Part shown: one piece after another, positions 1-64,000 of the stretch | Layout: each line of letters opens with the position of its first letter | Position numbering within the stretch: the stretch's first letter is position 1 | IMG/VR virus record: IMGVR_UViG_3300021400_000949 | Location: 15,880-79,879 of that record | DNA from: a virus | Lineage: Duplodnaviria > Caudoviricetes | DNA: 64,000 bases | Reading direction: 5' to 3' (one strand) | The notes under the pieces: model-generated | What the model saw: the letters and a program-made list of their open reading frames with translations, nothing else | What the model was told of the DNA's origin: nothing | Database searches by the model: none | Position numbers and translations under genes: made by a program

Positions 1-549
1 CATCTCCAAGATATTTTGGCAAATGGCGGTGAAGGTATGGTTATAACAAGAAAGGAATCTTTATATCAGCCGGGTAAACGCCCATCAAAGGATTGCCAAA
101 AGGTTAAAAAGGAACTCCAGGAAACAATTGATTGCTTCTTCACTGGCAAATTTATGGCGCCGAGCCGTATTTATACAGGAAAAGAATTGGAAAAATGGAC
201 ATATTGGTGTGACGATGTAACCGATGAACGCAAACTTGGTGAACATTATAAAGAATATGCAGAGGGCGCGCCTATAGTCCCTGTAACTAAGCCTTATTTC
301 TATAATTGGGCGGGAAGCCTTGAAATTGGTGTATTAAAGGACGGAGAAGTTTACCCTATTGGATATTTAAGTGGTTTAACTGAAGAAATAAAGGCTAATC
401 CAAAAGCATATGCAGGGAAAGCTATTGAAGTAACTGCAATGGAAATAATGAATACAGAAAACAAGGGTTTAAGGCATGCAAAAATGTTAAACTTTAGACC
501 TGACCTTACATATAAGGATTGCACTTGGGAGAAGTTAGGAATTGAATAA
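1..549 (+). CDS. ATP-dependent DNA ligase, C-terminal part (5' truncated by window)
   Basis: Frame open from base 1; EGMVI (motif IV), YQPGKR and KVKK (motif V), followed by an OB-fold-like tail; TAA stop. Confidence 0.75.
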   Translation, partial: HLQDILANGGEGMVITRKESLYQPGKRPSKDCQKVKKELQETIDCFFTGKFMAPSRIYTGKELEKWTYWCDDVTDERKLGEHYKEYAEGAPIVPVTKPYFYNWAGSLEIGVLKDGEVYPIGYLSGLTEEIKANPKAYAGKAIEVTAMEIMNTENKGLRHAKMLNFRPDLTYKDCTWEKLGIE

Positions 550-937
550 TACATCTATTGGTGAAGGTCACATCATAGAAATATTACAAAAAGAAAAAAT
601 CAAATTTGAACGAGAAAAAACCTATAAAGACTTACAACATGGTCTTTATAGGTATGATTTTTTTATCCCAGATTTAAATATTCTAATTGAATATGATGGA
701 GAGCAACACTTTAAATTTGTAAAAAAGTTTTATAAAAAGCGTTCTGAATTTTTAAAGGCACAAGAACATGATAGACGAAAAAATTCTTACGCCCTCGCGC
801 ATAAGATAAATCTTTATCGAATTCCTTATTGGGAATTAGAAAATATAAAAACCTTTCAAGATTTAATACAAAAACGTTTTTTAGTAAATACAAAATGGTG
901 GAATGATAATCTAAAAAATAAAGCGAACTTTAGATAA
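542..937 (+). CDS. DUF559/Vsr-like PD-(D/E)xK endonuclease
   Basis: YRYDFFIPDLNILIEYDGEQHF ... DRRKNSYA ... LYRIPY pattern. Confidence 0.7.
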   Translation: MNNTSIGEGHIIEILQKEKIKFEREKTYKDLQHGLYRYDFFIPDLNILIEYDGEQHFKFVKKFYKKRSEFLKAQEHDRRKNSYALAHKINLYRIPYWELENIKTFQDLIQKRFLVNTKWWNDNLKNKANFR

Positions 938-977
938 CCTCACTTTTATTCGTAAGATAGAAAGGAGGTAAGTACCG

Positions 978-1436
978 ATGAACCTAATAAGAGATATAGC
1001 TGCTATAATTGGTTGTATTTCTGCTTTCTTGGCACTGGTAGCTACTTTTTCTGAAAAGGGACAGGTCGCCATTAGAAAGATTTTTACAAAGCACACCTAG
1101 CAGATTATAGATACGGACAATAAGCAAAACGAAGAAATTAAAGAAATTAAGGATTTGTTAGTTAATTTTATTAATACTACAAAAGAATAGAATGATAAAA
1201 TTGACGCAAAGCTTGAATCAATAAGCGAAGGCTCTAAGGACATGCTTAGACAAAGAATTATGAGTTATTATTATAAAGGAAAACAATATCGCGAACTTTC
1301 AATTTATCAAAAAGAAGCGGTAGATGAACTTTATAAAGACTATAAAAAGTTAGGTGGAAATAATTATATTGATAAATACTACGCGCGAATGAGTGAATGG
1401 AATGTTCACTATGCGGAAGAATTAATGGATGATTAA
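978..1436 (+). CDS. Holin-like / lysis-associated membrane protein (2 in-frame TAG read as Gln)
   Basis: SD AAGGAGG; N-terminal hydrophobic helix IAAIIGCISAFLALVATF; coiled coil; C-terminal LRQRIMSYY..YKKLGGNNYI motif typical of Firmicutes phage holin-like proteins. Confidence 0.6.
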
Positions 1437-1445
1437 AATTTTTAT

Positions 1446-1479
1446 GAGAGAAGTCAGAATTTGATTTCTCTCTTTTTTT
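1446..1479 (+). terminator. Intrinsic terminator overlapping the next -35 box
   Basis: GAGAGAAGTCA-gaatt-TGATTTCTCTC followed by T7. Confidence 0.7.
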
Positions 1480-1489
1480 ATGGTATAAT
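1461..1489 (+). promoter_or_regulatory. Sigma70/A-type promoter
   Basis: TTGATT-17nt-TATAAT with extended TGn. Confidence 0.7.
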
Positions 1490-1521
1490 TAAAAAAAAGA
1501 AAATGGAGAATTATAAATATT

Positions 1522-2529
1522 ATGATTTATATAATATGTATATTATCTATTATATTAATATTTTTATTAATATAGAATAAAGTATAGAGAAATAATTTAA
1601 ATAAATAGAATTAGCTAATAGAAAATGAATATAAAAAGTTAAAACAAGAAAAAAAAGATTAGTTAACTAGCGAATTAAATGATTTAATTACTAAAAATAA
1701 AGAGCTACTAAATAAAGTTAATGAATTAGAATATTCTTGTAATTTAATTTAGCGAGATATAGATTAGAAAAAAGAATTTAATAATTCACTTTTAAAGATA
1801 AGGGAAGATGAGCTTAATACTTTAATGAAAGCTAAAGAAAATACGGCGCGTCTTCATGTTAAAGAGAATGTTGAAAAATATTATCAGCAACAAAAAGAAA
1901 AGATAAATAAAGCTATAACCGAAGCCGAAGAAGATTATTAGCTTAAAAAATAGGAATTGGAACAATAGCTTGGAGATTTACTTGTTTAGGTTTACAACTT
2001 TAAGGCGCAACGTGATAGTATAAATGAAGAATTAATGCGCCAACGTCAAATAGAGGAAGATAAGGCCTTTTATAAAATGAATATTAGTGATTTAGATAAA
2101 AAGGATATAGAAATACTTAAAAATGCAAGTTTACATTTATCTAAGCCTGATGCTGTTAATAAGATAATTTGGACTGGTTATTATCAAAAACCTCTTGCTG
2201 ATTTAAGAAAAAGATTACTCCCAAAAGGAGATATTAGCGGTGTATATAAGATAACTAGGTTAAAAACGGGAGAAATTTATATAGGACAAACCGTATCAAT
2301 AGATAAAAGATGGCAAGATCATGTAAAATCTGCTATTGGGGTAGGTACATTAGCATCAAGTCAACTGCATAGAGTAATGGCAGAAGATGGTCCTGAAAAT
2401 TTTACTTTTGAAATATTAGAAGAAACACCAAAAGAAAAGCTAAGAGAAAGAGAATCGTTTTATATAGATTTTTATGATAGTAAAAATTATGGGTTAAATA
2501 GTGTTAGAGGGGATAGAAATGACGATTAA
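1522..2529 (+). CDS. Membrane-anchored coiled-coil protein with C-terminal GIY-YIG nuclease (11 TAG read as Gln)
   Basis: With TAG=Gln the frame is open from MIYIICILSIILIFLLIQ (TM helix) through K/E/Q-rich coil to GVYKITRLKTGEIYIGQT...RW..H...LRERESFYI..YGLN. Confidence 0.8.
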
Positions 2530-3583
2530 TGATATATAGAGACAAATAATTACTACTGCCGCGCCCCATGTTTTGGTACCAAGTGCTGCCGCATCTGGAA
2601 AAAGCGAGACATTAGTAAATAGAATTAAATATTTATTAAGTTAGGGAATTGACCCATATAAAATAGTGGCTATTACTTTTACCAATAACGCTGCTTCGGT
2701 AATGTATGAAAGAATAGGGCGGCCGGATGGTCTGTTTATTGGAACAGTTCATTCTTATTGTAATTATCTTTTACGTAGTGGATCAATTGATACATCAAAA
2801 ATTTTAGATAACGAACAATTTGACGATTTGTTTCCTTTAATATAGGAAAACCCACAATGTATTAAAGAGGTTGATTATTTATTAGTAGATGAAGCACAGG
2901 ACTCAACAAAAGAATAGTTTGAATTCTTTGAATTAATAAAGCCAAAGAATTACATGTATTTTTATGATTTGCGGCAAAGCATTTATGGATTTGCAGGGGC
3001 TTATCCAGAGTATTTATTAAAAAAAGAAGAAGAATTAAATGTTACTGTTTATGAAATGAATCGAAATTATCGTAACTTTCCAACTATTTTAAAATTTGCA
3101 AAAAAGTTTTTGTGGCGGCTTGGGTATAAGTATGAAGATAATTCAATACCTATGCGGCAACCCGATTTTACCTCTCCTGTAATATAGATAGAAGTATTAC
3201 CTTCATAGTTGGTAGACTTAATAAAACGTTATGAACCTAATCAACAATGGAAAGATTGGTTTATTTTATGCCGTACAAATGCAGATGTAACAATTTTTCA
3301 GACTATATTAAACAAGGTTGAAATACCAAATGATACCTTTAAACAGGCTGATTTAACAAATTCTCAAATTTAGGGAAAGTTGAAAGAGAATACTATTAAA
3401 GTGTTGACAGTTCATTCAAGTAAGGGGTTAGAAAATAAAAAAGTTGCGGTCTATAATTTACTTGCATATAATGATGAAGAGGCGCGCTTATGCTACGTTG
3501 CGGCAACTAGAGCGATGGATTAGTTAATCTGGGCAAAAACTCCTTCAAAAAAACGCAAGAAAAAAGTAGAAAACTGGGAATAA
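2519..3583 (+). CDS. Compact UvrD/Rep-like SF1A helicase (8 TAG read as Gln)
   Basis: [72 protein letters not shown] in one frame; 354 aa. Confidence 0.9.
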
Positions 3584-3605
3584 GAAGGGTAAAACCTTCT
3601 TTTTT
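3583..3605 (+). terminator. Intrinsic terminator
   Basis: AGAAGG-gtaaaa-CCTTCT followed by T run. Confidence 0.6.
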
Positions 3606-3625
3606 CATTTTAGAGAATTTTAAAT

Positions 3626-3654
3626 TTGCAATTTTTATAAATTTTTAGTATAAT
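3626..3654 (+). promoter_or_regulatory. Sigma70/A-type promoter
   Basis: TTGCAA-17nt-TATAAT. Confidence 0.7.
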
Positions 3655-3685
3655 ATAATTAAGAATGGAAGAAAGGTGAAAAATA

Positions 3686-4207
3686 ATGAGTAATGAATAT
3701 AAAGATTGGGAAAATGACTTAAAGAACGCACAAGAGGGTACCCCGGATTATAATAGATGGCTTTGTATAGAATATCCTTTTCTTATACCTAGAAATCGTT
3801 TTACAGATAAAGAGATAGAAAATTATGACTATACTTGGACCGAATTAGATGCTATGCCTAGTGGTTGGAAAAAAACTTTTGGCATACAAATGTGTGAAGA
3901 GATAGCTAAAGTATTGAAAAAAGCTGATTATCTTTATGATTATAGAATAACTCAGATAAAAGAAAAATGGGGAGAGCTTTGTTGGTATGATAAAGGTGCT
4001 CCTAAAATAATCTATGATGAGCTTTGCAATATTATAGAGAAATATCAAGATTTATCACGAACAATTTGTTGTGTATGTGGCGCGCCCGCGGAATATGTTA
4101 CAATGAACTGGATCGGGTATTATTGCGATGAACATTCTAAAAACAATAGAAGCCGTGTGACTATAAAAAGATATGAGGAGATGTTAAATGAATTATACTA
4201 TAGATGA
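3686..4207 (+). CDS. Hypothetical phage protein with C-terminal Zn ribbon
   Basis: 173 aa, SD present, IKEKWG motif and CCVCG...YYCDEH. Confidence 0.65.
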   Translation: MSNEYKDWENDLKNAQEGTPDYNRWLCIEYPFLIPRNRFTDKEIENYDYTWTELDAMPSGWKKTFGIQMCEEIAKVLKKADYLYDYRITQIKEKWGELCWYDKGAPKIIYDELCNIIEKYQDLSRTICCVCGAPAEYVTMNWIGYYCDEHSKNNRSRVTIKRYEEMLNELYYR

Positions 4208-4271
4208 TATACTGGTCTAAAAATATGTATTATCCATTTAGTCCGGTTACTTATTAATAGAGGTGATAAAA

Positions 4272-5015
4272 ATGGGATTAAAAAATGAATTAGGAAATAC
4301 ATATGGATATTTAACAGTAATCGCTAGAGCAGAAAATACAAAAGAAGGTCGTGCTCAATGGTTATGTAAATGTAAATGTGGAAATGAAGTAGTAGTTTTA
4401 GGCAAGCATTTACGTTCTGGTAATACTAAATCTTGTGGGTGCTATTAGAAAGAACGAGCTATAGAATCAAATTTACAACGTGGCGGTAATTTAATTGGAA
4501 AAAGATTTGGTAGATTAGTTGTTTTATACGAAAATGGTTTTATAAATAAATCAGATGGAAGACGCGCAAGATTATGGCATTGTAAATGTGATTGTGGAAA
4601 TGAGTGTGATGTTTAGCACCAATATTTACAATGTGGTGATACTAACTCTTGTGGATGTATTAATTCAATAGGAAATATGACGATAAATCGTTTATTAAAC
4701 AAAGCGGGGATTAAGTATGAAAGTGAATATAGTTTTAAAGATTTTATCTGTATAACTTATCCATACTAGTTTGATTTTGCTTTATTTGATAAAGAAGATA
4801 ACTTATTAGGATTAATTGAATATCAAGGAGATATACATTTTACCTATAAAGAATATGGTTGGAACACAAAAGATAAATTTGAAGAACGAGTAAGAAGAGA
4901 TAAGGAAAAATTTGATTTTTGTTAGAAAAATAATATAAAATTATATTATATTACTTATAAAGATGATATTGAAGAAAAAATAAAGGAGATATTAAATGAA
5001 TTATACGGCAAATGA
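4272..5015 (+). CDS. Free-standing (homing-type) endonuclease: two Cys-rich repeats plus DUF559-like nuclease domain (4 TAG read as Gln)
   Basis: Repeats G..(Y/F)G.L.V...W.CKC.CGN...SCGC; SCGCY-TAG-KER; C-terminal FDFALF..LIEYQGDIHF; overlaps gyrB start; alternative GTG start at 4263. Confidence 0.75.
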
Positions 5016-6849
5016 TATAATTAGTTTAAGTGCAGGCCGCGCTTTTAGAGAAAAAATAGGTATGTATCTTTCTGCCGATAAACAAGAGGCAATTAACTTA
5101 GGTTTAAGAGAATTAATTGTAAATGTACAAGATGAATATGAAGTTTATAAGCCAGCCAATCCATTTTTAAAAATAACTCTTTCGACAAAGACAAGAGAAA
5201 TTATAGTTAGCGATAATATGAGGGGTATACCAGTAGGAATAAGAGATGATGGACAAAATTCTTTGACTGCCGCCTTCTTAATACCACACTCTGGAGGAAA
5301 ACATACGGAGGGGGTATATTCTAGCGCTGTTGGTATTAATGGAGAAGGAAATAAAATTGTTTGTCACACTGCAGAGTTTTTAATTGTATCTGTTAAACGT
5401 GATGGTAAAATTTATACTCAACGTTTTGAATCTAACGAAGAGGGAGCAACTCCAACGACAGAAGTTATGGAGGTTCCTTATGATGGTAAAGATACCGGTA
5501 CTACAATTGTTTATAAACCAGATCCTCGTGTTTATGGAGATATTTTTATTGATATTGAAAGTTTAAGGTCAATGTTAAAAGAAATGTCAATGTTTTCTAC
5601 TGGGTTACATATTTATTTATATATAGATGGGGAAAAAGAAGAATTTTTTTCAAAGAGTGGACTAATTGATGGTCTTTTAAAGGAAAATCGTCTTTCAAAG
5701 CCATTTTCTTATAGTTATGAAACAAATGATTGTAAAGTTGAATTGGCTCTCCAATGGGTAAGTAAAAAAGGACAAATTCGTGGTTATGCAAATAATTTAT
5801 ATATGCCAGATGGAGGAGCCTTTATTAGTGGTTTCAAATCTTCATTAACAAGAACCTTTAATTCTCTTGCTAAAACAAAATATGATGGAGATACAATTCG
5901 AGATGTGCTTGATGGATTCGTAAGCGTTAAAGTTAAAATGGGGCAATTTACAAATCAGCAGAAAACAGCTTTAGCAAACCCCGAAGCACGAACTGCAACT
6001 TCTACTGCGATAAGTGATTGTTTAAAAGAATTTGCTTTAAAAAGAAAAGATGATTTTAATCAAGTAGTTGAATTACTTAACAAAGTGGCTCGCGCCGAAG
6101 CTGCGGCAGAAAAAGCACGTCAGCAAGTAATGAGCGCCACAAAAGAAGTTGAGAAAAATCAAAAGAAAAAAGTTTTTGCATCTGATAAACTTAAGGATGC
6201 AGAATTTCTTGGACAAAATTCAACCTTACTTTTAGTTGAGGGTAATAGTGCGGCTTCATCAATAGCAATGGCAAGAGATGAGAAGAGTTATGGAATTTTA
6301 GCACTTAGAGGAAAAATGATTAATACCTTTTCTAATGATGATGAAAAGATTTATCAAAATGAAGAAATTAAATTATTCCTCAGTGCTATGAATATAATAC
6401 CGGGCAAATATAATGCTTCAAAATTGCGTTATGGAAAGATAGGTATATGTACCGATGCTGACGCAGATGGATATGCAATTGGTCTTTTGATAATGTGTGC
6501 TGTATATAAGTTTGCTCCCGAATTTATTGAAGAAGGTCGTCTTTATTGGTTAAGGTCTCCACTTTATATTGTTAAGAATAAAAAAGAAGAATCTTATTAC
6601 TTTACAGATGAAGAATTTGAAAAAGTTAGAAAAAATATAAAGGGAGAAGTTGAACGTGCAAAAGGACTCGGCGCGCTCTCGGCAGAACAAGCGCACAGGT
6701 CAATGTTTATGCCTGAATTCCAGCGTATGGACCAACTTTTGCCGGATAAAGACACAATTGATTTACTTTGGGACTTGATGGGTAAAGATAGTGAACCAAA
6801 ACGTGACTTTATATTTAAACACGTCGATTTCTCGGAGATAAGAGAATAA
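4996..6849 (+). CDS. gyrB: Type IIA topoisomerase subunit B (gyrase B-like)
   Basis: GHKL motifs (LRELIVN, DNMRGIP, GINGEG), Toprim VEGNSA, ALRGK, TDADADG, RAKGLG; no TAG. Confidence 0.93.
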   Translation: MNYTANDIISLSAGRAFREKIGMYLSADKQEAINLGLRELIVNVQDEYEVYKPANPFLKITLSTKTREIIVSDNMRGIPVGIRDDGQNSLTAAFLIPHSGGKHTEGVYSSAVGINGEGNKIVCHTAEFLIVSVKRDGKIYTQRFESNEEGATPTTEVMEVPYDGKDTGTTIVYKPDPRVYGDIFIDIESLRSMLKEMSMFSTGLHIYLYIDGEKEEFFSKSGLIDGLLKENRLSKPFSYSYETNDCKVELALQWVSKKGQIRGYANNLYMPDGGAFISGFKSSLTRTFNSLAKTKYDGDTIRDVLDGFVSVKVKMGQFTNQQKTALANPEARTATSTAISDCLKEFALKRKDDFNQVVELLNKVARAEAAAEKARQQVMSATKEVEKNQKKKVFASDKLKDAEFLGQNSTLLLVEGNSAASSIAMARDEKSYGILALRGKMINTFSNDDEKIYQNEEIKLFLSAMNIIPGKYNASKLRYGKIGICTDADADGYAIGLLIMCAVYKFAPEFIEEGRLYWLRSPLYIVKNKKEESYYFTDEEFEKVRKNIKGEVERAKGLGALSAEQAHRSMFMPEFQRMDQLLPDKDTIDLLWDLMGKDSEPKRDFIFKHVDFSEIRE

Positions 6850-6853
6850 AAAG

Positions 6854-6882
6854 TTGAACTTATTATAAAATTCTGATATAAT
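6854..6882 (+). promoter_or_regulatory. Sigma70/A-type promoter
   Basis: TTGAAC-17nt-TATAAT, extended TGn. Confidence 0.65.
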
Positions 6883-6921
6883 TATAATATAAAGATAGAA
6901 AGGAGAAAATAAAGGCAATAA

Positions 6922-9264
6922 ATGAGTAACTTAACACAAGTAATAAATGATAGCTTTATCCAATTTAGTGGTGCGGTTCTACAGAGCCGCGCCCTAGTCG
7001 ATGTGCGTGATTGTATTAAGCCTTCTGCTCGTCAAATTTTTTACTGTATGTATACAGATAAATTTGTCCATTCTAAGCCTTTTCAAAAGACATTAAAAGC
7101 TATTGGTTCAGCTTTTCGTCTTTACATTCATGGAGATTCATCTGCTGAAGGAGTAATTATGAGGTCTGCGCAACCATTTGCAATGCGTTATCCACTTGTG
7201 GAAGTTGAAGGTTCCTATGGAACTCTTTTGGCTTCTGGAAGTTGGGCGGCACCTCGTTATACAAGTTCAAGATTATCTCCTTTGGCTGAATATTTATTTG
7301 CAGATTTAAAAAAGGATACAATTAGTGAGTGGCGTGATAACTATGATAATACTGAACAGTACCCCGCCGTATTACCATCAAAGGGTTTTTATAACCTGGT
7401 AAATGGAACCTATGGAATAGGTGTTGGCGCGAGCTCTTCAATTCCGCAGTACAACTTAAAAGAGTTAAATAAAGCATTAGAAGTTTTATTGTTAAATCCT
7501 GATGCTGAATTTGATGATATTTATGTAGCTCCTGATTTTGCGACCGGCGCAACCATTATAAATGGTGAGCAAGTTAAAGAGTCACATAAAAATGGTACGG
7601 GTTTTGCTTGTAAGATTAGATCCTCTGTTGAGTGGGATGCAAAGGATAGATGCTTTATCGTAACTGAAATCCCCTATATGCTTTATACAGAAACTATTTG
7701 TAGAGAGCTTGAAGAGATAATTAATAGTGAAAATAATTTTGGAATTGATAGATTTAATGATTTAACTGGTAAAACACCGTTAATTAAAATCTATCTACAG
7801 AAAAACGCTAATCCAGATAAAGTACTTAAGCAGTTATTTAGTAAAACTTCTCTTGAATCTTATTATGGAATTAACTTCACAATGTTGGACAATGGGCGCT
7901 TTCCAAGAGTGTTTACATGGAAAGAAATGCTACAAGCACACATTGACCATGAAAAGATCGTATATAGACGTGGATTTGAATATGACCTTAAAAAGATAGA
8001 GGATAGGCTGCACATTATAGAAGGTCTGCTAAAGGCTTATGATGTAATTGATGAAGTTGTTCAGACAATAAAACGCGCGGCTTCATCTGTTGAAGCAAAT
8101 AAGGCATTAAGAGAGCTTTTAAGTATTGATGATGTACAGGCAAAAGCCATTCTTGCTTTAAAGTTATCTAGTCTTAGTAAAATAGATATAAATAAATTAG
8201 TAAATGAGCAGAATGAACTTATAGGGCGCGCTTCGGAAATTCATAAGATTTTAGAAGATAAGGATTTGTTTAATGAACAGATAATACGTGGATGGCGCGA
8301 AGTTGCAGAAAAATTTGGTGACGAACGCCGCACAAAAATTTTAAATCTTGGTGGTGAAGAAGAAGAGCCAACAGAGATAAAAAAACTTCAAATATCTTTA
8401 ACAAATCTAGGAAATCTTTATGCGGTTGAATCTTCAACTCTTTATACACAAAAGAGAGGTGGAGTTGGTACAAAGGCTAAGCTCGCGCAGAATGAGTATG
8501 TCGTAAATAGTATTAGTGTTAATTCAAATGACAAGATCTTATTCTTTATGACAACCGGTAATTATTACCATTGTAAAGCATCTGATATAACACTTGAGAC
8601 AAAAACTCCGGTCTGTACTTTAATAGGATTAAAAGACTGGGAAGCAACGCGCGCAATAATAGGATTAAATAAAGAAAATACTAAGGAATATGTTATCTTT
8701 ATAACACGAAAAGGAATTATCAAAAAATCTCTTCTTTCAGAATATAACACAAATCGTGCAATCGGAATGCGAGCTTTAGCACTTGATGATGGTGATGAAT
8801 TAGTTGATGTGTTATTTGCTAATGAAGAAAAAATAGGTATAATGACCGAAGATGGTAACTTCTTAATAACAGAAACAAAAGATATTCGTCCAATAGGACG
8901 TGTTGCACGTGGAATAAAAGTAATAAAACTTAACGAAGGAGACGTTGTAGCGGCTGCGCGCCTTATATATCCGAATGCAAAAGAAATTATTTCTGTAAGT
9001 GGAAATGGATATATAAAATCAACTGATATAAAAGAATTTTCAATACAAGGTAAAAATACAAAAGGAAGTCGCATTCAAAAACTTTATGATAGTGATTGGA
9101 TGTCAGATTTCTTACCGGTAGATGACTTAAAAGAAATACTGGTAAGCGCCACTAAATCTTGTATAAAATTCAAAAAGGATGAAATACCTATTGTGTCAAA
9201 AGGCGCATACGGTACACGCTCTATAAAAATTTCAGAAAAAGATAATATAATTGCTTTAAATTAA
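6922..9264 (+). CDS. gyrA: Type IIA topoisomerase subunit A (gyrase A-like, with beta-pinwheel CTD)
   Basis: RALVDVRDCIKP, HGDSS, catalytic AAPRYT, GyrA-box-like QKRGGVG, six blade repeats (RAIGMRAL, RVARGIKVI, KNTKGSRI, KGAYGTRSI). Confidence 0.93.
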   Translation: MSNLTQVINDSFIQFSGAVLQSRALVDVRDCIKPSARQIFYCMYTDKFVHSKPFQKTLKAIGSAFRLYIHGDSSAEGVIMRSAQPFAMRYPLVEVEGSYGTLLASGSWAAPRYTSSRLSPLAEYLFADLKKDTISEWRDNYDNTEQYPAVLPSKGFYNLVNGTYGIGVGASSSIPQYNLKELNKALEVLLLNPDAEFDDIYVAPDFATGATIINGEQVKESHKNGTGFACKIRSSVEWDAKDRCFIVTEIPYMLYTETICRELEEIINSENNFGIDRFNDLTGKTPLIKIYLQKNANPDKVLKQLFSKTSLESYYGINFTMLDNGRFPRVFTWKEMLQAHIDHEKIVYRRGFEYDLKKIEDRLHIIEGLLKAYDVIDEVVQTIKRAASSVEANKALRELLSIDDVQAKAILALKLSSLSKIDINKLVNEQNELIGRASEIHKILEDKDLFNEQIIRGWREVAEKFGDERRTKILNLGGEEEEPTEIKKLQISLTNLGNLYAVESSTLYTQKRGGVGTKAKLAQNEYVVNSISVNSNDKILFFMTTGNYYHCKASDITLETKTPVCTLIGLKDWEATRAIIGLNKENTKEYVIFITRKGIIKKSLLSEYNTNRAIGMRALALDDGDELVDVLFANEEKIGIMTEDGNFLITETKDIRPIGRVARGIKVIKLNEGDVVAAARLIYPNAKEIISVSGNGYIKSTDIKEFSIQGKNTKGSRIQKLYDSDWMSDFLPVDDLKEILVSATKSCIKFKKDEIPIVSKGAYGTRSIKISEKDNIIALN

Positions 9265-9284
9265 AATTTTTAAGAAGTTAAATT

Positions 9285-9313
9285 TTGACTTTTACTTAAA
9301 AATTTTATATAAT
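9285..9313 (+). promoter_or_regulatory. Sigma70/A-type promoter
   Basis: TTGACT-17nt-TATAAT. Confidence 0.75.
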
Positions 9314-9410
9314 ATATATAGAAGTTAAGGGAAAACACCTTAAAGTGCCATTAACCGAAAAAATAAGATAATGGCAAGAAAAAAAATTAAATTTATAGGA
9401 GAACAAAATT

Positions 9411-9659
9411 ATGAAGCTGACAGAAAAGTCAAATGAAGTATTCGAGTATGTAAAGGGTAATGGCGGACACGTAAGTGTTGAAGAGATTTGCGCAGCAACA
9501 GGTAGAGCTGCTAGGTCAATAAGCGCAAACATCAATGACCTCGTTAAGAAGGGCCTTGCTGAAAGAGAGAAGATAGAGGTTGAGGGAGAAGAGAAGCCTA
9601 TTACTTATGTTAATCTGACAGAAGAGGGAAAGACTTTTGTTCCTTCTGATGAGGACTAA
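9411..9659 (+). CDS. Small winged-helix DNA-binding protein
   Basis: VSVEEICAATG..ARSISANINDLVKKGL.ER...YVNLTEEG (MarR-like wHTH). Confidence 0.7.
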   Translation: MKLTEKSNEVFEYVKGNGGHVSVEEICAATGRAARSISANINDLVKKGLAEREKIEVEGEEKPITYVNLTEEGKTFVPSDED

Positions 9660-9671
9660 TTTTAAGTTTAA

Positions 9672-9706
9672 CGAACTTAGTACGATAAGTACTAAGTTCG
9701 AATTTT
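9672..9706 (+). terminator. 12-bp perfect hairpin, terminator/attenuator or operator
   Basis: CGAACTTAGTAC-gataa-GTACTAAGTTCG followed by AATTTT. Confidence 0.5.
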
Positions 9707-9740
9707 AAAAGAACCAAGATATAGAAAGAGAGGTATTTAA

Positions 9741-10664
9741 ATGAGACAGGCAGAAAATAGAGTTAGGATCGAAGGAATTTTATCAGAAACAGATATTAAT
9801 TATGGTTCTTTTCAGAGAAATGGACAGACTATTGAGTGTATAAGAGGTACAATTAAAGTCCTCGTAACACAGACAATAAATGGAGTTGTTATTGAGAACG
9901 AGATACCAGTTCATCTTTTTGCAAATAAGTTTACAAATCAGGGTAAACCAAACCCAGCTTATGATTCTATCGAAAAGATAAAGAATGATTTCGTTTCAAT
10001 CGCCGCAGCAGGTGGAGAAACTGGAGCAGACAGAGTAAGAATTACTTCTGGAAGAATTCAGATGAACGAATATTATAATGCAGATAAGAAGCTCGTATCT
10101 TTCCCAAGAATTTCAACTTCTTTTGTTACAAAGATAAGAAAAGATGAGTGTAAGCCAGAAGCTACTTTTTCAGTAGAAATGGTTATTGCAAATCAGGGAT
10201 ATGAGCTTGATGCTGATGGTGTAATAAAAGAACCTAAGAGATACCATATAAAGGGAATTATACCTGGATATGGTGATAGAGTTGATGTAGTTGACTTTGT
10301 ATGTTCAAATGAAAATGTTGTAAATGCAGTTTCAAGTTATTGGAACGATAATGATACTGTTAAGGCTAATGGTAGACTTAACTTTAGTTCAACAACAGAA
10401 GTAGTTAAGGAAGAGGTTGACTTTGGTGAGCCAATAGAAAGACAGCGTACAATTTCTGTAAGTGATCTTGTTATAACAGGTGGTTCACAGATGCCGCTCG
10501 AAGGAGAATTTGCATATAATCTGTCTGAAATTCAGTCAGCTCTTTCTGAAAGAAAGGCAAGACTTGAAGCACAGAAAGATAGTGATATTGCTAAGGCTAG
10601 ACAGAGAATGGCACCGGCTCCAGCAAACGAAAGCTCAAAAGGTATGTTGGACCTCGGATTCTAA
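9741..10664 (+). CDS. Probable single-stranded DNA-binding protein (double OB fold)
   Basis: ENRVRIEGIL N-terminus, two beta-rich halves, acidic/aromatic C-terminus LDLGF, adjacent to Sak4. Confidence 0.6.
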   Translation: MRQAENRVRIEGILSETDINYGSFQRNGQTIECIRGTIKVLVTQTINGVVIENEIPVHLFANKFTNQGKPNPAYDSIEKIKNDFVSIAAAGGETGADRVRITSGRIQMNEYYNADKKLVSFPRISTSFVTKIRKDECKPEATFSVEMVIANQGYELDADGVIKEPKRYHIKGIIPGYGDRVDVVDFVCSNENVVNAVSSYWNDNDTVKANGRLNFSSTTEVVKEEVDFGEPIERQRTISVSDLVITGGSQMPLEGEFAYNLSEIQSALSERKARLEAQKDSDIAKARQRMAPAPANESSKGMLDLGF

Positions 10665-10676
10665 GGAGGTTAACAT

Positions 10677-11639
10677 ATGCCTATAGATATCTTAAGTATT
10701 AAACCTAGTGTTATTTCTAGAGACTTAAGAGGCAAATATGTTCTTTTATATGGTAAAGCTAAAAGTGGAAAGACAACAGCAGCTTGTTCTTTCCCAAAAG
10801 CTTTACTGTGTGCATTTGAACGTGGTTATAATGCAATAGGCGGTGTAATGGCGCAGGACATAGTTCGTTGGTCGGACTTTAAATTAGTTCTTCGCCAATT
10901 AGAAAAGCCAGAAGCACGTGAGATGTTCGAAACAATAATAATAGACACTGTCTCTATTGCATGGGACCTTTGCGAGCAGTTTATCTGCGCGCAGAATGGT
11001 GTTCAAAAAATTGCTGATATTCCTTGGGGACAAGGATATAGTGCTTGCAAAAAAGAATTTGAATCAAGTCTTAGAAAAATAACCCAGTTGGGATATGGTG
11101 TAGTATTAATTTGCCATAATGCTACTCGTATTGAGAAGACTGCAGATGGTAGTGAGTTAGAGGTTATTTCTCCAGAATTACCAAAGCGCGCCGCAGAAAT
11201 CTGTAATGGAATTGTTGATATTATCGGCTATATTGGAAACGAATATAAGGATGGCGAAAATATGCGCTATCTTTATACGAGAGAAACACCTACATTATTT
11301 GCGGGTTCTCGTTTTAAATATTTGGCCCCAAAGATTCCTTTTGGATATAATGAACTTGTTCAGGCTATATCAGAAGCTATTGATAAAGCTGAGAAAATGG
11401 ACGGCGTAAAAGTGGTTGACCATATGAGTGAAAAGGTCGAGGAAAAGAGGTCTTTTGAATCAGTTCAGGCTGAAGCAAAAGCTTTATGGGAAGAATTAGT
11501 TAAAAAAGACCCCGAAAATGCTAAAAAGATTATGAAAAAAGTCGAAATGGTATTTGGTAGACCTATTAAACTTTCAGAGATTATGGAAGACCAGCAGGAT
11601 TTATTTGAATTAGTAGTTGCTGACATGAAGACTCTTTAA
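10677..11639 (+). CDS. Sak4-like AAA recombinase/annealing ATPase
   Basis: LLYGKAKSGKTT, IIIDT, VVLICH, DIIGY, AGSRF. Confidence 0.8.
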   Translation: MPIDILSIKPSVISRDLRGKYVLLYGKAKSGKTTAACSFPKALLCAFERGYNAIGGVMAQDIVRWSDFKLVLRQLEKPEAREMFETIIIDTVSIAWDLCEQFICAQNGVQKIADIPWGQGYSACKKEFESSLRKITQLGYGVVLICHNATRIEKTADGSELEVISPELPKRAAEICNGIVDIIGYIGNEYKDGENMRYLYTRETPTLFAGSRFKYLAPKIPFGYNELVQAISEAIDKAEKMDGVKVVDHMSEKVEEKRSFESVQAEAKALWEELVKKDPENAKKIMKKVEMVFGRPIKLSEIMEDQQDLFELVVADMKTL

Positions 11640-11654
11640 TTAATAATAAACTAT

Positions 11655-11684
11655 GAGCAGATATTGTATATATCTGCTCTTTTT
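11655..11684 (+). terminator. Intrinsic terminator
   Basis: GAGCAGATAT-tgtat-ATATCTGCTC followed by T5. Confidence 0.75.
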
Positions 11685-11688
11685 AAAT

Positions 11689-11717
11689 TTGCAAATTTTA
11701 AGAAATTGTGATATAAT
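11689..11717 (+). promoter_or_regulatory. Sigma70/A-type promoter
   Basis: TTGCAA-17nt-TATAAT, extended TGn. Confidence 0.7.
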
Positions 11718-11748
11718 ATTCTTAGAAGAAAGAAAGAGAGGTAAAATT

Positions 11749-12336
11749 ATGAAGTGTCCTTATTGTGGCCTTGAAATACAAAAAACAGAAAAAAATGTTA
11801 TTAAAAATGAAATTCAGGGTTTGGGTACTCGTAGTTATTATCATATTAAATGTCATGAATTGGCAAAAACTACACCTAAAAATGAATGGCCAGAGAAGAA
11901 AAAACAAGCAAAAGATAAAGCTGGAGAAATACAATTATGGGCAGAAATTATATATGATTATCTTTTAAGGTATCAAAGGATTTCTCCCGATTTTATGTTA
12001 ATAAAAAGACAGCTAGATAGTTTTGTTAATGGGAAATATGGTTATAAATATAAAGGGGTTTATCTTTCTGTTAAGTATTTTTATGAGATAAGAAATAAAT
12101 CTAATAATGAAGATAAATCAAATGGCGGCATTGGTATTGTTCCTTATGTTTATGAAGAAGCTAAATATTATTGGGAAGATAAAGCAAGAAAAGATGATAA
12201 ATTAGTTAATGATATAGAAAAACAAATTAATGAGTTAAGAAATAAAGAAATTAAAAGAGTTCCTTATGCTCAAAAGAAAAAGGAAACAAAAAAGAATTTA
12301 TCATTATCAGATGTTTTAGGAATGGGGGATGAGTGA
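11749..12336 (+). CDS. Zn-finger protein, probable helicase loader/replication accessory
   Basis: Start moved downstream of promoter (SD GAGAGG); CPYCG..YYH..C; GIGIVPYVYEEA motif; directly upstream of helicase. Confidence 0.55.
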   Translation: MKCPYCGLEIQKTEKNVIKNEIQGLGTRSYYHIKCHELAKTTPKNEWPEKKKQAKDKAGEIQLWAEIIYDYLLRYQRISPDFMLIKRQLDSFVNGKYGYKYKGVYLSVKYFYEIRNKSNNEDKSNGGIGIVPYVYEEAKYYWEDKARKDDKLVNDIEKQINELRNKEIKRVPYAQKKKETKKNLSLSDVLGMGDE

Positions 12337-13892
12337 TGTTATCAGATAAAAGTACAATACGTCAAATATTGGGCGGCCTTATGAAGCATCCTCAGTATTT
12401 AGACCAATCAGATAAGTATAATATAAGTGTTTCTGACTTTTCTAATAGATTTGAAAAGATTATATTTACAGCTATATATAATTTAAATAAAAATGGCTTA
12501 AAAAATATTCAGATTATTGATATTGAAAATTTTTTGGAAAGTGATAATTTAGCAAAAGATATTTTTGAGAAAAATAACGGAATTGAATTTTTACAAGATC
12601 TTGAAGATTTTGTTGAAGAAAGTAATTTTGATTATTATTATAATAAATTAAAGAAAATAAACTTATTGCGCGATTATCAAAAAATGGGGATTAATATAGA
12701 TGAATTCTATTGTGAAGACCTAACCGCGCCAAAAGCATTTGAAATTAATCAAGAGTTTGAAATATTAAGTGTCTCTGATATAACAGATAGAATTAAAAAG
12801 AAATTTTTATTAATTGAAAATAAATATTTAAAAAATGATGTAACTGAAGTAGAGAGCGCCGCCGAAGGATTGGATGAGTTAATACAAAGTTTTTATGAAC
12901 GAAGTGATGTAGGTTTACCGATCCAAGGTATTTATACAAACGAAATATTAAATGGCGCAAGAAAAGGTACTTTATGTATTAGGTCCGCGGGAAGTGGTAC
13001 AGGAAAAACAAGGCAAGCTGTAGGTGATGCATGTTATTTAGCTTTTCCTTTAAGGTATAATAGTAAAACTGAATCTTGGGAAAAGATTGGAAATAGTGAG
13101 AAGGTTTTATTTATCGCAACAGAGCAAGATTTTAATGAAATTAGAAAAATGATATTAGCATATTTAACTGATATAAATGAAAGTAGATTTAGATATGGTG
13201 ATTTTTCTAAAAGAGAAGAAAAAATTATTAATCAAGCTATTCAAGTAATGAGAGAATATGAAGATAATTTTTTTATTGTGAGAATGCCGAACCCGACAAT
13301 AGATTTAGTTAAAAATATTATACGAGAGAATTGTCTAACAAAAAATATAAGTTATGTATTTTATGACTATATATTTATAGGGCCATCATTGTTAAATGAG
13401 TTTAAAGGTTTTAATTTAAGAAACGATGAAGTTTTATTGATGTTTGCGACAGCTTTAAAGGATTTAAGTGTTGAGTTAAATATATTTATAATGACTTCAA
13501 CTCAGGTCAATGCAAATGCAGATGATAATAGAAATATAAGAAATGAAGCGAGTCTTGCAGGAGGGCGCGCGACCATAAATAAAGCTGATTATGGTTTAAT
13601 AATGGCAAGACCAACAAAAGAAGAATTAGAAGCGATTGAAAAATTGTGTGAAAAATACGGCGCGCCGAATATTGTAACAGATGTATTTAAAGTAAGAAGT
13701 GGACAATGGACACAAGTAAGAATTTGGTCTATTGTAGATTTAGGAACTTTAAAGAAAAAGGATATATTTATAACAAATTCTAGATTAGAAGCATTAGATG
13801 ACTTTACAGCTGATTTTAATTATATAATTCAAGATTTGTTACCGGAAGAAGAAGATAGAGTTAATAATATTATAGAAAGGATAACAAAATGA
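12333..13892 (+). CDS. dnaB: Replicative DnaB-like helicase
   Basis: RSAGSGTGKTR Walker A, VLFIATEQ, VFYDYI, TSTQVN, KADYG, KVRSG. Confidence 0.85.
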   Translation: MMLSDKSTIRQILGGLMKHPQYLDQSDKYNISVSDFSNRFEKIIFTAIYNLNKNGLKNIQIIDIENFLESDNLAKDIFEKNNGIEFLQDLEDFVEESNFDYYYNKLKKINLLRDYQKMGINIDEFYCEDLTAPKAFEINQEFEILSVSDITDRIKKKFLLIENKYLKNDVTEVESAAEGLDELIQSFYERSDVGLPIQGIYTNEILNGARKGTLCIRSAGSGTGKTRQAVGDACYLAFPLRYNSKTESWEKIGNSEKVLFIATEQDFNEIRKMILAYLTDINESRFRYGDFSKREEKIINQAIQVMREYEDNFFIVRMPNPTIDLVKNIIRENCLTKNISYVFYDYIFIGPSLLNEFKGFNLRNDEVLLMFATALKDLSVELNIFIMTSTQVNANADDNRNIRNEASLAGGRATINKADYGLIMARPTKEELEAIEKLCEKYGAPNIVTDVFKVRSGQWTQVRIWSIVDLGTLKKKDIFITNSRLEALDDFTADFNYIIQDLLPEEEDRVNNIIERITK

Positions 13893-14101
13893 CAAGAGAA
13901 GAAATTTTAGGAATTAAAGAAGTATTTAAAGAAGGAATGGGAGTTTATCTTTATGAGATGCAAGGTGAGCCAAATATGTTTGACTTAAAAGGTGAAGTTT
14001 TATATGTTGATGATATAGGACAAGTTCATGTTAGATGGGAAAATGGTAGTAGCCTCGCGTTAAATGTAAATTGTGATAGTTATAAATTACTAGAAAGGTA
14101 A
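13889..14101 (+). CDS. DUF4314-like SH3-fold protein
   Basis: G.V.YVDDIGQVHVRWENGSSLAL pattern. Confidence 0.7.
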   Translation: MTREEILGIKEVFKEGMGVYLYEMQGEPNMFDLKGEVLYVDDIGQVHVRWENGSSLALNVNCDSYKLLER

Positions 14102-14104
14102 TCC

Positions 14105-15157
14105 ATGGATTATAAAGAGATTATTGATAATTTAAAAATTGAATCGGTAATCGAATTAATGAAAAAACTCGGCGCGGATCGATATATAGAAAAAGAAACT
14201 CATATAATTTTTCCAACAATTTGTCATAATACTGATGCGGCAACTGCATCAATGAAACTTTATTTTTATAAAGATACAAAGATGTTTGTTTGTTATACAG
14301 AAGATAGTAATATGTCTATATTTAAATTTTTAAAGACTTATTATGAAACAAGACAAATTGAGTACGACTGGTTTGAAGATATATATAATGTTGTGTTAGA
14401 TTGCGCAAATTTAACAAAAACAGAAGGCTTTGAACCTGCGCGATATGATTCTTTAAAAGAAAGGTATAAAAAGAAAAGACAAACTCCTGGTCTTCCAAAC
14501 TATCCAAAGAATATTTTAGATATATTTACCAAGTATTATCCTGTTGAATGGTTAAATGATGGTATATCTAAAAAAGCTATGGATAAATATAATATTCGTT
14601 TTTCTATAAGTCAAAATAAAATCATAATTCCGCATTATGATGTTGAAAATAATTTAGTAGGAATTCGAGGCCGCGCCCTTAATCAATGGGAAGTTGAAAA
14701 TGTCGGTAAATATATGCCGGTTCAAGTAGAAGGTAAATGGTATAAGCATCCATTAAGTTTAAATCTTTTTGGATTAAATCAAAATAAAGAAAATATTAAA
14801 AAATATGGAGTTTGCTACGTTGGAGAGGCAGAAAAGTTTTGTCTACAATGTGAAAGCTTTAATATGGCTAATGTTTCTGTTGGGGTATGCGGCAGCCAGT
14901 TTAATAAATACCAATTAAATCTATTATTAAAATATTGTAACCCAAGAGAAATAATTATATGTTTTGATAAAGAAGAAAAAGAAGGAGAACACAAATATTT
15001 CGATAAATTATATGGTATTTGTGAAAAGTATAAAAATTACTGCAACTTTTCTTTTATCTATGATACAAAAAATTTATTAAGGTTAAAAGATTCACCTACC
15101 GATAGAGGTGAAGAAATCTTTAAAGAATTGTTAAGAGAGAGAGTAATAGTTAGATGA
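14105..15157 (+). CDS. DNA primase
   Basis: Zn-binding TICHN..C; IIIPHYD..LVGIRGR; Toprim YVGEAEK and IIICFDKE; KDSPTD. Confidence 0.8.
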   Translation: MDYKEIIDNLKIESVIELMKKLGADRYIEKETHIIFPTICHNTDAATASMKLYFYKDTKMFVCYTEDSNMSIFKFLKTYYETRQIEYDWFEDIYNVVLDCANLTKTEGFEPARYDSLKERYKKKRQTPGLPNYPKNILDIFTKYYPVEWLNDGISKKAMDKYNIRFSISQNKIIIPHYDVENNLVGIRGRALNQWEVENVGKYMPVQVEGKWYKHPLSLNLFGLNQNKENIKKYGVCYVGEAEKFCLQCESFNMANVSVGVCGSQFNKYQLNLLLKYCNPREIIICFDKEEKEGEHKYFDKLYGICEKYKNYCNFSFIYDTKNLLRLKDSPTDRGEEIFKELLRERVIVR

Positions 15158-16866
15158 AGGTTAGATTAGTAAATGAAAATATAACAAAAAACTATGCTGA
15201 GGAACTTTTAAAGGCGCGCGGCATAACAGATCCAGGAAAGTTTGTATATCCAACTCCTGATTGTCTTGAGACTTGGAAGAATTTAGATAATGTTACTCAG
15301 GGGGTTGAACTTATATTAAACACTTTAGATAGTTCCTTACCATATGCTTTAGTAGTTGACTGTGACGTAGATGGTTTTACTTCTTCAGCTATTTTATATC
15401 AGTACATTAAAAAATTAAATCCTAATAAGCAAATAGATTATTATATTCATACCGGAAAGCAGCATGGTCTTGAGGATAAATGGGAAGAAATCGCTCAACA
15501 TGTATATGCCGCCGTATTAATCCCAGACGCAGGAAGCAACGATAAGCAATATATAGAAAAATTATCTTGCCCCGTTTTAGTGTTAGACCATCATATTGTT
15601 GAAAGTGATGATTTCGCGCCAAATATGATTTTAATTAATAATCAAAGTTCTGCTCATTATCTTAATAAGGACATGTCTGGTGCGGGAGTAGTATGGCAAT
15701 TCTGTCGAGCTATTGATAATAAGTTGGGTTATAATTGTGCAGATGAATTTATTGATTTGGCAGCGCTCGGTATAGATGCAGATATGATGAGTATGTTGAA
15801 TTATGAAAATCAATATATAATTCAAAAAGGATTTAATAATATAAATAATTTTTTCTTTAAAATATTATTAGAAAAACAATCCTACTCAATGGGAAATCAA
15901 GTTAGCCCTATTTCTGTAGCTTTTTATATAGTACCAATGATTAATGCTATGATTCGAGTAGGGTCTGAAGAAGAAAAAAATAGATTATTTCTTGCTTTTA
16001 TTGACGGCCAACGACTCGTTCCTAGTCATAAACGCGGCGCCAAAGGAGAAATGGAACGCGTTGCGATTGAATCGGCGCGCGAATGTACAAATGCAAAATC
16101 GAGGCAAGATAAAACAAAAGAAAGAATTGTCGATAGTTTAGAACAAAAGATATTTAAACACGACTTACTTGAAAATCGTATTTTGTTTGTAAGACTAGAC
16201 GATGATGATGACTTCCCGGCTGAATTAAATGGTTTAGTTGCAATGCAACTTAGTGCTAAATATAGTAAACCTACAATAGTCGCGCGACTCAACCCCGAAG
16301 GATATATACGAGGAAGCGCGCGAGGTGTAAATAAGAGTGAATTAGACTCTTTTAAGAACTATTTAAATCATACTGGTTTATTCGAATATACAGTTGGGCA
16401 TGACAATGCTTTTGGTATTTCTATTTTAAATAAAAACCTTGATAATCTTCATAAAATCGCAAATGAAGAATTAAAAGATGTTGATTTTGGCGAAAGTGCT
16501 TATGATGTAAATTTTGTTCGTTCAGCTAAAGATGCAGACATTGAGAAGATAATTTATTCGCTCGACGAAATTAAGCATACTTGGGGACAAGGAAACGAAG
16601 AACCATTATTGTACATTGAGAATATCTTTATTACAAAAGACGATATTCAGGTAATTGGGAAGAATAAAGATACCTTAAAGTTTGAGAAAAACGGAGTTAC
16701 TTATATAAAATTTCGCGCAAAAAATGAAATTGAGAGCTTAAATGAGTTTAATGATATAAAAATAAATTTAGTTGGAAAAGGAAATGTTAATGAATGGATG
16801 GGGCAATATAAGCCTCAAATAATTATTGAAGACATGGAGATAATGGATAGTACACTTGAATTTTAA
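15154..16866 (+). CDS. recJ: RecJ-like DHH ssDNA exonuclease
   Basis: DCDVDG, IPDAG, VLDHH, LINNQ, SGAGV, GSARG, VGHDNAFG. Confidence 0.9.
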   Translation: MKVRLVNENITKNYAEELLKARGITDPGKFVYPTPDCLETWKNLDNVTQGVELILNTLDSSLPYALVVDCDVDGFTSSAILYQYIKKLNPNKQIDYYIHTGKQHGLEDKWEEIAQHVYAAVLIPDAGSNDKQYIEKLSCPVLVLDHHIVESDDFAPNMILINNQSSAHYLNKDMSGAGVVWQFCRAIDNKLGYNCADEFIDLAALGIDADMMSMLNYENQYIIQKGFNNINNFFFKILLEKQSYSMGNQVSPISVAFYIVPMINAMIRVGSEEEKNRLFLAFIDGQRLVPSHKRGAKGEMERVAIESARECTNAKSRQDKTKERIVDSLEQKIFKHDLLENRILFVRLDDDDDFPAELNGLVAMQLSAKYSKPTIVARLNPEGYIRGSARGVNKSELDSFKNYLNHTGLFEYTVGHDNAFGISILNKNLDNLHKIANEELKDVDFGESAYDVNFVRSAKDADIEKIIYSLDEIKHTWGQGNEEPLLYIENIFITKDDIQVIGKNKDTLKFEKNGVTYIKFRAKNEIESLNEFNDIKINLVGKGNVNEWMGQYKPQIIIEDMEIMDSTLEF

Positions 16867-16867
16867 T

Positions 16868-16896
16868 TTGATTTTTTATTAAAATTTTGGTATACT
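16868..16896 (+). promoter_or_regulatory. Sigma70/A-type promoter
   Basis: TTGATT-17nt-TATACT, extended TGn. Confidence 0.7.
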
Positions 16897-16926
16897 ATAT
16901 ATAGAAAGTAAGAAAGAGGTGAAGGA

Positions 16927-19900
16927 ATGGAGAAGTTAAGATATAGCGGAAGTTTACATAATCACACGATGTTCTCAAACCTTCGTCTACGTGATTGCAT
17001 TATCAAAGAAGATGAATTAATAAATTATGCAATAGAATTAGGACACAAAGTAGTGGCAATAACTGACCATGAAAGTGTTTCTAATTCTATTAAAGTACAA
17101 AAGATTTATAAAAAAATTAAGGAAAAGAACCCAGATTTTAAGATTATATTAGGAAATGAGATTTATCTCTGTAGAAATGGTTTAAATGCAGACAATTATA
17201 ATAGTGAAACAGATAGATATTATCATTTTATACTTTTAGCGAAGGATGAAATTGGACACAAGCAGATAAGAGAAATCTCAACAAGGGCATGGCGTCGTAG
17301 TTATATGGCGCGCGGTATGCGTAGAGTTCCAACTTATTATCAAGATTTATTTGAAGTAATTGGCGCGAACCCAGGTCATGTAATTGGATCAACGGCATGT
17401 TTAGGAGGTGCATTACCAACTCAGATTTTACGTGGAACATCAGAAGATAAGCTGGAAATATGGATTAAACAATTAAATAAGTTGTTTGGTCAAGGAAATT
17501 TTTATCTTGAGATGCAGCCATCAAATAATAAAGACCAGATAACTGTAAATAAAAAGTTGTTAGAGTTTAGTAAGAAGTTTAATGTGCCTTATATTATAAC
17601 AACAGATAGCCATTATTTAAAAAAAGAAGATAGAGCAATTCATAAAGCATATTTAAATGCGCAGAATGGTGATAGAGAGGTTGATGAATTTTATGCAACA
17701 ACGTATATGATGTCAACCGAAGAATTAGAAAGTTATTTTAAGTATTTTGATGATGAAGTTTTACAGAAGGCTTATCAAAATATTTTAGATATTGCAAATA
17801 AATGTGAAGATTATGATTTGATGAAACCTTTAAGAATTCCGGATTTGGTATGGAATACACCAAAGCATCAGGTCGCGCCGAGTAAATATTATGATAAGAT
17901 TCCATATCTTAAAACCTTTATGGAATCAGATTATATAGGTGACCATAAATTATGTAATGCAATTATTGAAGGAATTGAAACGCATCCCGATCTTCAGAAT
18001 GATAGAGCTTATAATGAGATAAATTCAAATCTTGAAATGACTTGGATAAGTTCAAAAGTAAATAATGCACATTGGTCAGCATATTATTTAAATCTTCAAA
18101 AGATAATTGATTTATGCTGGGAAGCGGGATCAATAGTAGGGCCAGGAAGAGGCTCAGGTGTTGGCTTTATATTGTTATATGTTTTAGGTATAACACAGAT
18201 AAATCCATTAAGAGAGACAACTCGTTGTTTTTCTTGGAGATTTTTAAATCCAGAACGTGTTAGTGTATTGGATGTTGACTTTGATATTGAAGGAAACCGC
18301 AGAAATGATGTTTTAAATAAATTTAGAGAGTTTTATGGTGATGATAGAGTTGCGAACGTTGCAACTTTTAGAACAGAAAAGTCAAAAAGTGCAATTCTTA
18401 CGGCGGCACGTGGTTTAGGAATTGATGTTGACATCGCGCAGTATATTGCAAGTTTGATTCCAGCAGATAGGGGTCAATTAAGAAGTCTTGACCAGTGTAT
18501 GTATGGCGATAAAGAAAATGGTTATAATCCGATTAAACAATTCGTATTTGAAATGACGGAAAATTATCCGGAATTATGGAATGTAGCTCATAGAATTGAA
18601 GGATTGGTTTGTGGATATGGAATGCATGCCGGCGGTGTAATTTTCGTTGATGAACCTTTTACAGAATCAACTGCATTAATGCGTGCGCCAGATGGTACGA
18701 TTTGTACACAATTTGACTTGCATGACTGTGAAGATGTTTCATTAATTAAGTATGATGCGTTATCGGTTGAAGCGATGGATAAAATTCATAATTGCATTGA
18801 TTTGATATGTGATTATGGATATGCAAAACGTGAAGCAACTTTAAAAGAAACTTATGAAAAACTGGTTGGAATTTATAGACTCGAAAGAGATAATAAAGAA
18901 ATGTGGAAAAAAGTTTGGAATCATGAGATACAAAGTTTGTTTCAAATGGAAAAACAATCAGGTATTCAGGGAATAGCAACTTTAAAGCCAACTTCAGTTG
19001 ATGATTTGGCAATCTTAAACTCAACTATTCGATTAATGGCGCAAGAAAAAGGCGGAGAAATGCCAACCGAAAAATTGGCACGATTTAAATCGAATCCGAA
19101 GGAATGGGATAGAGAGTTAGAGAGATATGGTTTAGGTCAAAAAGAAAAAGATATATTAAGTCCAGTTTTGGGAATGTCATATGGATTATGTATTGCGCAA
19201 GAGCAATTTATGGAGTTAGTTCAATTACCAGAACTTGGCGGTTTTTCATTGAGCTGGGCAGATAAACTTCGTAAATCAATAGCAAAGAAAAATCCAAAGG
19301 AATATGACTCGTTAACAAAAGAATTTTATGAAGTAACAAAAGAAAAAGGAATTAATCAACGGTTCGCGCATTATGTGTGGGATGTGTTGATAGCAATGAG
19401 TAAGGGTTATGGATTTAACCAGTCTCATACGTTAGCTTATTCATTAATTGCATTACAAGAAATGAATTTAGCATTTAAATATCCGATAATCTTTTGGAAT
19501 TGTGCGTGTTTGATAAATGATAGCGGCGGGATCACGAGTCTTGAGGAAGAAGAGGAAGAAGAATTAGAAAAAGAAGAAATAATATATGATAATACTTTAG
19601 ATTTTTCTTCAGAAGATGAGGATTCTGACGATGAAGATGAAGTAATAGAGAAAAAAGTTGATAAAAAGAAAAAATCAAAAGCAGTAAACTATGGAAAGAT
19701 AGCGAGTGCGATTGGTAAAATGAAATCAGAAGGTATTGAGGTAGCGCCGCCGAATATTAATACTTCAACTTTAACTTTTTCTCCAGATGTAGAACATAAT
19801 GTAATTCGTTATGGGCTAAGTGGAATAACAAAAATTGGTGAAGATTTAATTCAATCTATTATGAAAAATAGACCATATAATTCATTAGATGATTTTATCT

Positions 19901-20883
19901 CAAAAAATAAAGTGTCAAAACCGCAAGTTATTAATTTAATAAAATGTGGTGCATTTGATGAATTTGGTGATAGAATGGAAATAATGGAAGATTATGTTGA
20001 ATCAATTAGTGATAAGAAGAAAGAATTAAATCTTAGAAATGTGAAAATGTTAATTGATTTTGGTCTGTTACCAGAAGAGTTAGATTTTCAAAAAAGAGTG
20101 TTTAATTTTGATAAGTATTTAAAGAAATTTAAATATGATAAGTATTATGAATTAAATGAACAAACATTACCATTTTATGAAAACAATTTTGATATGGATT
20201 TGTTGGAAGGAGATGGCGCGCGACTTAGTATAAAACAAACTGAATGGAAAAAGATTTATGATAAGCAAATGGATGTTATTAGGAAGTATATAAAAGCTAA
20301 TCATAATGAATTATTAAAAAAGGTTAATAATAAATTATATAGTGATATTTGGGATAAGTATTGTTTAGGTAATTTAAGTAAGTGGGAAATGGATTCAGTT
20401 TCATATTATTCTCATGAACATGAATTAGCGCATGTTAATATGAAATATTATGGGTTTTCTGATTTTAAAGAAATGGATGAAACACCGGATATTGAAAGAG
20501 TTATTACAATAAAAGGTAAAGAAATTCCGATTTTTAAGATTAAAAGAATTATAGGAACTGTTTTAGATAGGGATAAATTAAAGAAAACCGTAACTTTATT
20601 AACAACAAGTGGCGTGGTGACTGTTAAAATTTATGGTGATGTATTCACTCATTATGATAAGCAGTTAAGTGAAAAAGGTGCAGATGGGAAAAAACATGTA
20701 ATTGAAAAATCTTGGTTAAGTAGAGGAAATAAAATTATAGTGTGTGGAATTAGGAGCGAAGATGGTTTTTTAGCAAAGAAATATTCAAGAACTCCGTGGC
20801 ATTTAGTTGAATTAATAACGCAGATTAATGAAGATGGAACAATTCAAATTCGTAGTGGAAGAATGGATGAGGTAGAGGAATGA
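16927..20883 (+). CDS. dnaE: DNA polymerase III alpha subunit (DnaE-type, family C)
   Basis: PHP LHNHT / AITDH / TTDSHY; GPGRGSG; FLNPERVSVLDVDFD; HAGGV; KYDAL; YGFNQSH; PPNINTS; no TAG in 1318 codons. Confidence 0.95.
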   Translation: MEKLRYSGSLHNHTMFSNLRLRDCIIKEDELINYAIELGHKVVAITDHESVSNSIKVQKIYKKIKEKNPDFKIILGNEIYLCRNGLNADNYNSETDRYYHFILLAKDEIGHKQIREISTRAWRRSYMARGMRRVPTYYQDLFEVIGANPGHVIGSTACLGGALPTQILRGTSEDKLEIWIKQLNKLFGQGNFYLEMQPSNNKDQITVNKKLLEFSKKFNVPYIITTDSHYLKKEDRAIHKAYLNAQNGDREVDEFYATTYMMSTEELESYFKYFDDEVLQKAYQNILDIANKCEDYDLMKPLRIPDLVWNTPKHQVAPSKYYDKIPYLKTFMESDYIGDHKLCNAIIEGIETHPDLQNDRAYNEINSNLEMTWISSKVNNAHWSAYYLNLQKIIDLCWEAGSIVGPGRGSGVGFILLYVLGITQINPLRETTRCFSWRFLNPERVSVLDVDFDIEGNRRNDVLNKFREFYGDDRVANVATFRTEKSKSAILTAARGLGIDVDIAQYIASLIPADRGQLRSLDQCMYGDKENGYNPIKQFVFEMTENYPELWNVAHRIEGLVCGYGMHAGGVIFVDEPFTESTALMRAPDGTICTQFDLHDCEDVSLIKYDALSVEAMDKIHNCIDLICDYGYAKREATLKETYEKLVGIYRLERDNKEMWKKVWNHEIQSLFQMEKQSGIQGIATLKPTSVDDLAILNSTIRLMAQEKGGEMPTEKLARFKSNPKEWDRELERYGLGQKEKDILSPVLGMSYGLCIAQEQFMELVQLPELGGFSLSWADKLRKSIAKKNPKEYDSLTKEFYEVTKEKGINQRFAHYVWDVLIAMSKGYGFNQSHTLAYSLIALQEMNLAFKYPIIFWNCACLINDSGGITSLEEEEEEELEKEEIIYDNTLDFSSEDEDSDDEDEVIEKKVDKKKKSKAVNYGKIASAIGKMKSEGIEVAPPNINTSTLTFSPDVEHNVIRYGLSGITKIGEDLIQSIMKNRPYNSLDDFISKNKVSKPQVINLIKCGAFDEFGDRMEIMEDYVESISDKKKELNLRNVKMLIDFGLLPEELDFQKRVFNFDKYLKKFKYDKYYELNEQTLPFYENNFDMDLLEGDGARLSIKQTEWKKIYDKQMDVIRKYIKANHNELLKKVNNKLYSDIWDKYCLGNLSKWEMDSVSYYSHEHELAHVNMKYYGFSDFKEMDETPDIERVITIKGKEIPIFKIKRIIGTVLDRDKLKKTVTLLTTSGVVTVKIYGDVFTHYDKQLSEKGADGKKHVIEKSWLSRGNKIIVCGIRSEDGFLAKKYSRTPWHLVELITQINEDGTIQIRSGRMDEVEE

Positions 20884-21995
20884 GTATTGGCTTATTTGAT
20901 ATGGACTTCGCTACCTACATGCCTCTCATGTTTAATCTTGAAATAATGAAACTTTCTACTTATTTTAAAAGACAAAGAGAAGTGGTTTTGTTAATGCCAG
21001 AGTTGGATACGGACCGCTTCTCCAAGGTCTTTATTAGGAAGGATTATGATGATGGAAACTTTGATAATAGGTTTTTTCTTCCACACGTAACATACGGCGG
21101 CCGCGCCTTTAATAAACTAAAATATATACCATTGCCACAAGAACAAGAGGTATGCCGCCCCGATGAGAGTATATATAGTAGATTTGCTACTAAATATAGT
21201 TATCAATAGAATAATGACATTCTATTTAAAATGATGAGTCGCGCCGAACACGTGCGACTTACACAAGACGGCATAAATATATGGGAACCGGGTTTTAAAT
21301 ACTTTGGATATAATACTGGAAAAGTACTAATAGTGCATGATTATGATTTAGGCTCTGTTAAAGATGGTGATTTGGTTGTAAAGGATTTAATGGCGGTTTT
21401 ACGAAAACGCAATCCGATAATGACAGATTCTTATCTAGGATTAAAATTTCCAATTAATGTTTATAATGATAAGGATTTTAAAAAATGGGAAGAAATAAAG
21501 GGCGCTCGTAGTTTTTATACAATTTAGTATAATGGAGATTTTAATACAGACCAAATACTTGAATATGCTTACGGCGTGGCTCGGCAAAATATCAGTTATA
21601 ATCTAAACTATAACGTAACCTATGGATCATCCGATGAGAATGATTTTATAGAAAACCATCTATTAAAAATTTTTAGGCAAGTTTTATTTTTATAGAGCAT
21701 ACATCAAAAAATTACACTTATATATGATGATGATTTTTTCATAGATAAGCGATGGGAAGAAATTATAAAGTTATTTAATCTTTATCTTAACTTTTCTAGC
21801 AACACAAAAAATAAATCTTTATGTACTTTATTTAGTTATTTAACTTTTCCTTTTTGGCAGAAGTTATATGACTATGATGTGGAAAGAATTAAAGAATTAT
21901 TTTAGTTAGTTAGAGTAAAAAATTATGAAACCTTTAAGTTATTTTATAAGTTCCCTAATGATTTTATATAGGAGATGAAATTAGATGACAGGTAA
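20880..21995 (+). CDS. Radical-SAM-like phage protein lacking the CxxxCxxC motif (5 TAG read as Gln)
   Basis: One frame joins track ORFs 20880..21209 and 21231..21527 and runs to TAA 21993; N-terminus IGLFDMD..FNLEIMKLSTY resembles phage radical SAM B12-binding-like N-termini. Confidence 0.5.
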
Positions 21996-22179
21996 TGAAA
22001 TAAAAGAAAAAATTGAAACAAATAATAAAATAATAGAGGGACTTCTATCTCCAAACCAGTTTACATTGAATAACACAATAAGAGAACTTTTAGAAGAAAA
22101 TAAAAAGCTTCAGGATCAATGCAAACACGTATTTGAAGGTGGATATTGTATCTATTGTTATAAAGGAGAAGAAAAGTAA
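21985..22179 (+). CDS. Small hypothetical protein with C-terminal Zn knuckle
   Basis: Coiled coil then CKH..CIYC. Confidence 0.6.
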   Translation: MTGNEIKEKIETNNKIIEGLLSPNQFTLNNTIRELLEENKKLQDQCKHVFEGGYCIYCYKGEEK

Positions 22180-22392
22180 ATGGAAGTAGTATTATATTCA
22201 ACACATTGCCCAAAATGTGCGGTTCTCGAACAAAAACTTGATGCAAAAAAAGTTGATTATGAATTAATAACAGATGTAGCTACAATGCTTTCTTTAGGAT
22301 TCCGCCAGGCTCCAATTTTAAAGGTAGACCATAAATATATGAATTTTATTGAAGCTAATCAATGGATTAATAATTTGGAGGTAGAAAAATGA
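22180..22392 (+). CDS. Glutaredoxin-like protein (NrdH-type)
   Basis: YSTHCPKC, QAPILKVD; upstream of nrdD. Confidence 0.85.
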   Translation: MEVVLYSTHCPKCAVLEQKLDAKKVDYELITDVATMLSLGFRQAPILKVDHKYMNFIEANQWINNLEVEK

Positions 22393-24308
22393 ATATTAAT
22401 GTTAAGTTAAATAAGAATTTTACTACCCAATTTAATAAAATGCTTGAGACCTACGGAGAAGAGTTCGCGCGCCTTAACGGTTTTGCAGATGAGCAATTAA
22501 GTTATACGGATTTTATCCAAAACTTTATTGATAGTGAAACAGTGGCCGATGTTTCTGTAGATGGTAACGCAAATGTTGGAAGTAAGGACATGCGTACTCT
22601 CATGAACGAAATGCCGAAGTCACATAGAAAGCTTTTAGCATATAATAAGATTTATTATGAGTTAAATAAGAAATATGGCTTTAAAACGGCTAATGATTGG
22701 CTTAATAAGGAATGGAACAAAGCGCTTTATCTACATGATGCAGATACTTCAACATTTGTTCATTATTGCTTTGCTTATGATTTAAAAGATTTAGCTGAAA
22801 AAGGGTTATTCTTTTTAAACAATTTTAACGCAGAGCCGCCAAAGCATTTAAGCACTTTTGTTGATTTTGTTAAAGAATTTATTAGTTTTACATCTAATAG
22901 GTCATCCGGTGCGGTGGGACTTCCAAATATAATACCTTATATGTATTATTTCTGGAAGAAAGATTGCAAAGATGGTTATGCAACAAAATCACCTGAATAT
23001 TATGCTAAACAGCAAATTCAGCGCTTTGTATATGCTATAAACCAGCCATATGTGCGCGATGGTATGCAAAGTGCCTTTACAAACGTATCTGTATTTGATC
23101 ATCCATACCTTGAAGCATTGTTTGGTGGAGCTACCTTCCCAGATGGCTCTTTCATGATTGACTCTCTTGATGAAATTTGCGAATTTCAAAAGATGTTTAT
23201 GGAAGAAGTGGCAGAAATACGTAGTCATAATATGATGACTTTCCCAGTATTAACAATTTCCCTTCTTCGCGAAAATGGAAAATTTACTGATGAAGAATTT
23301 GCCCGTTGGGGAATCGCGCATAATATGAAGTGGAATGATTCCAACCTCTTTATTGATGATTCAGTTACAAGTCTTTCTAACTGCTGCCGCCTTAAGAGTA
23401 ATATTGAAGATTTAGGCTACTTTAATTCAATTGGTGGAACCGCCCTCAAAGTAGGTTCTGTAAAAGTTTCAACGGTTAACCTGGCGCGGCTCGCTCTTGA
23501 ACATCCAAACAATGAAAAAGATTATCTCGTAGCTCTTAGAGATTTGGTCGAGCTTGATTGTAAAGTATTAGATGCGGTTAGACATATAATTCAGAGAAAC
23601 GTAGAAAAAGGATTACTTCCTAATTTCTCAAAAGGATTAGTTGACTTTGAACATCTTTATAATACAGTTGGTATAATTGGTATTTATGAAACGATGAAAA
23701 CTTTTGGATATACAAAAGAAGATGAATTTGGAAATGTATTTTATACAGAAGAAGCTGATAAATTTGGTAAAAAAATCTTTGAAGTAATTCATCGTACAAA
23801 AGACCAGTTCGCGCTTGATAAGGACTATAAAATAAATCTTGAGCAAATCCCAGGAGAGACTTGCGCGGACAAATTCCAAAGAGCGGACGAACTTTTATAT
23901 CCAGAAACTGTTGTAAAAGACCTTCCACTTTATGGTAATCAATTTATACCACTTGGAATTAAAACAACTATTCAAGAAAGGGTAAGAATAGCAAGCCTTT
24001 TTGATAGTTATTGTAATGGTGGTTCGATCGCGCACATCAACATAGAAGCACCATTTGACTCATTTGAAAAAGCTTGGGAAATGACTAATTATATTGCAGA
24101 TCAAGGTCTTACTTATTTTGCTTTTAATGTTAAAATTCAAGCTTGTAAACATAATCATGCTTTCTTTGGAAAGGTTTGTCCAATTTGTGGCGAACCAGTA
24201 GCTACTGAATATACAAGAATTGTAGGTTTTTATACTCCAATTAAAACTTGGTCAAGCGCACGAAAAGCAGAATATAAAATGAGAGAATGGGAGAGAATAA
24301 ATGGCTGA
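22389..24308 (+). CDS. nrdD: Anaerobic (class III) ribonucleotide reductase, no ATP cone
   Basis: LYLHD, HYCFAY, QSAFTN, TFPV, SNCCRL, EQIPGE, GGSIAH, Zn site C..H..CP.C, glycyl motif TRIVGF. Confidence 0.93.
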   Translation: MNINVKLNKNFTTQFNKMLETYGEEFARLNGFADEQLSYTDFIQNFIDSETVADVSVDGNANVGSKDMRTLMNEMPKSHRKLLAYNKIYYELNKKYGFKTANDWLNKEWNKALYLHDADTSTFVHYCFAYDLKDLAEKGLFFLNNFNAEPPKHLSTFVDFVKEFISFTSNRSSGAVGLPNIIPYMYYFWKKDCKDGYATKSPEYYAKQQIQRFVYAINQPYVRDGMQSAFTNVSVFDHPYLEALFGGATFPDGSFMIDSLDEICEFQKMFMEEVAEIRSHNMMTFPVLTISLLRENGKFTDEEFARWGIAHNMKWNDSNLFIDDSVTSLSNCCRLKSNIEDLGYFNSIGGTALKVGSVKVSTVNLARLALEHPNNEKDYLVALRDLVELDCKVLDAVRHIIQRNVEKGLLPNFSKGLVDFEHLYNTVGIIGIYETMKTFGYTKEDEFGNVFYTEEADKFGKKIFEVIHRTKDQFALDKDYKINLEQIPGETCADKFQRADELLYPETVVKDLPLYGNQFIPLGIKTTIQERVRIASLFDSYCNGGSIAHINIEAPFDSFEKAWEMTNYIADQGLTYFAFNVKIQACKHNHAFFGKVCPICGEPVATEYTRIVGFYTPIKTWSSARKAEYKMREWERING

Positions 24309-24510
24309 AAAACCGATAGAAACAGTAAAAGTTCCTAGAAAACAAATAACAAAATTAGCAAAATCAGTAGAACGTTATGAAGCTAATATGCCAATATCTT
24401 TGGAATATGTTTTAACTTTTTTATTCCCTTCTGTTTGGAATAATATGCAACGTTCATTACAAGATCAATATACAAAGGGATATTTAGATGGAAAAAACGA
24501 TAGAGATTAA
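24301..24510 (+). CDS. Hypothetical protein
   Basis: 69 aa, overlaps flanking genes in operon fashion. Confidence 0.55.
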   Translation: MAEKPIETVKVPRKQITKLAKSVERYEANMPISLEYVLTFLFPSVWNNMQRSLQDQYTKGYLDGKNDRD

Positions 24511-24973
24511 AGGTGTAATATTTGAAGATTTTGTAAATTACAAAAAAACTTCTATGTATATTGCTTTTCCTAAATGTGATTTTAAATGTGATAGAGAGTA
24601 TGGCTGTTCTATTTGCCAGAACAGCTCTCTCGCTCATTATCCAGCGCAAACCGTTAGCATTGATAGACTACTTGAAAATTATAAGTTTAATCCAATTACT
24701 CACGCTTTTGTGCTAGCGGGACTTGAACCATTTGACACATTTGACAAATTATTAGAATTCGTTGATGCGGCGCGCCGTATAACGGAAGACGATATTGTAA
24801 TTTACACAGGTTTTAACAAAGAAGAGATTTTAGATAAAATAAAAAAATTAGCAAAATATCCAAATATTATAATAAAGTTTGGACGCTTTATTCCTAATCA
24901 AGAGCCACATTATGACGAAGTGCTAGGAGTAAAATTAGCTAGTGATAATCAATATGCAGAGAAAATCTCTTAA
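24488..24973 (+). CDS. nrdG: RNR-activating radical SAM protein
   Basis: CDFKC......C motif, LAGLEP, IYTG, KFGRF, ASDNQ. Confidence 0.85.
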   Translation: MEKTIEIKGVIFEDFVNYKKTSMYIAFPKCDFKCDREYGCSICQNSSLAHYPAQTVSIDRLLENYKFNPITHAFVLAGLEPFDTFDKLLEFVDAARRITEDDIVIYTGFNKEEILDKIKKLAKYPNIIIKFGRFIPNQEPHYDEVLGVKLASDNQYAEKIS

Positions 24974-24976
24974 AAT

Positions 24977-25005
24977 TTGTTTTTTAAAAAGATTTTTGTT
25001 ATAAT
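24977..25005 (+). promoter_or_regulatory. Sigma70/A-type promoter upstream of thyX-tRNA-dut
   Basis: TTGTTT-17nt-TATAAT, extended TGn. Confidence 0.65.
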
Positions 25006-25028
25006 AAATATAGAAAAAAGGGTGGAAT

Positions 25029-25679
25029 ATGATAGATATAAGTAATGTTAAGGTATACAACCTTGAAGGAGCTTTTAGGGGATTAAGAAACCCCTTAAAT
25101 AGTTGGGATAAGTCTGATAGTTATTATGATGAATACCATATTTATCAGTTAGGGGAAAAAGATATGGACCTCGCACAGAGAATGATAAGTGGAGGCGCTG
25201 ACGAATCAAAATTTATGAGACAAATTATGGTGTGCTTTGATATAGAAGCCCCGCTTTATTGGTGGAAGGAATTTGATACTTATAAAGTCGGTACCGTAGC
25301 TAACTCATGTAGTACAATGCACAAACTTGCTAGTGTTCCAATAACAGAAAAAAGTTTTTCTACAAATGATATTGACCTAAACCTCCCAATTATTGATGAC
25401 GATGCAACTGATATAGGTTGGCTTTGGAAAGATATAGTGTTCTATTGTGAACAGTTAAGAAAAAAATATCTTGAAACAAAGAATAAAGATTATTGGCGCG
25501 CACTTGTGCAGATTCTACCAAATGGATGGATGCAGAAACGCACTATCACACTTAATTATCAGGTATTACGCGCACAATACTTCGCGCGCCGTAATCATAA
25601 ATTAACCGAATGGCATGAGTATTGTCATTTTATTGAAGGTCTACCTTATGCTAAAGAATTAATTTGTTATAAAAAATAA
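25029..25679 (+). CDS. thyX: FAD-dependent thymidylate synthase (phage ThyX-like)
   Basis: KFMRQI, PLYWWKEFDTYKVG..NSCSTMH, LPNGW.Q.RT..LNY..LR..R.HKL.EW. Confidence 0.8.
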   Translation: MIDISNVKVYNLEGAFRGLRNPLNSWDKSDSYYDEYHIYQLGEKDMDLAQRMISGGADESKFMRQIMVCFDIEAPLYWWKEFDTYKVGTVANSCSTMHKLASVPITEKSFSTNDIDLNLPIIDDDATDIGWLWKDIVFYCEQLRKKYLETKNKDYWRALVQILPNGWMQKRTITLNYQVLRAQYFARRNHKLTEWHEYCHFIEGLPYAKELICYKK

Positions 25680-25756
25680 TGCTTGCCGAAGCAACTAAAT
25701 CGAGCGGGATCTGGTATATGTCCTTGAATTAGAATTAATCTAATATACCTTTTTAA

Positions 25757-25831
25757 CGGGGATTTGGGTAACAGCTAGCTCATCTGACTCTAAATCAGAA
25801 GGCCCCGGGGCGGCACCGGGATCCCCCGCCA
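25757..25831 (+). tRNA. Amber suppressor tRNA (anticodon CUA), Gln-type identity, encoded CCA
   Basis: Acceptor cGGGGAT/ATCCCCc, G73, CCA; D stem GGGT/GCTC; anticodon stem TCTGA/TCAGA with loop CT-CTA-AA; T stem CCCGG/CCGGG with atypical loop GGCGGCA. Confidence 0.9.
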
Positions 25832-25860
25832 TTTAAATTGAGTTAAAAGGAGAATTAAAA

Positions 25861-26076
25861 ATGTTAAAGTTAAAGACAACAGAAGAATATCGTACAGAGA
25901 GCGAAGGAGAAGCAAAAGAAGTTATGGAAAAGTTCCGTAATGAAGCTAACGAAAAGGGATATGGAATTGCTTCATGCGGCTATACGTATAAAACAAAAAA
26001 AGCAAAGGGTGAGATAATTGATTCGGCATATGTGGTTAAAGTTGTTAAAGTTTTTAATTCTGTATTTGATATATGA
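25861..26076 (+). CDS. Hypothetical protein
   Basis: SD AAAGGAG; 71 aa. Confidence 0.65.
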   Translation: MLKLKTTEEYRTESEGEAKEVMEKFRNEANEKGYGIASCGYTYKTKKAKGEIIDSAYVVKVVKVFNSVFDI

Positions 26077-26088
26077 GGTATGTAAGTT

Positions 26089-27021
26089 ATGGCAGATAAT
26101 ATAATACAGTTTCCAGAGCAGAATAAAGAAGACAATAACATCCTTACAAAATCTTTTGATACACTTTCTGAATTAATACCTGACTTTCAAGGAACAGAAG
26201 ATATTGCAGCAATTTTGGCCTTGCCGGATGACCAGTTTAAGGTGGTCGCGCCAATTGTTTTAAGTGAGTTAGAGCGCGCGATTAATAATACGAATGATAA
26301 GTTATTACTTGTTCAGGGATTAAATGTCGCTGGCGTTAAAGCAGAAGATTTAGTAGGCGCAGCAGATGAGATAAATGCAGCGATAGATAAAGAATTGACC
26401 TCAATCCCACAGATGAAGCGCGACTTCGTAAAACAAGTTATCGGAATGGTTTGTAATGCAGTTGCAGATACAGAAGGCATTTCAAAGAAAATTATTCAGA
26501 TACCTATTGAATATTGCCACCCTGATGCAAAAATGCCAGCTTATGCTCATGTAACAGATAGTGGACTTGATATTTATGCAGTAGAGGATATTACTATTCA
26601 TCCTGGTGAGACAGTATTGGTTAAAACAGGTATAAAAGTAGCCTTGCCACTGGGATATGAATTACAAGTACGCCCAAAGAGCGGCCGCTCGTTAAAAACA
26701 AAAATGCGTGTTGCTAATACTCCAGGGACAATTGATTCTGGATATAGGGATGAAATTGGAGTTATAATTGATAACATTGAAGCTCCAATTAAGGATATAA
26801 CAGTTGACGATGATGGAAAAGTAACTTCTATACTTTATGGAAGTGATATGCATATTACTAAAGGAGATAAATTCGCGCAGCTTGTGTTATGCGAAGTGCC
26901 AAAGGCTAGTTTTTACGAAGTTGAACATGTTAGTGAAATCGGTGAAGATAGAGGCGGCGGCTTTGGAAGTACTTCTATTTATGCTAAGGATGACCCAAGA
27001 TATGGTACCGATCTTACTTGA
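26089..27021 (+). CDS. dut: Trimeric dUTPase with long N-terminal extension
   Basis: SGLDIY, RPKSG, GTIDSGYRDEIGV, FAQLV, RGGGFGST. Confidence 0.9.
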   Translation: MADNIIQFPEQNKEDNNILTKSFDTLSELIPDFQGTEDIAAILALPDDQFKVVAPIVLSELERAINNTNDKLLLVQGLNVAGVKAEDLVGAADEINAAIDKELTSIPQMKRDFVKQVIGMVCNAVADTEGISKKIIQIPIEYCHPDAKMPAYAHVTDSGLDIYAVEDITIHPGETVLVKTGIKVALPLGYELQVRPKSGRSLKTKMRVANTPGTIDSGYRDEIGVIIDNIEAPIKDITVDDDGKVTSILYGSDMHITKGDKFAQLVLCEVPKASFYEVEHVSEIGEDRGGGFGSTSIYAKDDPRYGTDLT

Positions 27022-27580
27022 TGGCGTAAAATCAGGATTATATGAAATAGAAGAGGATGGTAGGATTTGGTCTAATTATAAGAAAGGATATTTAAACCCT
27101 TCTTAGGATAAAGACGGATATTTAAGAATATCTCTTTCTAGTGGTACTAGAAATAAAAAAAGATATTTCCGTATTGCTAATTTGGTTGCCATTTTCTTTA
27201 TTGGTCCACCCCCAGTAGATTTAAAAGATCCAACTGTTAATCATATCGATGGTAATATTACTAACAATCATTTTACAAATTTAGAATGGATGGAACGAGG
27301 GAAAAATTCATCCATTCGTTTAAACAAAGGATAGGGTTCTTTTAATCATGAAGCAAAATTAAATGAAGAATAGGTAAGAGAAATTTGTAATTTATTAGTA
27401 AATTCTAACCTTTCTTATGAAGAAATAATAAAAAAATACAATATTACTAAATCTACTCTTAGTAGTATTAAAAATAAAAAACATTGGAAAGAAATTACTT
27501 CAAAATATGACTTTTCTTGTAGGGTCGTTATTCGTGATGAAAAAGGCCATTTTAAAGGAATAAATACAAAATTTATTTAA
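27002..27580 (+). CDS. NUMOD4-type HNH homing endonuclease (2 TAG read as Gln)
   Basis: DGRIWS, DKDGYLRISL, VNHIDGN..NN..TNLEW, KLNEE-TAG-VREI plus C-terminal HTH. Confidence 0.85.
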
Positions 27581-27596
27581 AATTGGTGTAATAAAA

Positions 27597-28331
27597 ATGT
27601 CAAAAATTTCTATTGATTAGATAAGAGAAGAATTAGCAAAAGATAATTGGACTCTAGTTAGTGAAGAGTATAAAAACTTAGACACAGAAATGACCTTCGA
27701 ATGTCCTGAAGGTCACCGTGTTTATTCTACATGGAAGAAAATACGTAGTCGGCGCGACTGCCCTATTTGTAATGAAAATTAGGTTAAAAATGTTGCAAAA
27801 GTTATCACACCTAAAAAGAAAAATGTTGTAAGAACTTTTGCGCTTGATTAGTCAACTCGAATAACAGGATGGAGCATGTATGATGGAAAAGAACTAATTA
27901 ATTATGGTGTTTTTGAAACAAGTTTAGATAATGAATTTGAAAGGGTTAATGCTATAAAAAATTGGTTTGTATCAATGCTCGATAGTTGGAAACCTGATTA
28001 TGTAGGGATTGAAGGTATTTAGTTTTAGGAAAAGAGTGAAGGGCGCCGCATGGGCATTACAGTATTTGAAACATTAGCGCGACTTTAGGGTGTTTTAATT
28101 TAGACGTGTGTAGAGAGAAAAATTTTGTTTCGTCTCTGTCCGACCAATACCTGGCGCGCGCATTGTAAAGTTAAGGGTGTAAGTAGAACAGATAAAAAAA
28201 AGTCTATGCAGCTTTTGGTTAAACAATGGTACGATGTAAGGGTTTCAAATGATGAAGCCGATGCAATAGGTATTGGAAAATATGTTTCTGATGAGGTCGG
28301 CGCCGTATATATAATTGAAAATTGGGAATAA
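27597..28331 (+). CDS. ruvC: RuvC-like Holliday junction resolvase with N-terminal Zn ribbon (7 TAG read as Gln)
   Basis: FALD-TAG-STRITGW (LDQS), GIEGI, LARL-TAG-GV, DEADAIGIG. Confidence 0.85.
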
Positions 28332-28362
28332 AAAAAGAACCTATTAATTTAGGTTCTTTTTT
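28330..28362. terminator. Bidirectional terminator between convergent modules
   Basis: A7-GAACCTA-ttaatt-TAGGTTC-T6. Confidence 0.85.
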
Positions 28363-28365
28363 CTT

Positions 28366-28749
28366 TTATTCAGCAATAAAAGGTTTAATCTTTGTATAAG
28401 TCGCAAGATCAAGTTCAAGATTTTCTAACTCTTCAATCTTTAATGGGTCTGCTGTAATTTCTACTTCAATAGCCATTAAATCTTCGAGTTCTTTATTGCA
28501 CTCGTCGCGCTTATCATCTTGAATTATAATGCCGGTCTTATCTTCAGTAAGTTTAAAGCCACCGGATTCGTCTCTTTCGCCATATTTATCAAAGATTTTA
28601 TTAAGGTTTTCAACATAAAAATCTCTTTCCTTACTACAAGCATCAAAATATTTTGAAATCTTGTAAAGTGTTGAAAATTTAAGCTTCATGTCTTTTATTA
28701 TTGGGTAAATAGTTATGAAGTCAACTGCTTCAATTATTTTTACTTTCAT
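28366..28749 (-). CDS. Hypothetical acidic protein (tail chaperone-like)
   Basis: 127 aa, SD AAAGGAGAG, own promoter. Confidence 0.55.
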   Translation of the reverse strand: MKVKIIEAVDFITIYPIIKDMKLKFSTLYKISKYFDACSKERDFYVENLNKIFDKYGERDESGGFKLTEDKTGIIIQDDKRDECNKELEDLMAIEVEITADPLKIEELENLELDLATYTKIKPFIAE

Positions 28750-28781
28750 TTCGCCTTTTCTCTCCTTTATTTTATATAAAT

Positions 28782-28810
28782 ATTATAACATATTTTTATT
28801 AAAAAAACAA
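28782..28810 (-). promoter_or_regulatory. Sigma70/A-type promoter
   Basis: TTGTTT-17nt-TATAAT on minus strand. Confidence 0.6.
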
Positions 28811-28813
28811 ATT

Positions 28814-29368
28814 TTAAATACCTATTTTCCAACCGCCGCTTGTTTTTACATAAGGTATACCTTGTTTCCATCCATTGGTAGTTTTTATATAAACAATACC
28901 TGTTTTCCAAGTAGTGCCTATTTTAATTCTAACAACTCCTGCGGCTTTAGCACTTAACTTAAAAGTCTATCCTGCAGTGCCACCACTTGGAGTAGTACCA
29001 TCCCAAATACAAGAACCAGTAGAACCAGTGGTCTAAGTGATCCTTATATAAAAACCGGTTTTTTCCCAGTCAGTATATCCACCAGTATCATAGGTAAAAG
29101 AAAATTCTATAGGATAACTAGTAGAATGCACCCAAGATTCATTTGTATCTTTTATTAAAAGAGAATATATCTCTGTATTACTACTATCATATACCTTTAA
29201 GGTACGATTATTACTAGTACCCAAATTAGTACCTGAACCAAGAGTAATAGTTATTTTACAATTAGCAGTTACTATTTTTTGATTACGGGTTATAGAATTA
29301 AGCTCTAATTTATAATAAGTATTAACAGAAGTTTTTGCCGTTTCTTTTTCTATTAATGTTGTAGCCAT
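28814..29368 (-). CDS. Tail-fibre-associated protein with C-terminal WK repeats (2 TAG read as Gln)
   Basis: Read-through gives ...IGTTWKTGIVYIKTTNGWKQGIPYVKTSGGWKIGI*. Confidence 0.65.
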
Positions 29369-29379
29369 AACTTAACTCC

Positions 29380-31029
29380 TTAACTATATTTAATATAAAT
29401 ATCGCCAAGTGCGCCGCCGGATGGATCGCCCGTACCATAGCTTATATTTCTAGCATAAAAACCAGTATCTCCATTAGGAGTAAATTTTATTTGATAAGTT
29501 GGAGCATTCGTATCTGAACTATAGTTTGTATCTGTCATATATGATAAATAAACTATATTACTACTTGTATAAGTCCCCAATTCCCAAGAGCCACTATATG
29601 ATTTCATAGAAATGGCGGGGAAATATGCAGTAGTATCGCTAGCAAGTGTTAAAGTTCGAAGGGCAGCTTTGGTTCGCCCATCTCTCCAGCTAGAGGGCGC
29701 AACAGTATGTACAACCTAGTTAGGAGTTACTAAATTACCAGTACCTTTTTCTAATAATATTAATTTATGAGTAATTGCACTAGAAGTATTATAAGAAGCA
29801 ACCTACACTTGTTCTCCGGCTAAACCGTCATCACTAATTCCTAACTCTAATACGCTATCCGATTCACCAGTACCTGTCATGCGTAACCATCCCTAGTCAT
29901 TGGCGGTTGCTGGATTAGAAATTGCAATACCATTTGTAAAAAGTTTTGCTCTTCCTGTAGTTACATCCATTTTCCCGTTAGTCATGGGCATAGTATTACC
30001 ATATATTTCTCCCATATAATAAGTTATATTATTATTAGTATCTACAGAAATAATTGGTTTTGATGCTCCAGTTCCATGTGCAGATAGCCATATTCCTCTT
30101 CCTCCTGTGGCACTACTACCATTTGAATAAAGAAAGATATTACCAGCCTAACTTGTACAATATATATGTCTATCGATCGTTGTTGTAGAACTTCCACTAT
30201 AAAGTTCATTCCCCGCTATTGTTCCTGTAACTGATAAATTTCCAGTAAGAGCTGAATTACCTGTGACTGTTAAGCCTTCATTAGCATAAAGTTTTGAATT
30301 AAGAACCGCCTATCTATTTCCATTAGCATCAATTAATAAGTTTAAAGTAGAATAAATATTAGTATTATTAACCACCCTTTTTGCTTCTGTCTAAATTCCC
30401 TGCCATCCACTGGTTAAAGCCATTTCTCGCACATAAGCCCTTGTTGTACCATTACTATCATTCATATAAAAACCGGCTCCATATGTATCGTTTGAAGGAT
30501 TGGTAGAAGCATTATAACGATTATCTTGTACATACCACATAGAATTAGGCCCTAATATGGCGTTACCATTAACATAAAAACGCCAGTCAGTCTAGTGCGC
30601 GGCATTAATTGTTAAATAACTAATATTCCCTAAATAAGAACCATCACTTGTAATAGAGGTAGCAGCTAATTGCGTTGTAGATTTACTATATAAAAGGCGT
30701 GATGCAGTTATCGCAGTTTGCCCTGTACCTCCTTTACTAACAGGAAGCGTTCCATCAATATTATTCACTTTAACTCTTGCAAAAGGCACCTCAATCGTCC
30801 CATTATTATTTATATAAAGAGTACTAGCAGATGTATAAAACCCTAATTCAAACTTTTTTAAAACGTTTTCATAATAAGTGGTCCCCTAAGCAAATTCACT
30901 ACCTTCAAATAGAGTATAAGTATTACCATTTTTTGTATAATAGCTTTTACTACTATTTGGTGTTGTATCATCTGTCTCAATATAGGGCGGCTCTGTGCCG
31001 CCCCTTTTTATCTAAAATATATTTGACAT
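29380..31029 (-). CDS. Tail fibre / receptor-binding protein (TAG read as Gln)
   Basis: Track fragments share one frame; start MSNIF-TAG-IKRG; GTLPVSKGGTG fibre motif; C-terminal GDPSGGALGDIYIKY. Confidence 0.75.
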
Positions 31030-31057
31030 ATCTAAATCTCCTTTTAATCCTATTTAA

Positions 31058-31086
31058 AGTATAACATAAGTTTTAGCTTATGTCAA
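31058..31086 (-). promoter_or_regulatory. Near-consensus sigma70/A promoter for the tail fibre gene
   Basis: TTGACA-17nt-TATACT on minus strand. Confidence 0.75.
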
Positions 31087-31090
31087 ATTT

Positions 31091-34000
31091 TTAACTCTAA
31101 CCCCAGTTGTCACCGCCGTCAAAGATAAAACCATCAAGCGCGCCAGTATCAAGATTTATAGTAGCTGTTTTATTAGCACTAATTAATTTAATTAAATTTT
31201 TTCCAGAAGTACTACCAATAACTACTGCAGAATTTATGTGATTTGTTTCAATACCATTAATATTAATTCCAACCTAATTTTGTCTATAGCTTACAGTAGG
31301 CTAAGAATTGTATAATAAGAATGTTTTTCCATAAGTAGTTTTTGTAGTAGTTTTTATATTATTACCAATTTTACTCCAATAAACAATCCTAATATTATAA
31401 AATTGCCAAGTAGGTAAATTTGATAAATCTATATTGGAACCACTATATTGAGCTGTTCCATTAGTAATGCTGCCTAAACTTACCTAACTACTACTTAATT
31501 CACCTTGTGAAGTTAACCATTTAGTGGTAGTAGAAGAAAAATTAGAAGTGGTAGAAAACTAAATTCCATAATAAGCATTAGTAATATTATAATAATAATT
31601 ATTTTCACTAATAATACCAGCACCGTAATCGGTTTTTCCATTTAGAGTTGGTAATGTAAAAGAGTACCCAAATGTTTTATTGGTTAAATCATAAGTAGGC
31701 TATTGCTAATCAAAATCAAGACTTGCAAGCGCACAATGTCTTTGAGAAATATATTCGACATTTTCTGCAATTATCGGTATTGTTTTTCCATCCTAAGTTG
31801 CCTTAATTCTAAAATAACAATACTATGAATTATCTATTTGACCAACTGTAAATGACTAATTTATATAAAACTCAATAGCAGAATTAGTTGTACGAGAAAG
31901 ATTTTCCTATTTAAAAGTAGAACCATAATCTTTCCAATCATTATCTGTTAAATTTTCTAAAGCAGTTTTAGTCATTGTTATATCAGAACGATAAATCTAA
32001 GGGGTAAAAGTTATATCAGAAGTACTATAAGTTTTTGCTTTTTCATTTTCAGTACCAATCCAATATGTTAAATTATCTTTTTCTTTTATAATATATCCTT
32101 TTGTATCTATATATGTCGCACCATCCATACTTAACTTTAAATCAGGTGTTTCACTAAAACTAAAAGTTAGGCCCCATTTAGTATAATAATACGATATACC
32201 AAAAACATCGGTAAATTCAATACAAAAACCAACAGATTCATTGCCACTCTTTAAATATAAACCTAATTCATTAGTACTCCAATTATAAAGTCCAGATGTA
32301 GCGTATGGTCCACCTCTTTTTGTTTTTATAATTGTAACGCCTTCTGAAGATTTTCTATTTTCAGCTTCTACAATAGCAACCATTTTTCCATTGGCAGAAA
32401 GATAAGCTTTAGCTTCTTTACCTGTACCAGAAAAATTATTACCACTGATATAATTTTTAAAAATTATATTAAAATTAGTATCATCGGTAAAAGGATTAAT
32501 TTTTGTACTTCCATCAAAAGTTATATCATTTATACTAAAAACTCTATTTGTGCTACCCTCTGAAACTTTTGGTGCACCAGTTCGAGTTATATTATAAGTT
32601 TTTGAATTAAATGCAGAAGTTCCTCCCCAAGCTGATTTTAAGGAAAGAGTTAAAGTATAAGTAGTCCACTAAGCGGTGTTAGATATTACTAAAGGTATTT
32701 TTCCACTAGAAGAAAAAGACGTAGTATCATTTAATCTAACCTAGGCGTTACCAGAAATTGTTGGTTCTACTGTAACAGAACTATCTATATAATTAACCTT
32801 AGTACTCATGTACTAATAAAAACTTTTATGTAAAGAGCCATTTACATCAGATAAATTTAGAGTGTTCCAAATATCACTATTTAAAGATGGTGCCGGAGGA
32901 ATAACACAATACCCTTCACTTATAATTTCGCTACTTTGTTCTCCTAATTTATCTGTAACTATACATCTTATTTTATAAGCTTTTCCCCAATCTCCATTGG
33001 TAGGATAAGAATAATTACATGAATTAGTGGTAGTAGTTGTAGAAGTATAATCTTTTACAACATTATTAAAAGTTGGAGTGGTAGCCCCACCACTATAATC
33101 ATAAGTTCTAATATTCCAAGTATAGCTCGCCACTCCACAAGTAGAAGTAACACCAGTTATAGTAGCTTTTCCTGCAGTATAATAATAATCTTTTAACCAG
33201 TTAGTAATTTGGTTAGAAGTATATTGACTTGTTCTTGTCAAAGTTAAATTTTTCCCATCGGCAGACGGCTTTACATTTTTGGTAAAACTTTTACTACTTA
33301 CCGAACTATATTCACCTAGTGAATCTTTTGCCCAAAAATAATAAGTACCTCCAGTACTAGTTGACCAAGAAGTCCCTGTAATCGCGGTCGCCCCACTAGT
33401 AGAATTTGTAGTATTTCGATAATAAGTTATAGTGTGTCCATCTGCATCACTTGAACTAAGAGAAAAAGTAGCCGTACCATTAGATTTTATATAATTAACA
33501 TTGTTTAATATTGTAGCTCCACTCAGAGTAATGGTTGGTGCGGTTGGTAATGTGTTTCCTTTAACCGTATTAGTACTAGTTTCTCCACTTGAAGGGCCGT
33601 ACCCAGAAATAGTTGGTATAGCCTTAACAATAGCAGAATAAGACGCACCTCTTCCTAAATTTAAATTTGAAAAAGTAGCAGAAGTAGTAGTTGTAGTTTT
33701 AGTTGTACCATTTAAAGTAACTTCATATTGTTTAATAGCATTATTAGTACCAGCTGTTCCAGCTGCCCAAGAAACTGTTATATTAGCATTTGGTGTAACA
33801 ACAAGAGGAGTAGTTGAGCTACTATTAAATTTAATACTACTTGCTGTGGGGTTTGAGACGTTTGTATATCCCGCAGCAACAGATAAGGTTTGAGTATAAT
33901 ATCTAACCTAATTACTTATACCAGTGTCTAGCCTCTCACCAATAAACATATAAGATTTCGCGCCACCTGCGAGCCCCTAATTAGTTGCGCTTCCAGATAA

Positions 34001-34351
34001 AAATAATGCACAATTTGAAAAAGTTTTTGCTGCGTTATCAGTAATAGTCCAACTTACATTAAAAGTTAATCCTGATTTAGGAATTGAGTTTTTATTAAGC
34101 GGACGAGTCGCTATCTTCTATCCATCACCAAAACGAGTCCCTCTATCAGTAGGCGCGCCTGTACCTGTTGTATTTGCAGGAGACACCCCATAACATAAAT
34201 GAACATATAAATCAGAAGAGTCATTTTCTGATTTACCATTTCCGTAAATTGTACCTGAAGCGGTAATAATAATATCACTGCCGCTTCTTGCAATACTTAA
34301 AGTATATTCACAATTTATAACACTACTTGTAGAAGCATAAATTTTTGCCAT
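31091..34351 (-). CDS. Large S/T-rich tail protein with Ig/FnIII-like domains (TAG read as Gln)
   Basis: Track ORFs 34118..34351, 32813..33241 and 31997..32383 are in one frame separated by TAG; NTLPTAP..DADGHT..YYFWAKD, ends FDGGD. Confidence 0.75.
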
Positions 34352-34364
34352 ATTTTACTCCTTT

Positions 34365-37300
34365 TTATGACACATAAAGGTCATAACCTATTAAATTATT
34401 ATCACTATCACTAACCTACTAATATTTCATTTTATCTCCAAAATGAACTTCTCTGTCTATATTAACTATTTGAGAAGATAAAGTAGTTTTATCTATTCCT
34501 TCATCATTTTTTATTAACATTTTAGAAATATTATTAAATTTTATTTCAAAATTTGTATTAAGAGATAAATCACTTATTTCTAAATCAGGAGATTCTCCTT
34601 TTTCCTATATACCTATTATTTTATCGTTTTTAATAGTTAAATAAAAAGAATCATTTGTCGATTTTGTGTTAAAAGTATCTCCGATAAAATCAATAATATT
34701 ATTATTAATTTTTATAAATTTATTATCACCATTTGAACTAAAGCTACTATCATTAATTCTTAATAATTCCGTGTTTGATCTATCTGAAGCAAATATAATA
34801 CCATTAGTTGTATCATGTATTGTTAATGCGGCGGCATTATTTTCGGTACCACCATATATATCAATCGCATATAACTTAGAAGCTGTTAATGTTGCTGCAC
34901 TAATTGAAGCTTCAGTAATTATAGAACCTGTAAAGTAACCTTGCCTTGCATAAAATGAACCATCTTCAGTTACCTAAAAAGGTGAATCTTTTATATCATT
35001 ATCTTTATTACTTTTTGCACCGGCCCAAAATACTATTCTTGACCGATCTTTATATGATACAGGTTTATCATCAAAAATATTAGCATGGACTCCATCTCTA
35101 GTATTAACACCTGCATATGTGGTTTTTGTTCCATCACTATGTTTAACTTCTGTAACCAAGCTACCGGTTAAATAGACATTTTCTCCATAAAGACCATAAC
35201 CAGTAATATTATCTAAATTTAACTTAGTTAAATTACCTAATAATAAGTTTGGTCTTCCTTCATGAGAACCATATTGATTTACTCCAATAGCATCAATCAT
35301 GGTTAAAGCTTCTGGATATAACATTTTATTTTGATGACTTTGAGAATTTATACCAATCACTAAATTATTTGCATAAACTGGCAACTAAATATAATAAGTT
35401 TTATTTTCTAGAGGAGTTATATCTTCTGTTTGAAAATAACTAATTTCATAATAATTTATTCCTTCTTCAAAAATAGAACCTTCAAATTTTATATAATTAT
35501 TATTTTCATCTTTTATATAATATTCTTTTTCTAATTGTGGAAAATCATCCTAAGTTATTATATAAGTTTTTTCATAATAATTAATTTCTGGCTCAAAATT
35601 AGTGCCATTAAACTACTCATATTTTACTTTTCCAGTTAAATCTGCTATCTGTAAAACTGTATAATTATGTTTAACATCAAAATTTCTATTTGTTTTTACA
35701 GTATATTTATGATAAAATTCATCAATTGTATAATAAGTTTTTCCTTCTATATAAGTTTCATCTTCTGTTTCAATATATCTATTAATTTTTTCATAATAAG
35801 TTACACCAACTTCAAAAGGCTAATCAGTGCCAATATACTCTATATACTCTTGACCATTTAATATATAATAAACTTTATCTAATACTGGAGTTTCATCTTC
35901 TGTTTCGATATACTCATCAATCAATTCATAATAAGTTATTCCATCTTTAAAACTATCAATCTCAATTTTATTATAAACAGGCCCTATTTCATTAATAATA
36001 CCATATATTTCTTCTGAGCTATCTTCTTTAGAAGTAAATAAAACTATGGTTCCTATATCCCAGGTAATAGGAGTTTTGGTTGTAAAAATATAACTATTTA
36101 CCTAACTCTCTAAAGTATCTATTTCAGAGCTTTCTTTAAAGATCATTGCTCCACCGACTGCTTGAACCTTACCAATTTCAAATATTGCAGTATGTAATGT
36201 ACCAGTTATATCAACATCTTTAAAAACAGACCTGTCTGATGTAATGGTAACGTTGGGACCAGCGATTATTTTAGCATTAGGATCATCTAACTATATAGTT
36301 GAAGTCTAACCATCTACTTCAATAGAACCTAAGTTCATAACTCCGTTATCATAAATTTTTATATAGCCATTATTAACACTATTATTGCCCGCACTAATAA
36401 ATAAATGATCATGTTTTGTTGGTTCATAAATATAGGCATTACCTAATTTTAAATAATCATCAATTTCTGCCCCAATCCCTAATGTAATTTTATTAGCAAT
36501 TATAGAACCATCAGCACCATTTAACTATATAGACTATTCTTCATCAGTGGATGTTAACTAATTATTTGCAATCTAAAAACCGCCAATAATACCGGAAGCC
36601 GCACTTATATCTCCTGCAAAATCACCTTCCATCGCCTCTAATCTACCAGAAAATATTCCTTTTTTAGCTTCAATAGAACCATCATTATGCACTATAAAAT
36701 TATTATTAGCATTTATAGACTAGTCTGTATATAATTCATAATATTCTTTACCCTATTCAAATTCAGAACCTTCAAATACTCCATAACTACCGTTTTCTTG
36801 AACATAATAATATGTCTTACCTTCCTACTTTTCCGTATCAATTGTAGGTATATAAGAAGGACCACTCATTAAAATAATACCATTGTTTTCGTCTTTTAAT
36901 GAATAAATAGATGTACTACCTATAGTAAAACCACCGATATTACCTTTAGTAGCTTCTATTGCTCCACTAAATCTACCAGTTGCAGCGGATATATCACCAG
37001 AAAAATCACCGGTTACACCTTCCAATCTACCTGTAAAAACGCCATTATTAAAAGTACCATTATTAGCAATTATAGAACCATTATCATACATAATAAAATT
37101 ATTATTAGCATTAAATACTTGTCCTACTTGCTCATAATAGGTTTTATCTGCATTAGGTATAGTATCTGAAGTTACATTATAAGTATTAGTACTTTCATCA
37201 TATTCATAGTATGTTTTTCCCGTTATAAAAGAATCTCCAACTGCAACTTCATCATATCCATAAACATAAGGATTATTAGGCAAATTACCAATAGCAATAT

Positions 37301-40300
37301 TATTATTATTTAAATTACCAATATATAAAGCATCTTTAAGCCAAAGGTTCCCATTACTATCACTTTCCATAACAGGAACTGCAACAATCTACCCATTCCT
37401 TTCTTCAGGTTTAGAAATTCTGATTCCATAAATATTTGGATCACCACTAGTTTCCTAACCACGAAGCTTACCTATTTTTACACGATTAATATTTTCTTCA
37501 TCCCAAACACTAATATCATCTTCAGAAGTGATCGTTACGGCGCCGGTATCAGTTTTTAACTTAAAACCTTTCCAAGTAACAGCAAAATTTGCATCTTTCC
37601 ATATCTAACTTTCAGATTCAGGTTTGTATTCCGCGTCACTTTCACCAATATTATTAATACCATAGAGACCATATCTATCAAATCTTACAAAAGTATTGCT
37701 ATTAACATTTATATTTCCACTCTAATCAGTTTCATAGTAATACGCATTTATACCATATTTATTCCAAGTAAAAGTCTTATAACTCCCACTAAGTATCTAA
37801 ATGTTATCAACATTAATGCTGCCCGCAGTTAAATTCTGTGTCGAAATTCCAGCGCCACTTACACCAACAGTCCAAGTAACACCACCATCATCAGAAACTT
37901 GAAGGCCAGCACTACTAAGCCTAACCATATGTTGCGGATTTGTTGTATCAACAGCAGTAATACCTGTTGCATTAATAACAACTGAATCATCCGTCGCGCG
38001 CCAAGCCAACTGTTCATTATATGCAAATGACTTTTCAAGCGTCCAAGAGTTGATTTCTCCCGTAGGCTCAACTATTGAAGCCGCACGATTATACGCGCCA
38101 GATGCATACTAGAGCGATTGGGTTGTTGCAGTTATACGTTGGAACAAGTCTTCAAACTATGTTTTGTAGTTTTGAACAGTTATTGTATCTTGCTCAGGTG
38201 AATCAAATACTGAGGTTATTTCTGAAATAATTACCTCTTCTTTATATGGAGTTATTCTATCATTTAAATAACCAAAGAATTCAGTATCTTCGATATAGGC
38301 CTTATCGCCAACATTAAAGATTTTATTCTTAAATTCATCAAGTGCGCTTAAACGTAATACATTTATATTATATTGAATTTGAGGGCGCGAACTCGTATAA
38401 GCAACGCTTTCAGCATCAAGATAGTAAAGATTATCATCATAATAATCTTCTGAAATCCATGAACCTTCCTATATGAAGCGTGCATATTTTTTATAGAATT
38501 TCTCGTCGAGTTCTTTTATGTTTCCTTCTATTGTTTTTTGTTCAGTTTCTTTTGCTTCAATATCATTTTTTAATTTTGTTACCTAAACATCTATCTAATT
38601 CTTAGTTTCTTGATATTTAGGTAATTCAGTATTTAATCTAGTTAAAGTATCCCAAAGTGTCTAAACTGCCTAATAATCTTTATGATTTTTAACATAATTA
38701 TAAACTTTAGTTTTATTATAACTACCAGAAAGTCCAGCATATCCCATTAAACGAGTTTCAACGGAGCTAATTTCTTTTGTAGTAGAATCACAAAGTTTTG
38801 TATAATTATCTAAAGCAGAGTTATATCTATCTAACTAAGCTTTTAAATCAACAATATCATCTGTTATCTAGTCGTATTGTGTATTAAACTATCTTAACCA
38901 ATAATAATATCCAATACCATTACCGCTATCACTTGAATCATATAAATCGCGGTTTATCTCTCCGCTACTTAACATTCCCTAATTTATATAATATCCAAAA
39001 TCAAGAATAAAATTTGCTTTTGAATAATTTTCACTAGAGCGCGCAATTGTACAGAAGCCATCTTCTGCAAATTCATTTGAGTTAGGACTAACAATAACTT
39101 TTGTAGCAATCTAATCTGAATTAATGGTGCGGCTTATCGTATTAAGGTCTATTCCATAAACAAAACTTAAACCGGTATTATCGCCAATTTCTTCTACAAA
39201 AGTTACTTCTTTATGCGGCACACCGTTATAATATTTGAGTTCACCAGTTTCGGGATTATGCTCAATATAAAATTTTGCCCAGCACTCAAAAGTTTCAGCT
39301 ATTGTCTAAATCCAATTAAATCTATTTGAGTTCTTACCAGTGATACTACGAATTTTTTCGCCAACTTTATTACCTTCGGGGTAATCTGGAATATAATTTA
39401 AGTTAGGCGTATCACTATAATCAGAAAATACAATGTCTTCTTCTGAAGATGCTGTTAAATATTGTTCAGCAAAATAACGCCATTCTGTTTTTACAACACC
39501 ATCAACATCGTATTCTGAAGGAATTAAAAGTTTTCCAGAAGCATCAGTAATATAGTCAAAAAATTGTATTTCTTCTATCCAAAGATGAGTAATAGAAGAT
39601 GTCTAATTGCTATATTTAAATCTTAAAGTAACTGGAGTGTTACTAATTAAATTGTTATAAGCACAAGAAGAAGTTACTTTGAGTATATAACGAACCCAAC
39701 CAGTATTATTACCAAGCTCATCTGTTTCTACTATAGTAGAATCAACACCAATATAATTAGTCCCTCCGCTATTAGTTGATGAAACACGTATATCATTTAT
39801 CCCACCAGTAAAATAGCTATCTGGTGCAGTGTTATTACCATATTTAGCCTTAATTCTTAAAACTAATTTTTCACCTTTAGTAAGACCGTTTTTAAATCTA
39901 CCATATCTATAATCATAAAGAGTAGAATTCTAAATCCAACTACCTTTTGGAATAATTAAATAACTAGTTACATTTTCCGCGCCGGTTGAATAAGGAGGAT
40001 ACACGTTCCAGTTCGCACCAGTCCACCCCTAAGTACTAGTAAAAGCGCGCCCATTAACAATATAATCAGTTACAAGAGTTGGGTCCGTATATGAAGTAGT
40101 TTCATAACCATAATAGGTATCATTACCTTTTTTATACTTTAAAACATATCTATTTAACGGAGGACAAAAAGCAGTTTCTTGTGATTTGACTAAACGCTTT
40201 GCGTGGTACTCGTTAGAAATTTGTCCTGACGTAAAAGTAATAGTAGCTGTTCCTAAAATAGAATCATTTGTAATTGTCGCTGTATTAGTTTTTTCATTCC

Positions 40301-41015
40301 AAGAAGCAACCGCGCTCTTACATTCACCATTAGTAACAAGCATTGAAGTACCATCACGCACATAAATATTAGAAGAATCATACCAATACTAAAAATCAGT
40401 TGCGTAGTTTTGTACAACAGAATAGAATACTAAAATTCTTTTTCCATTTACAGTAACATCATAAACTGGTTCTTCTCTATATTGCTTAATTGGGGCCTAT
40501 CCTTCTGGAACAACCCAATCAGTTCCATCAAGCACCGTCTATGCAAGTTCCTGCGCGGTCCCCATGTTATTCCCAAGTTCATTATCAAACTCAAGATTAA
40601 AACCATTCTTACTCAATTCATTAATAAACTAATCCTAACAAGTATAAGTAACTGATTTTCCGCTTGAATCTTCATTAATATTTTTTATAACAAAATCGTA
40701 CCATTCACCCTTCCATTTAACTTTAACTTTTCTCTCATTAACAAGCAATGTCTTAAAAGGATTATCCTTTCTTTCGCCTGTTATTGTATCAATATAGGTA
40801 TAAAACATTTTAAATGAAAAGGTATTAGTACCATTGACATTCTATGTAAGTCTTGGTTCTACGGCGCGCCACTGCGCAGTCATCGAATCAGAACCAATTA
40901 CACCAATTTTTTCTTCCTCATAATGAGTGGGAATCTCATTATCCCCACTGCCAGAAGCCGCAACTGGTACGTCTTCCCAAAGGCTTATTTCATAAGCATC
41001 TTTGAATTGTTCCAT
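34365..41015 (-). CDS. Baseplate hub / central tail (host-specificity) protein, about 2216 aa (TAG read as Gln)
   Basis: Follows Dit; N-terminal phage tail endopeptidase-like region; G.F.G.I.A..G.IGGF repeats; track fragments all in frame; interior only spot-checked for TAA/TGA. Confidence 0.75.
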
Positions 41016-41032
41016 AAGCCCCTCCTTTTAAC

Positions 41033-42133
41033 TCAATAATAAAGATAATCATATTCAATATTCTTCATAATATTATTTCCAGTACTAAAATAAAAATAAG
41101 TTGAACTATTTGCAGGTATTTTAAAGAAATTGCCAGCAGTAATATATTTATTTAATAATCCTCCAGTAGGGTTGCCGTTTTCATCGGTTACTTCTACTAA
41201 ATTAGCCTTACTATTAATTCTAAAATAAGTGCCTTCTGGAATATCTTTAAAAGTCATTTTATAATTTGTTAGTTCACCTACGTCATTTTGATAAAAATGA
41301 ATCGTAAATGGACTCTAAGAAGTTGCCTAACAATATAACAAAAAATCCGTGTCTAAATCACCCTAATTTCTTACAAAAATAACATTATTTTCACCACTGC
41401 CTCTAGAATAAACTCTATCTAAGTATTCCCCGCTTCCAGATCTCGTTTCTCCTGTATGAAGCATCCCACTGGCGGCCGCCCATTCAAAAGGAACGCGTTT
41501 TCTTTCGTAATATTTTTGTCCTTCAACAAAGGCTTGACCTGTAAATTCTACGTATTCTTCATCTTCGTTTTTTATATAATAAGTTTTTCCATCTTGCTTT
41601 TCTGTATCAGAAGTTAAAAAATATCTAAAAGTATCGTATCCATCATATTCACTTAAATATTTATTTACACTGCGCGCGAACGGATAATAGCATACAAACT
41701 AAATCGTACCTTCGCCCTTATAAATCCTCTGCACACCTGCACTTCTTTCCATTGGTGCAACTTCATCAAAACATATATAATTAAAATTTGGTACTGCCGC
41801 AATCTTCGCACTATAAGCCTTATACGGCGCCTCATCGAATATCAACTAATGAATTCCTTTATCTCCAAACCATTTTCTTAATTCTCTAAACTCACTTTCC
41901 GTAAGTTCATCTGTGGCAAAAGGGACTGAAAAAACTTTTTGCTGATAATAACTTCCGAAATAATAAGTCCCATCCCCGCCAGGAACGGCAACCGTAACAT
42001 CGTTAAACGATGGGAGTAGCTCAGAATTGTATCTACTCCCATCACTTGTTCTAACGATTCCCATATCGGAAGAATGTTTACCATCAAAAGTAAATCCCAT
42101 AAAGTCACCTTTAAAGTAAGCTCTTGATGCCAT
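41033..42133 (-). CDS. Distal tail protein (Dit)
   Basis: FTFDGKHSSDMGI..VPGGDG..FDE.PYK.Y motif; directly after the tape measure. Confidence 0.8.
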
Positions 42134-42150
42134 TCCTTTTCCTCCTAAAC

Positions 42151-45100
42151 TTAACGAATTAAGTTAATCGCATTTACGTTGCGGTAAGTTGCGTCTTTGT
42201 TAATTTCATTTTTAATCTTTCCAATTAACTTATCAACATCATAATCATTTGCTAACTGGTCTACTTTAATGTCGAAATTATAGTAGTTATCTCCACCATT
42301 TTGAAGTTTGTCGAGTGACCCCATATCGGAGAGAATATCTTTTAATTGGATAAAGTTTTCGGTATCGCGCGCATTTAATACGAGCTCTGGGTGGGATGCG
42401 GTTCCGTCGAGCCATGCGAGACCTGTTTGAGTGCTTAAGCCGCCGGTTTTATACGTTTTATAAGAAGCATTAGCCCTATTCCATTGCGCTAATATTTGTC
42501 TAAAAATTTCTTTTTCTGAAGAAGAAGCATTTTTCCATGCATTATATTTATCTTGTCTCATTTTTCCTAAATACTCTTTAGCCTCTTTTTCGGCGGCTGA
42601 AGTAGAAGAATGTTTTGTACTACCCGTCCATAAAGTATTTGGCCCATCTTTTATCTAAGCTCTATAATATTTTTTTGGTGCAGAAGTCTTGTTACCTGAT
42701 CCACTATTACCACTATTACCACTATTACCACCAGTATTACTACCTGATGTACTTGAAGCTTTTCCATCCAAAGCTTTCTATATTGAAGCTAAATAATCTT
42801 TTAGCCAAGCATTTGGATCGGTAGTGTCTTTAGCCTATTTATTACTATATACATATGCACCACTACCTTTATTAGCAGTAGCATCCCAATAAATATCATA
42901 AAGATTACCAGATTTATCAATCCAACGTTGTAATGTATTATCAAACCAAACATCTGCTGTTTTATTTACATCGTGTTCATCTTGAACCGACATTGTATTA
43001 TTAGAAGAAGTATGCTTAAGCTTCTCTTGGTCAACCTTAAAATTGCTCATACCTTCCATGGCAGCTTTATACTCATTTGCAAGTTTAGTCATCCAATCTT
43101 CACCCGCAAATTTTGTCATGGAAGTCCAGCCTTCATTATCTTGTAATAATTTCTTAACTTCTTCTGTTACTTCTCCAGCTGCAGCAGTTTCATTAATTAA
43201 TCTTTCAGCCGTTGCATTAAATCCACCACTCTAAACTGTCCAATCATGAATAGCTTGCATAATATCAATCTATTCCTAACGCTGCTATGAAGCCTTCTCG
43301 TTCTCGTCACTTAACTTCTGCATTCCCTAATCAATTAACTAATCAGAATAATTCTACCTCGCATCGGCTAAATCTTGCTCAAGCTTCATAATCTCCATCT
43401 GGTTCGCGCCGGATGTGTCACGACGTAAATAAGCAAGTCTTGCTTCCTTTGAAGCAATATCATCTTCTGTCTTAGTATTATCTCTTATCTAACGCTCAAG
43501 GTCTATCGACTCTTGCATACTAGATAAAACGCGGGAATTAGCTTCATTTATACTATCAAATTTTGCACTTAAATCATCTATTAATTTTTGGTCAGCATTT
43601 ATTAAAGCATCAATAATTCTTTGTTCAAAACTAAGATACTCTTCTTTTCCTCTTTGGTTAATTTCCCAAATGGTATCTTCCATATCTTCAATGGTTGTTT
43701 GAGTATCTTCAAATTGTCCTTGCAACTCTTCCAAGCGGCCGACATATGCTTCAATTGCCTTGCCAAGTTCTTCATCTCTTACGGCTTCAATAGCGGCCCA
43801 ATCAATTTGAATCGTTTGAGTATCAAAGTTGTAGTTAGCATACTTTGTAACACCCATCTTTTCAAAGGTAGTTCTTTGGTCACCATTATCATAACGTTCA
43901 TTAGCAAGATTTTCAATTTGCTCACGACGTCCAGCTTGGAGACGCTTTTGATATTCAACTTCTTGGCGAAGATTTGCAATCTCTTGCGCCGAATTTTTAA
44001 GCAATTCTGCGGCAGTGCGCTCTCTACGTTTAAGGATCCGGTCATAATCACGCTCTATTTTTTCACGAGTACGAAGGGCTTCGTTAATTTTTTCAGTTAG
44101 ATTATAGTATTTGTCATATGGATTCTTCCAATTATCTTGTTTTTTGGACGAACCACCGCCTCCACCGCCGCCTTTCTTGCCTTTACTTGCATTACCCTTC
44201 CCACCAGTAAGGTTCTTAGTAGAAATTCCACCACCGCCAGAACCAGTAGAAGTAAGAGTTTTTATGGATGGGGCCATTACATCTTCTGTCCAAGTAACAG
44301 GTACCATATCGGTAGAAGGTATCATATCAGTTATATTGCCTTCGTCATCTCTTTTTATTGAATAAGATGTCTATGGATAATAACGAGTCTGTGTTATAGG
44401 TGTAGTATGCCCATCAAATTCAACATCATAACCTAATCTCTTAAAATACTCAGATACCTAATCAGCAGTCATGCCAGAAGCATTTATCATTTCTTGACAA
44501 GCAGCAATAAAATCATCTTGTCCAGTTAATTCAACTCCAGCTTCAAGCGTTGGTAATTCCCAATTTTCTAACTCATTAGCAAAATCATTGACTATATTTT
44601 GAGCTTCTGGATCTAAACCTAAATTTATTAAATAATCTTGTGCAGCCGCAACCTATAATTCTCCAAGAGCTTCGGTATCACCTTCTGCAGCCTTTTTAAT
44701 ATTTTCAATATTTTTAGCATTATTCCAAAATTCGTCAGATAAATCTTCAGAAGCGTTAAGCATTTTGTTAACACTATCTCTTAAATCATTATAAGCTTTA
44801 GCATCATCTGAAGTAGTAGCTTTAATTAAACCAGAATCCTAATCAATTAAACCTACCCAATCATTATAGCTACCTATAATTTCATCTAAGCCTGCATTTA
44901 AATTCATATTGCTTAATGCAACTTCGTATGCTGTAGCTTTATTATTCTATAAGTTCTAATTTATATTCTAAAGAGAAAGCGCATAAGCATCAAGCTCTTC
45001 TGTATCATACCCCGCACGTTGTGCTTCATTCTATGCACTATAAACTATGCTTTCTTCAGAACCGCCCCGAACTTCATTTTCCTAAGCAGTATATTTAGAT

Positions 45101-48100
45101 GCCTATGCAAAAGCTTCGTTTTTTTCTGCGACAGTATAAGATTTTTCTAATTCTGATAACTAATTTGTTAAATATTCTCTTCGTGCAATAGCAGCAGGGT
45201 CATTATTACTTATATTAGCTAATTTATCTAACTCTTTTTGAGTTTCAAGTATTTGCTCTTTTATTATATCTGTAGTTATTGCTTCTTCTTCGGCTAAATC
45301 TCCATTTAAAGCACGTCTTACTTCTTCAATTGAAACGCCAATTAATTGCCACCCTTCTGCCGTCTATTGAAGATTAGAAATATCAAAACCAGCACCTAAA
45401 ATTCTTTCTACATCTTCTTGAGTTAATGCACCCGAATCAGCTCGTTCAATAAGCTCATTTATACTTTTTATAGAATCTCTTAATGCGTCTCCTCTATTAA
45501 GTACATCACCTAATTTTGTACCATAATTTTCCACGCCTACGGTTGCGGCCTTCCAATATTCTTCAATTTTTTCGGCTTCAACTCCAGCTTCACGCATCAT
45601 TTTTACGATTGAAGTTAAATCATTAATATTATTAGCTTCAAAATTAAGTAAATTTGACCCTAAATTTGGATTCTTTTGTCTAATATCATCCCAAGCTTTG
45701 TAAAATGCTTTAGCTGAACCAATACTCATCTTAGAAGTTTTATCAATAAATGCTTTTGCATCTTTTGTGCCAACTTCATCAAGACTTAAACCAACTCTAC
45801 CTAGTTCTGTCTAAACTTTTTCTACGTTATTTTTATTTTCTTCTATTAACTTATCTATTGCATCTGTATTTTCTTTATAGAATTCTTCACTAATACCAAA
45901 ATCTTTATAATCATCAATTGCATTTCCAAAAATAACTTCTCCAGAAAAAAGACCTTTGGCTTTATTTGATAACTTTCCAAATTCTTCCTAAAACTATTTT
46001 ATTTTTCCCTACATTTCTTCGGGAGTTTGTATATTATCTATAGCTTCTCCAAGAATTTTAGACATAGCTGAGCTAATCTAGTTGGCTTCTTCTTTATTTT
46101 TTATAATATCCGCAGCAAACCATGTAATTAAATTTTTTCGTTCTCTTTCTAGACTTTTTTCAGCTTCAGTAAGGTCTACAGTCTCAGCCCAATTATAATT
46201 CTAAGATTTTACCCATTCTTCGTCTATTTCACCATTTTCTTTTGTCTATATATCGGTAACAGCTTTACCTGATCCATCTATTATCTTAGTATTTTCTCTA
46301 GCATTTTTAACTCTTTTTTGTTCTCTATCTATAGCATCTTTTGCAGCAGTAAACTATTTTTCTTGTAATTTTTTTCTCTATTGTTCCTAAACTTTATTCC
46401 AACTTTCATCAGTTATTGAAATATTGCCTGCGCCATCTACTACTATTTCTAAACCTTCATATTTCTATGTCAATTCAAGAACTGCAGTATTTAACTCTCT
46501 AACGGCTTCTGTCCACTCTCGAGTTCCTTCTGTCAATGATTTAACTTTATTTTCGAGTTCATTATAATTATTTCTATTACTTAATAAATCATCATAAGCC
46601 TACTAAGCTTCACGTGCAGCTTCAGCCGATTTTTTTGCTTTTTCTTCTGCTTTTTTTAAAGCTTTTTCTGAAGAATTGGAAAGAGCATTAAACAAAGTGA
46701 CTAAAGTTGTAATTCCAATAACAATTGCCGTAATTGTTGCCCCTACCGGATTAGCTGCCATAGAGGCGGTTATACTATCAATACCCGCTTTAATAGCAGG
46801 AAACATACTAATTATACCGCCTACACTTGTAATAATTAAACCAAGAGTAGAAATAGTATTACCAAGCTCTTCATTCTGCTAAGAAATTAAACCTCCTACA
46901 GTTGTTAAAGCTATACCGACTCCTGAAATTGCATTACCAACTTTCTAGCTACTTTCTGCCCAAGCTTGCTCTTTATCAATTACTCCCTCTACTGCAATTT
47001 TTTGCTACTCTATATATTTTATAGCTTCTTCTCTCTATCCTTTATTTATTAAAGAAGTAGCATGAGATTTTTGACCTTTAGACAATTTATCATATGCAGC
47101 TTTATACTATTCCTCGGTAACTTGACTATAATCTTTTCCTATATTATTACCATTAAAAAGGTTTGATATATCAGTTTTTAAGCTTTTCCAAAAACCGTTA
47201 TCTTTTGAAGAAATAATTTTATTAATTGACTTCTAAACAATATTTCCAGTACCTTCAATACCTTTACCTATTGCTTTTCCTATAGACTATCCAATTTGTA
47301 AACTATTTTTCTTTATTTTATTTTCAGTATTTGTACCTTTAATGGTTCCAATAATTTTATCTAATAAACCAACCTTCCCATCTTTTCCGCCAAAAATTTT
47401 AGCACCACCACGTAATGCTAAAAAAGCAGAACCAAGACTTAAAATAGACTTTACTAATCCATTATTTCCAGAAACGGCACTAATAATATCATTAATTGTA
47501 CTTAATATACCGGTAAGTATATCTACACCAGTCTTAAGTATCTCATTATTTGCCAATCCCATAACAAACTAATCCCAAGCATTTTTCAACTCAGCTAACT
47601 TAGCTTGCATAGAATCAAGTGTCTTCTCAAATTGCGCCTGACCAGATCCTGCACTATCATAGGCTGCATTAACCAGTTCCATCGTTCTATCATAGTCACT
47701 CATCATAGCCAAGAAACGTGACTGTTGTCTAGAACCGGCGGCCTAAGTAGCGATATATCTTTGTGTCGCAACATCAAGTGTATCCCATTTTTGAGCAAGC
47801 CTTAAGAGTACATCATCAAGCCCTTCAGCACCAACGAAGAACTTCGTCATATCAATACCAACGGTTCTTAAAGCTTCCTAAATTTTATTTACATTAATTG
47901 CTTCGCCTTCTTCATCAGTTCCAAGTATCTATCCTTCACTATATAACTTTTTAACCTCTGAAAAACGAGCAATAATCGTCTTCATTGCAGTACCGGCAGT
48001 TTCTGGAGCCTCTCTCGTTGTTTCAATAATCTATGAGAGGAATGCAGCGGTTGTCTCGAACTCCATATTTGCGGAGTGCGCGATTGATGCCGTCTTAGAA

Positions 48101-49458
48101 ATTGCAATACCGATTTCATCTGTGTCAGCAGCGGTTACAGCAGCAAGCTCTGAGTAAACATCGTTAATCCTTACGGCCGACATTTCATTCAGTTCCATGT
48201 TAAATCCACGGAGTGCTGCCGTCATCAAGTCAGTAGCAAGTGCCGCATCCATATTTGCGACACGCGCCATCTTTATAGTTTCAATACCAAGGGCCATAGC
48301 CTCATTTGTATCAAGACCTTGCTGATAATAAAGTGTCGTAGCTTTATAAAGTGAATTAATTGAAGTACCAAGTTTATTAGCTTCATCAGTATAGCGTGGC
48401 AACTGCTCCCACATGTCACTAATTGAAAAATCAGTAACTGTTGCGGTTTCTGTCATCGTTGCATCAAGTTCTTTAACCGTAGCCATGGCATCGCGCACTG
48501 CACGTTTAAAGAGTTGAATTGTGTTACCAATTGAGAAGAATTGTTTTACTTGTTCACCGAGACGTTCAACTTCTTTTGCTACTTCGTTTAACTCTCTACC
48601 CTAATCTCCACAATCATTGAGTTGTCTAGTTATCTCTTGAATATATTGACCACGACTAAGATTTTCACTTTCATCTTTTACTGCGCCCATGGCAACAGCA
48701 ACTTTTTTTATTTCTTCATCAGAAAGATTATCAATATATTTCTAAATATTGTCAAGATTAGTAGGAATTTCCCTTAAGCTTGAAGCACCACTAAATTCTT
48801 TTAATGATTCACGTAGTCTCTAAAGACCTTCAGGTTTAATTTTATTTAAATCCGTGATTTTTTTATTTACTTCTTCTTGTTCACTTTCTAACTTTTTTAA
48901 TTCATTAGTATATCGTATAACCTAATCTTGTTGGCTCTATGTAAGTCCTTTACCTGTTTTCTACCTATTATCTTCTATATCTTTTAAAGTCTATAATTCA
49001 TTCTTTACATCATTTATTCTTTTATTGTAATCATCATATTGCTTAGTTAAATCCAGTTTTTGCCTAGACAAATTTTCCTAACTTTGCCTAACCTATTTTA
49101 ACTAATCATTAAAAGATTTAAGTTTATTAACCGTATCATTAGGTAAAAACTTACTTAAATCCATTCCCGCAATAGTTTTACCCTAAACTTGCAGTTCATT
49201 TAATAAATCATTAATTTTTTCAAACGACTTTTCTGCCTTTTGAATATCTTTCATATCTGTAAAAGGCTTGCTTGTCATTGAAGCAAAATTATTTAATTCT
49301 TTCTCTAAATCACCAAAAGTCTTATCTAATCCTTTCTTAATTCCTTCGGTTAAATTAACCCTAGAAAAAGCCTATTGTAAAGATTTGGCGGCAGACTACG
49401 CCTATGATATATTCGCGCCAACATCAATTGTTAGATTAAAAACTTCTTTTCTTGGCAT
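42151..49458 (-). CDS. Tape measure protein, about 2435 aa (dozens of TAG read as Gln)
   Basis: All track fragments in one frame; ELDATMTETATVT, LMTAALRGF, ETAGTAMKTIIARF core motifs; C-terminal YKTGG..LDGT..HPELVLNA. Confidence 0.88.
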
Positions 49459-49476
49459 TACTTTTTCCTCCAAAAT

Positions 49477-49508
49477 AAAAAATCAGCATTAATTAAAATT
49501 AATGCTGA
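49477..49508 (-). terminator. Intrinsic terminator upstream of the tape measure
   Basis: TCAGCATTAATT-aa-AATTAATGCTGA with T run on minus strand. Confidence 0.6.
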
Positions 49509-49514
49509 CTCTTT

Positions 49515-50306
49515 TTACATATCACTATCTATATCATCATTAAGAGAATATAATTCACAAACGTAATCATTCCCTCGTCTCCCAACCGGTACGCCTACCG
49601 CCCTAAAACTTGCAACTGCGGGATCCACTTGACGCCCAAGTCTTATAGATAAATCAGACATTAATTTTAACTTTGGTATTTTTATAATACCAGTTACTAC
49701 TTGTCCATTTGTATCTTCCTTTAATCTCGTCTTTCCTTCAAGTGATAAAAAACCTTTAAAAAGTCTATTTCCTACTTTTATTACACTGCCGCCCTATACA
49801 TATTCATATTCATAAGTAACATAAACTTCTGTATATGGCGTGCTTATGGTTATTATATCACCATCTATCTCAAACTCAAGTTTTTCCCCAGTCTCCTTAT
49901 TATATAAAAAAGGTTCTCCTACCGGTGTGTGCTTTAGTTTTATTTCTCCATTTTCATCACTTTCAAGATATTCACGTTGTGTAATTTTAACACTACTATT
50001 ATCTTGTTCTAAATTAATTAATTTTGAATTACTCATTATGGCTAAATGTTCTAATGAAAATACGCCTTGTGTAAAGTTTAAAGCGATTTCTTTTGTTGTT
50101 TCCCAAAACACCAAATCCCTATCATCAAAACCGCCATGTGCAGTAACTCTGTCTTTTTGCTCTTGGAAACCGGACATAAGTATATTATCAAAAGCCAAGA
50201 TTACTTCGCCAGTTTGAATTGTACGATTTCCCATCTCTATAGGATAAGTAGCTTTTAGCACAACATCGTACAGTTCTTTTGCACCCATTAAAACATTTTG
50301 ATCCAT
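49515..50306 (-). CDS. Tail-tube paralog (1 TAG read as Gln)
   Basis: Aligns by eye with the major tail protein (GAKELYDV vs GIKEVADV; AHGG..LVFWETTKEI vs ARGG..LITWDYGKEI; IPKLKLMSDL vs IPKAKVTSEV). Confidence 0.65.
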
Positions 50307-50323
50307 AGTTAAAACCTCTTAAT

Positions 50324-50354
50324 AAAAAAGAGCGGAGACCAACCTCCGCCCTTT
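50324..50354 (-). terminator. Intrinsic terminator after the major tail protein
   Basis: Minus strand AAAGGGCGGAGG-ttgg-TCTCCGCTC-T6. Confidence 0.75.
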
Positions 50355-50366
50355 AATTTTTACTTA

Positions 50367-51116
50367 TTAGCCGTTTGCTGCAAGAGCATACTGAACAAGC
50401 TTCATCATCTGACCGTCAGCAGGTCTAAGAACTCTAAGGTTCATAGAGAATGTTGAAGGATCTCCTTCAGCTTCCATTGTAAGTGTTACTTCAGATGTAA
50501 CCTTTGCCTTTGGAATTATGAACTGGAAGAATTCATCCTTACCATCAGCCTCACGTCTAGCATATGTATCGCCTGTAATATAATATGTTCCAGGGAATGT
50601 AGCAGAAGAAACTTCAATTACCTTTGTGTCTTTTGTGTTAACAAGGAATGTTACATAAGCCCAAGTTGTTGTTGACTCAACAACTGATCCTTCCTGGTCA
50701 TAATATGTAGCACTTGTAGGAATTGTAACTTCAGCACCATTTATTGTTGTCTTTCCATCTGTTGTTACCTGAGCAGCAGGAACTGTCTTATAAATAGAAG
50801 CGGAAGAGCCAACAACAGTCTTACCATCTGGGTCAAGTGAACCAAACATGATAGCCATTGACTTAGCTGAGAACAGAGCGTCTTCAAGTGTAACTGTGAT
50901 TTCCTTACCATAGTCCCAAGTAATAAGCTCTGGGTTACCCTTACCACCACGAGCGGAAACGTTCTCTGCAGTTGTCTCGATAGTAGAAACTTTTAATGTT
51001 TCAAGATACAGAACAGGTGCGCCCATTGTTGACATACCCTTATCATCAACTACGATGTCATAGAATGTAACGTCAGCGACCTCTTTTATACCATATCTGT
51101 CAAGTATATTTGCCAT
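50367..51116 (-). CDS. Major tail tube protein
   Basis: 249 aa, strong codon bias, position upstream of the tape measure, no TAG. Confidence 0.75.
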   Translation of the reverse strand: MANILDRYGIKEVADVTFYDIVVDDKGMSTMGAPVLYLETLKVSTIETTAENVSARGGKGNPELITWDYGKEITVTLEDALFSAKSMAIMFGSLDPDGKTVVGSSASIYKTVPAAQVTTDGKTTINGAEVTIPTSATYYDQEGSVVESTTTWAYVTFLVNTKDTKVIEVSSATFPGTYYITGDTYARREADGKDEFFQFIIPKAKVTSEVTLTMEAEGDPSTFSMNLRVLRPADGQMMKLVQYALAANG

Positions 51117-51132
51117 TATAGTAATAGCCTCC

Positions 51133-51882
51133 TTAATCTTTATCTTCTCTAATCCAATATTTTAATTTTACATCACTTGCTTTTGCGCCGGCCAGTAAAC
51201 TATCAATATCAATCTAATACTTTTCCTTATCTTGATACATTCTAGTTAAATACCCAATCGCGCAATAACTAATCTCTCTGATATTAAGTGGATTAATCCC
51301 AATTCCCATACAACAAATTGCTGTTAAACTCGTTCCTAAAGTTATACCATCCTGTTTAGCTTTAACTCTATCTCTATATCTAGCCTTAGCTTTCATTTTC
51401 TTAACTTTAGGATGCTCATTAGGAACTGGCGGCTTTGCATCCTTTTCTCCAATGGCGGCGCGCAACAAGTTCTAAAACTCAAAAAAGTCTTCTTCAGTTA
51501 AAATTCTTAAATCTTCTACATTTTTAATCAAATTTAAATTTTCCTTTAAATCCCCAATAATTATCTTTTTTTCCTAAAACAAAAAAGTAACCGGTTCATG
51601 TATGAAAAAATAAAAAGAATCAATAACTAATTGCCGCGTCTCGCCACCCTAATATGCAAGAGACATTACATAATCGAAAGGAGAGGGGACATAAGTATCT
51701 TTTGTTATATCCCCTTCCTTTTCTATTATCCTATCTTCTATATCTTCATTAGAAATCATTAAAATTGAGCGATAAATAGAAAATTTTGAATTTCCAATAA
51801 CCTCTTTAACTGTTGGCGGGTAAACATAACAAATTCCTTTATAGTCTTCTGGGAAGCCTATAAAAAATTTAGCATTAATCAT
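51133..51882 (-). CDS. Hypothetical tail assembly protein (TAG read as Gln)
   Basis: Joins track ORFs 51649..51882 and 51214..51468; ends DIDSLLAGA..YW. Confidence 0.6.
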
Positions 51883-52366
51883 AAGTTACCACACTAAAAA
51901 TCATTTCATAACAAGAAATTTCAGTAGTTAAAAAGTTTATATCAAATCCATTACATTCCATTTTTCCTAAACCATTAATTGTCTTTCCATCTAAGCATTT
52001 TTCAATTTCGCTCATAATTAAAAAAGGTCTTAAACTTACATCTTTTATCATCCACTAAGTGAGCGGCACAAAAACTTCAAAGTTAATAGTAATATTATTA
52101 AATTCACTATTTGCACTAGTTTTTCTACCTCTAACAACTCTAAAAGATATAATTGAATTAGCGGTTTCTTTTGGGTCAAGCTTTGGAACAATTTTTATTA
52201 ATTTATTAAATACTTCATTACTTATTTGTTCTTTTGACAAATCCGGCTTATTAAGGGGGTCCTTATCATTATAATATAATAACTTTAATAAATTCTAATT
52301 TGCAGTTAAACGCTTTACAATAGTCTGCAAATTCTCTCCCATTTCCTACAACTTTCTAACAGCCAT
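51875..52366 (-). CDS. Putative tail terminator/neck protein (TAG read as Gln)
   Basis: Open with TAG=Gln; overlaps neighbours; FEVFVP..W..LRPF pattern. Confidence 0.55.
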
Positions 52367-53088
52367 TATTCAGCACCTCCTGTAAGCCAGAAGAATTCAT
52401 CATCTGAATCTCCCTCTTCCTTCTTCGGCGCGGGCGTCAAGTCATATTCATAAATAGGATCGACGCTGACATATTCAACACCTTCTGTTGATTGAATATC
52501 ATAACCAGTAACTACATATTGTTCCTATAGGTCACCCTCACCTATAATTATATAGTCTTCTTTCTTTATCTTACCATTAGTTGGCATAAGCAAGAAACTC
52601 AGTTTTAGATTTTCTGCATATATTGTATCCATACGGCTTCTTGAACGTATTTCATCTTTTAACATATTATCTTCCTGACCATACATATATGCCCAAGATG
52701 ACTATGTAGAACCGTCGCGCGCCGTCCACGTAATATAATGCGTCATTCTAACAACAACATATCTATTATAACCACTGGCTTTAATATTTTCTAAATAATA
52801 AACCATCCATGGCTATTCTATCATATCCTTATCTGGAATCATTAAAATGGTTCCACCAGGAATGTTAACGTCTGTTTTAGTAAGTAAATATTGTAATGTC
52901 TGGGTTTCATCCTACTTATATTTTTCCAAAGAGCCAGCAATCATTTCTTCCTCATACTAAAAATCAACTCTATAAATTGTCTTTAATAAATAAAGGTCAA
53001 ATAAACGTTCTCTTTCTCTTTGTACGCGTTCCTAATAGTCGTTTCCGTATCTATTAACTCTTTTTTTATAAATATCAAAATAACTCAT
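52366..53088 (-). CDS. Putative head-closure/neck protein (TAG read as Gln); absent from track
   Basis: MSYFDIYKKRVNRYG... open to TAA at 52366 only when TAG=Gln. Confidence 0.6.
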
Positions 53089-53341
53089 TAGTTTTACCTA
53101 ACAAATTCATACAATCAAAGATTGTACTTCTAAAGTATTCATATTTTAAATACCTTAAAGAACTTAGCTTGTAATAAAGAATATAATAGTCGATGGTTTT
53201 TTGAGAATCTTCATATCCATACAATTCTATTAAAATTGCATCTAAAAATTTCTCCCAATCCCTATTTTTTTCTCTTTCACACAACAATCCAAATAGCTTA
53301 TTTTTTAGCTTGTTTATATAGCCCTCTTCAGCACCCTTCAT
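53075..53341 (-). CDS. Hypothetical protein (head-tail region)
   Basis: 88 aa, overlaps neighbours. Confidence 0.55.
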   Translation of the reverse strand: MKGAEEGYINKLKNKLFGLLCEREKNRDWEKFLDAILIELYGYEDSQKTIDYYILYYKLSSLRYLKYEYFRSTIFDCMNLLGKTNELF

Positions 53342-53766
53342 TCGTTATTTGCCAATTTGGTATAGTCAAAAGGCGCTCCTTTAATAGATCTATAGTAAAT
53401 TCTTTCCAACTTTAGTGCATTATATTTCTCCGCTTCTAAAGTTTCATTGAATTTACTAAGCAGATTAGCTTGAGAGAAATCTCTTTCTTCATAAAGCGGC
53501 TTTATATTCTCCCAAGTAAGAATGGTTCTATTTAACCACTCACATTTCATATAACAAGCTAAAATTTGGATTTCTATATTATCTAAGTCTTCTACGAATC
53601 CTTCTTCAGTATAATCTAAGCTTTTTCTTGGAAACTTAAACCATGGAATCGCGCCCTATAATAAGTTGAATAAGTCTTCTTTTACTTCTTCTTCATCCCA
53701 TTCAACCCATTCATCTTCTAACATTTTTACCAAAAAAGCATCATATACTTTTTGGAACGAGGTCAT
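53338..53766 (-). CDS. Putative head-tail adaptor (TAG read as Gln)
   Basis: MTSFQKVYDAFL..AIPWFKFPR..ILACYMKCEWL. Confidence 0.6.
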
Positions 53767-53768
53767 AA

Positions 53769-54248
53769 TTATACCTCCTTATTCTGTCTGTTTAATTCAA
53801 TCATTCTAACAATATTTAAGCCAGTTGCTTCCTTTAAAAGTTCACACTTTTCAAGATTAATTATCTCATTTTCAACAGCATAATCGACCATATTTTTCTT
53901 CTGTTCTATTGAAAGATTAGCTAACTTTTCCTTAAACTCATGAAGCGGCAACACAGTTAAATATCTCTTCATTTCTGCGTCACTAAGTACAATTATATTC
54001 TCTGGCTCTGTAGCATCTTCAGGTTCAAGACCTAACTCCTTTTTAACTTCCATGTCTTCAATATAAAGCATACCAGTTCTAAACATATATTCTGTACCCG
54101 GATCGAACATTATATTCTCTAAAAGTTCCTTATCAATAGCAACTTTTTGCCCTTTCTTTGTCCAATCCTTCCTAAAACCGTACTCTGGTAAACTGATACC
54201 AACAGTTCCATTAACTGTACTTACCACATAAACTTTCTTATTATCCAT
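53769..54248 (-). CDS. Hypothetical protein downstream of the capsid gene
   Basis: 159 aa, SD AAAGGAG, no TAG. Confidence 0.6.
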   Translation of the reverse strand: MDNKKVYVVSTVNGTVGISLPEYGFRKDWTKKGQKVAIDKELLENIMFDPGTEYMFRTGMLYIEDMEVKKELGLEPEDATEPENIIVLSDAEMKRYLTVLPLHEFKEKLANLSIEQKKNMVDYAVENEIINLEKCELLKEATGLNIVRMIELNRQNKEV

Positions 54249-54285
54249 TATAAATTTCTCCTTTTAACTCATTTTTTTTAGTTTT

Positions 54286-54322
54286 AAAAAAATAGAGGAA
54301 GGAAGAAAAACCTTCCTTCCTC
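54286..54322 (-). terminator. Intrinsic terminator after the major capsid gene
   Basis: GAGGAAGGAAG-aaaaac-CTTCCTTCCTC with T run on minus strand. Confidence 0.75.
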
Positions 54323-54350
54323 ACAATTAATCAATCATACACCGTAAGGA

Positions 54351-55400
54351 TTAACCATTATATGTCTGAGTGATACCAGTATTCTGATAAATACCCCAGT
54401 TATAATGTGTCAATATAGCGCATCCCATCTTCTTATAAGCATGAATTTCCATAGAATTATCTCTATTTGTGAAGTCATGAATCTGTGTAGCGCCTTCAAG
54501 AACAACCTTAACAACCTTCTCCTTTCCAGCAGGCAGAACATATGCAAGCTGAGGATCGATCTCTGTTGCTGTATTGGTCTCATCAACGAAAGACTGTGGA
54601 ATCTGAACAATAGGTGTTCCACGGAAGATATTGATGTATCCAGTATTATGTATAGCATCAATGTCCTGAGGAGCATAAACTCCAACTGCAGGATAGGATG
54701 ATCCATATGTTCCAACTGGAACTATAGCATCAGGTCCCATAGCTGCTACGAATTCAGGCGGAGCAAATATTACTGCGCTTGATCCATATGCTCTAGCGAT
54801 ATTAACAAGCTTAAGCATATCAGCAGGAACGAATGTATTCTTTGAAATGAGGTTTGTAGCAGGTCTAGCTGTAGCAGTAACAGCAGCCTTAAGTGCCTTC
54901 TGAACTTCACCAAATACAGCATCTGTAAGTCCTTCTGTAATTATATCCATAATCTCTGCCATGTCTTCAGCGCCATCAAGGAATCTCTCGAAATCAATTG
55001 TAGCTGCGCCGCCTACTGCATGAGCAGAAACTTCAAATGTATCCTTATCAAGTCTGAATGTCTCATAAACTCCGGAAAGTCCAACCTGTGTAAGGAACTT
55101 CTTAGCTCTGAGTTTACCAGCAGTCTTTCTAAACATAGCCTTCTCGCCCTGTCCAACAACCTGAACGTCTGCGAACATTCCAAGAGCGTTTATAACCTTA
55201 TTAGGAACGACTTCATCAGCTGTAGTAATTATAATATCATAAATATCATAACGATTTCTCATGAATTCGTTAACGCTAGAAGCAAGGTTCTTCATCTCTT
55301 CACGAAGAGCAACATTAACATTTTCATTGGAATAGTTAGCAGGAGCAGTTCCTCTAGCAGCATGAAGAGCTAATTCTTTAATCTCTTTAATTGTAGCCAT
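54351..55400 (-). CDS. Major capsid protein
   Basis: 349 aa, strongest codon bias, follows protease/scaffold and decoration genes, no TAG. Confidence 0.85.
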   Translation of the reverse strand: MATIKEIKELALHAARGTAPANYSNENVNVALREEMKNLASSVNEFMRNRYDIYDIIITTADEVVPNKVINALGMFADVQVVGQGEKAMFRKTAGKLRAKKFLTQVGLSGVYETFRLDKDTFEVSAHAVGGAATIDFERFLDGAEDMAEIMDIITEGLTDAVFGEVQKALKAAVTATARPATNLISKNTFVPADMLKLVNIARAYGSSAVIFAPPEFVAAMGPDAIVPVGTYGSSYPAVGVYAPQDIDAIHNTGYINIFRGTPIVQIPQSFVDETNTATEIDPQLAYVLPAGKEKVVKVVLEGATQIHDFTNRDNSMEIHAYKKMGCAILTHYNWGIYQNTGITQTYNG

Positions 55401-55425
55401 TTTTAATTAACCTCCTTCGAAAATG

Positions 55426-55971
55426 TTAGGCAACCAGTACTCTAAACTGAATTGCATACTGACCATCAGGCATTGTGAAAGGCTTAACAACTTCAAGTGT
55501 AAGTCCTGCCTGTGGCTTTGTTGCGGTTACCATTATTGAACCGTCTGTTGAATATGTTCCATAAACCTTTGTGGTCTTAACTGCGGCGATAGCAGCCTTG
55601 AAAGCTGTTTCATTTGCATACTCAGAAGTATCATAGCTTACGCAGTTTGTTGTAAAAAGATCACCAACAGCGAGATAACCCATTCTTGGATAAAAATCAT
55701 TTACTGTAAGCTTGAAATTCTTAAGACCAATTCTCTCATCATAAATGTGCTCTGCACTATAGTTGATTGCTATAGGAAGTGTTTCGTTAGCAACAGGAAG
55801 CTTAACTATTCCATTTACCTTATCTACTGCAAGAAGCATTCCATTCTCTGCAGGGATAGAAGCAAATCCTACTGGATCAAGCTTGCACTGAGCTTCAACA
55901 CGGCCATCTCTACGAAAAGCCGCATTATTAAGTTCTAACTGACCAAAACCGTCAATTACTAATCTAGCCAT
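55426..55971 (-). CDS. Capsid decoration / stabilising protein
   Basis: AENGMLL.VD..G motif, between scaffold and capsid, no TAG. Confidence 0.65.
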   Translation of the reverse strand: MARLVIDGFGQLELNNAAFRRDGRVEAQCKLDPVGFASIPAENGMLLAVDKVNGIVKLPVANETLPIAINYSAEHIYDERIGLKNFKLTVNDFYPRMGYLAVGDLFTTNCVSYDTSEYANETAFKAAIAAVKTTKVYGTYSTDGSIMVTATKPQAGLTLEVVKPFTMPDGQYAIQFRVLVA

Positions 55972-55989
55972 TGTAGCATATCCTCCAAA

Positions 55990-57360
55990 TTATTTTTTAT
56001 ACTTATCTAAAATACTCTCTATGCCATCTTTCAGGACGTTGTCCTTTGGAACGAACATAGGCTTATTGGTGAAAACTTCAGAATGATTTTTCTTCAATTC
56101 ATAAGCAAGTTCCTTATCAAGTTCTGTTGCATTATACTGCTCAAGTTTTTCCTCTGTATAAGATTCGAGAACTTCAGATGGTAAAAGTTCAGAATATGAA
56201 TCAAGAACCTGTTCTTTTTCTTGTTTTTCAATTTCTTTCTTATATGCAGTCAAAGAATTAACTTCTTCTGTAAGAGCGTCAATCTTTTCTTGTGCAATAG
56301 AAAAATTCTGCGCGTTTTCATCTCTTTCTGTAGTTAAAGTAGAAATATTGTTATTCAGCTCTTCAATTTTTGCGCTAAACTCTTCATTTTCTGCTTTTAA
56401 TGTATCTATATTTTCAAATTTTTCATTTATATTAGCATATGTGCCATTGTTATATTCCTTCAGCATCTGAAGTGCTTCATATTCTTCTTTTGGCATATCA
56501 ATTATGTAGCACTCTTTGCGGTCGGTTATTGTTATAACATTAGCCTCATCATCTTTTGTGTAATAAACACGCTCATAACTTCCTGTTTCGTAATTGAAAG
56601 CTAAAGCATACTCTTCATAAATATCCTGAATTCCATAAGTAATTGCCCACTCATTTTCTTCATTATATTTATCATTTAAAAGCATCCATAAAGCATCAAA
56701 TTTTTCTCTATCAGAAAGTCTAAAATTCAAACTAGCCATGTTTGACTTTCCCCCTTCTTCACGGAATTCTACTGTATATTTTTCAATTTGTTCAACCATT
56801 TCTTTTAATTTGTTATATAAAGTAAAGAAAGCCGCACCTTCAAAACAAGGTTCCGTTTCATCACCAAGTATTTGTAATCCCAAGAAACAGCCGTCTTCAA
56901 ATTTAAAATACTTTTGTCCATCTATATATTCCCACTAACCTTTTATAGAAGGCGCATAAAGTTCCATTGACTAAGATTTATTACTAATCTATGCGGCCTC
57001 TTTATAGATTGCGGTAAAGATATAAACGTCGCAACAAGCATATACTCTTTGTATTCCATCTTCATCTAAATGAGTTTCCCATGCGAAATTTGGATTTTCT
57101 GGAACTATTCCATAAATTCTACCCAAGTCGCGCTCTGTACCATGATCGGTATAGTCTTGAGATTCCTCATCGTAAATGCCCTTAACTGGAGTATATGGCA
57201 AAGTACTAATTAATTTTTCAGCAAATTCGTCTGAAATATAGCTACCATTTCTATTACCATATTTATAAAAAATGCGGCATCTACCTTTTGATAACACAGG
57301 AGAAAGCTTTTCTAATTCACCGTAAAGGTTTACGGAGAACTGTGAATAATTACTATTCAT
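55990..57360 (-). CDS. Prohead protease-scaffold fusion (3 TAG read as Gln)
   Basis: N-terminal protease-like TLPYTPVKG..DHG..GIVP..KS-TAG-SMEL..LGD..EPCFEGA; acidic coiled-coil C-terminus. Confidence 0.8.
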
Positions 57361-58837
57361 TTACGCCTCCTTGATTATCTAATGACACTTCATTAGCTAT
57401 TGTCTTTTCAGACTTTTCATCTGAACTCTTTTCCGGCGCCCCAACACTGTTTGCACTTTGTGTATAAGCCGATTGCAAAGGTTTGAGTTTTTCGCCTAAC
57501 TTCATTACATCATTTTCCAAGTCTTTTAAATTGCCCAAATCCCTTTGAGTAACGCCCAGGGCCAAAGCCGGCAGAATAAAACTGTAACCGCTCTGTGCCA
57601 GTTTAAAAGAATCAGTAATAAATGTTGATTCGTTATAATATGTTATTGGTAAAAATTCATACTTAAAATTAATATTTGTATTACTAAATACTAAATTTAA
57701 TAAGTTAGAAAGGAACATAGAATACTTATTTGCTAAATGCATCATAAAAGCAACATCATTTTTAATTGATATTTCAACTGATAAATTACCAGTTGCGGCA
57801 AATATCTAATTACTTACGCCGCCTTCATTGTAAATATTCTGAACCATCTTTTCAAGATTGTTAGACACTGCTTCAGATGTAGTCTTAGAAACTATTGCAT
57901 CAACGTCGGCATAAGTAGTTAAAACAGAAACATTCTTATTTTGTTTTAACATACCTACAGTTCCTTTATGAATAACCTCGGCTTCTTCTGGTTCAAACAG
58001 AAGGCCGCCATCCTAAAGGTGTGGTATTTTTTGAACAATAATTTTTCTAATTTCATCTAAATCACGCTCGCGCTCTGTATCTACTGTATCATCGTACTGA
58101 ATTGTTGCAGGAATTACGCTTAAAAACATTGGGAGTCCTTCAAAAAGATTGAAACATACTGCCAATTCAATAGGAAGTAAAACCCATGAACTCTCTACTT
58201 TTCCGGCGGTCCATTTACGATAATATTGTCTTATAATCTTTGGATAAGCTTCAAGCGTTGCACGCTTTATATCCTAATCCATAAAACTATCAAAATAAGC
58301 AACATTAAATTCAACAAGATCATTACCTTTTAAATCTTTAACAATTGAACGACAATACTGCGCGGGCAAGTCCATCAGTGTAAAACTTTCTTTGCCAAAA
58401 GTTTGCACAATACCATAATAATAACCATCAATTAACACTCTCAAAGAACAATTAGTAAATAAGGTCTATATAGAAGAATTCTCAATAAAATCTAATGCTG
58501 CGTTATAACGTTTTTGGATATAAGTATCAGAGAGATTTTTATTAAAAGTTGGATTAGGAATTAATACACCCATAAACTTTAATAAAGTAGCATAATATAT
58601 TAATATTCTCTTATAAAAGCCGTCTTTGTAAAAAAACGTCCTTGAAAGTTTTTGCTATTCTGAGAGGGAGCCAGATTGAATGATTCTTTCAACATCTTCA
58701 AGTGTGTAAGTACGATGAATAAAACGTTCATAATATCTTGAAACATTTCTTGCATCGTTCGCATTACTGGCAACCATCTCATCTAATGATTTTTTAAAGG
58801 AGGCCAAATCAAACTTAAAGTTTTTCTCTTGTTCCAT
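57353..58837 (-). CDS. Portal protein (TAG read as Gln), 494 aa
   Basis: Position between terminase and protease; single frame with TAG=Gln; size. Confidence 0.7.
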
Positions 58838-58839
58838 TA

Positions 58840-60642
58840 TTAATATCCTCCTGTGAAGAACACCAATTTGCGCGATTCACCAAACAAACTCTCGCGGCGC
58901 TTTTCTTTTTTATAATACTCTTCTTCTAACTCTTTAATGCGCCATAAACCGTATTCAAAAGCAGAAAATTTATCTTTTGGAAAACGAGAATTAATCTGTT
59001 CCAAAGTTATATCCAAGCCTACGCCAGTGCGCTTAAGTCGCAAATTAGCCATTTCTTCAAAAAGTTTGGTAGTCATTTCATGTGGCATTAAACGTTCAAC
59101 ACGTTCTTTCGCGGTCATTTTCTAACCAATTTTTGTTGCCATTAAAGCATTCTTAGCTTCTTGCTCCTTTATAAGAAAACGCACGGCACCGCTATTCATT
59201 TTTGAATAAGCATTGCCATGAATCTTTGAGTTTAAAGGGCCATTAGCTTTTAAAGAATAAAGAATTAATTCACAATCGCGAGGTTGAGTTTTTTTATACT
59301 CATCATTATTAAAAAATCCATATGGTGGATAAGCAACGCCATTGTCATCAATCTGTTCTCTTATCATTTCATCAGCCAAACCTACTCCTAAACCATTACA
59401 GTCAATTACAACTTCTTTTGGTTTAAAATCTTTAATTAGTCGTTTTATATCAATAGCCTATTGATAAAATGTTTTTGTTTCAGACTAACGTCCAAGAACA
59501 AAAAGATTAACTAAAGTAGCATAATATTTAGCTTTATTGATGTTAACTCTAAAAACACAACAAACGGTTTGGTCATTAATTCGACCAACGTCCACTGATA
59601 ATAAGTAAAACTAGTTGGCGCCTTCTCTATAAATTGCGTGTCTTTCAGGGTTCTTTATTTTTCTATATTTTTGTAACTTATCAAAATCAAACCAAGAGTC
59701 ATCACTGCCGCCACTCCATATTGAAAGATACTCTCGAGAGAAAGTTTCTTCCTAGTAAGTAGGAGACATTTTTAACTCTTGAATAAATTGTTTATCCAAA
59801 AGGCCATGCATTACTGGAATTCGATAATCACATCCCCAAATAAATGCTTGCTTTGGATTTATAATTGACATTTCTAATACGTCTATAAGTCGTCCATATG
59901 CGTATGAAGACTTGACGCCCGCCGAAGTCATATATAACTGTTGTTGGTTAGGTTCATTAGGATTAACTTCACCTCTTGCAGTACGACGTGATACGTTCAT
60001 CAAAGGAAGAACAACTGCGTTAAGTATATCACCATCATGATCGCGCACCTCATCGATAAGTCCACCGTTACGGCGGCCGCCACGTTCAGAGTCGAGCGCG
60101 CCGACAACGTCAAATATTGAACCATTTCGAAAAGTTAGCGTAACATAGTCCTTCCCAAAATTACCATCCCCAACGATCTCCTTTTTTAAAAAAGGCAACT
60201 TATCCCATATTTCATAAATTTTATCTTTTGCTATCTTTGCTGACTGGTTCTTCCCTGGCGCGCATATAAAAAGTTTTGCGCCAGGACGAAACATACATTC
60301 AAGATAAAGAGCTAAAATTGAAATAAAAGTTTTTGAAAAGGCACGGCATGCAGTACAATAATGATACCTAAATCGCATGCAAGCGCGCAAGAATATTCGC
60401 TAAAAAAAGAAAAGCGAAAAATTAGAATCACTAGGAGTAATTAAATCAATAAAAAGGTCAGGATAAGCAGTAAAAAAATTTGCATATTTACTAAATAATT
60501 CCTCGTTTTTAATCAAATACTCTTCTGTTAAAATCGCACCTTTCTCTAATTCAATTCCTTCTTTATAAAAGTGCTAAACCTAACTATTTAAATCATTTAA
60601 CTAATTGCGAAGTACTTCAATAACTTTTTTACTCATCTTCAT
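58840..60642 (-). CDS. terL: Terminase large subunit (TAG read as Gln)
   Basis: F-TAG-RIFLR (Q motif), CRAFSKT Walker A, GLIDEV Walker B, YMTSAG, RuvC-fold SVDVGR and VIDCNGLG; alternative start 60636. Confidence 0.88.
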
Positions 60643-61624
60643 TACCTCGCTCTAATACAACCGGATTAAATTCTTCGTCCTTTATCAATTCCTCATATCC
60701 AGCGTTATCATATTCATCCAAGTCATATTCCTTATTAGTATCATAATAATCTTCCAGTTCGCGCGCACTCTGTAATGACGCAATTCTTCGGTCTATTTCT
60801 TCTGATATACCAGTCTCATTAGTATAAAGACGTTGTGTAAAGTTCTAAATATTCTTCATTGTCTCATCAACAATATCACGTGTTACATCATCATAAAACT
60901 TATTGCGCCAACCTCTCTTTTCAAGCCACCTAAACAGCTCTCCAACCGAATCAAAATCAGTAGCATTCTTTACATTTTTCGGAGTAAACTCTGCCGTCTT
61001 AACCAGCTTATCATAGGAAGAAAGCATTTTATCAAAGTCATCGCCCTCTCTAATGCGTGAATCAATCTCATAAGAAATCTTACAAATCTTTTGAGCTTGG
61101 TCTACCTATAGGGCGCCGTTAACATTTTGCGTCGCAAGCAAGCCACTATATAACCCTTCAAGATAAGTTAAGGCTTCATCGTCATAATTACTGCCCCACT
61201 TTTCGCGCAATTTACGATACTTTTCTTCTCTAATTTCCGGCAATTCATCCTCGATAAGGCCAACCTCTTTTAAAGACTAAAATTGCTTATAATAGGCACC
61301 CCAACCAAGTCCCGCATACTCTTCTCCCTAGAATACAGTGGCGTAGGCACCGAATACATTATCTTCTCCATTTGTCTCTTTTAACCTTTCCCATTCTCTT
61401 GGAATAAACGGAAGGTCTGCCCACTGGCAAACCTTATCTACCGCTTCCCAATTAAACTCCTTCAACCGCAAATAATCAGTAACACAATCGTTACAAATTG
61501 GTAGCCAGCCATCATAAAAAAGTGAATGAGTTTTTGAGTAATGATCAGGTCCAAAGGTGCGGCCGCATCTACCGCAAGTGCGCGCCGCAAAAGACTTCTG
61601 TTTTGGCAACTTAGGCTCAAGCAT
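60629..61624 (-). CDS. Zn-finger protein, putative terminase small subunit (TAG read as Gln)
   Basis: CGRC..CNDC N-terminus; immediately upstream of terL; single frame. Confidence 0.55.
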
Positions 61625-61847
61625 GATGCTTTCCTGGCTGGCTAAGTAACTTTAAAATCTCTTTCTAACGCTTTGGGCGCAACTCAATAAATCTATCTAA
61701 AACCTGTTCCAAAACCTAATCAAAGGGCAAAGGTTTATCATCGCGCATCAAGTCCGCGCCAAATAATTTTGCTAACCCTATAAATTCAATAGGTTCTAGC
61801 TATCCAATCATCTTAACAAACTTCTCAAAGTTTTTTTCTTCTCTCAC
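61617..61847 (-). CDS. Small hypothetical protein (GTG start, 3 TAG read as Gln)
   Basis: Fills the gap with overlaps at both ends; open with TAG=Gln. Confidence 0.5.
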
Positions 61848-63169
61848 TTAATCTTCCCCTCCCTTATCTTCTTATCACATCTCTTACATCTATTCGAAAA
61901 TCCATCACTAGATCTCTACCTATGTACAAAATTCTCTTCATCAATAAGTAAAGTTTCGCCACAACATTTACATTGTTTAAAGTTTTCTGGATAGGGCAAA
62001 TTTTCGACCACCTTAGCATGGAATGTGGCGGCCGCGTTAATCTAAGGAATAATCTTCTATCTAAAAATAGTACTGATATAGTTAGCCGTATACGACTTCC
62101 CATATTCCTCATTTACAAGGCGCGCGATGTCCTAATTGCGCATTTTTCCTATCTTTAACCTTAAAATTCTGCCCTAAACATCATTTAAATTAGCACGCGC
62201 CGTATACCACTCTAACGTCCTTAAAAAGTCTTGTAAGTCGCTATATACGTCTTGGTCGAGTGATTCGTCCTTTAATTCGTCCAGCATTAAAAAAGCCGAA
62301 TAAACGTGTTCCAACTCTCTAAAGTCAAACACCATTAATGGTTCTTTTTCTCTTAAGTTTTTTTGTACCCAATAATCTTTTAGGGCTTCGCTTAATTCAT
62401 CTTGCGAAAAATCTTGCGGCAATGGGAAGCGTCCATTAGGAAAAAGTTTTGTCTTTTTGTTGACGAGTCCGCAAGGCGCGCATTTTGCCGCATCACTTAA
62501 ACTTAAAGATAAGGCGGGCGCCGCCATTACTTCTTCCTTAAGCGTAATGGGTGTCTTAATGGAGTCGCGCAACGTATATTGTTCGCGTCTTAACTCAACG
62601 AGTAGATGCCGCATCTTTAAATACTTAAATTGGCTTAGCTATTCGGCGCGCTCGCGCAAATGCATACGTTGTTCTTCGTTAAACTTATTTAAAAGTGCGG
62701 CGCGCGGCTCCTATGTGCGTCTCCCGTGTTCCAAATCATAAAAACTTGTTAAAAGGTCTAACTCATCAATTTGTGCCCATAACTGTTCAAACCTATCTAA
62801 TAAATGGGGCGGCGCGGTGTCGCGCATTTCTTTTCTTGAAAAAACGACTTTTGGGGTTTTATAGGGGGCTCCCTGTAAAAGTTGGGCCTCGTTAAATGTG
62901 GGCTGTTCGATGAGGGCATCGAGAGATTCGTCCTCGTGCGTGTCCCACGTTTTATTTTTTGACTCAAGCTAAATGTATTTTTCTTGCTTTACGTTAAGGC
63001 CCGATTGGGGATCTTTGCCCCAGAGGACGTAGTTGGCCATTAACTCTAATTCGTCTTCGGTAGGTGGTCGTAACTAAAACTCTTTTTGTTCCAAATATCT
63101 ATTCAAAAATTCAGACCTTTCACTGTTTGTGTTAAGTGAAAAGTCGAGTCGTAATCTATTTTTATTCAT
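61844..63169 (-). CDS. Putative late transcription regulator: sigma-region-4-like HTH plus C-terminal Zn finger (9 TAG read as Gln)
   Basis: First gene of the late module; ILRLKIGKMRN*DIARLVNEEYGKSYTANYISTIFR* and CKCC..RCKRC. Confidence 0.6.
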
Positions 63170-63191
63170 TTTCTTATCTCCTTATATTATA

Positions 63192-63220
63192 ATTATAGCA
63201 TAGAATTAGGGAGAGGTCAA
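63192..63220 (-). promoter_or_regulatory. Sigma70/A-type promoter heading the late module
   Basis: TTGACC-17nt-TATAAT, extended TGn on minus strand. Confidence 0.75.
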
Positions 63221-63283
63221 ATTTTGAGTTCGTGGGTTTAAATTTTTAATTCGTGGGTTTTGAATTTTTAGTTCGTGGGTTTT
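63219..63283. repeat. Three tandem 21-22 bp direct repeats
   Basis: Core TTCGTGGGTTT at 63229, 63250 and 63272, each preceded by AATTTT. Confidence 0.85.
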
Positions 63284-63342
63284 TGTTACCAGGTAGGGCC
63301 GAGTTAGCGTATGCTAACTGGACGTTTCCCGCAAATAACCGC

Positions 63343-63372
63343 GGTATCGTTCGGAACGTTCCGAACGATACC
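63343..63372. repeat. Perfect 30-bp palindrome
   Basis: GGTATCGTTCGGAACGTTCCGAACGATACC equals its own reverse complement. Confidence 0.95.
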
Positions 63373-63463
63373 ATACCCGTACCCGTTGAATATACGCCTT
63401 TTATATTCATAATTCATTCACATTTTGTTAACAATTTGTTCACATTTAAAACTGATTTTTTGC

Positions 63464-63491
63464 TTGCAATTCAATTCAAAATGAGTATAAT
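63464..63491 (+). promoter_or_regulatory. Rightward sigma70/A-type promoter
   Basis: TTGCAA-16nt-TATAAT. Confidence 0.55.
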
Positions 63492-63545
63492 AATAATTGT
63501 CAAAGGGATAAACAATACAGACCTTAGACGGGAAGGAAACACACA

Positions 63546-64000
63546 ATGAAAAACACAATCAACACAATCGCAAACAATTACAAAGTAACAGATTCCGGTC
63601 GTTTTGGTAAAGCTATAGAAACGGCAATCAAAGAGTATTTCAATCGCAAGAACACAAGCGTGTCCGCCGCAGGCAAGACTGACTTTATAAAGGCTCATAG
63701 GTACTATGAGATAAAGACTGGTGCTGGTGAATTAGGGCTGTTAGACGGCAAGTTAATAAAAGGCTCTTCACTTGTACTGTATGTACCTGTAGTAAACGGC
63801 AACGGCACAATAGAAGAGCAGGAAGGTTTCTTTTTAACAAGGGATAACTTTTTAAAAGCTCTTGAGCAAGCTAATCTTATAAGAACAAAAAAGGCAAGCA
63901 ACGGTACAATGAAGACTACAATACAGACCTTCTGGAATGTGAAAGCTAACAAAGCTCATAGTGCAAAAGCTTACGCAAGACTGTTAGACGCTCTGTATGA
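63546..64000 (+). CDS. Hypothetical protein, possible PD-(D/E)xK fold (3' truncated by window)
   Basis: SD GGAAGG; open frame MKNTINTIANNY.. to window end; E...TD..YEIKTG pattern; no TAG. Confidence 0.6.
   Translation, partial: MKNTINTIANNYKVTDSGRFGKAIETAIKEYFNRKNTSVSAAGKTDFIKAHRYYEIKTGAGELGLLDGKLIKGSSLVLYVPVVNGNGTIEEQEGFFLTRDNFLKALEQANLIRTKKASNGTMKTTIQTFWNVKANKAHSAKAYARLLDALY

Follow-up and report, generated by a model that had tools for sequence, protein, structure and literature searches.

The question raised by this phage DNA is why two short words, GCGCG and CGCGC, are so frequent in an AT-rich genome, and whether they are signals in their own right or products of a more general process. 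The window under study, which here denotes the whole stretch of 64,000 nucleotides, belongs to a 79.9-kb contig that is 67% complete by CheckV. The phage is TAG-recoded as well as AT-rich, a megablast search against GenBank phages returned no match, and the nearest genome found was not above 85% DnaE identity.

Size of the surplus

A roughly 10-fold surplus of these words had been reported in a first-pass annotation, and the recount bears this out: GCGCG occurs 77 times and CGCGC 95 times in the window, corresponding to 10-12x the Bernoulli expectation. GCGCGC was found 42 times (32x Bernoulli), and GGCGCGCC is present in 6 copies. Between positions 260 and 62830 there are 149 occurrences of CGCG, grouped in 128 distinct loci (about 125 had been counted by hand), of which 109 extend to GCGCG or CGCGC (about 105 by hand) and 19 do not, the latter number being the same in both counts (31.7 expected). 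The GC content had been put at about 29% instead of the measured 32.8-32.9%, so that chance predicts about 45 CGCG rather than the 30 given, and about 7.5 of each of the 5-mers. In the region from 4996 to 27021, one 5-mer locus per about 450 bp was measured, close to the spacing of about 400 bp proposed for the replication module. All five codon contexts cited as examples were recovered in frame 0 (6670 in gyrB, 16279 and 16315 in recJ, 22464 in nrdD, and 25581), which confirms the rare codons, but the name thyX for the last of these ORFs was not retained, as the ORF has no Pfam or PDB sequence match.

Coding constraints and the level at which the bias acts

A synonymous shuffle was carried out within each gene, which keeps the protein sequence, and hence its dipeptides, together with the codon usage of that gene. 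GCGC remained enriched 2.5x (z 18), GCGCG 4.4x, CGCGC 5.1x, and GCGCGC 7.1x, and G/C-only runs of at least 7 nt were 3.4x more frequent than in the shuffled genes (z about 18). The loss of enrichment under a codon- and dipeptide-preserving shuffle, named in the first-pass annotation as evidence against its proposal, was thus not observed. G/C words are present in all three reading frames and, as had been stated, in both orientations, since words and their reverse complements on the coding strand are equally enriched against the shuffle. The codons that form the runs, GGC, GCG, CGC, and GCC, are minor codons in this phage. These data support a bias that acts at the DNA level, and to this extent the earlier proposal, in placing the effect at the DNA level, stands, whereas the specific candidates put forward with it, which are treated below, do not.

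That the words are by-products of coding, made where rare GC-rich codons crowd together (translational pausing) or where Gly, Ala, Arg, and Pro residues follow one another, is very improbable. Runs are necessarily built from the four minor codons, but the excess persists with protein and codon usage held fixed, extends equally to reverse complements and to all frames, and is not accompanied by an excess of G/A/R/P dipeptides (0.98x). Where A/T bases intervene, adjacent codons show almost no coupling between their third positions (0.262 vs 0.225), so that rare-codon clustering was rejected. The footprint at the protein level is weak, with G/A/R/P tripeptides at 1.20x (z 2.7), and 147 of the 703 encodable runs (21%) are realised.

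Graded G/C cooperativity

The 5-mer itself had been taken as the signal. Under an order-3 Markov null, however, the 5-mers are only 1.2-1.4x above expectation (95 vs 67.7 and 77 vs 65.8), and GCGCGC occurs at the level expected from its 5-mers (42 vs 48.8). All G/C-only 4-mers that hold both CpG and GpC are enriched (2.2-4.4x), and the non-palindromic words GGCGGC, CGCCGC, and GCGCCG are as enriched as others. Palindromic 6-, 8-, and 10-mers are as frequent as in Markov models of the runs, with no palindrome excess under the order-1 model (107 observed vs 113, and 18 vs 20), and selection for palindromes was rejected on these counts. Enrichment declines as words contain more GG/CC steps (Spearman -0.95, -0.81, and -0.82 for k = 4, 5, and 6). 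The pair CGGCGC/GCGCCG reaches 8.5x and the pair CGCGGC/GCCGCG 2.0x although their 3-mer content is the same, a gap beyond nearest-neighbour steps that implies a sequence-reading agent.

The dependence on context is steep. At four-fold third positions, the G/C fraction is 0.11 in the absence of adjacent G/C and 0.8-1.0 with at least 3-4 contiguous G/C on each side, and the odds that a silent site is G/C differ about 29-fold from one extreme of context to the other. For runs of 4 nt, the ratio of observed to shuffled counts is 0.88, each additional base raises it about 1.45x, and for runs of 10 nt it is 6.7. Relative to the shuffle, G/C runs of 3-4 nt are depleted and A/T runs are untouched, and the surplus G/C-G/C correlation reaches to about 9 nt and then ends. 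A cooperative G/C bias acts throughout the genome and on both strands alike, and GCGCG and CGCGC are what it yields most often; they are not signals themselves. Positions flanked by G/C tend to be G/C, with a preference for the base that makes no GG/CC step, and the outcome is short runs, rich in CpG and GpC and about 7-10 bp long, at random coding places, made mostly by synonymous choices. Located at synonymous sites, graded by the flanks, strand-symmetric, and randomly placed, the pattern has the features of a neighbour-dependent compositional bias.

Placement of the runs

The run field covers the whole window and the whole contig, with about 19 runs per 10 kb in most 10-kb bins; example sites are given in Table 1. 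Gaps between runs are exponential (Poisson), with a CV of 1.09, and positions within genes are uniform. Run density is 1.92/kb in TAG-free and 1.88/kb in TAG-containing genes, and early and late genes carry the signal at equal density. Neighbouring runs form 43 complementary pairs vs 42.1 expected, so that pairing into hairpins or mRNA structure was rejected.

In a DnaE codon alignment of the relatives, run positions come and go and are not conserved. At the first DnaE site of Table 1, several clade members have runs through other codons or residues, and two relatives (L003 and L010) have GCT CGT GGT and no run. At the second, the relatives encode E-S-G, E-D-G, N-I-L, or D-N-G, and the run involves an amino-acid replacement. 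Two further runs (25801-25814 and 25823-25830) sit in the T-arm and acceptor stem of the suppressor tRNA and therefore reflect RNA structure, outside the coding-sequence phenomenon.

Table 1. Positions in the window of the G/C-run field, example runs, and related features
Feature	Position	Strand	Remarks
G/C-only run field	1..64000		118 runs of at least 7 nt vs about 18 expected; survives shuffle
Run GGGCGCGCC	264..272		holds GGCGCGCC; first site in the range of the first-pass annotation
13-nt run GGCGCGCCCGCGG	4079..4091		in 173-aa ORF 3686-4207
10-nt run CGGCGCGCCG	13658..13667		in dnaB
Run GGCGCGCGG	17307..17315		in DnaE polymerase gene, codons M-A-R-G
Run GGCGCGCG	20215..20222		in DnaE gene, G-A-R codons, variable stretch
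11-nt run GCGGCGCGCCG	24767..24777		in NrdG-like radical-SAM gene (24488-24973)
Codon context	25581		in 216-aa ORF labelled 'thyX' (25029-25679)
Suppressor tRNA, anticodon CUA	25758..25828	+	Rfam tRNA 30.4 bits, gathering score 29
Terminator-like hairpin GGGCGGC-tctgt-GCCGCCCC, then T-run	30985..31004		exception; read from sequence
12-nt run GCGGCGCGCGGC	62697..62708		near right end of the range of the first-pass annotation

Distribution among related phages

G/C clustering was found in all members of one DnaE clade of TAG-recoded phages and is weak in the outgroups. Preferences among G/C words correlate at 0.83-0.94 between clade members despite saturated synonymous divergence. In a nested human-gut subclade (G012), GCGC, CGCG, and GGCC have been purged, and runs are still enriched 1.84x via other words; the run density of G012, a complete relative, is 0.38/kb vs 1.85/kb in the studied phage (about 5x fewer). 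L007 and L027 have 0-1 GCGC/CGCG/GGCC in 24 kb, in line with the earlier remark that phages usually avoid such cores. GATC is at 0.43x in the studied phage (z -10) and at 0-0.13x in relatives. Depletion of palindromic 4-6-mers, as in restriction-site avoidance, is therefore seen for other words only, namely, GATC here and GCGC, CGCG, and GGCC in L007, L027, and G012. Restriction avoidance is superimposed on the G/C clustering.

The controls are without the effect. Under the synonymous shuffle, the run ratio of T4 is 1.00, with a four-fold-site odds ratio of 1.0, and a Clostridia MAG (G017) has a run excess of 1.21x (z 2.0); AR9 has 3 runs vs 1.0 expected, too few to interpret, and a four-fold-site odds ratio of 1.5. 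When the gene content of four affected genomes was compared with that of G009, which is only weakly affected, an ATP-dependent ligase, a mini-UvrD, an N-terminally extended dUTPase, and an unknown 371-aa protein emerged, none of which is diagnostic. Gyrase was rejected as a correlate, as gyrA is found in affected and unaffected clades alike.

Substitutions and the favoured explanation

Exchange rates were obtained from close pairs within the clade; they assume equilibrium and are unpolarised, as the affected clade lacks a trio of close genomes. On these terms, W-to-S exchange per W site is 0.14 in G/C contexts vs 0.064 and 0.036, and S-to-W exchange per S site is 0.16 vs 0.24 and 0.18. S/W differences per site are more frequent between G/C neighbours (95/631 vs 188/1858). 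The ratio of transitions to transversions is 70:25 in G/C contexts vs 239:51 elsewhere, a transversion share that is usual or higher. Since transversions contribute in these contexts, a fixation bias, either selection or biased conversion, fits as well as a mutational one.

The explanation that we favour, to which we give about an even chance, is a context-dependent bias in the arising or fixing of substitutions during replication, repair, or recombination. The agent would be the DnaE replisome and repair genes of the phage clade itself, or repair of the phage DNA by the host. A new G/C beside existing G/C would be favoured and the loss of one there mildly disfavoured, and the runs would represent a lineage signature without site-specific function. 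The points against this explanation are these: a shift of about 29-fold in the odds is much for a pure mutational context effect, word preferences extend past nearest-neighbour steps, and no enzyme or gene is tied to the cause, the clade-specific candidates being non-diagnostic. It is unlikely, but conceivable, that an undescribed context-reading system of the clade makes or maintains the runs, by short-patch repair or conversion toward G/C at G/C-flanked positions, or through an abundant protein that depends on "clamps" of contiguous G/C where the DNA is very AT-rich. The clade-restricted ligase, the mini-UvrD, and an adjacent GIY-YIG nuclease would be candidates for such a short-patch pathway; the nuclease is present in the outgroup too. 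Base modification (U- or hmU-DNA with unrepaired deamination) was rejected: the 310-aa protein is a trimeric dUTPase of the ordinary kind, extended at its N terminus, the "thyX" ORF is without a sequence match, and the U-DNA phage AR9, on its few runs and its four-fold odds ratio, is without clustering.

Alternative explanations

Discrete binding sites, as suggested in the first-pass annotation, are at odds with the lack of a single word, of a palindrome excess, of positional conservation, and of regular spacing, and with a complete relative that has 5x fewer runs. Weak positive selection is a less probable alternative. Contiguous G/C over roughly one turn of the helix would then clamp the duplex or offer a docking site of low specificity to some abundant DNA-binding protein of phage or host (nucleoid, packaging, gyrase, or annealing), and near-complete runs would be completed wherever the protein sequence permits. 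This would agree with a G/C share of 80-100% at positions bridging two G/C stretches, with the raised W-to-S exchange in such contexts, transversions included, with the runs that arise by amino-acid replacement and the tripeptide excess, with word preferences that surpass simple stacking rules, and with a correlation length that is footprint-sized. However, spacing is irregular, positions are not conserved, palindromy is absent, about a fifth of the encodable runs are used, and run length shows a smooth multiplicative rise instead of a preferred value; G012 is complete at its low run density, and gyrase occurs in unaffected clades as well. The Chi sites known from AT-rich Firmicutes, such as AGCGG in B. 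subtilis and GCGCGTG in L. lactis, are short words rich in G and C, but an oriented Chi-like or uptake-sequence-like signal that protects or marks DNA deserves next to no credence. No orientation skew was found on any genome arm or coding strand (GCGCG/CGCGC 9/12, 52/55, and 31/44 on the three arms, with other words similar), and the order-3 Markov null leaves no single word.

Phage k-mer usage is commonly like that of the host, and the phage might mirror the oligonucleotide signature of its host, in which case the bias would not be phage-specific. Judged by base composition, the rumen Clostridia MAG G017 (33% GC) has G/C runs at 4-7x and GCGC at 2-4.7x, and GATC is depleted in it too; the phage, with strong Shine-Dalgarno use (53 of 75 genes) and with internal GGAGG avoided, fits a Firmicutes-like host. 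We nevertheless regard this as improbable: the run excess of G017 is nearly gone under the shuffle that leaves 3.4x in the phage, its words differ (CCGGCG is top and GCGCGC only 3.8x; Spearman 0.45), it is a chance match without evidence of being the host, and the trait tracks the phage DnaE phylogeny. The first-pass annotation had also proposed the target of a phage methyltransferase. No C5 (PF00145), N4/N6 (PF01555), or D12/Dam-type (PF02086) enzyme reached the family cut-off in the contig and 14 relatives, a census of 15 phage genomes of the family with three relatives 90-100% complete by CheckV, and clustering persists where GCGC and CGCG have been eliminated; the proposal was abandoned. 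In a related scenario, which is also quite unlikely, a GCGC/CGCG-type cytosine methyltransferase and a Vsr-like T:G mismatch endonuclease would convert near-cognate sites in a HIP1-like, very-short-patch drive, the enzymes being encoded by the host or on the unsequenced third of the genome. The top words do hold the classical sites GCGC and CGCG, that short-patch repair can make methylase sites over-abundant is an accepted idea (E. coli CCWGG), and the contig is incomplete. But the census includes members that are 93% and 100% complete, Vsr (PF03852) is absent from the contig, many non-palindromic words are equally enriched, and transitions take no larger share in G/C contexts than elsewhere. 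G017 has neither a C5 methyltransferase nor Vsr. A 131-aa protein (542-937) with a weak match to the Vsr-fold-like DUF559 was rejected as a Vsr-like enzyme, as this is a multi-copy, homing-endonuclease-like domain that occurs in unaffected relatives too.

Comparison with known biases and significance

In E. coli, Dcm/Vsr sites (CCWGG) are over-represented through very-short-patch repair, which acts specifically on T:G mismatches at a single methylase site and is thus restricted to transitions and to one word. The likeness lies in a repair bias, rather than a function, that inflates words genome-wide, the type of mechanism favoured here; the phage differs in that its bias extends to transversions and to many words, and neither Vsr nor a C5 methyltransferase was found. 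Described neighbour-dependent substitution effects are small, and GC-biased gene conversion acts over tracts of hundreds of bp. With these the phage shares a strand-symmetric, context-dependent W-to-S fixation bias at synonymous sites without site-specific function, but its odds shift is far larger, its scale is 7-10 bp, and it is confined to one phage clade. Another parallel is HIP1 (GCGATCGC) of cyanobacteria; the highly iterated palindromes, of which HIP1 is one, and their methyltransferases are the topic of Elhai 2015 (PMC4390886), which counts for the drive scenario. In both cases, a family of G/C-rich words is hugely over-represented in all coding frames by synonymous choice, positions turn over, and the cause is debated (drive vs function). 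HIP1, however, is a single, defined palindrome of 8 bp with which orphan methyltransferases are associated, whereas the phage bias is graded by neighbouring G/C. The analogy drawn in the first-pass annotation consequently applies to the pervasive presence within coding sequence and fails for a dominant palindrome, which the phage lacks, and for a cognate methyltransferase, none of which was found above cut-off in the 15 phage genomes.

Limited literature searches returned no published description of such G/C clustering, which constitutes a strong, clean, and clade-specific compositional signature, with a silent-site shift of up to about 29-fold by context. If the replication or repair bias is correct, the runs would provide a natural readout of the error and repair spectrum of a phage DnaE replisome, and they would call for caution in motif hunting, since a word can be in ten-fold excess without marking a recognition site. 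If the runs are selected, they would point to a DNA-level requirement of very AT-rich phage genomes; if a context-reading repair system or a clamp-needing protein is responsible, the bias would be functional rather than a passive signature. Comparison with the human-gut subclade purged of GCGC illustrates restriction avoidance working atop the clustering. Furthermore, the signature could aid the binning and classification of TAG-recoded rumen and gut phages. The MAG bins of the relatives disagree (Methanobrevibacter and Bacteroidales), and the assignment of relatives to such unrelated MAGs is likely to be mis-binning.

Word composition of the window

The phage and its clade show a DNA-level, strand-symmetric, cooperative bias that yields short runs rich in CpG and GpC. 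The runs are randomly placed and arise for the most part by choice among synonymous codons, and GCGCG and CGCGC are the commonest products of this bias. The hand count of CGCG loci in the first-pass annotation was accurate (128 in 260-62830, of which 109 reach GCGCG or CGCGC and 19 stay unextended), and all of the codon contexts that it quoted were found in frame. Its GC content of 29% was too low; at the actual 33%, chance gives about 45 CGCG and about 7.5 of each 5-mer. The window contains 77 GCGCG, 95 CGCGC, and 42 GCGCGC, and the excess remains under a codon- and dipeptide-preserving shuffle, which had been named beforehand as the refuting test. Relative to within-gene permutation of synonymous codons, GCGC was enriched 2.5-fold (z 18), CGCG 2.1-fold, GCGCG 4.4-fold, CGCGC 5.1-fold, and GCGCGC 7.1-fold. 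Runs made of G/C only and at least 7 nt long numbered 118 in the window against about 18 expected and stood at 3.4-fold over the shuffle.

The proposal that the signal is the 5-mer itself has to be abandoned, as an order-3 Markov null leaves the 5-mers at just 1.2- to 1.4-fold and GCGCGC is fully predicted from its 5-mers. All G/C-only 4-mers with both CpG and GpC are enriched (2.2- to 4.4-fold), and GGCC, CCGG, GGGG, CCCC, CCCG, and CGGG lie at 0.6- to 1.2-fold. The enrichment of G/C-only words over the shuffle drops as GG/CC steps increase (Spearman -0.95, -0.81, and -0.82 for k = 4, 5, and 6), the median 6-mer ratio falling from 6.4-fold with zero such steps to 0.75-fold with four. There is no palindrome excess, as Markov models fitted to the runs (order 1 to order 3) predict frequencies at least as high.

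Gene content and TAG recoding

The window (33% GC) covers bases 15880-79879 of one virus contig of 79,879 bp, whose completeness by CheckV is 67%. TAG is a sense codon in window 978-63169. Reading it through raises the coding share of the contig from 72% under the standard code to 97%, and virion genes that the standard code breaks into fragments become ORFs of 2216, 2440, and 1086 aa with 45, 62, and 18 in-frame TAGs, respectively. The TAG-bearing genes of this region are the late minus-strand genes plus a few early ones, and the core replication genes have no in-frame TAG. Every codon-aware test used gene calls with TAG as Gln. ARAGORN made no call for the CUA suppressor tRNA, whose T-arm is atypical. 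The ORF that had been named thyX is without a Pfam match at E <= 0.01 and without a PDB sequence match.

Features of the phage contig (window coordinates unless stated)
Feature	Position	Strand	Remarks
ATP-dependent DNA ligase	contig 15325-16428 (end = window 549)		
131-aa protein	542-937	+	Weak DUF559 match
GIY-YIG nuclease, 335 aa, and mini-UvrD helicase, 360 aa	1522-3583	+	Genes overlap; 11 in-frame TAGs in the nuclease
HNH homing-endonuclease-like ORF	4263-5015	+	4 TAGs; runs into gyrB start
Replication module	5-27 kb	+	GyrB, GyrA, AAA_24 ATPase, DnaB, primase, RecJ, DnaE-type Pol III alpha, NrdD/NrdG, dUTPase
ORF named thyX in the first-pass annotation	25029-25679	+	phrog_6721 member
Suppressor tRNA, anticodon CUA	25758-25828	+	Rfam tRNA 30.4 bits (gathering score 29), E 1e-4
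Siphovirus-type virion genes, late	28.8-63.2 kb	-	Sipho_tail; 2216-aa and 2440-aa ORFs; open only with TAG as sense

Cooperativity and placement of the runs

The fraction of 4-fold third positions occupied by G/C is 0.11 if both neighbors are A/T, about 0.3 if two G/C flank the site on each side, and 0.8 to 1.0 given at least 3 to 4 contiguous G/C on both sides. The base chosen at these sites shuns GG/CC, such that GCN followed by C takes G, and GGN or CGN followed by G takes C. The observed/shuffled ratio of run counts climbs smoothly by about 1.45-fold per extra base, from 0.88 at length 4 to 6.7 at length 10; runs of length 3 to 4 are depleted relative to the shuffle, and A/T runs are unchanged. 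The excess G/C-G/C correlation fades by about 9 nt. Clustering of rare codons is excluded, because the GC3 of adjacent codons is nearly uncoupled where A/T bases lie between them. Phage T4 showed no cooperativity (odds ratio at 4-fold sites 1.0, run excess 1.00-fold). Cooperativity was slight in the U-DNA phage AR9 (odds ratio 1.5), whose 3 runs of at least 7 nt are too few for a meaningful shuffle ratio.

Each word is as enriched over the shuffle as its reverse complement, and the runs occupy all frames. Gaps between runs are exponential, positions inside genes are uniform, and run density is 1.92/kb in TAG-free and 1.88/kb in TAG-containing genes. Neighboring runs are no more complementary than by chance. 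The protein level is scarcely affected (G/A/R/P dipeptides 0.98-fold, tripeptides 1.20-fold), and 147 of the 703 encodable runs are realized.

Relatives and substitution dynamics

Rumen and gut were the main sources of the loci returned by DnaE searches (30 viral, 52 metagenomic, and 3 in MAGs), and the closest relative found shares 85% DnaE identity. On the DnaE tree, the trait is characteristic of a single clade, and outgroups (the L008 group and loci L023 and L021/L025) are weak. Under the same shuffle, the run excess was 3.4-fold here, 2.35-fold in genomes G002 and G004, 1.8-fold in G003, and 1.2-fold in the outgroup genome G009. In each affected genome the excess is spread genome-wide, and G/C-word preferences correlate at 0.83 to 0.94 between clade members. 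Run positions are unconserved in the DnaE codon alignment, and some DnaE runs arise via amino acid replacements in variable stretches. The G009/L008 group has a separate bias of its own, with GCGG/CCGC about 3-fold over base composition, CGCG at 0.6-fold, and GGCC at 0.4-fold. A further TAG-recoded contig, G015:C147, carries the same G/C-run signature.

Nested within the affected clade is a human-gut subclade (loci L007 and L027 and genome G012, which is complete with terminal repeats at 109,575 bp). GCGC, CGCG, and GGCC are nearly gone from L007, L027, L037, L069, and G012 (0 to 1 per 24 kb) and have been eliminated in G012 (13, 3, and 17 copies per 110 kb, respectively). This purge is a textbook restriction-avoidance footprint, gained after a host or habitat shift, the other relatives being mostly rumen derived. 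G/C clustering persists in G012 at 1.84-fold with words of the CGGC, GCCG, GCGG, and GGCGGCG type, at a run density of 0.38/kb versus 1.85/kb here. Since the purged subclade still clusters G/C, with few runs, the force behind the clustering is not GCGC specific and the runs are dispensable.

In close pairs within the affected clade, 4-fold sites with identical flanks were compared. S/W differences were commoner between G/C neighbors (95/631) than otherwise (188/1858 and 102/1707). The W-to-S exchange per W site was 0.14 between G/C neighbors versus 0.064 and 0.036, and the S-to-W exchange per S site was 0.16 versus 0.24 and 0.18; the transition:transversion ratio was 70:25 versus 239:51. Therefore, in these unpolarized comparisons with equilibrium assumed, G/C gain is promoted beyond a mere prevention of loss, and transitions are not the sole route.

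Possible causes

The bias would behave as a fixation bias in which G/C is favored beside G/C, and its cause may be a context-dependent replication, repair, or conversion bias without site-specific function, a reading to which we give about even credence. A less likely explanation is that selection weakly favors unbroken G/C stretches as "clamps" or as binding sites of low specificity; the large effect size would speak for selection or a sequence-reading agent, as would word preferences beyond nearest-neighbor steps (CGGCGC 8.5-fold versus CGCGGC 2.0-fold), to be set beside the unconserved run positions in DnaE. Coding artefacts and the Chi-like signal that had been suggested were both tested and are not supported; no genome arm shows polarity of the words. 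The suggested target of a phage methyltransferase found no enzyme to match, as no C5, N4/N6, or D12 methyltransferase was detected at cut-off in 15 genomes of the phage family, and Vsr is absent from this contig. A methylase or short-patch drive encoded by the host is improbable. The nearest published analogue is the work on HIP1 and methyltransferases (PMC4390886); no published description of cooperative G/C clustering was found in the literature searched.

It is similarly improbable that the signature is shared with the host. The rumen Clostridia MAG G017 is genuinely bacterial ("Clostridia bacterium", 33% GC; PolC, UvrA, UvrC, and SipL present) and resembles the phage in raw composition, with runs at 4- to 7-fold by base composition (loci L131 and L134-L138). 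Its run excess under the shuffle is 1.21-fold, with protein sequence and codon usage accounting for almost all of the raw excess; it favors different words (CCGGCG/CGCCGG on top), and both a C5 methyltransferase and Vsr are absent.

No gene was found to be diagnostic for the trait among the four that set the clade apart from G009, namely, the ATP-dependent ligase, mini-UvrD, an N-terminally extended dUTPase, and an uncharacterized protein of 371 aa. Gyrase was rejected as a correlate, as it occurs in affected and unaffected groups alike. The DUF559 match at 542-937 was likewise set aside as a multicopy homing-endonuclease-like domain also found in unaffected phages; relatives have 1 to 4 such domains per genome, often fused to longer ORFs, as with free-standing homing endonucleases.

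GATC avoidance and host

GATC is strongly avoided over the whole contig (82 copies versus 190 expected from the shuffle; z -10), and no Dam-type methylase is encoded. The same holds for G002 (9 versus 214) and G012 (0 versus 161), and avoidance was also seen in G004 and G009. In G017, GATC stands at 0.1- to 0.6-fold over six sampled contigs and at 0.27-fold versus the shuffle. Internal GGAG, GAGG, and GGAGG are depleted in the phage, and a Shine-Dalgarno-like 4-mer lies upstream of 53 of its 75 genes; this Shine-Dalgarno use and the GGAGG avoidance suggest a Firmicutes-like host that is a strong Shine-Dalgarno user. Contigs of relatives sit in unrelated MAGs, namely, "Methanobrevibacter sp." (an archaeon; locus L129) and "Bacteroidales bacterium" (locus L130), which probably reflects mis-binning by composition or coverage.

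Follow-up and report, generated by a model that had tools for sequence, protein, structure and literature searches.

A putative glutamine-inserting amber suppressor tRNA with a non-canonical elbow in a TAG-recoded gut phage

Suppressor tRNAs that decode TAG are established in phages using genetic code 15 (Borges et al., bioRxiv 10.1101/2021.08.26.457843; PMC9523058; PMC10607447). Carriers of such suppressors, by which TAG is translated as glutamine, are found among the crAss-like and Lak phages and the Garnet, Amethyst and Topaz phages (bioRxiv 10.1101/2021.08.26.457843) and include phAss-1 (PMC10607447). TAG suppressors were detected in only 40% of the TAG-recoded phages, and non-canonical tRNAs that go undetected were proposed as an explanation (Borges et al., bioRxiv 10.1101/2021.08.26.457843). 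The tRNA gene described here lies in a 64,000-nucleotide stretch of IMG/VR record IMGVR_UViG_3300021400_000949, which as a whole is called the window in the following. It resembles the known code-15 suppressors in its CUA anticodon, which lies in a loop of 7 bases between U33 and a purine at position 37, in serving a genome that uses TAG for glutamine mainly in late genes, in the lack of a phage synthetase and in its probable charging by the host. A distant relationship exists with phAss-1, whose TerL is 37% identical and whose Sup-CUA has U1·C72, G73 and an acceptor strand starting with UGGGG. However, the suppressors of phAss-1 and of the sister phages described below have canonical elbows and are found by standard programs, whereas the tRNA of the window combines the D loop AACAGCUA with the T loop GGCGGCA and goes unrecognized by ARAGORN. 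With the tRNA-Gln(CUA) of Escherichia coli supE (glnV44), which likewise inserts glutamine, it shares U35, A37, G73, G2-C71, G3-C70 and G10, and with E. coli tRNA-Gln the acceptor start xGGGG; it differs from supE by C1·C72 instead of U1-A72, by A38, by the elbow and by a host that is probably a member of the Bacillota. A third group of relatives are the odd-elbow tRNAs in phage tRNA arrays, which also have G55 together with an AG D loop, show the G54/G58 variant and have canonical neighbours. Unlike these, the tRNA of the window would be an indispensable stop-codon suppressor, and it has a canonical counterpart in a sister genome.

The gene forms a 75-base cloverleaf (Table 1), and every base named in the original prediction, which was made from the sequence alone, is found at its position. 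Six acceptor pairs, among them G2-C71 and G3-C70, follow below the C1·C72 mismatch, U8 and U9 are the two bases separating the acceptor stem from the D stem, position 38 is A, and the variable region consists of the 4 bases AGGC. Of the near-universal elbow set, G18 and G19 in the D loop and U54, U55, C56 and A58 in the T loop, only G19 and C56 are possibly kept.

Table 1. Coordinates of the features discussed; positions refer to the window unless a locus is named
Feature	Position	Strand	Description and basis
tRNA-Sup(CUA), Gln-type, non-canonical elbow, encoded CCA	25757..25831	+	sequence; RF00005 30.4 bits; R1 81.8 bits; nine assemblies
Acceptor stem, 5' strand CGGGGAU	25757..25763	+	C1 opposite C72 (25827), unpaired; sequence, homologues
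Acceptor pairs, positions 2-7 with 66-71	3' side 25821-25826	+	strands CGGGGAU / AUCCCCC
D arm	25766..25781	+	stem GGGU/GCUC; sequence, homologues
D loop	25770-25777	+	AACAGCUA, 8 bases, read as A18 G19, without GG
Anticodon arm	25783..25799	+	stem UCUGA / UCAGA (5 bp), loop CUCUAAA
Anticodon CUA	25790-25792	+	7-base loop; U33 and A37 flanking
T arm	25804..25820	+	stem CCCGG/CCGGG; sequence
T loop	25809-25815	+	GGCGGCA, without UUC; G54 G55 C56 G57 G58 C59 A60
Discriminator G73 and encoded CCA	25828..25831	+	G73 at 25828, CCA at 25829-25831; sequence; G73 in all CUA members
Swapped cassette	25676..25822	+	sole stretch within 16720-26972 not aligning to L259 (blastn)
Largely TAG-free block	4996..27021	+	topoisomerase, DNA polymerase III alpha, NrdD, NrdG, ThyX, dUTPase; ORF ends, PHROG
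TAG-dependent late structural block	28814..63169	-	includes portal and TerL; ORFs under TAG = sense, PHROG matches, Pfam
Second odd-elbow tRNA, Gln(UUG)	L315:8086-8156	+	T loop GGCGGCA, D loop AACAGAA, A1-U72, G73, CCA

ARAGORN at default settings called no tRNA in the window or in the record, and Rfam at gathering thresholds gave no match when the whole 64-kb window was searched. When 400 bases were scanned in sensitive mode, and likewise when the whole record was scanned, the general tRNA model RF00005 recognized the gene with a score narrowly above the gathering cut-off of 29 bits (E = 1.6e-4), a match that the default filters lose on the 64-kb window. In this match the 5' strand of the acceptor stem is out of register by one base, and there are two mismatches; the homologues favor the register originally proposed. 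The minimum-free-energy fold of the single sequence carries no signal (z = -0.2). Relaxed ARAGORN (-ps80) lists the gene among 26 mostly spurious calls and was discarded as evidence. A covariance model, R1, was built here from A1, an alignment of 17 odd-elbow sequences; odd-elbow tRNAs generally score 60–80 bits with it. None of 18 odd-elbow tRNAs was called by ARAGORN, and of 16 family members examined with Rfam at default settings 13 went undetected, as did the window's own copy.

Is this gene the only source of a CUA anticodon in the phage? The record is a 79.9-kb fragment of a genome of roughly 101 kb, and within it RF00005 and R1 give one match each, both to the tRNA of the window. Exact protein matches led to a 101-kb scaffold (ERZ28612952 scaffold_180) that is 99.4–99.8% identical to the record, and through it the 25.6 kb absent from the record are covered by the loci L305 and L315. 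This part encodes canonical tRNA-Met(CAU), tRNA-Thr(UGU) and tRNA-Pro(UGG) (L315:2191-2267, 7295-7370 and 7652-7729) and a second odd-elbow tRNA, tRNA-Gln(UUG), which escapes both ARAGORN and Rfam. The two Gln-type tRNAs of the phage (CUA and UUG) thus have the odd elbow and its Met, Thr and Pro tRNAs the canonical one. A second CUA tRNA is present neither in the 79.9-kb record nor in the 25.6-kb remainder; another, canonical CUA tRNA elsewhere in the genome was the finding that, according to the original prediction, would have spoken against a functional gene. Nine independent assemblies, which come from different samples and sources and include the 101-kb scaffold, all contain the gene without a single difference, so an assembly artefact is ruled out. 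The phage tRNAs with the anticodon CAU (L315:2191-2267 and L316:1659-1732) also leave position 1 unpaired, C1·C72 or C1·A72 depending on the isolate; they have A73 like the bacterial initiator but are without the three G-C pairs of the initiator anticodon stem.

The need for a suppressor becomes apparent from the late genes. In the half of the window coded on the minus strand, genetic code 11 gives only short ORF fragments; with TAG as a sense codon this half contains ORFs of 2216 aa (45 TAG), 2440 aa (62 TAG) and 1086 aa (18 TAG), as would be expected for the amber suppressor proposed originally, and TAG makes up to about 2.5% of the codons of the late genes. Pfam families of the SPbeta Yon/Yom type are found on genes identical to genes of this late block. 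The tRNA gene itself sits inside the largely TAG-free plus-strand block, in which the genes at 4996-20883 and those from NrdD to dUTPase contain no TAG and end at identical stops under code 11 and under TAG = Q, the exception being one gene (20880-21995) with 5 TAGs. The local gene order is ThyX, tRNA, a 71-aa ORF and dUTPase. This next ORF begins 29 bases past the CCA and is preceded by an AAAGGAG ribosome-binding site, and a scan for promoters and terminators revealed neither a terminator between the tRNA and this ORF nor a promoter-like site upstream of the tRNA on the plus strand.

Which amino acid is inserted was addressed by aligning four TAG-bearing genes with orthologues, among which those of L263, L264 and L266 are standard-code genes without TAG. 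Where these three relatives agree unanimously on a residue opposite a TAG, it is glutamine in 10 of 27 columns against a background of 3.0% (P = 2.9e-9), and no other residue occurs in more than 2 of the 27. A codon comparison with a 94–97% identical sister phage yielded too few changes to name a residue and was replaced by the comparison with the standard-code relatives. As judged from these alignments, TAG is read as glutamine in this gut phage, corresponding to genetic code 15. Moreover, recoding is patchy within the clade because L263, L264 and L266 have no TAG in genes where the recoded phages (that of the window, L259 and L265) do. In these three relatives, the proteins of which are 60–70% identical, TAG is absent where the genes of the window carry 5–18, and there is no tRNA at the ThyX-dUTPase locus. 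In the recoded relative L265 the NrdD gene was called in two parts that flank a GIY-YIG endonuclease gene (L265:3441-6515), which suggests an intron- or intein-type insertion.

The unusual elbow is not confined to this gene. When IMG/VR and metagenomes were scanned with a pattern specifying no more than the T loop and the CUA loop, so that the D loop was free, six further distinct CUA tRNAs were recovered (L083, L084, L169, L201, L213 and L220), making seven together with the window. All six have a D loop of the form A-N-C-A-G and never GG, a pyrimidine·pyrimidine opposition at 1·72, and G73. The closest to the tRNA of the window is L084/L204 with 61 of 72 bases identical, and the phage carrying it has no clear protein similarity to the window phage, which points to horizontal transfer. 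Most loci with other CUA members also acquire long open frames once TAG is taken as sense. A second scan, with the D-loop motif CAGC and the T loop fixed and the anticodon free, found the same elbow, among the matches listed, on tRNAs for Glu (UUC, CUC), Gly (UCC), Asp (GUC) and Gln (CUG). Altogether, the anticodons seen with the same T and D loops are CUA (7 distinct sequences), CUG, UUG, UUC, CUC, GUC and UCC, the contigs with odd-elbow tRNAs range from 31% to 70% GC, and in other phages the elbow is found on sense tRNAs for Glu, Gly, Asp, Gln, His, Val and Lys. No cellular copy of the CUA form was found, as none of the 17 pattern matches in genome contigs passed the cloverleaf filter.

Stem differences between the members are compensatory, at pairs 27-43 and 29-41 in comparison with L084 and at pairs 49-65 and 50-64 in comparison with L083. 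In the 17 sequences of A1, 96.6% of the stem cells are paired and both sides change in 18 of the 21 pairs; as the set was pre-filtered for pairing, these values attest consistency and are not an unbiased test, and the invariance of the T loop was imposed by the search patterns. Sliding the partner strand by 1–3 columns leaves 29–43% of the cells paired. The covariation within the elbow was assessed by running R1 on five whole records, which returned mixed sets of tRNAs. The D-loop GG is absent from all 14 tRNAs with G55 and present in 13 of the 14 with U55 (Fisher P = 7.5e-7; 5.6e-6 after removal of the training sequences). The T loops of the G55 tRNAs are GGCGGCA, GGCAGCA, GGCAGUA, AGCGUCA, AGCAUUA and UGCGACU, and positions 54 and 58 occur only in the combinations U/A, A/U and G/G. 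From this covariation we infer contacts A18·G55 and G54·G58, and the original suggestion of an elbow that was rebuilt jointly instead of decaying is borne out at this level. Pairing of D-loop G19-C20 with T-loop G55-C56 was considered and dropped, position 20 being U or a gap in some members. At the 15-48 (Levitt) pair, A1 contains A15/C48, C15/A48, U15/U48 or U15/A48 and not G15-C48 or A15-U48; further core contacts beyond the elbow may also be rewired.

Among deposited phages the locus had no blastn match, and the tRNA alone matched only tRNAs of the mycobacteriophages Trixie and Kalpine, which have canonical elbows and have only the D stem and anticodon arm in common with it. An exact 38-base pattern had no match in IMG/VR, loci retrieved through ThyX were too distant and contained no CUA tRNA, and a portal-based locus search found nothing. 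GOLLD RNA (RF02032) occurs at L164:2703-3165 (-, 212 bits) and L163:2822-3292 (-, 165 bits), in both cases within phage tRNA arrays that also contain odd-elbow tRNAs. Full-text literature searches found no description of the A18/G55, G54/G58 elbow, and in the paper on long tRNA arrays (PMC8421152) the terms 'T-loop', 'G18', 'U55' and 'elbow' each have zero occurrences.

How might such a tRNA be charged? In E. coli, GlnRS recognizes U35, G73, G2-C71, G3-C70, G10 and a weak or open 1-72 pair, and the enzyme opens the 1-72 pair. This identity set was reportedly worked out by Jahn, Rogers and Soll in 1991 and by Rould and colleagues in 1989. All of these features are found in the tRNA of the window, that is those on which a GlnRS-type identity had originally been proposed (G2-C71, G3-C70, G73 and a weak 1-72 position) and G10 in addition. 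Among the CUA members, G73 and the open 1·72 alone are invariant; L201 and L083 have different pairs at 2-71 or 3-70. Position 1·72 is a pyrimidine·pyrimidine opposition in all 7 CUA members and in the CUG member (8 unpaired), whereas the odd-elbow members for Glu, Gly and Asp have seven clean acceptor pairs. The open 1·72 is also found in the canonical-elbow suppressors of sister phages and in Sup-CUA of phAss-1. The mismatch is therefore not tied to the odd elbow, with which the original prediction had grouped it. The alternative route to Gln-tRNA depends on GatCAB, and the bacterial enzyme recognizes U1-A72 and, via the tail of GatB, the D loop (PMC2811023). The tRNA of the window has C1·C72 and a changed D loop and thus provides neither determinant, which makes a host GlnRS acting directly the likelier route. 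A synthetase or release factor of the phage itself had been suggested as worth searching for; the 79.9-kb record contains neither an RF-1/RF-2 domain nor a GlnRS/GluRS catalytic domain.

The nearest TerL proteins belong to Bacillota phages, led by Geobacillus E3 (47% identity) and followed by Enterococcus, Brevibacillus and SPbeta-like phages; the virion genes are of SPbeta type as well, and a Bacillota host is likely. GlnRS (TIGR00440 above cut-off) is present in 51 of the 81 Clostridia genomes sampled and absent from one Limosilactobacillus genome. There are thus Bacilli without GlnRS, and such a host would count against the GlnRS route; in a host of this kind, a CUA tRNA with an open 1·72 and an altered D loop fits the determinants of neither ND-GluRS nor GatCAB. 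Taken with the identity elements, charging by a host GlnRS is probable.

The clearest comparison is provided by a sister phage. Contig L259 is 94–97% identical to window positions 16720-36000 by blastn, and the stretch in which the two fail to align encloses most of the tRNA gene (Table 1, swapped cassette). The corresponding 778 bases of L259 encode, besides a PD-(D/E)XK nuclease, a CUA tRNA whose elbow is canonical (L259:9670-9745; D loop AAAGGUC, T loop UUCAAUU, C1·C72, G73, CCA). Canonical CUA tRNAs also occur in the gap between ThyX and the 71-aa ORF of two more distant relatives, L262 (dUTPase 69% identical) and L261 (77%), the contig of the latter being assigned to a 'Bacillota bacterium' bin. 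By parsimony, the canonical gene would be the older occupant and the odd-elbow gene a recent replacement; phages of the window type and of the L259 type are each present in many samples. The TAG load is nearly equal with either tRNA, and this is the strongest indication so far that the odd-elbow tRNA has the function of the canonical one. The nuclease gene of L259 (PDDEXK_5; L259:9120-9569) lies between ThyX and the canonical suppressor, and a homing-type nuclease may have driven the exchange of the tRNA cassette. The 2.9-kb contig L267 (560-870) contains the canonical suppressor tRNA without the part before about position 35, in the middle of the anticodon; upstream it continues into unrelated genes, with an HNH motif and a fragment resembling TrxB. 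This junction could be an insertion into the anticodon loop, a junction resembling an attachment site or a chimeric assembly; a group I intron was considered, and Rfam gave no match.

Taken together, we consider it highly probable that the tRNA of the window is the phage's working glutamine amber suppressor, charged by the host, built on an alternative elbow and recently swapped in. In this reading the tRNA would be transcribed together with the TAG-free genes of nucleotide metabolism surrounding it and be excised from this transcript. A host enzyme, most likely GlnRS, would then charge it with glutamine, aided by the identity elements and by a 1·72 position that is already open, and the charged tRNA would decode the in-frame TAGs of the late virion genes. 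The L-shape would be achieved by keeping G19-C56 and by substituting A18/G55 for G18/Psi55 and G54/G58 for T54/A58. The elbow would belong to a pool of tRNAs moving among phages, one of which would recently have displaced the canonical suppressor at the same locus.

Alternatively, the tRNA could be a deliberately weak or specially routed suppressor, in which the elbow and the open 1·72 lower the performance with EF-Tu and the ribosome or alter processing and in this way act as a timer. In E. coli initiator tRNA a mismatch at 1·72 weakens the binding to EF-Tu, and the location of the tRNA in a largely TAG-free block, with the TAG-rich genes being late, would suit such a role. Among the contacts given for the elbow in PMC4810234 are RNase P, the L1 stalk and other ribosomal sites, through which a changed elbow might act. 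However, the sister phage has nearly the same genes and TAG load with a canonical elbow, so the elbow is not required for timing, ordinary sense tRNAs of other phages use the same elbow, and canonical suppressors share the 1·72 mismatch. We regard this possibility as unlikely. The original suggestion that the elbow tunes suppression efficiency or evades defences directed at tRNAs is purely speculative.

It is more improbable still that the gene is a decaying pseudo-tRNA or a chance cloverleaf, with read-through provided by a host suppressor or another phage tRNA. Such a gene would well explain why default ARAGORN and Rfam do not call it, why RF00005 scores so low, why the fold energy is unexceptional and why G18, U54 and U55 are absent. 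Decay is contradicted, however, by the absence of a further CUA tRNA from the genome of roughly 101 kb and by the identity in nine assemblies, by seven distinct CUA homologues that maintain four stems through compensatory change while both loops stay constant, by the occupation of the exact slot that holds the canonical suppressor in sister phages, and by the long frames that TAG = sense likewise opens at the loci of other CUA members. An identity as tRNA-Pyl or as another non-glutamine tRNA can practically be dismissed: CUA, G73, the missing G18G19 and the missing T-Psi-C are shared with tRNA-Pyl and ARAGORN at -ps80 labels the gene tRNA-Pyl, but this label reflects only the anticodon and is given to the canonical sister tRNAs too, tRNA-Pyl is compact (a single base from acceptor to D stem, D loop of 5 bases, anticodon stem of 6 bp, variable loop of 3 bases) whereas the tRNA of the window has standard cloverleaf dimensions (two and 8 bases, 5 bp and 4 bases, respectively), and TAG is too frequent in the late genes and aligns with Gln, not Lys.

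If the tRNA is the working suppressor, what does it mean for TAG-recoded phages? That phages encode code-15 suppressor tRNAs was already known, and it is the body of the tRNA that differs here; the locus adds an essential stop-codon suppressor on an odd elbow, a canonical counterpart at the same locus and the open 1·72 in both types. The locus would constitute a natural test of the need for G18, U54 and U55, since virion genes with hundreds of TAGs would be translated with a tRNA that is without all three, and the canonical tRNA in the same slot of the 94–97% identical sister phage provides a built-in comparison. The conservation of the open 1·72 and G73 with both types of elbow points to how phages may recruit host GlnRS. 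A compact suppressor body that would carry neither m5U54 nor Psi55 could also be of interest for the design of orthogonal tRNAs. The gene furthermore offers a concrete case of the undetected non-canonical suppressors suspected by Borges et al. (bioRxiv 10.1101/2021.08.26.457843). More tentatively, and as a speculation that we would not yet bet on, the A18·G55/G54·G58 elbow might be a separate tRNA chassis circulating among phages, competent on the ribosome and invisible to host enzymes that read T-Psi-C and perhaps to defence nucleases, and a considerable part of the roughly 60% of TAG-recoded phages without a detected suppressor might have one of this type that tRNA finders overlook.
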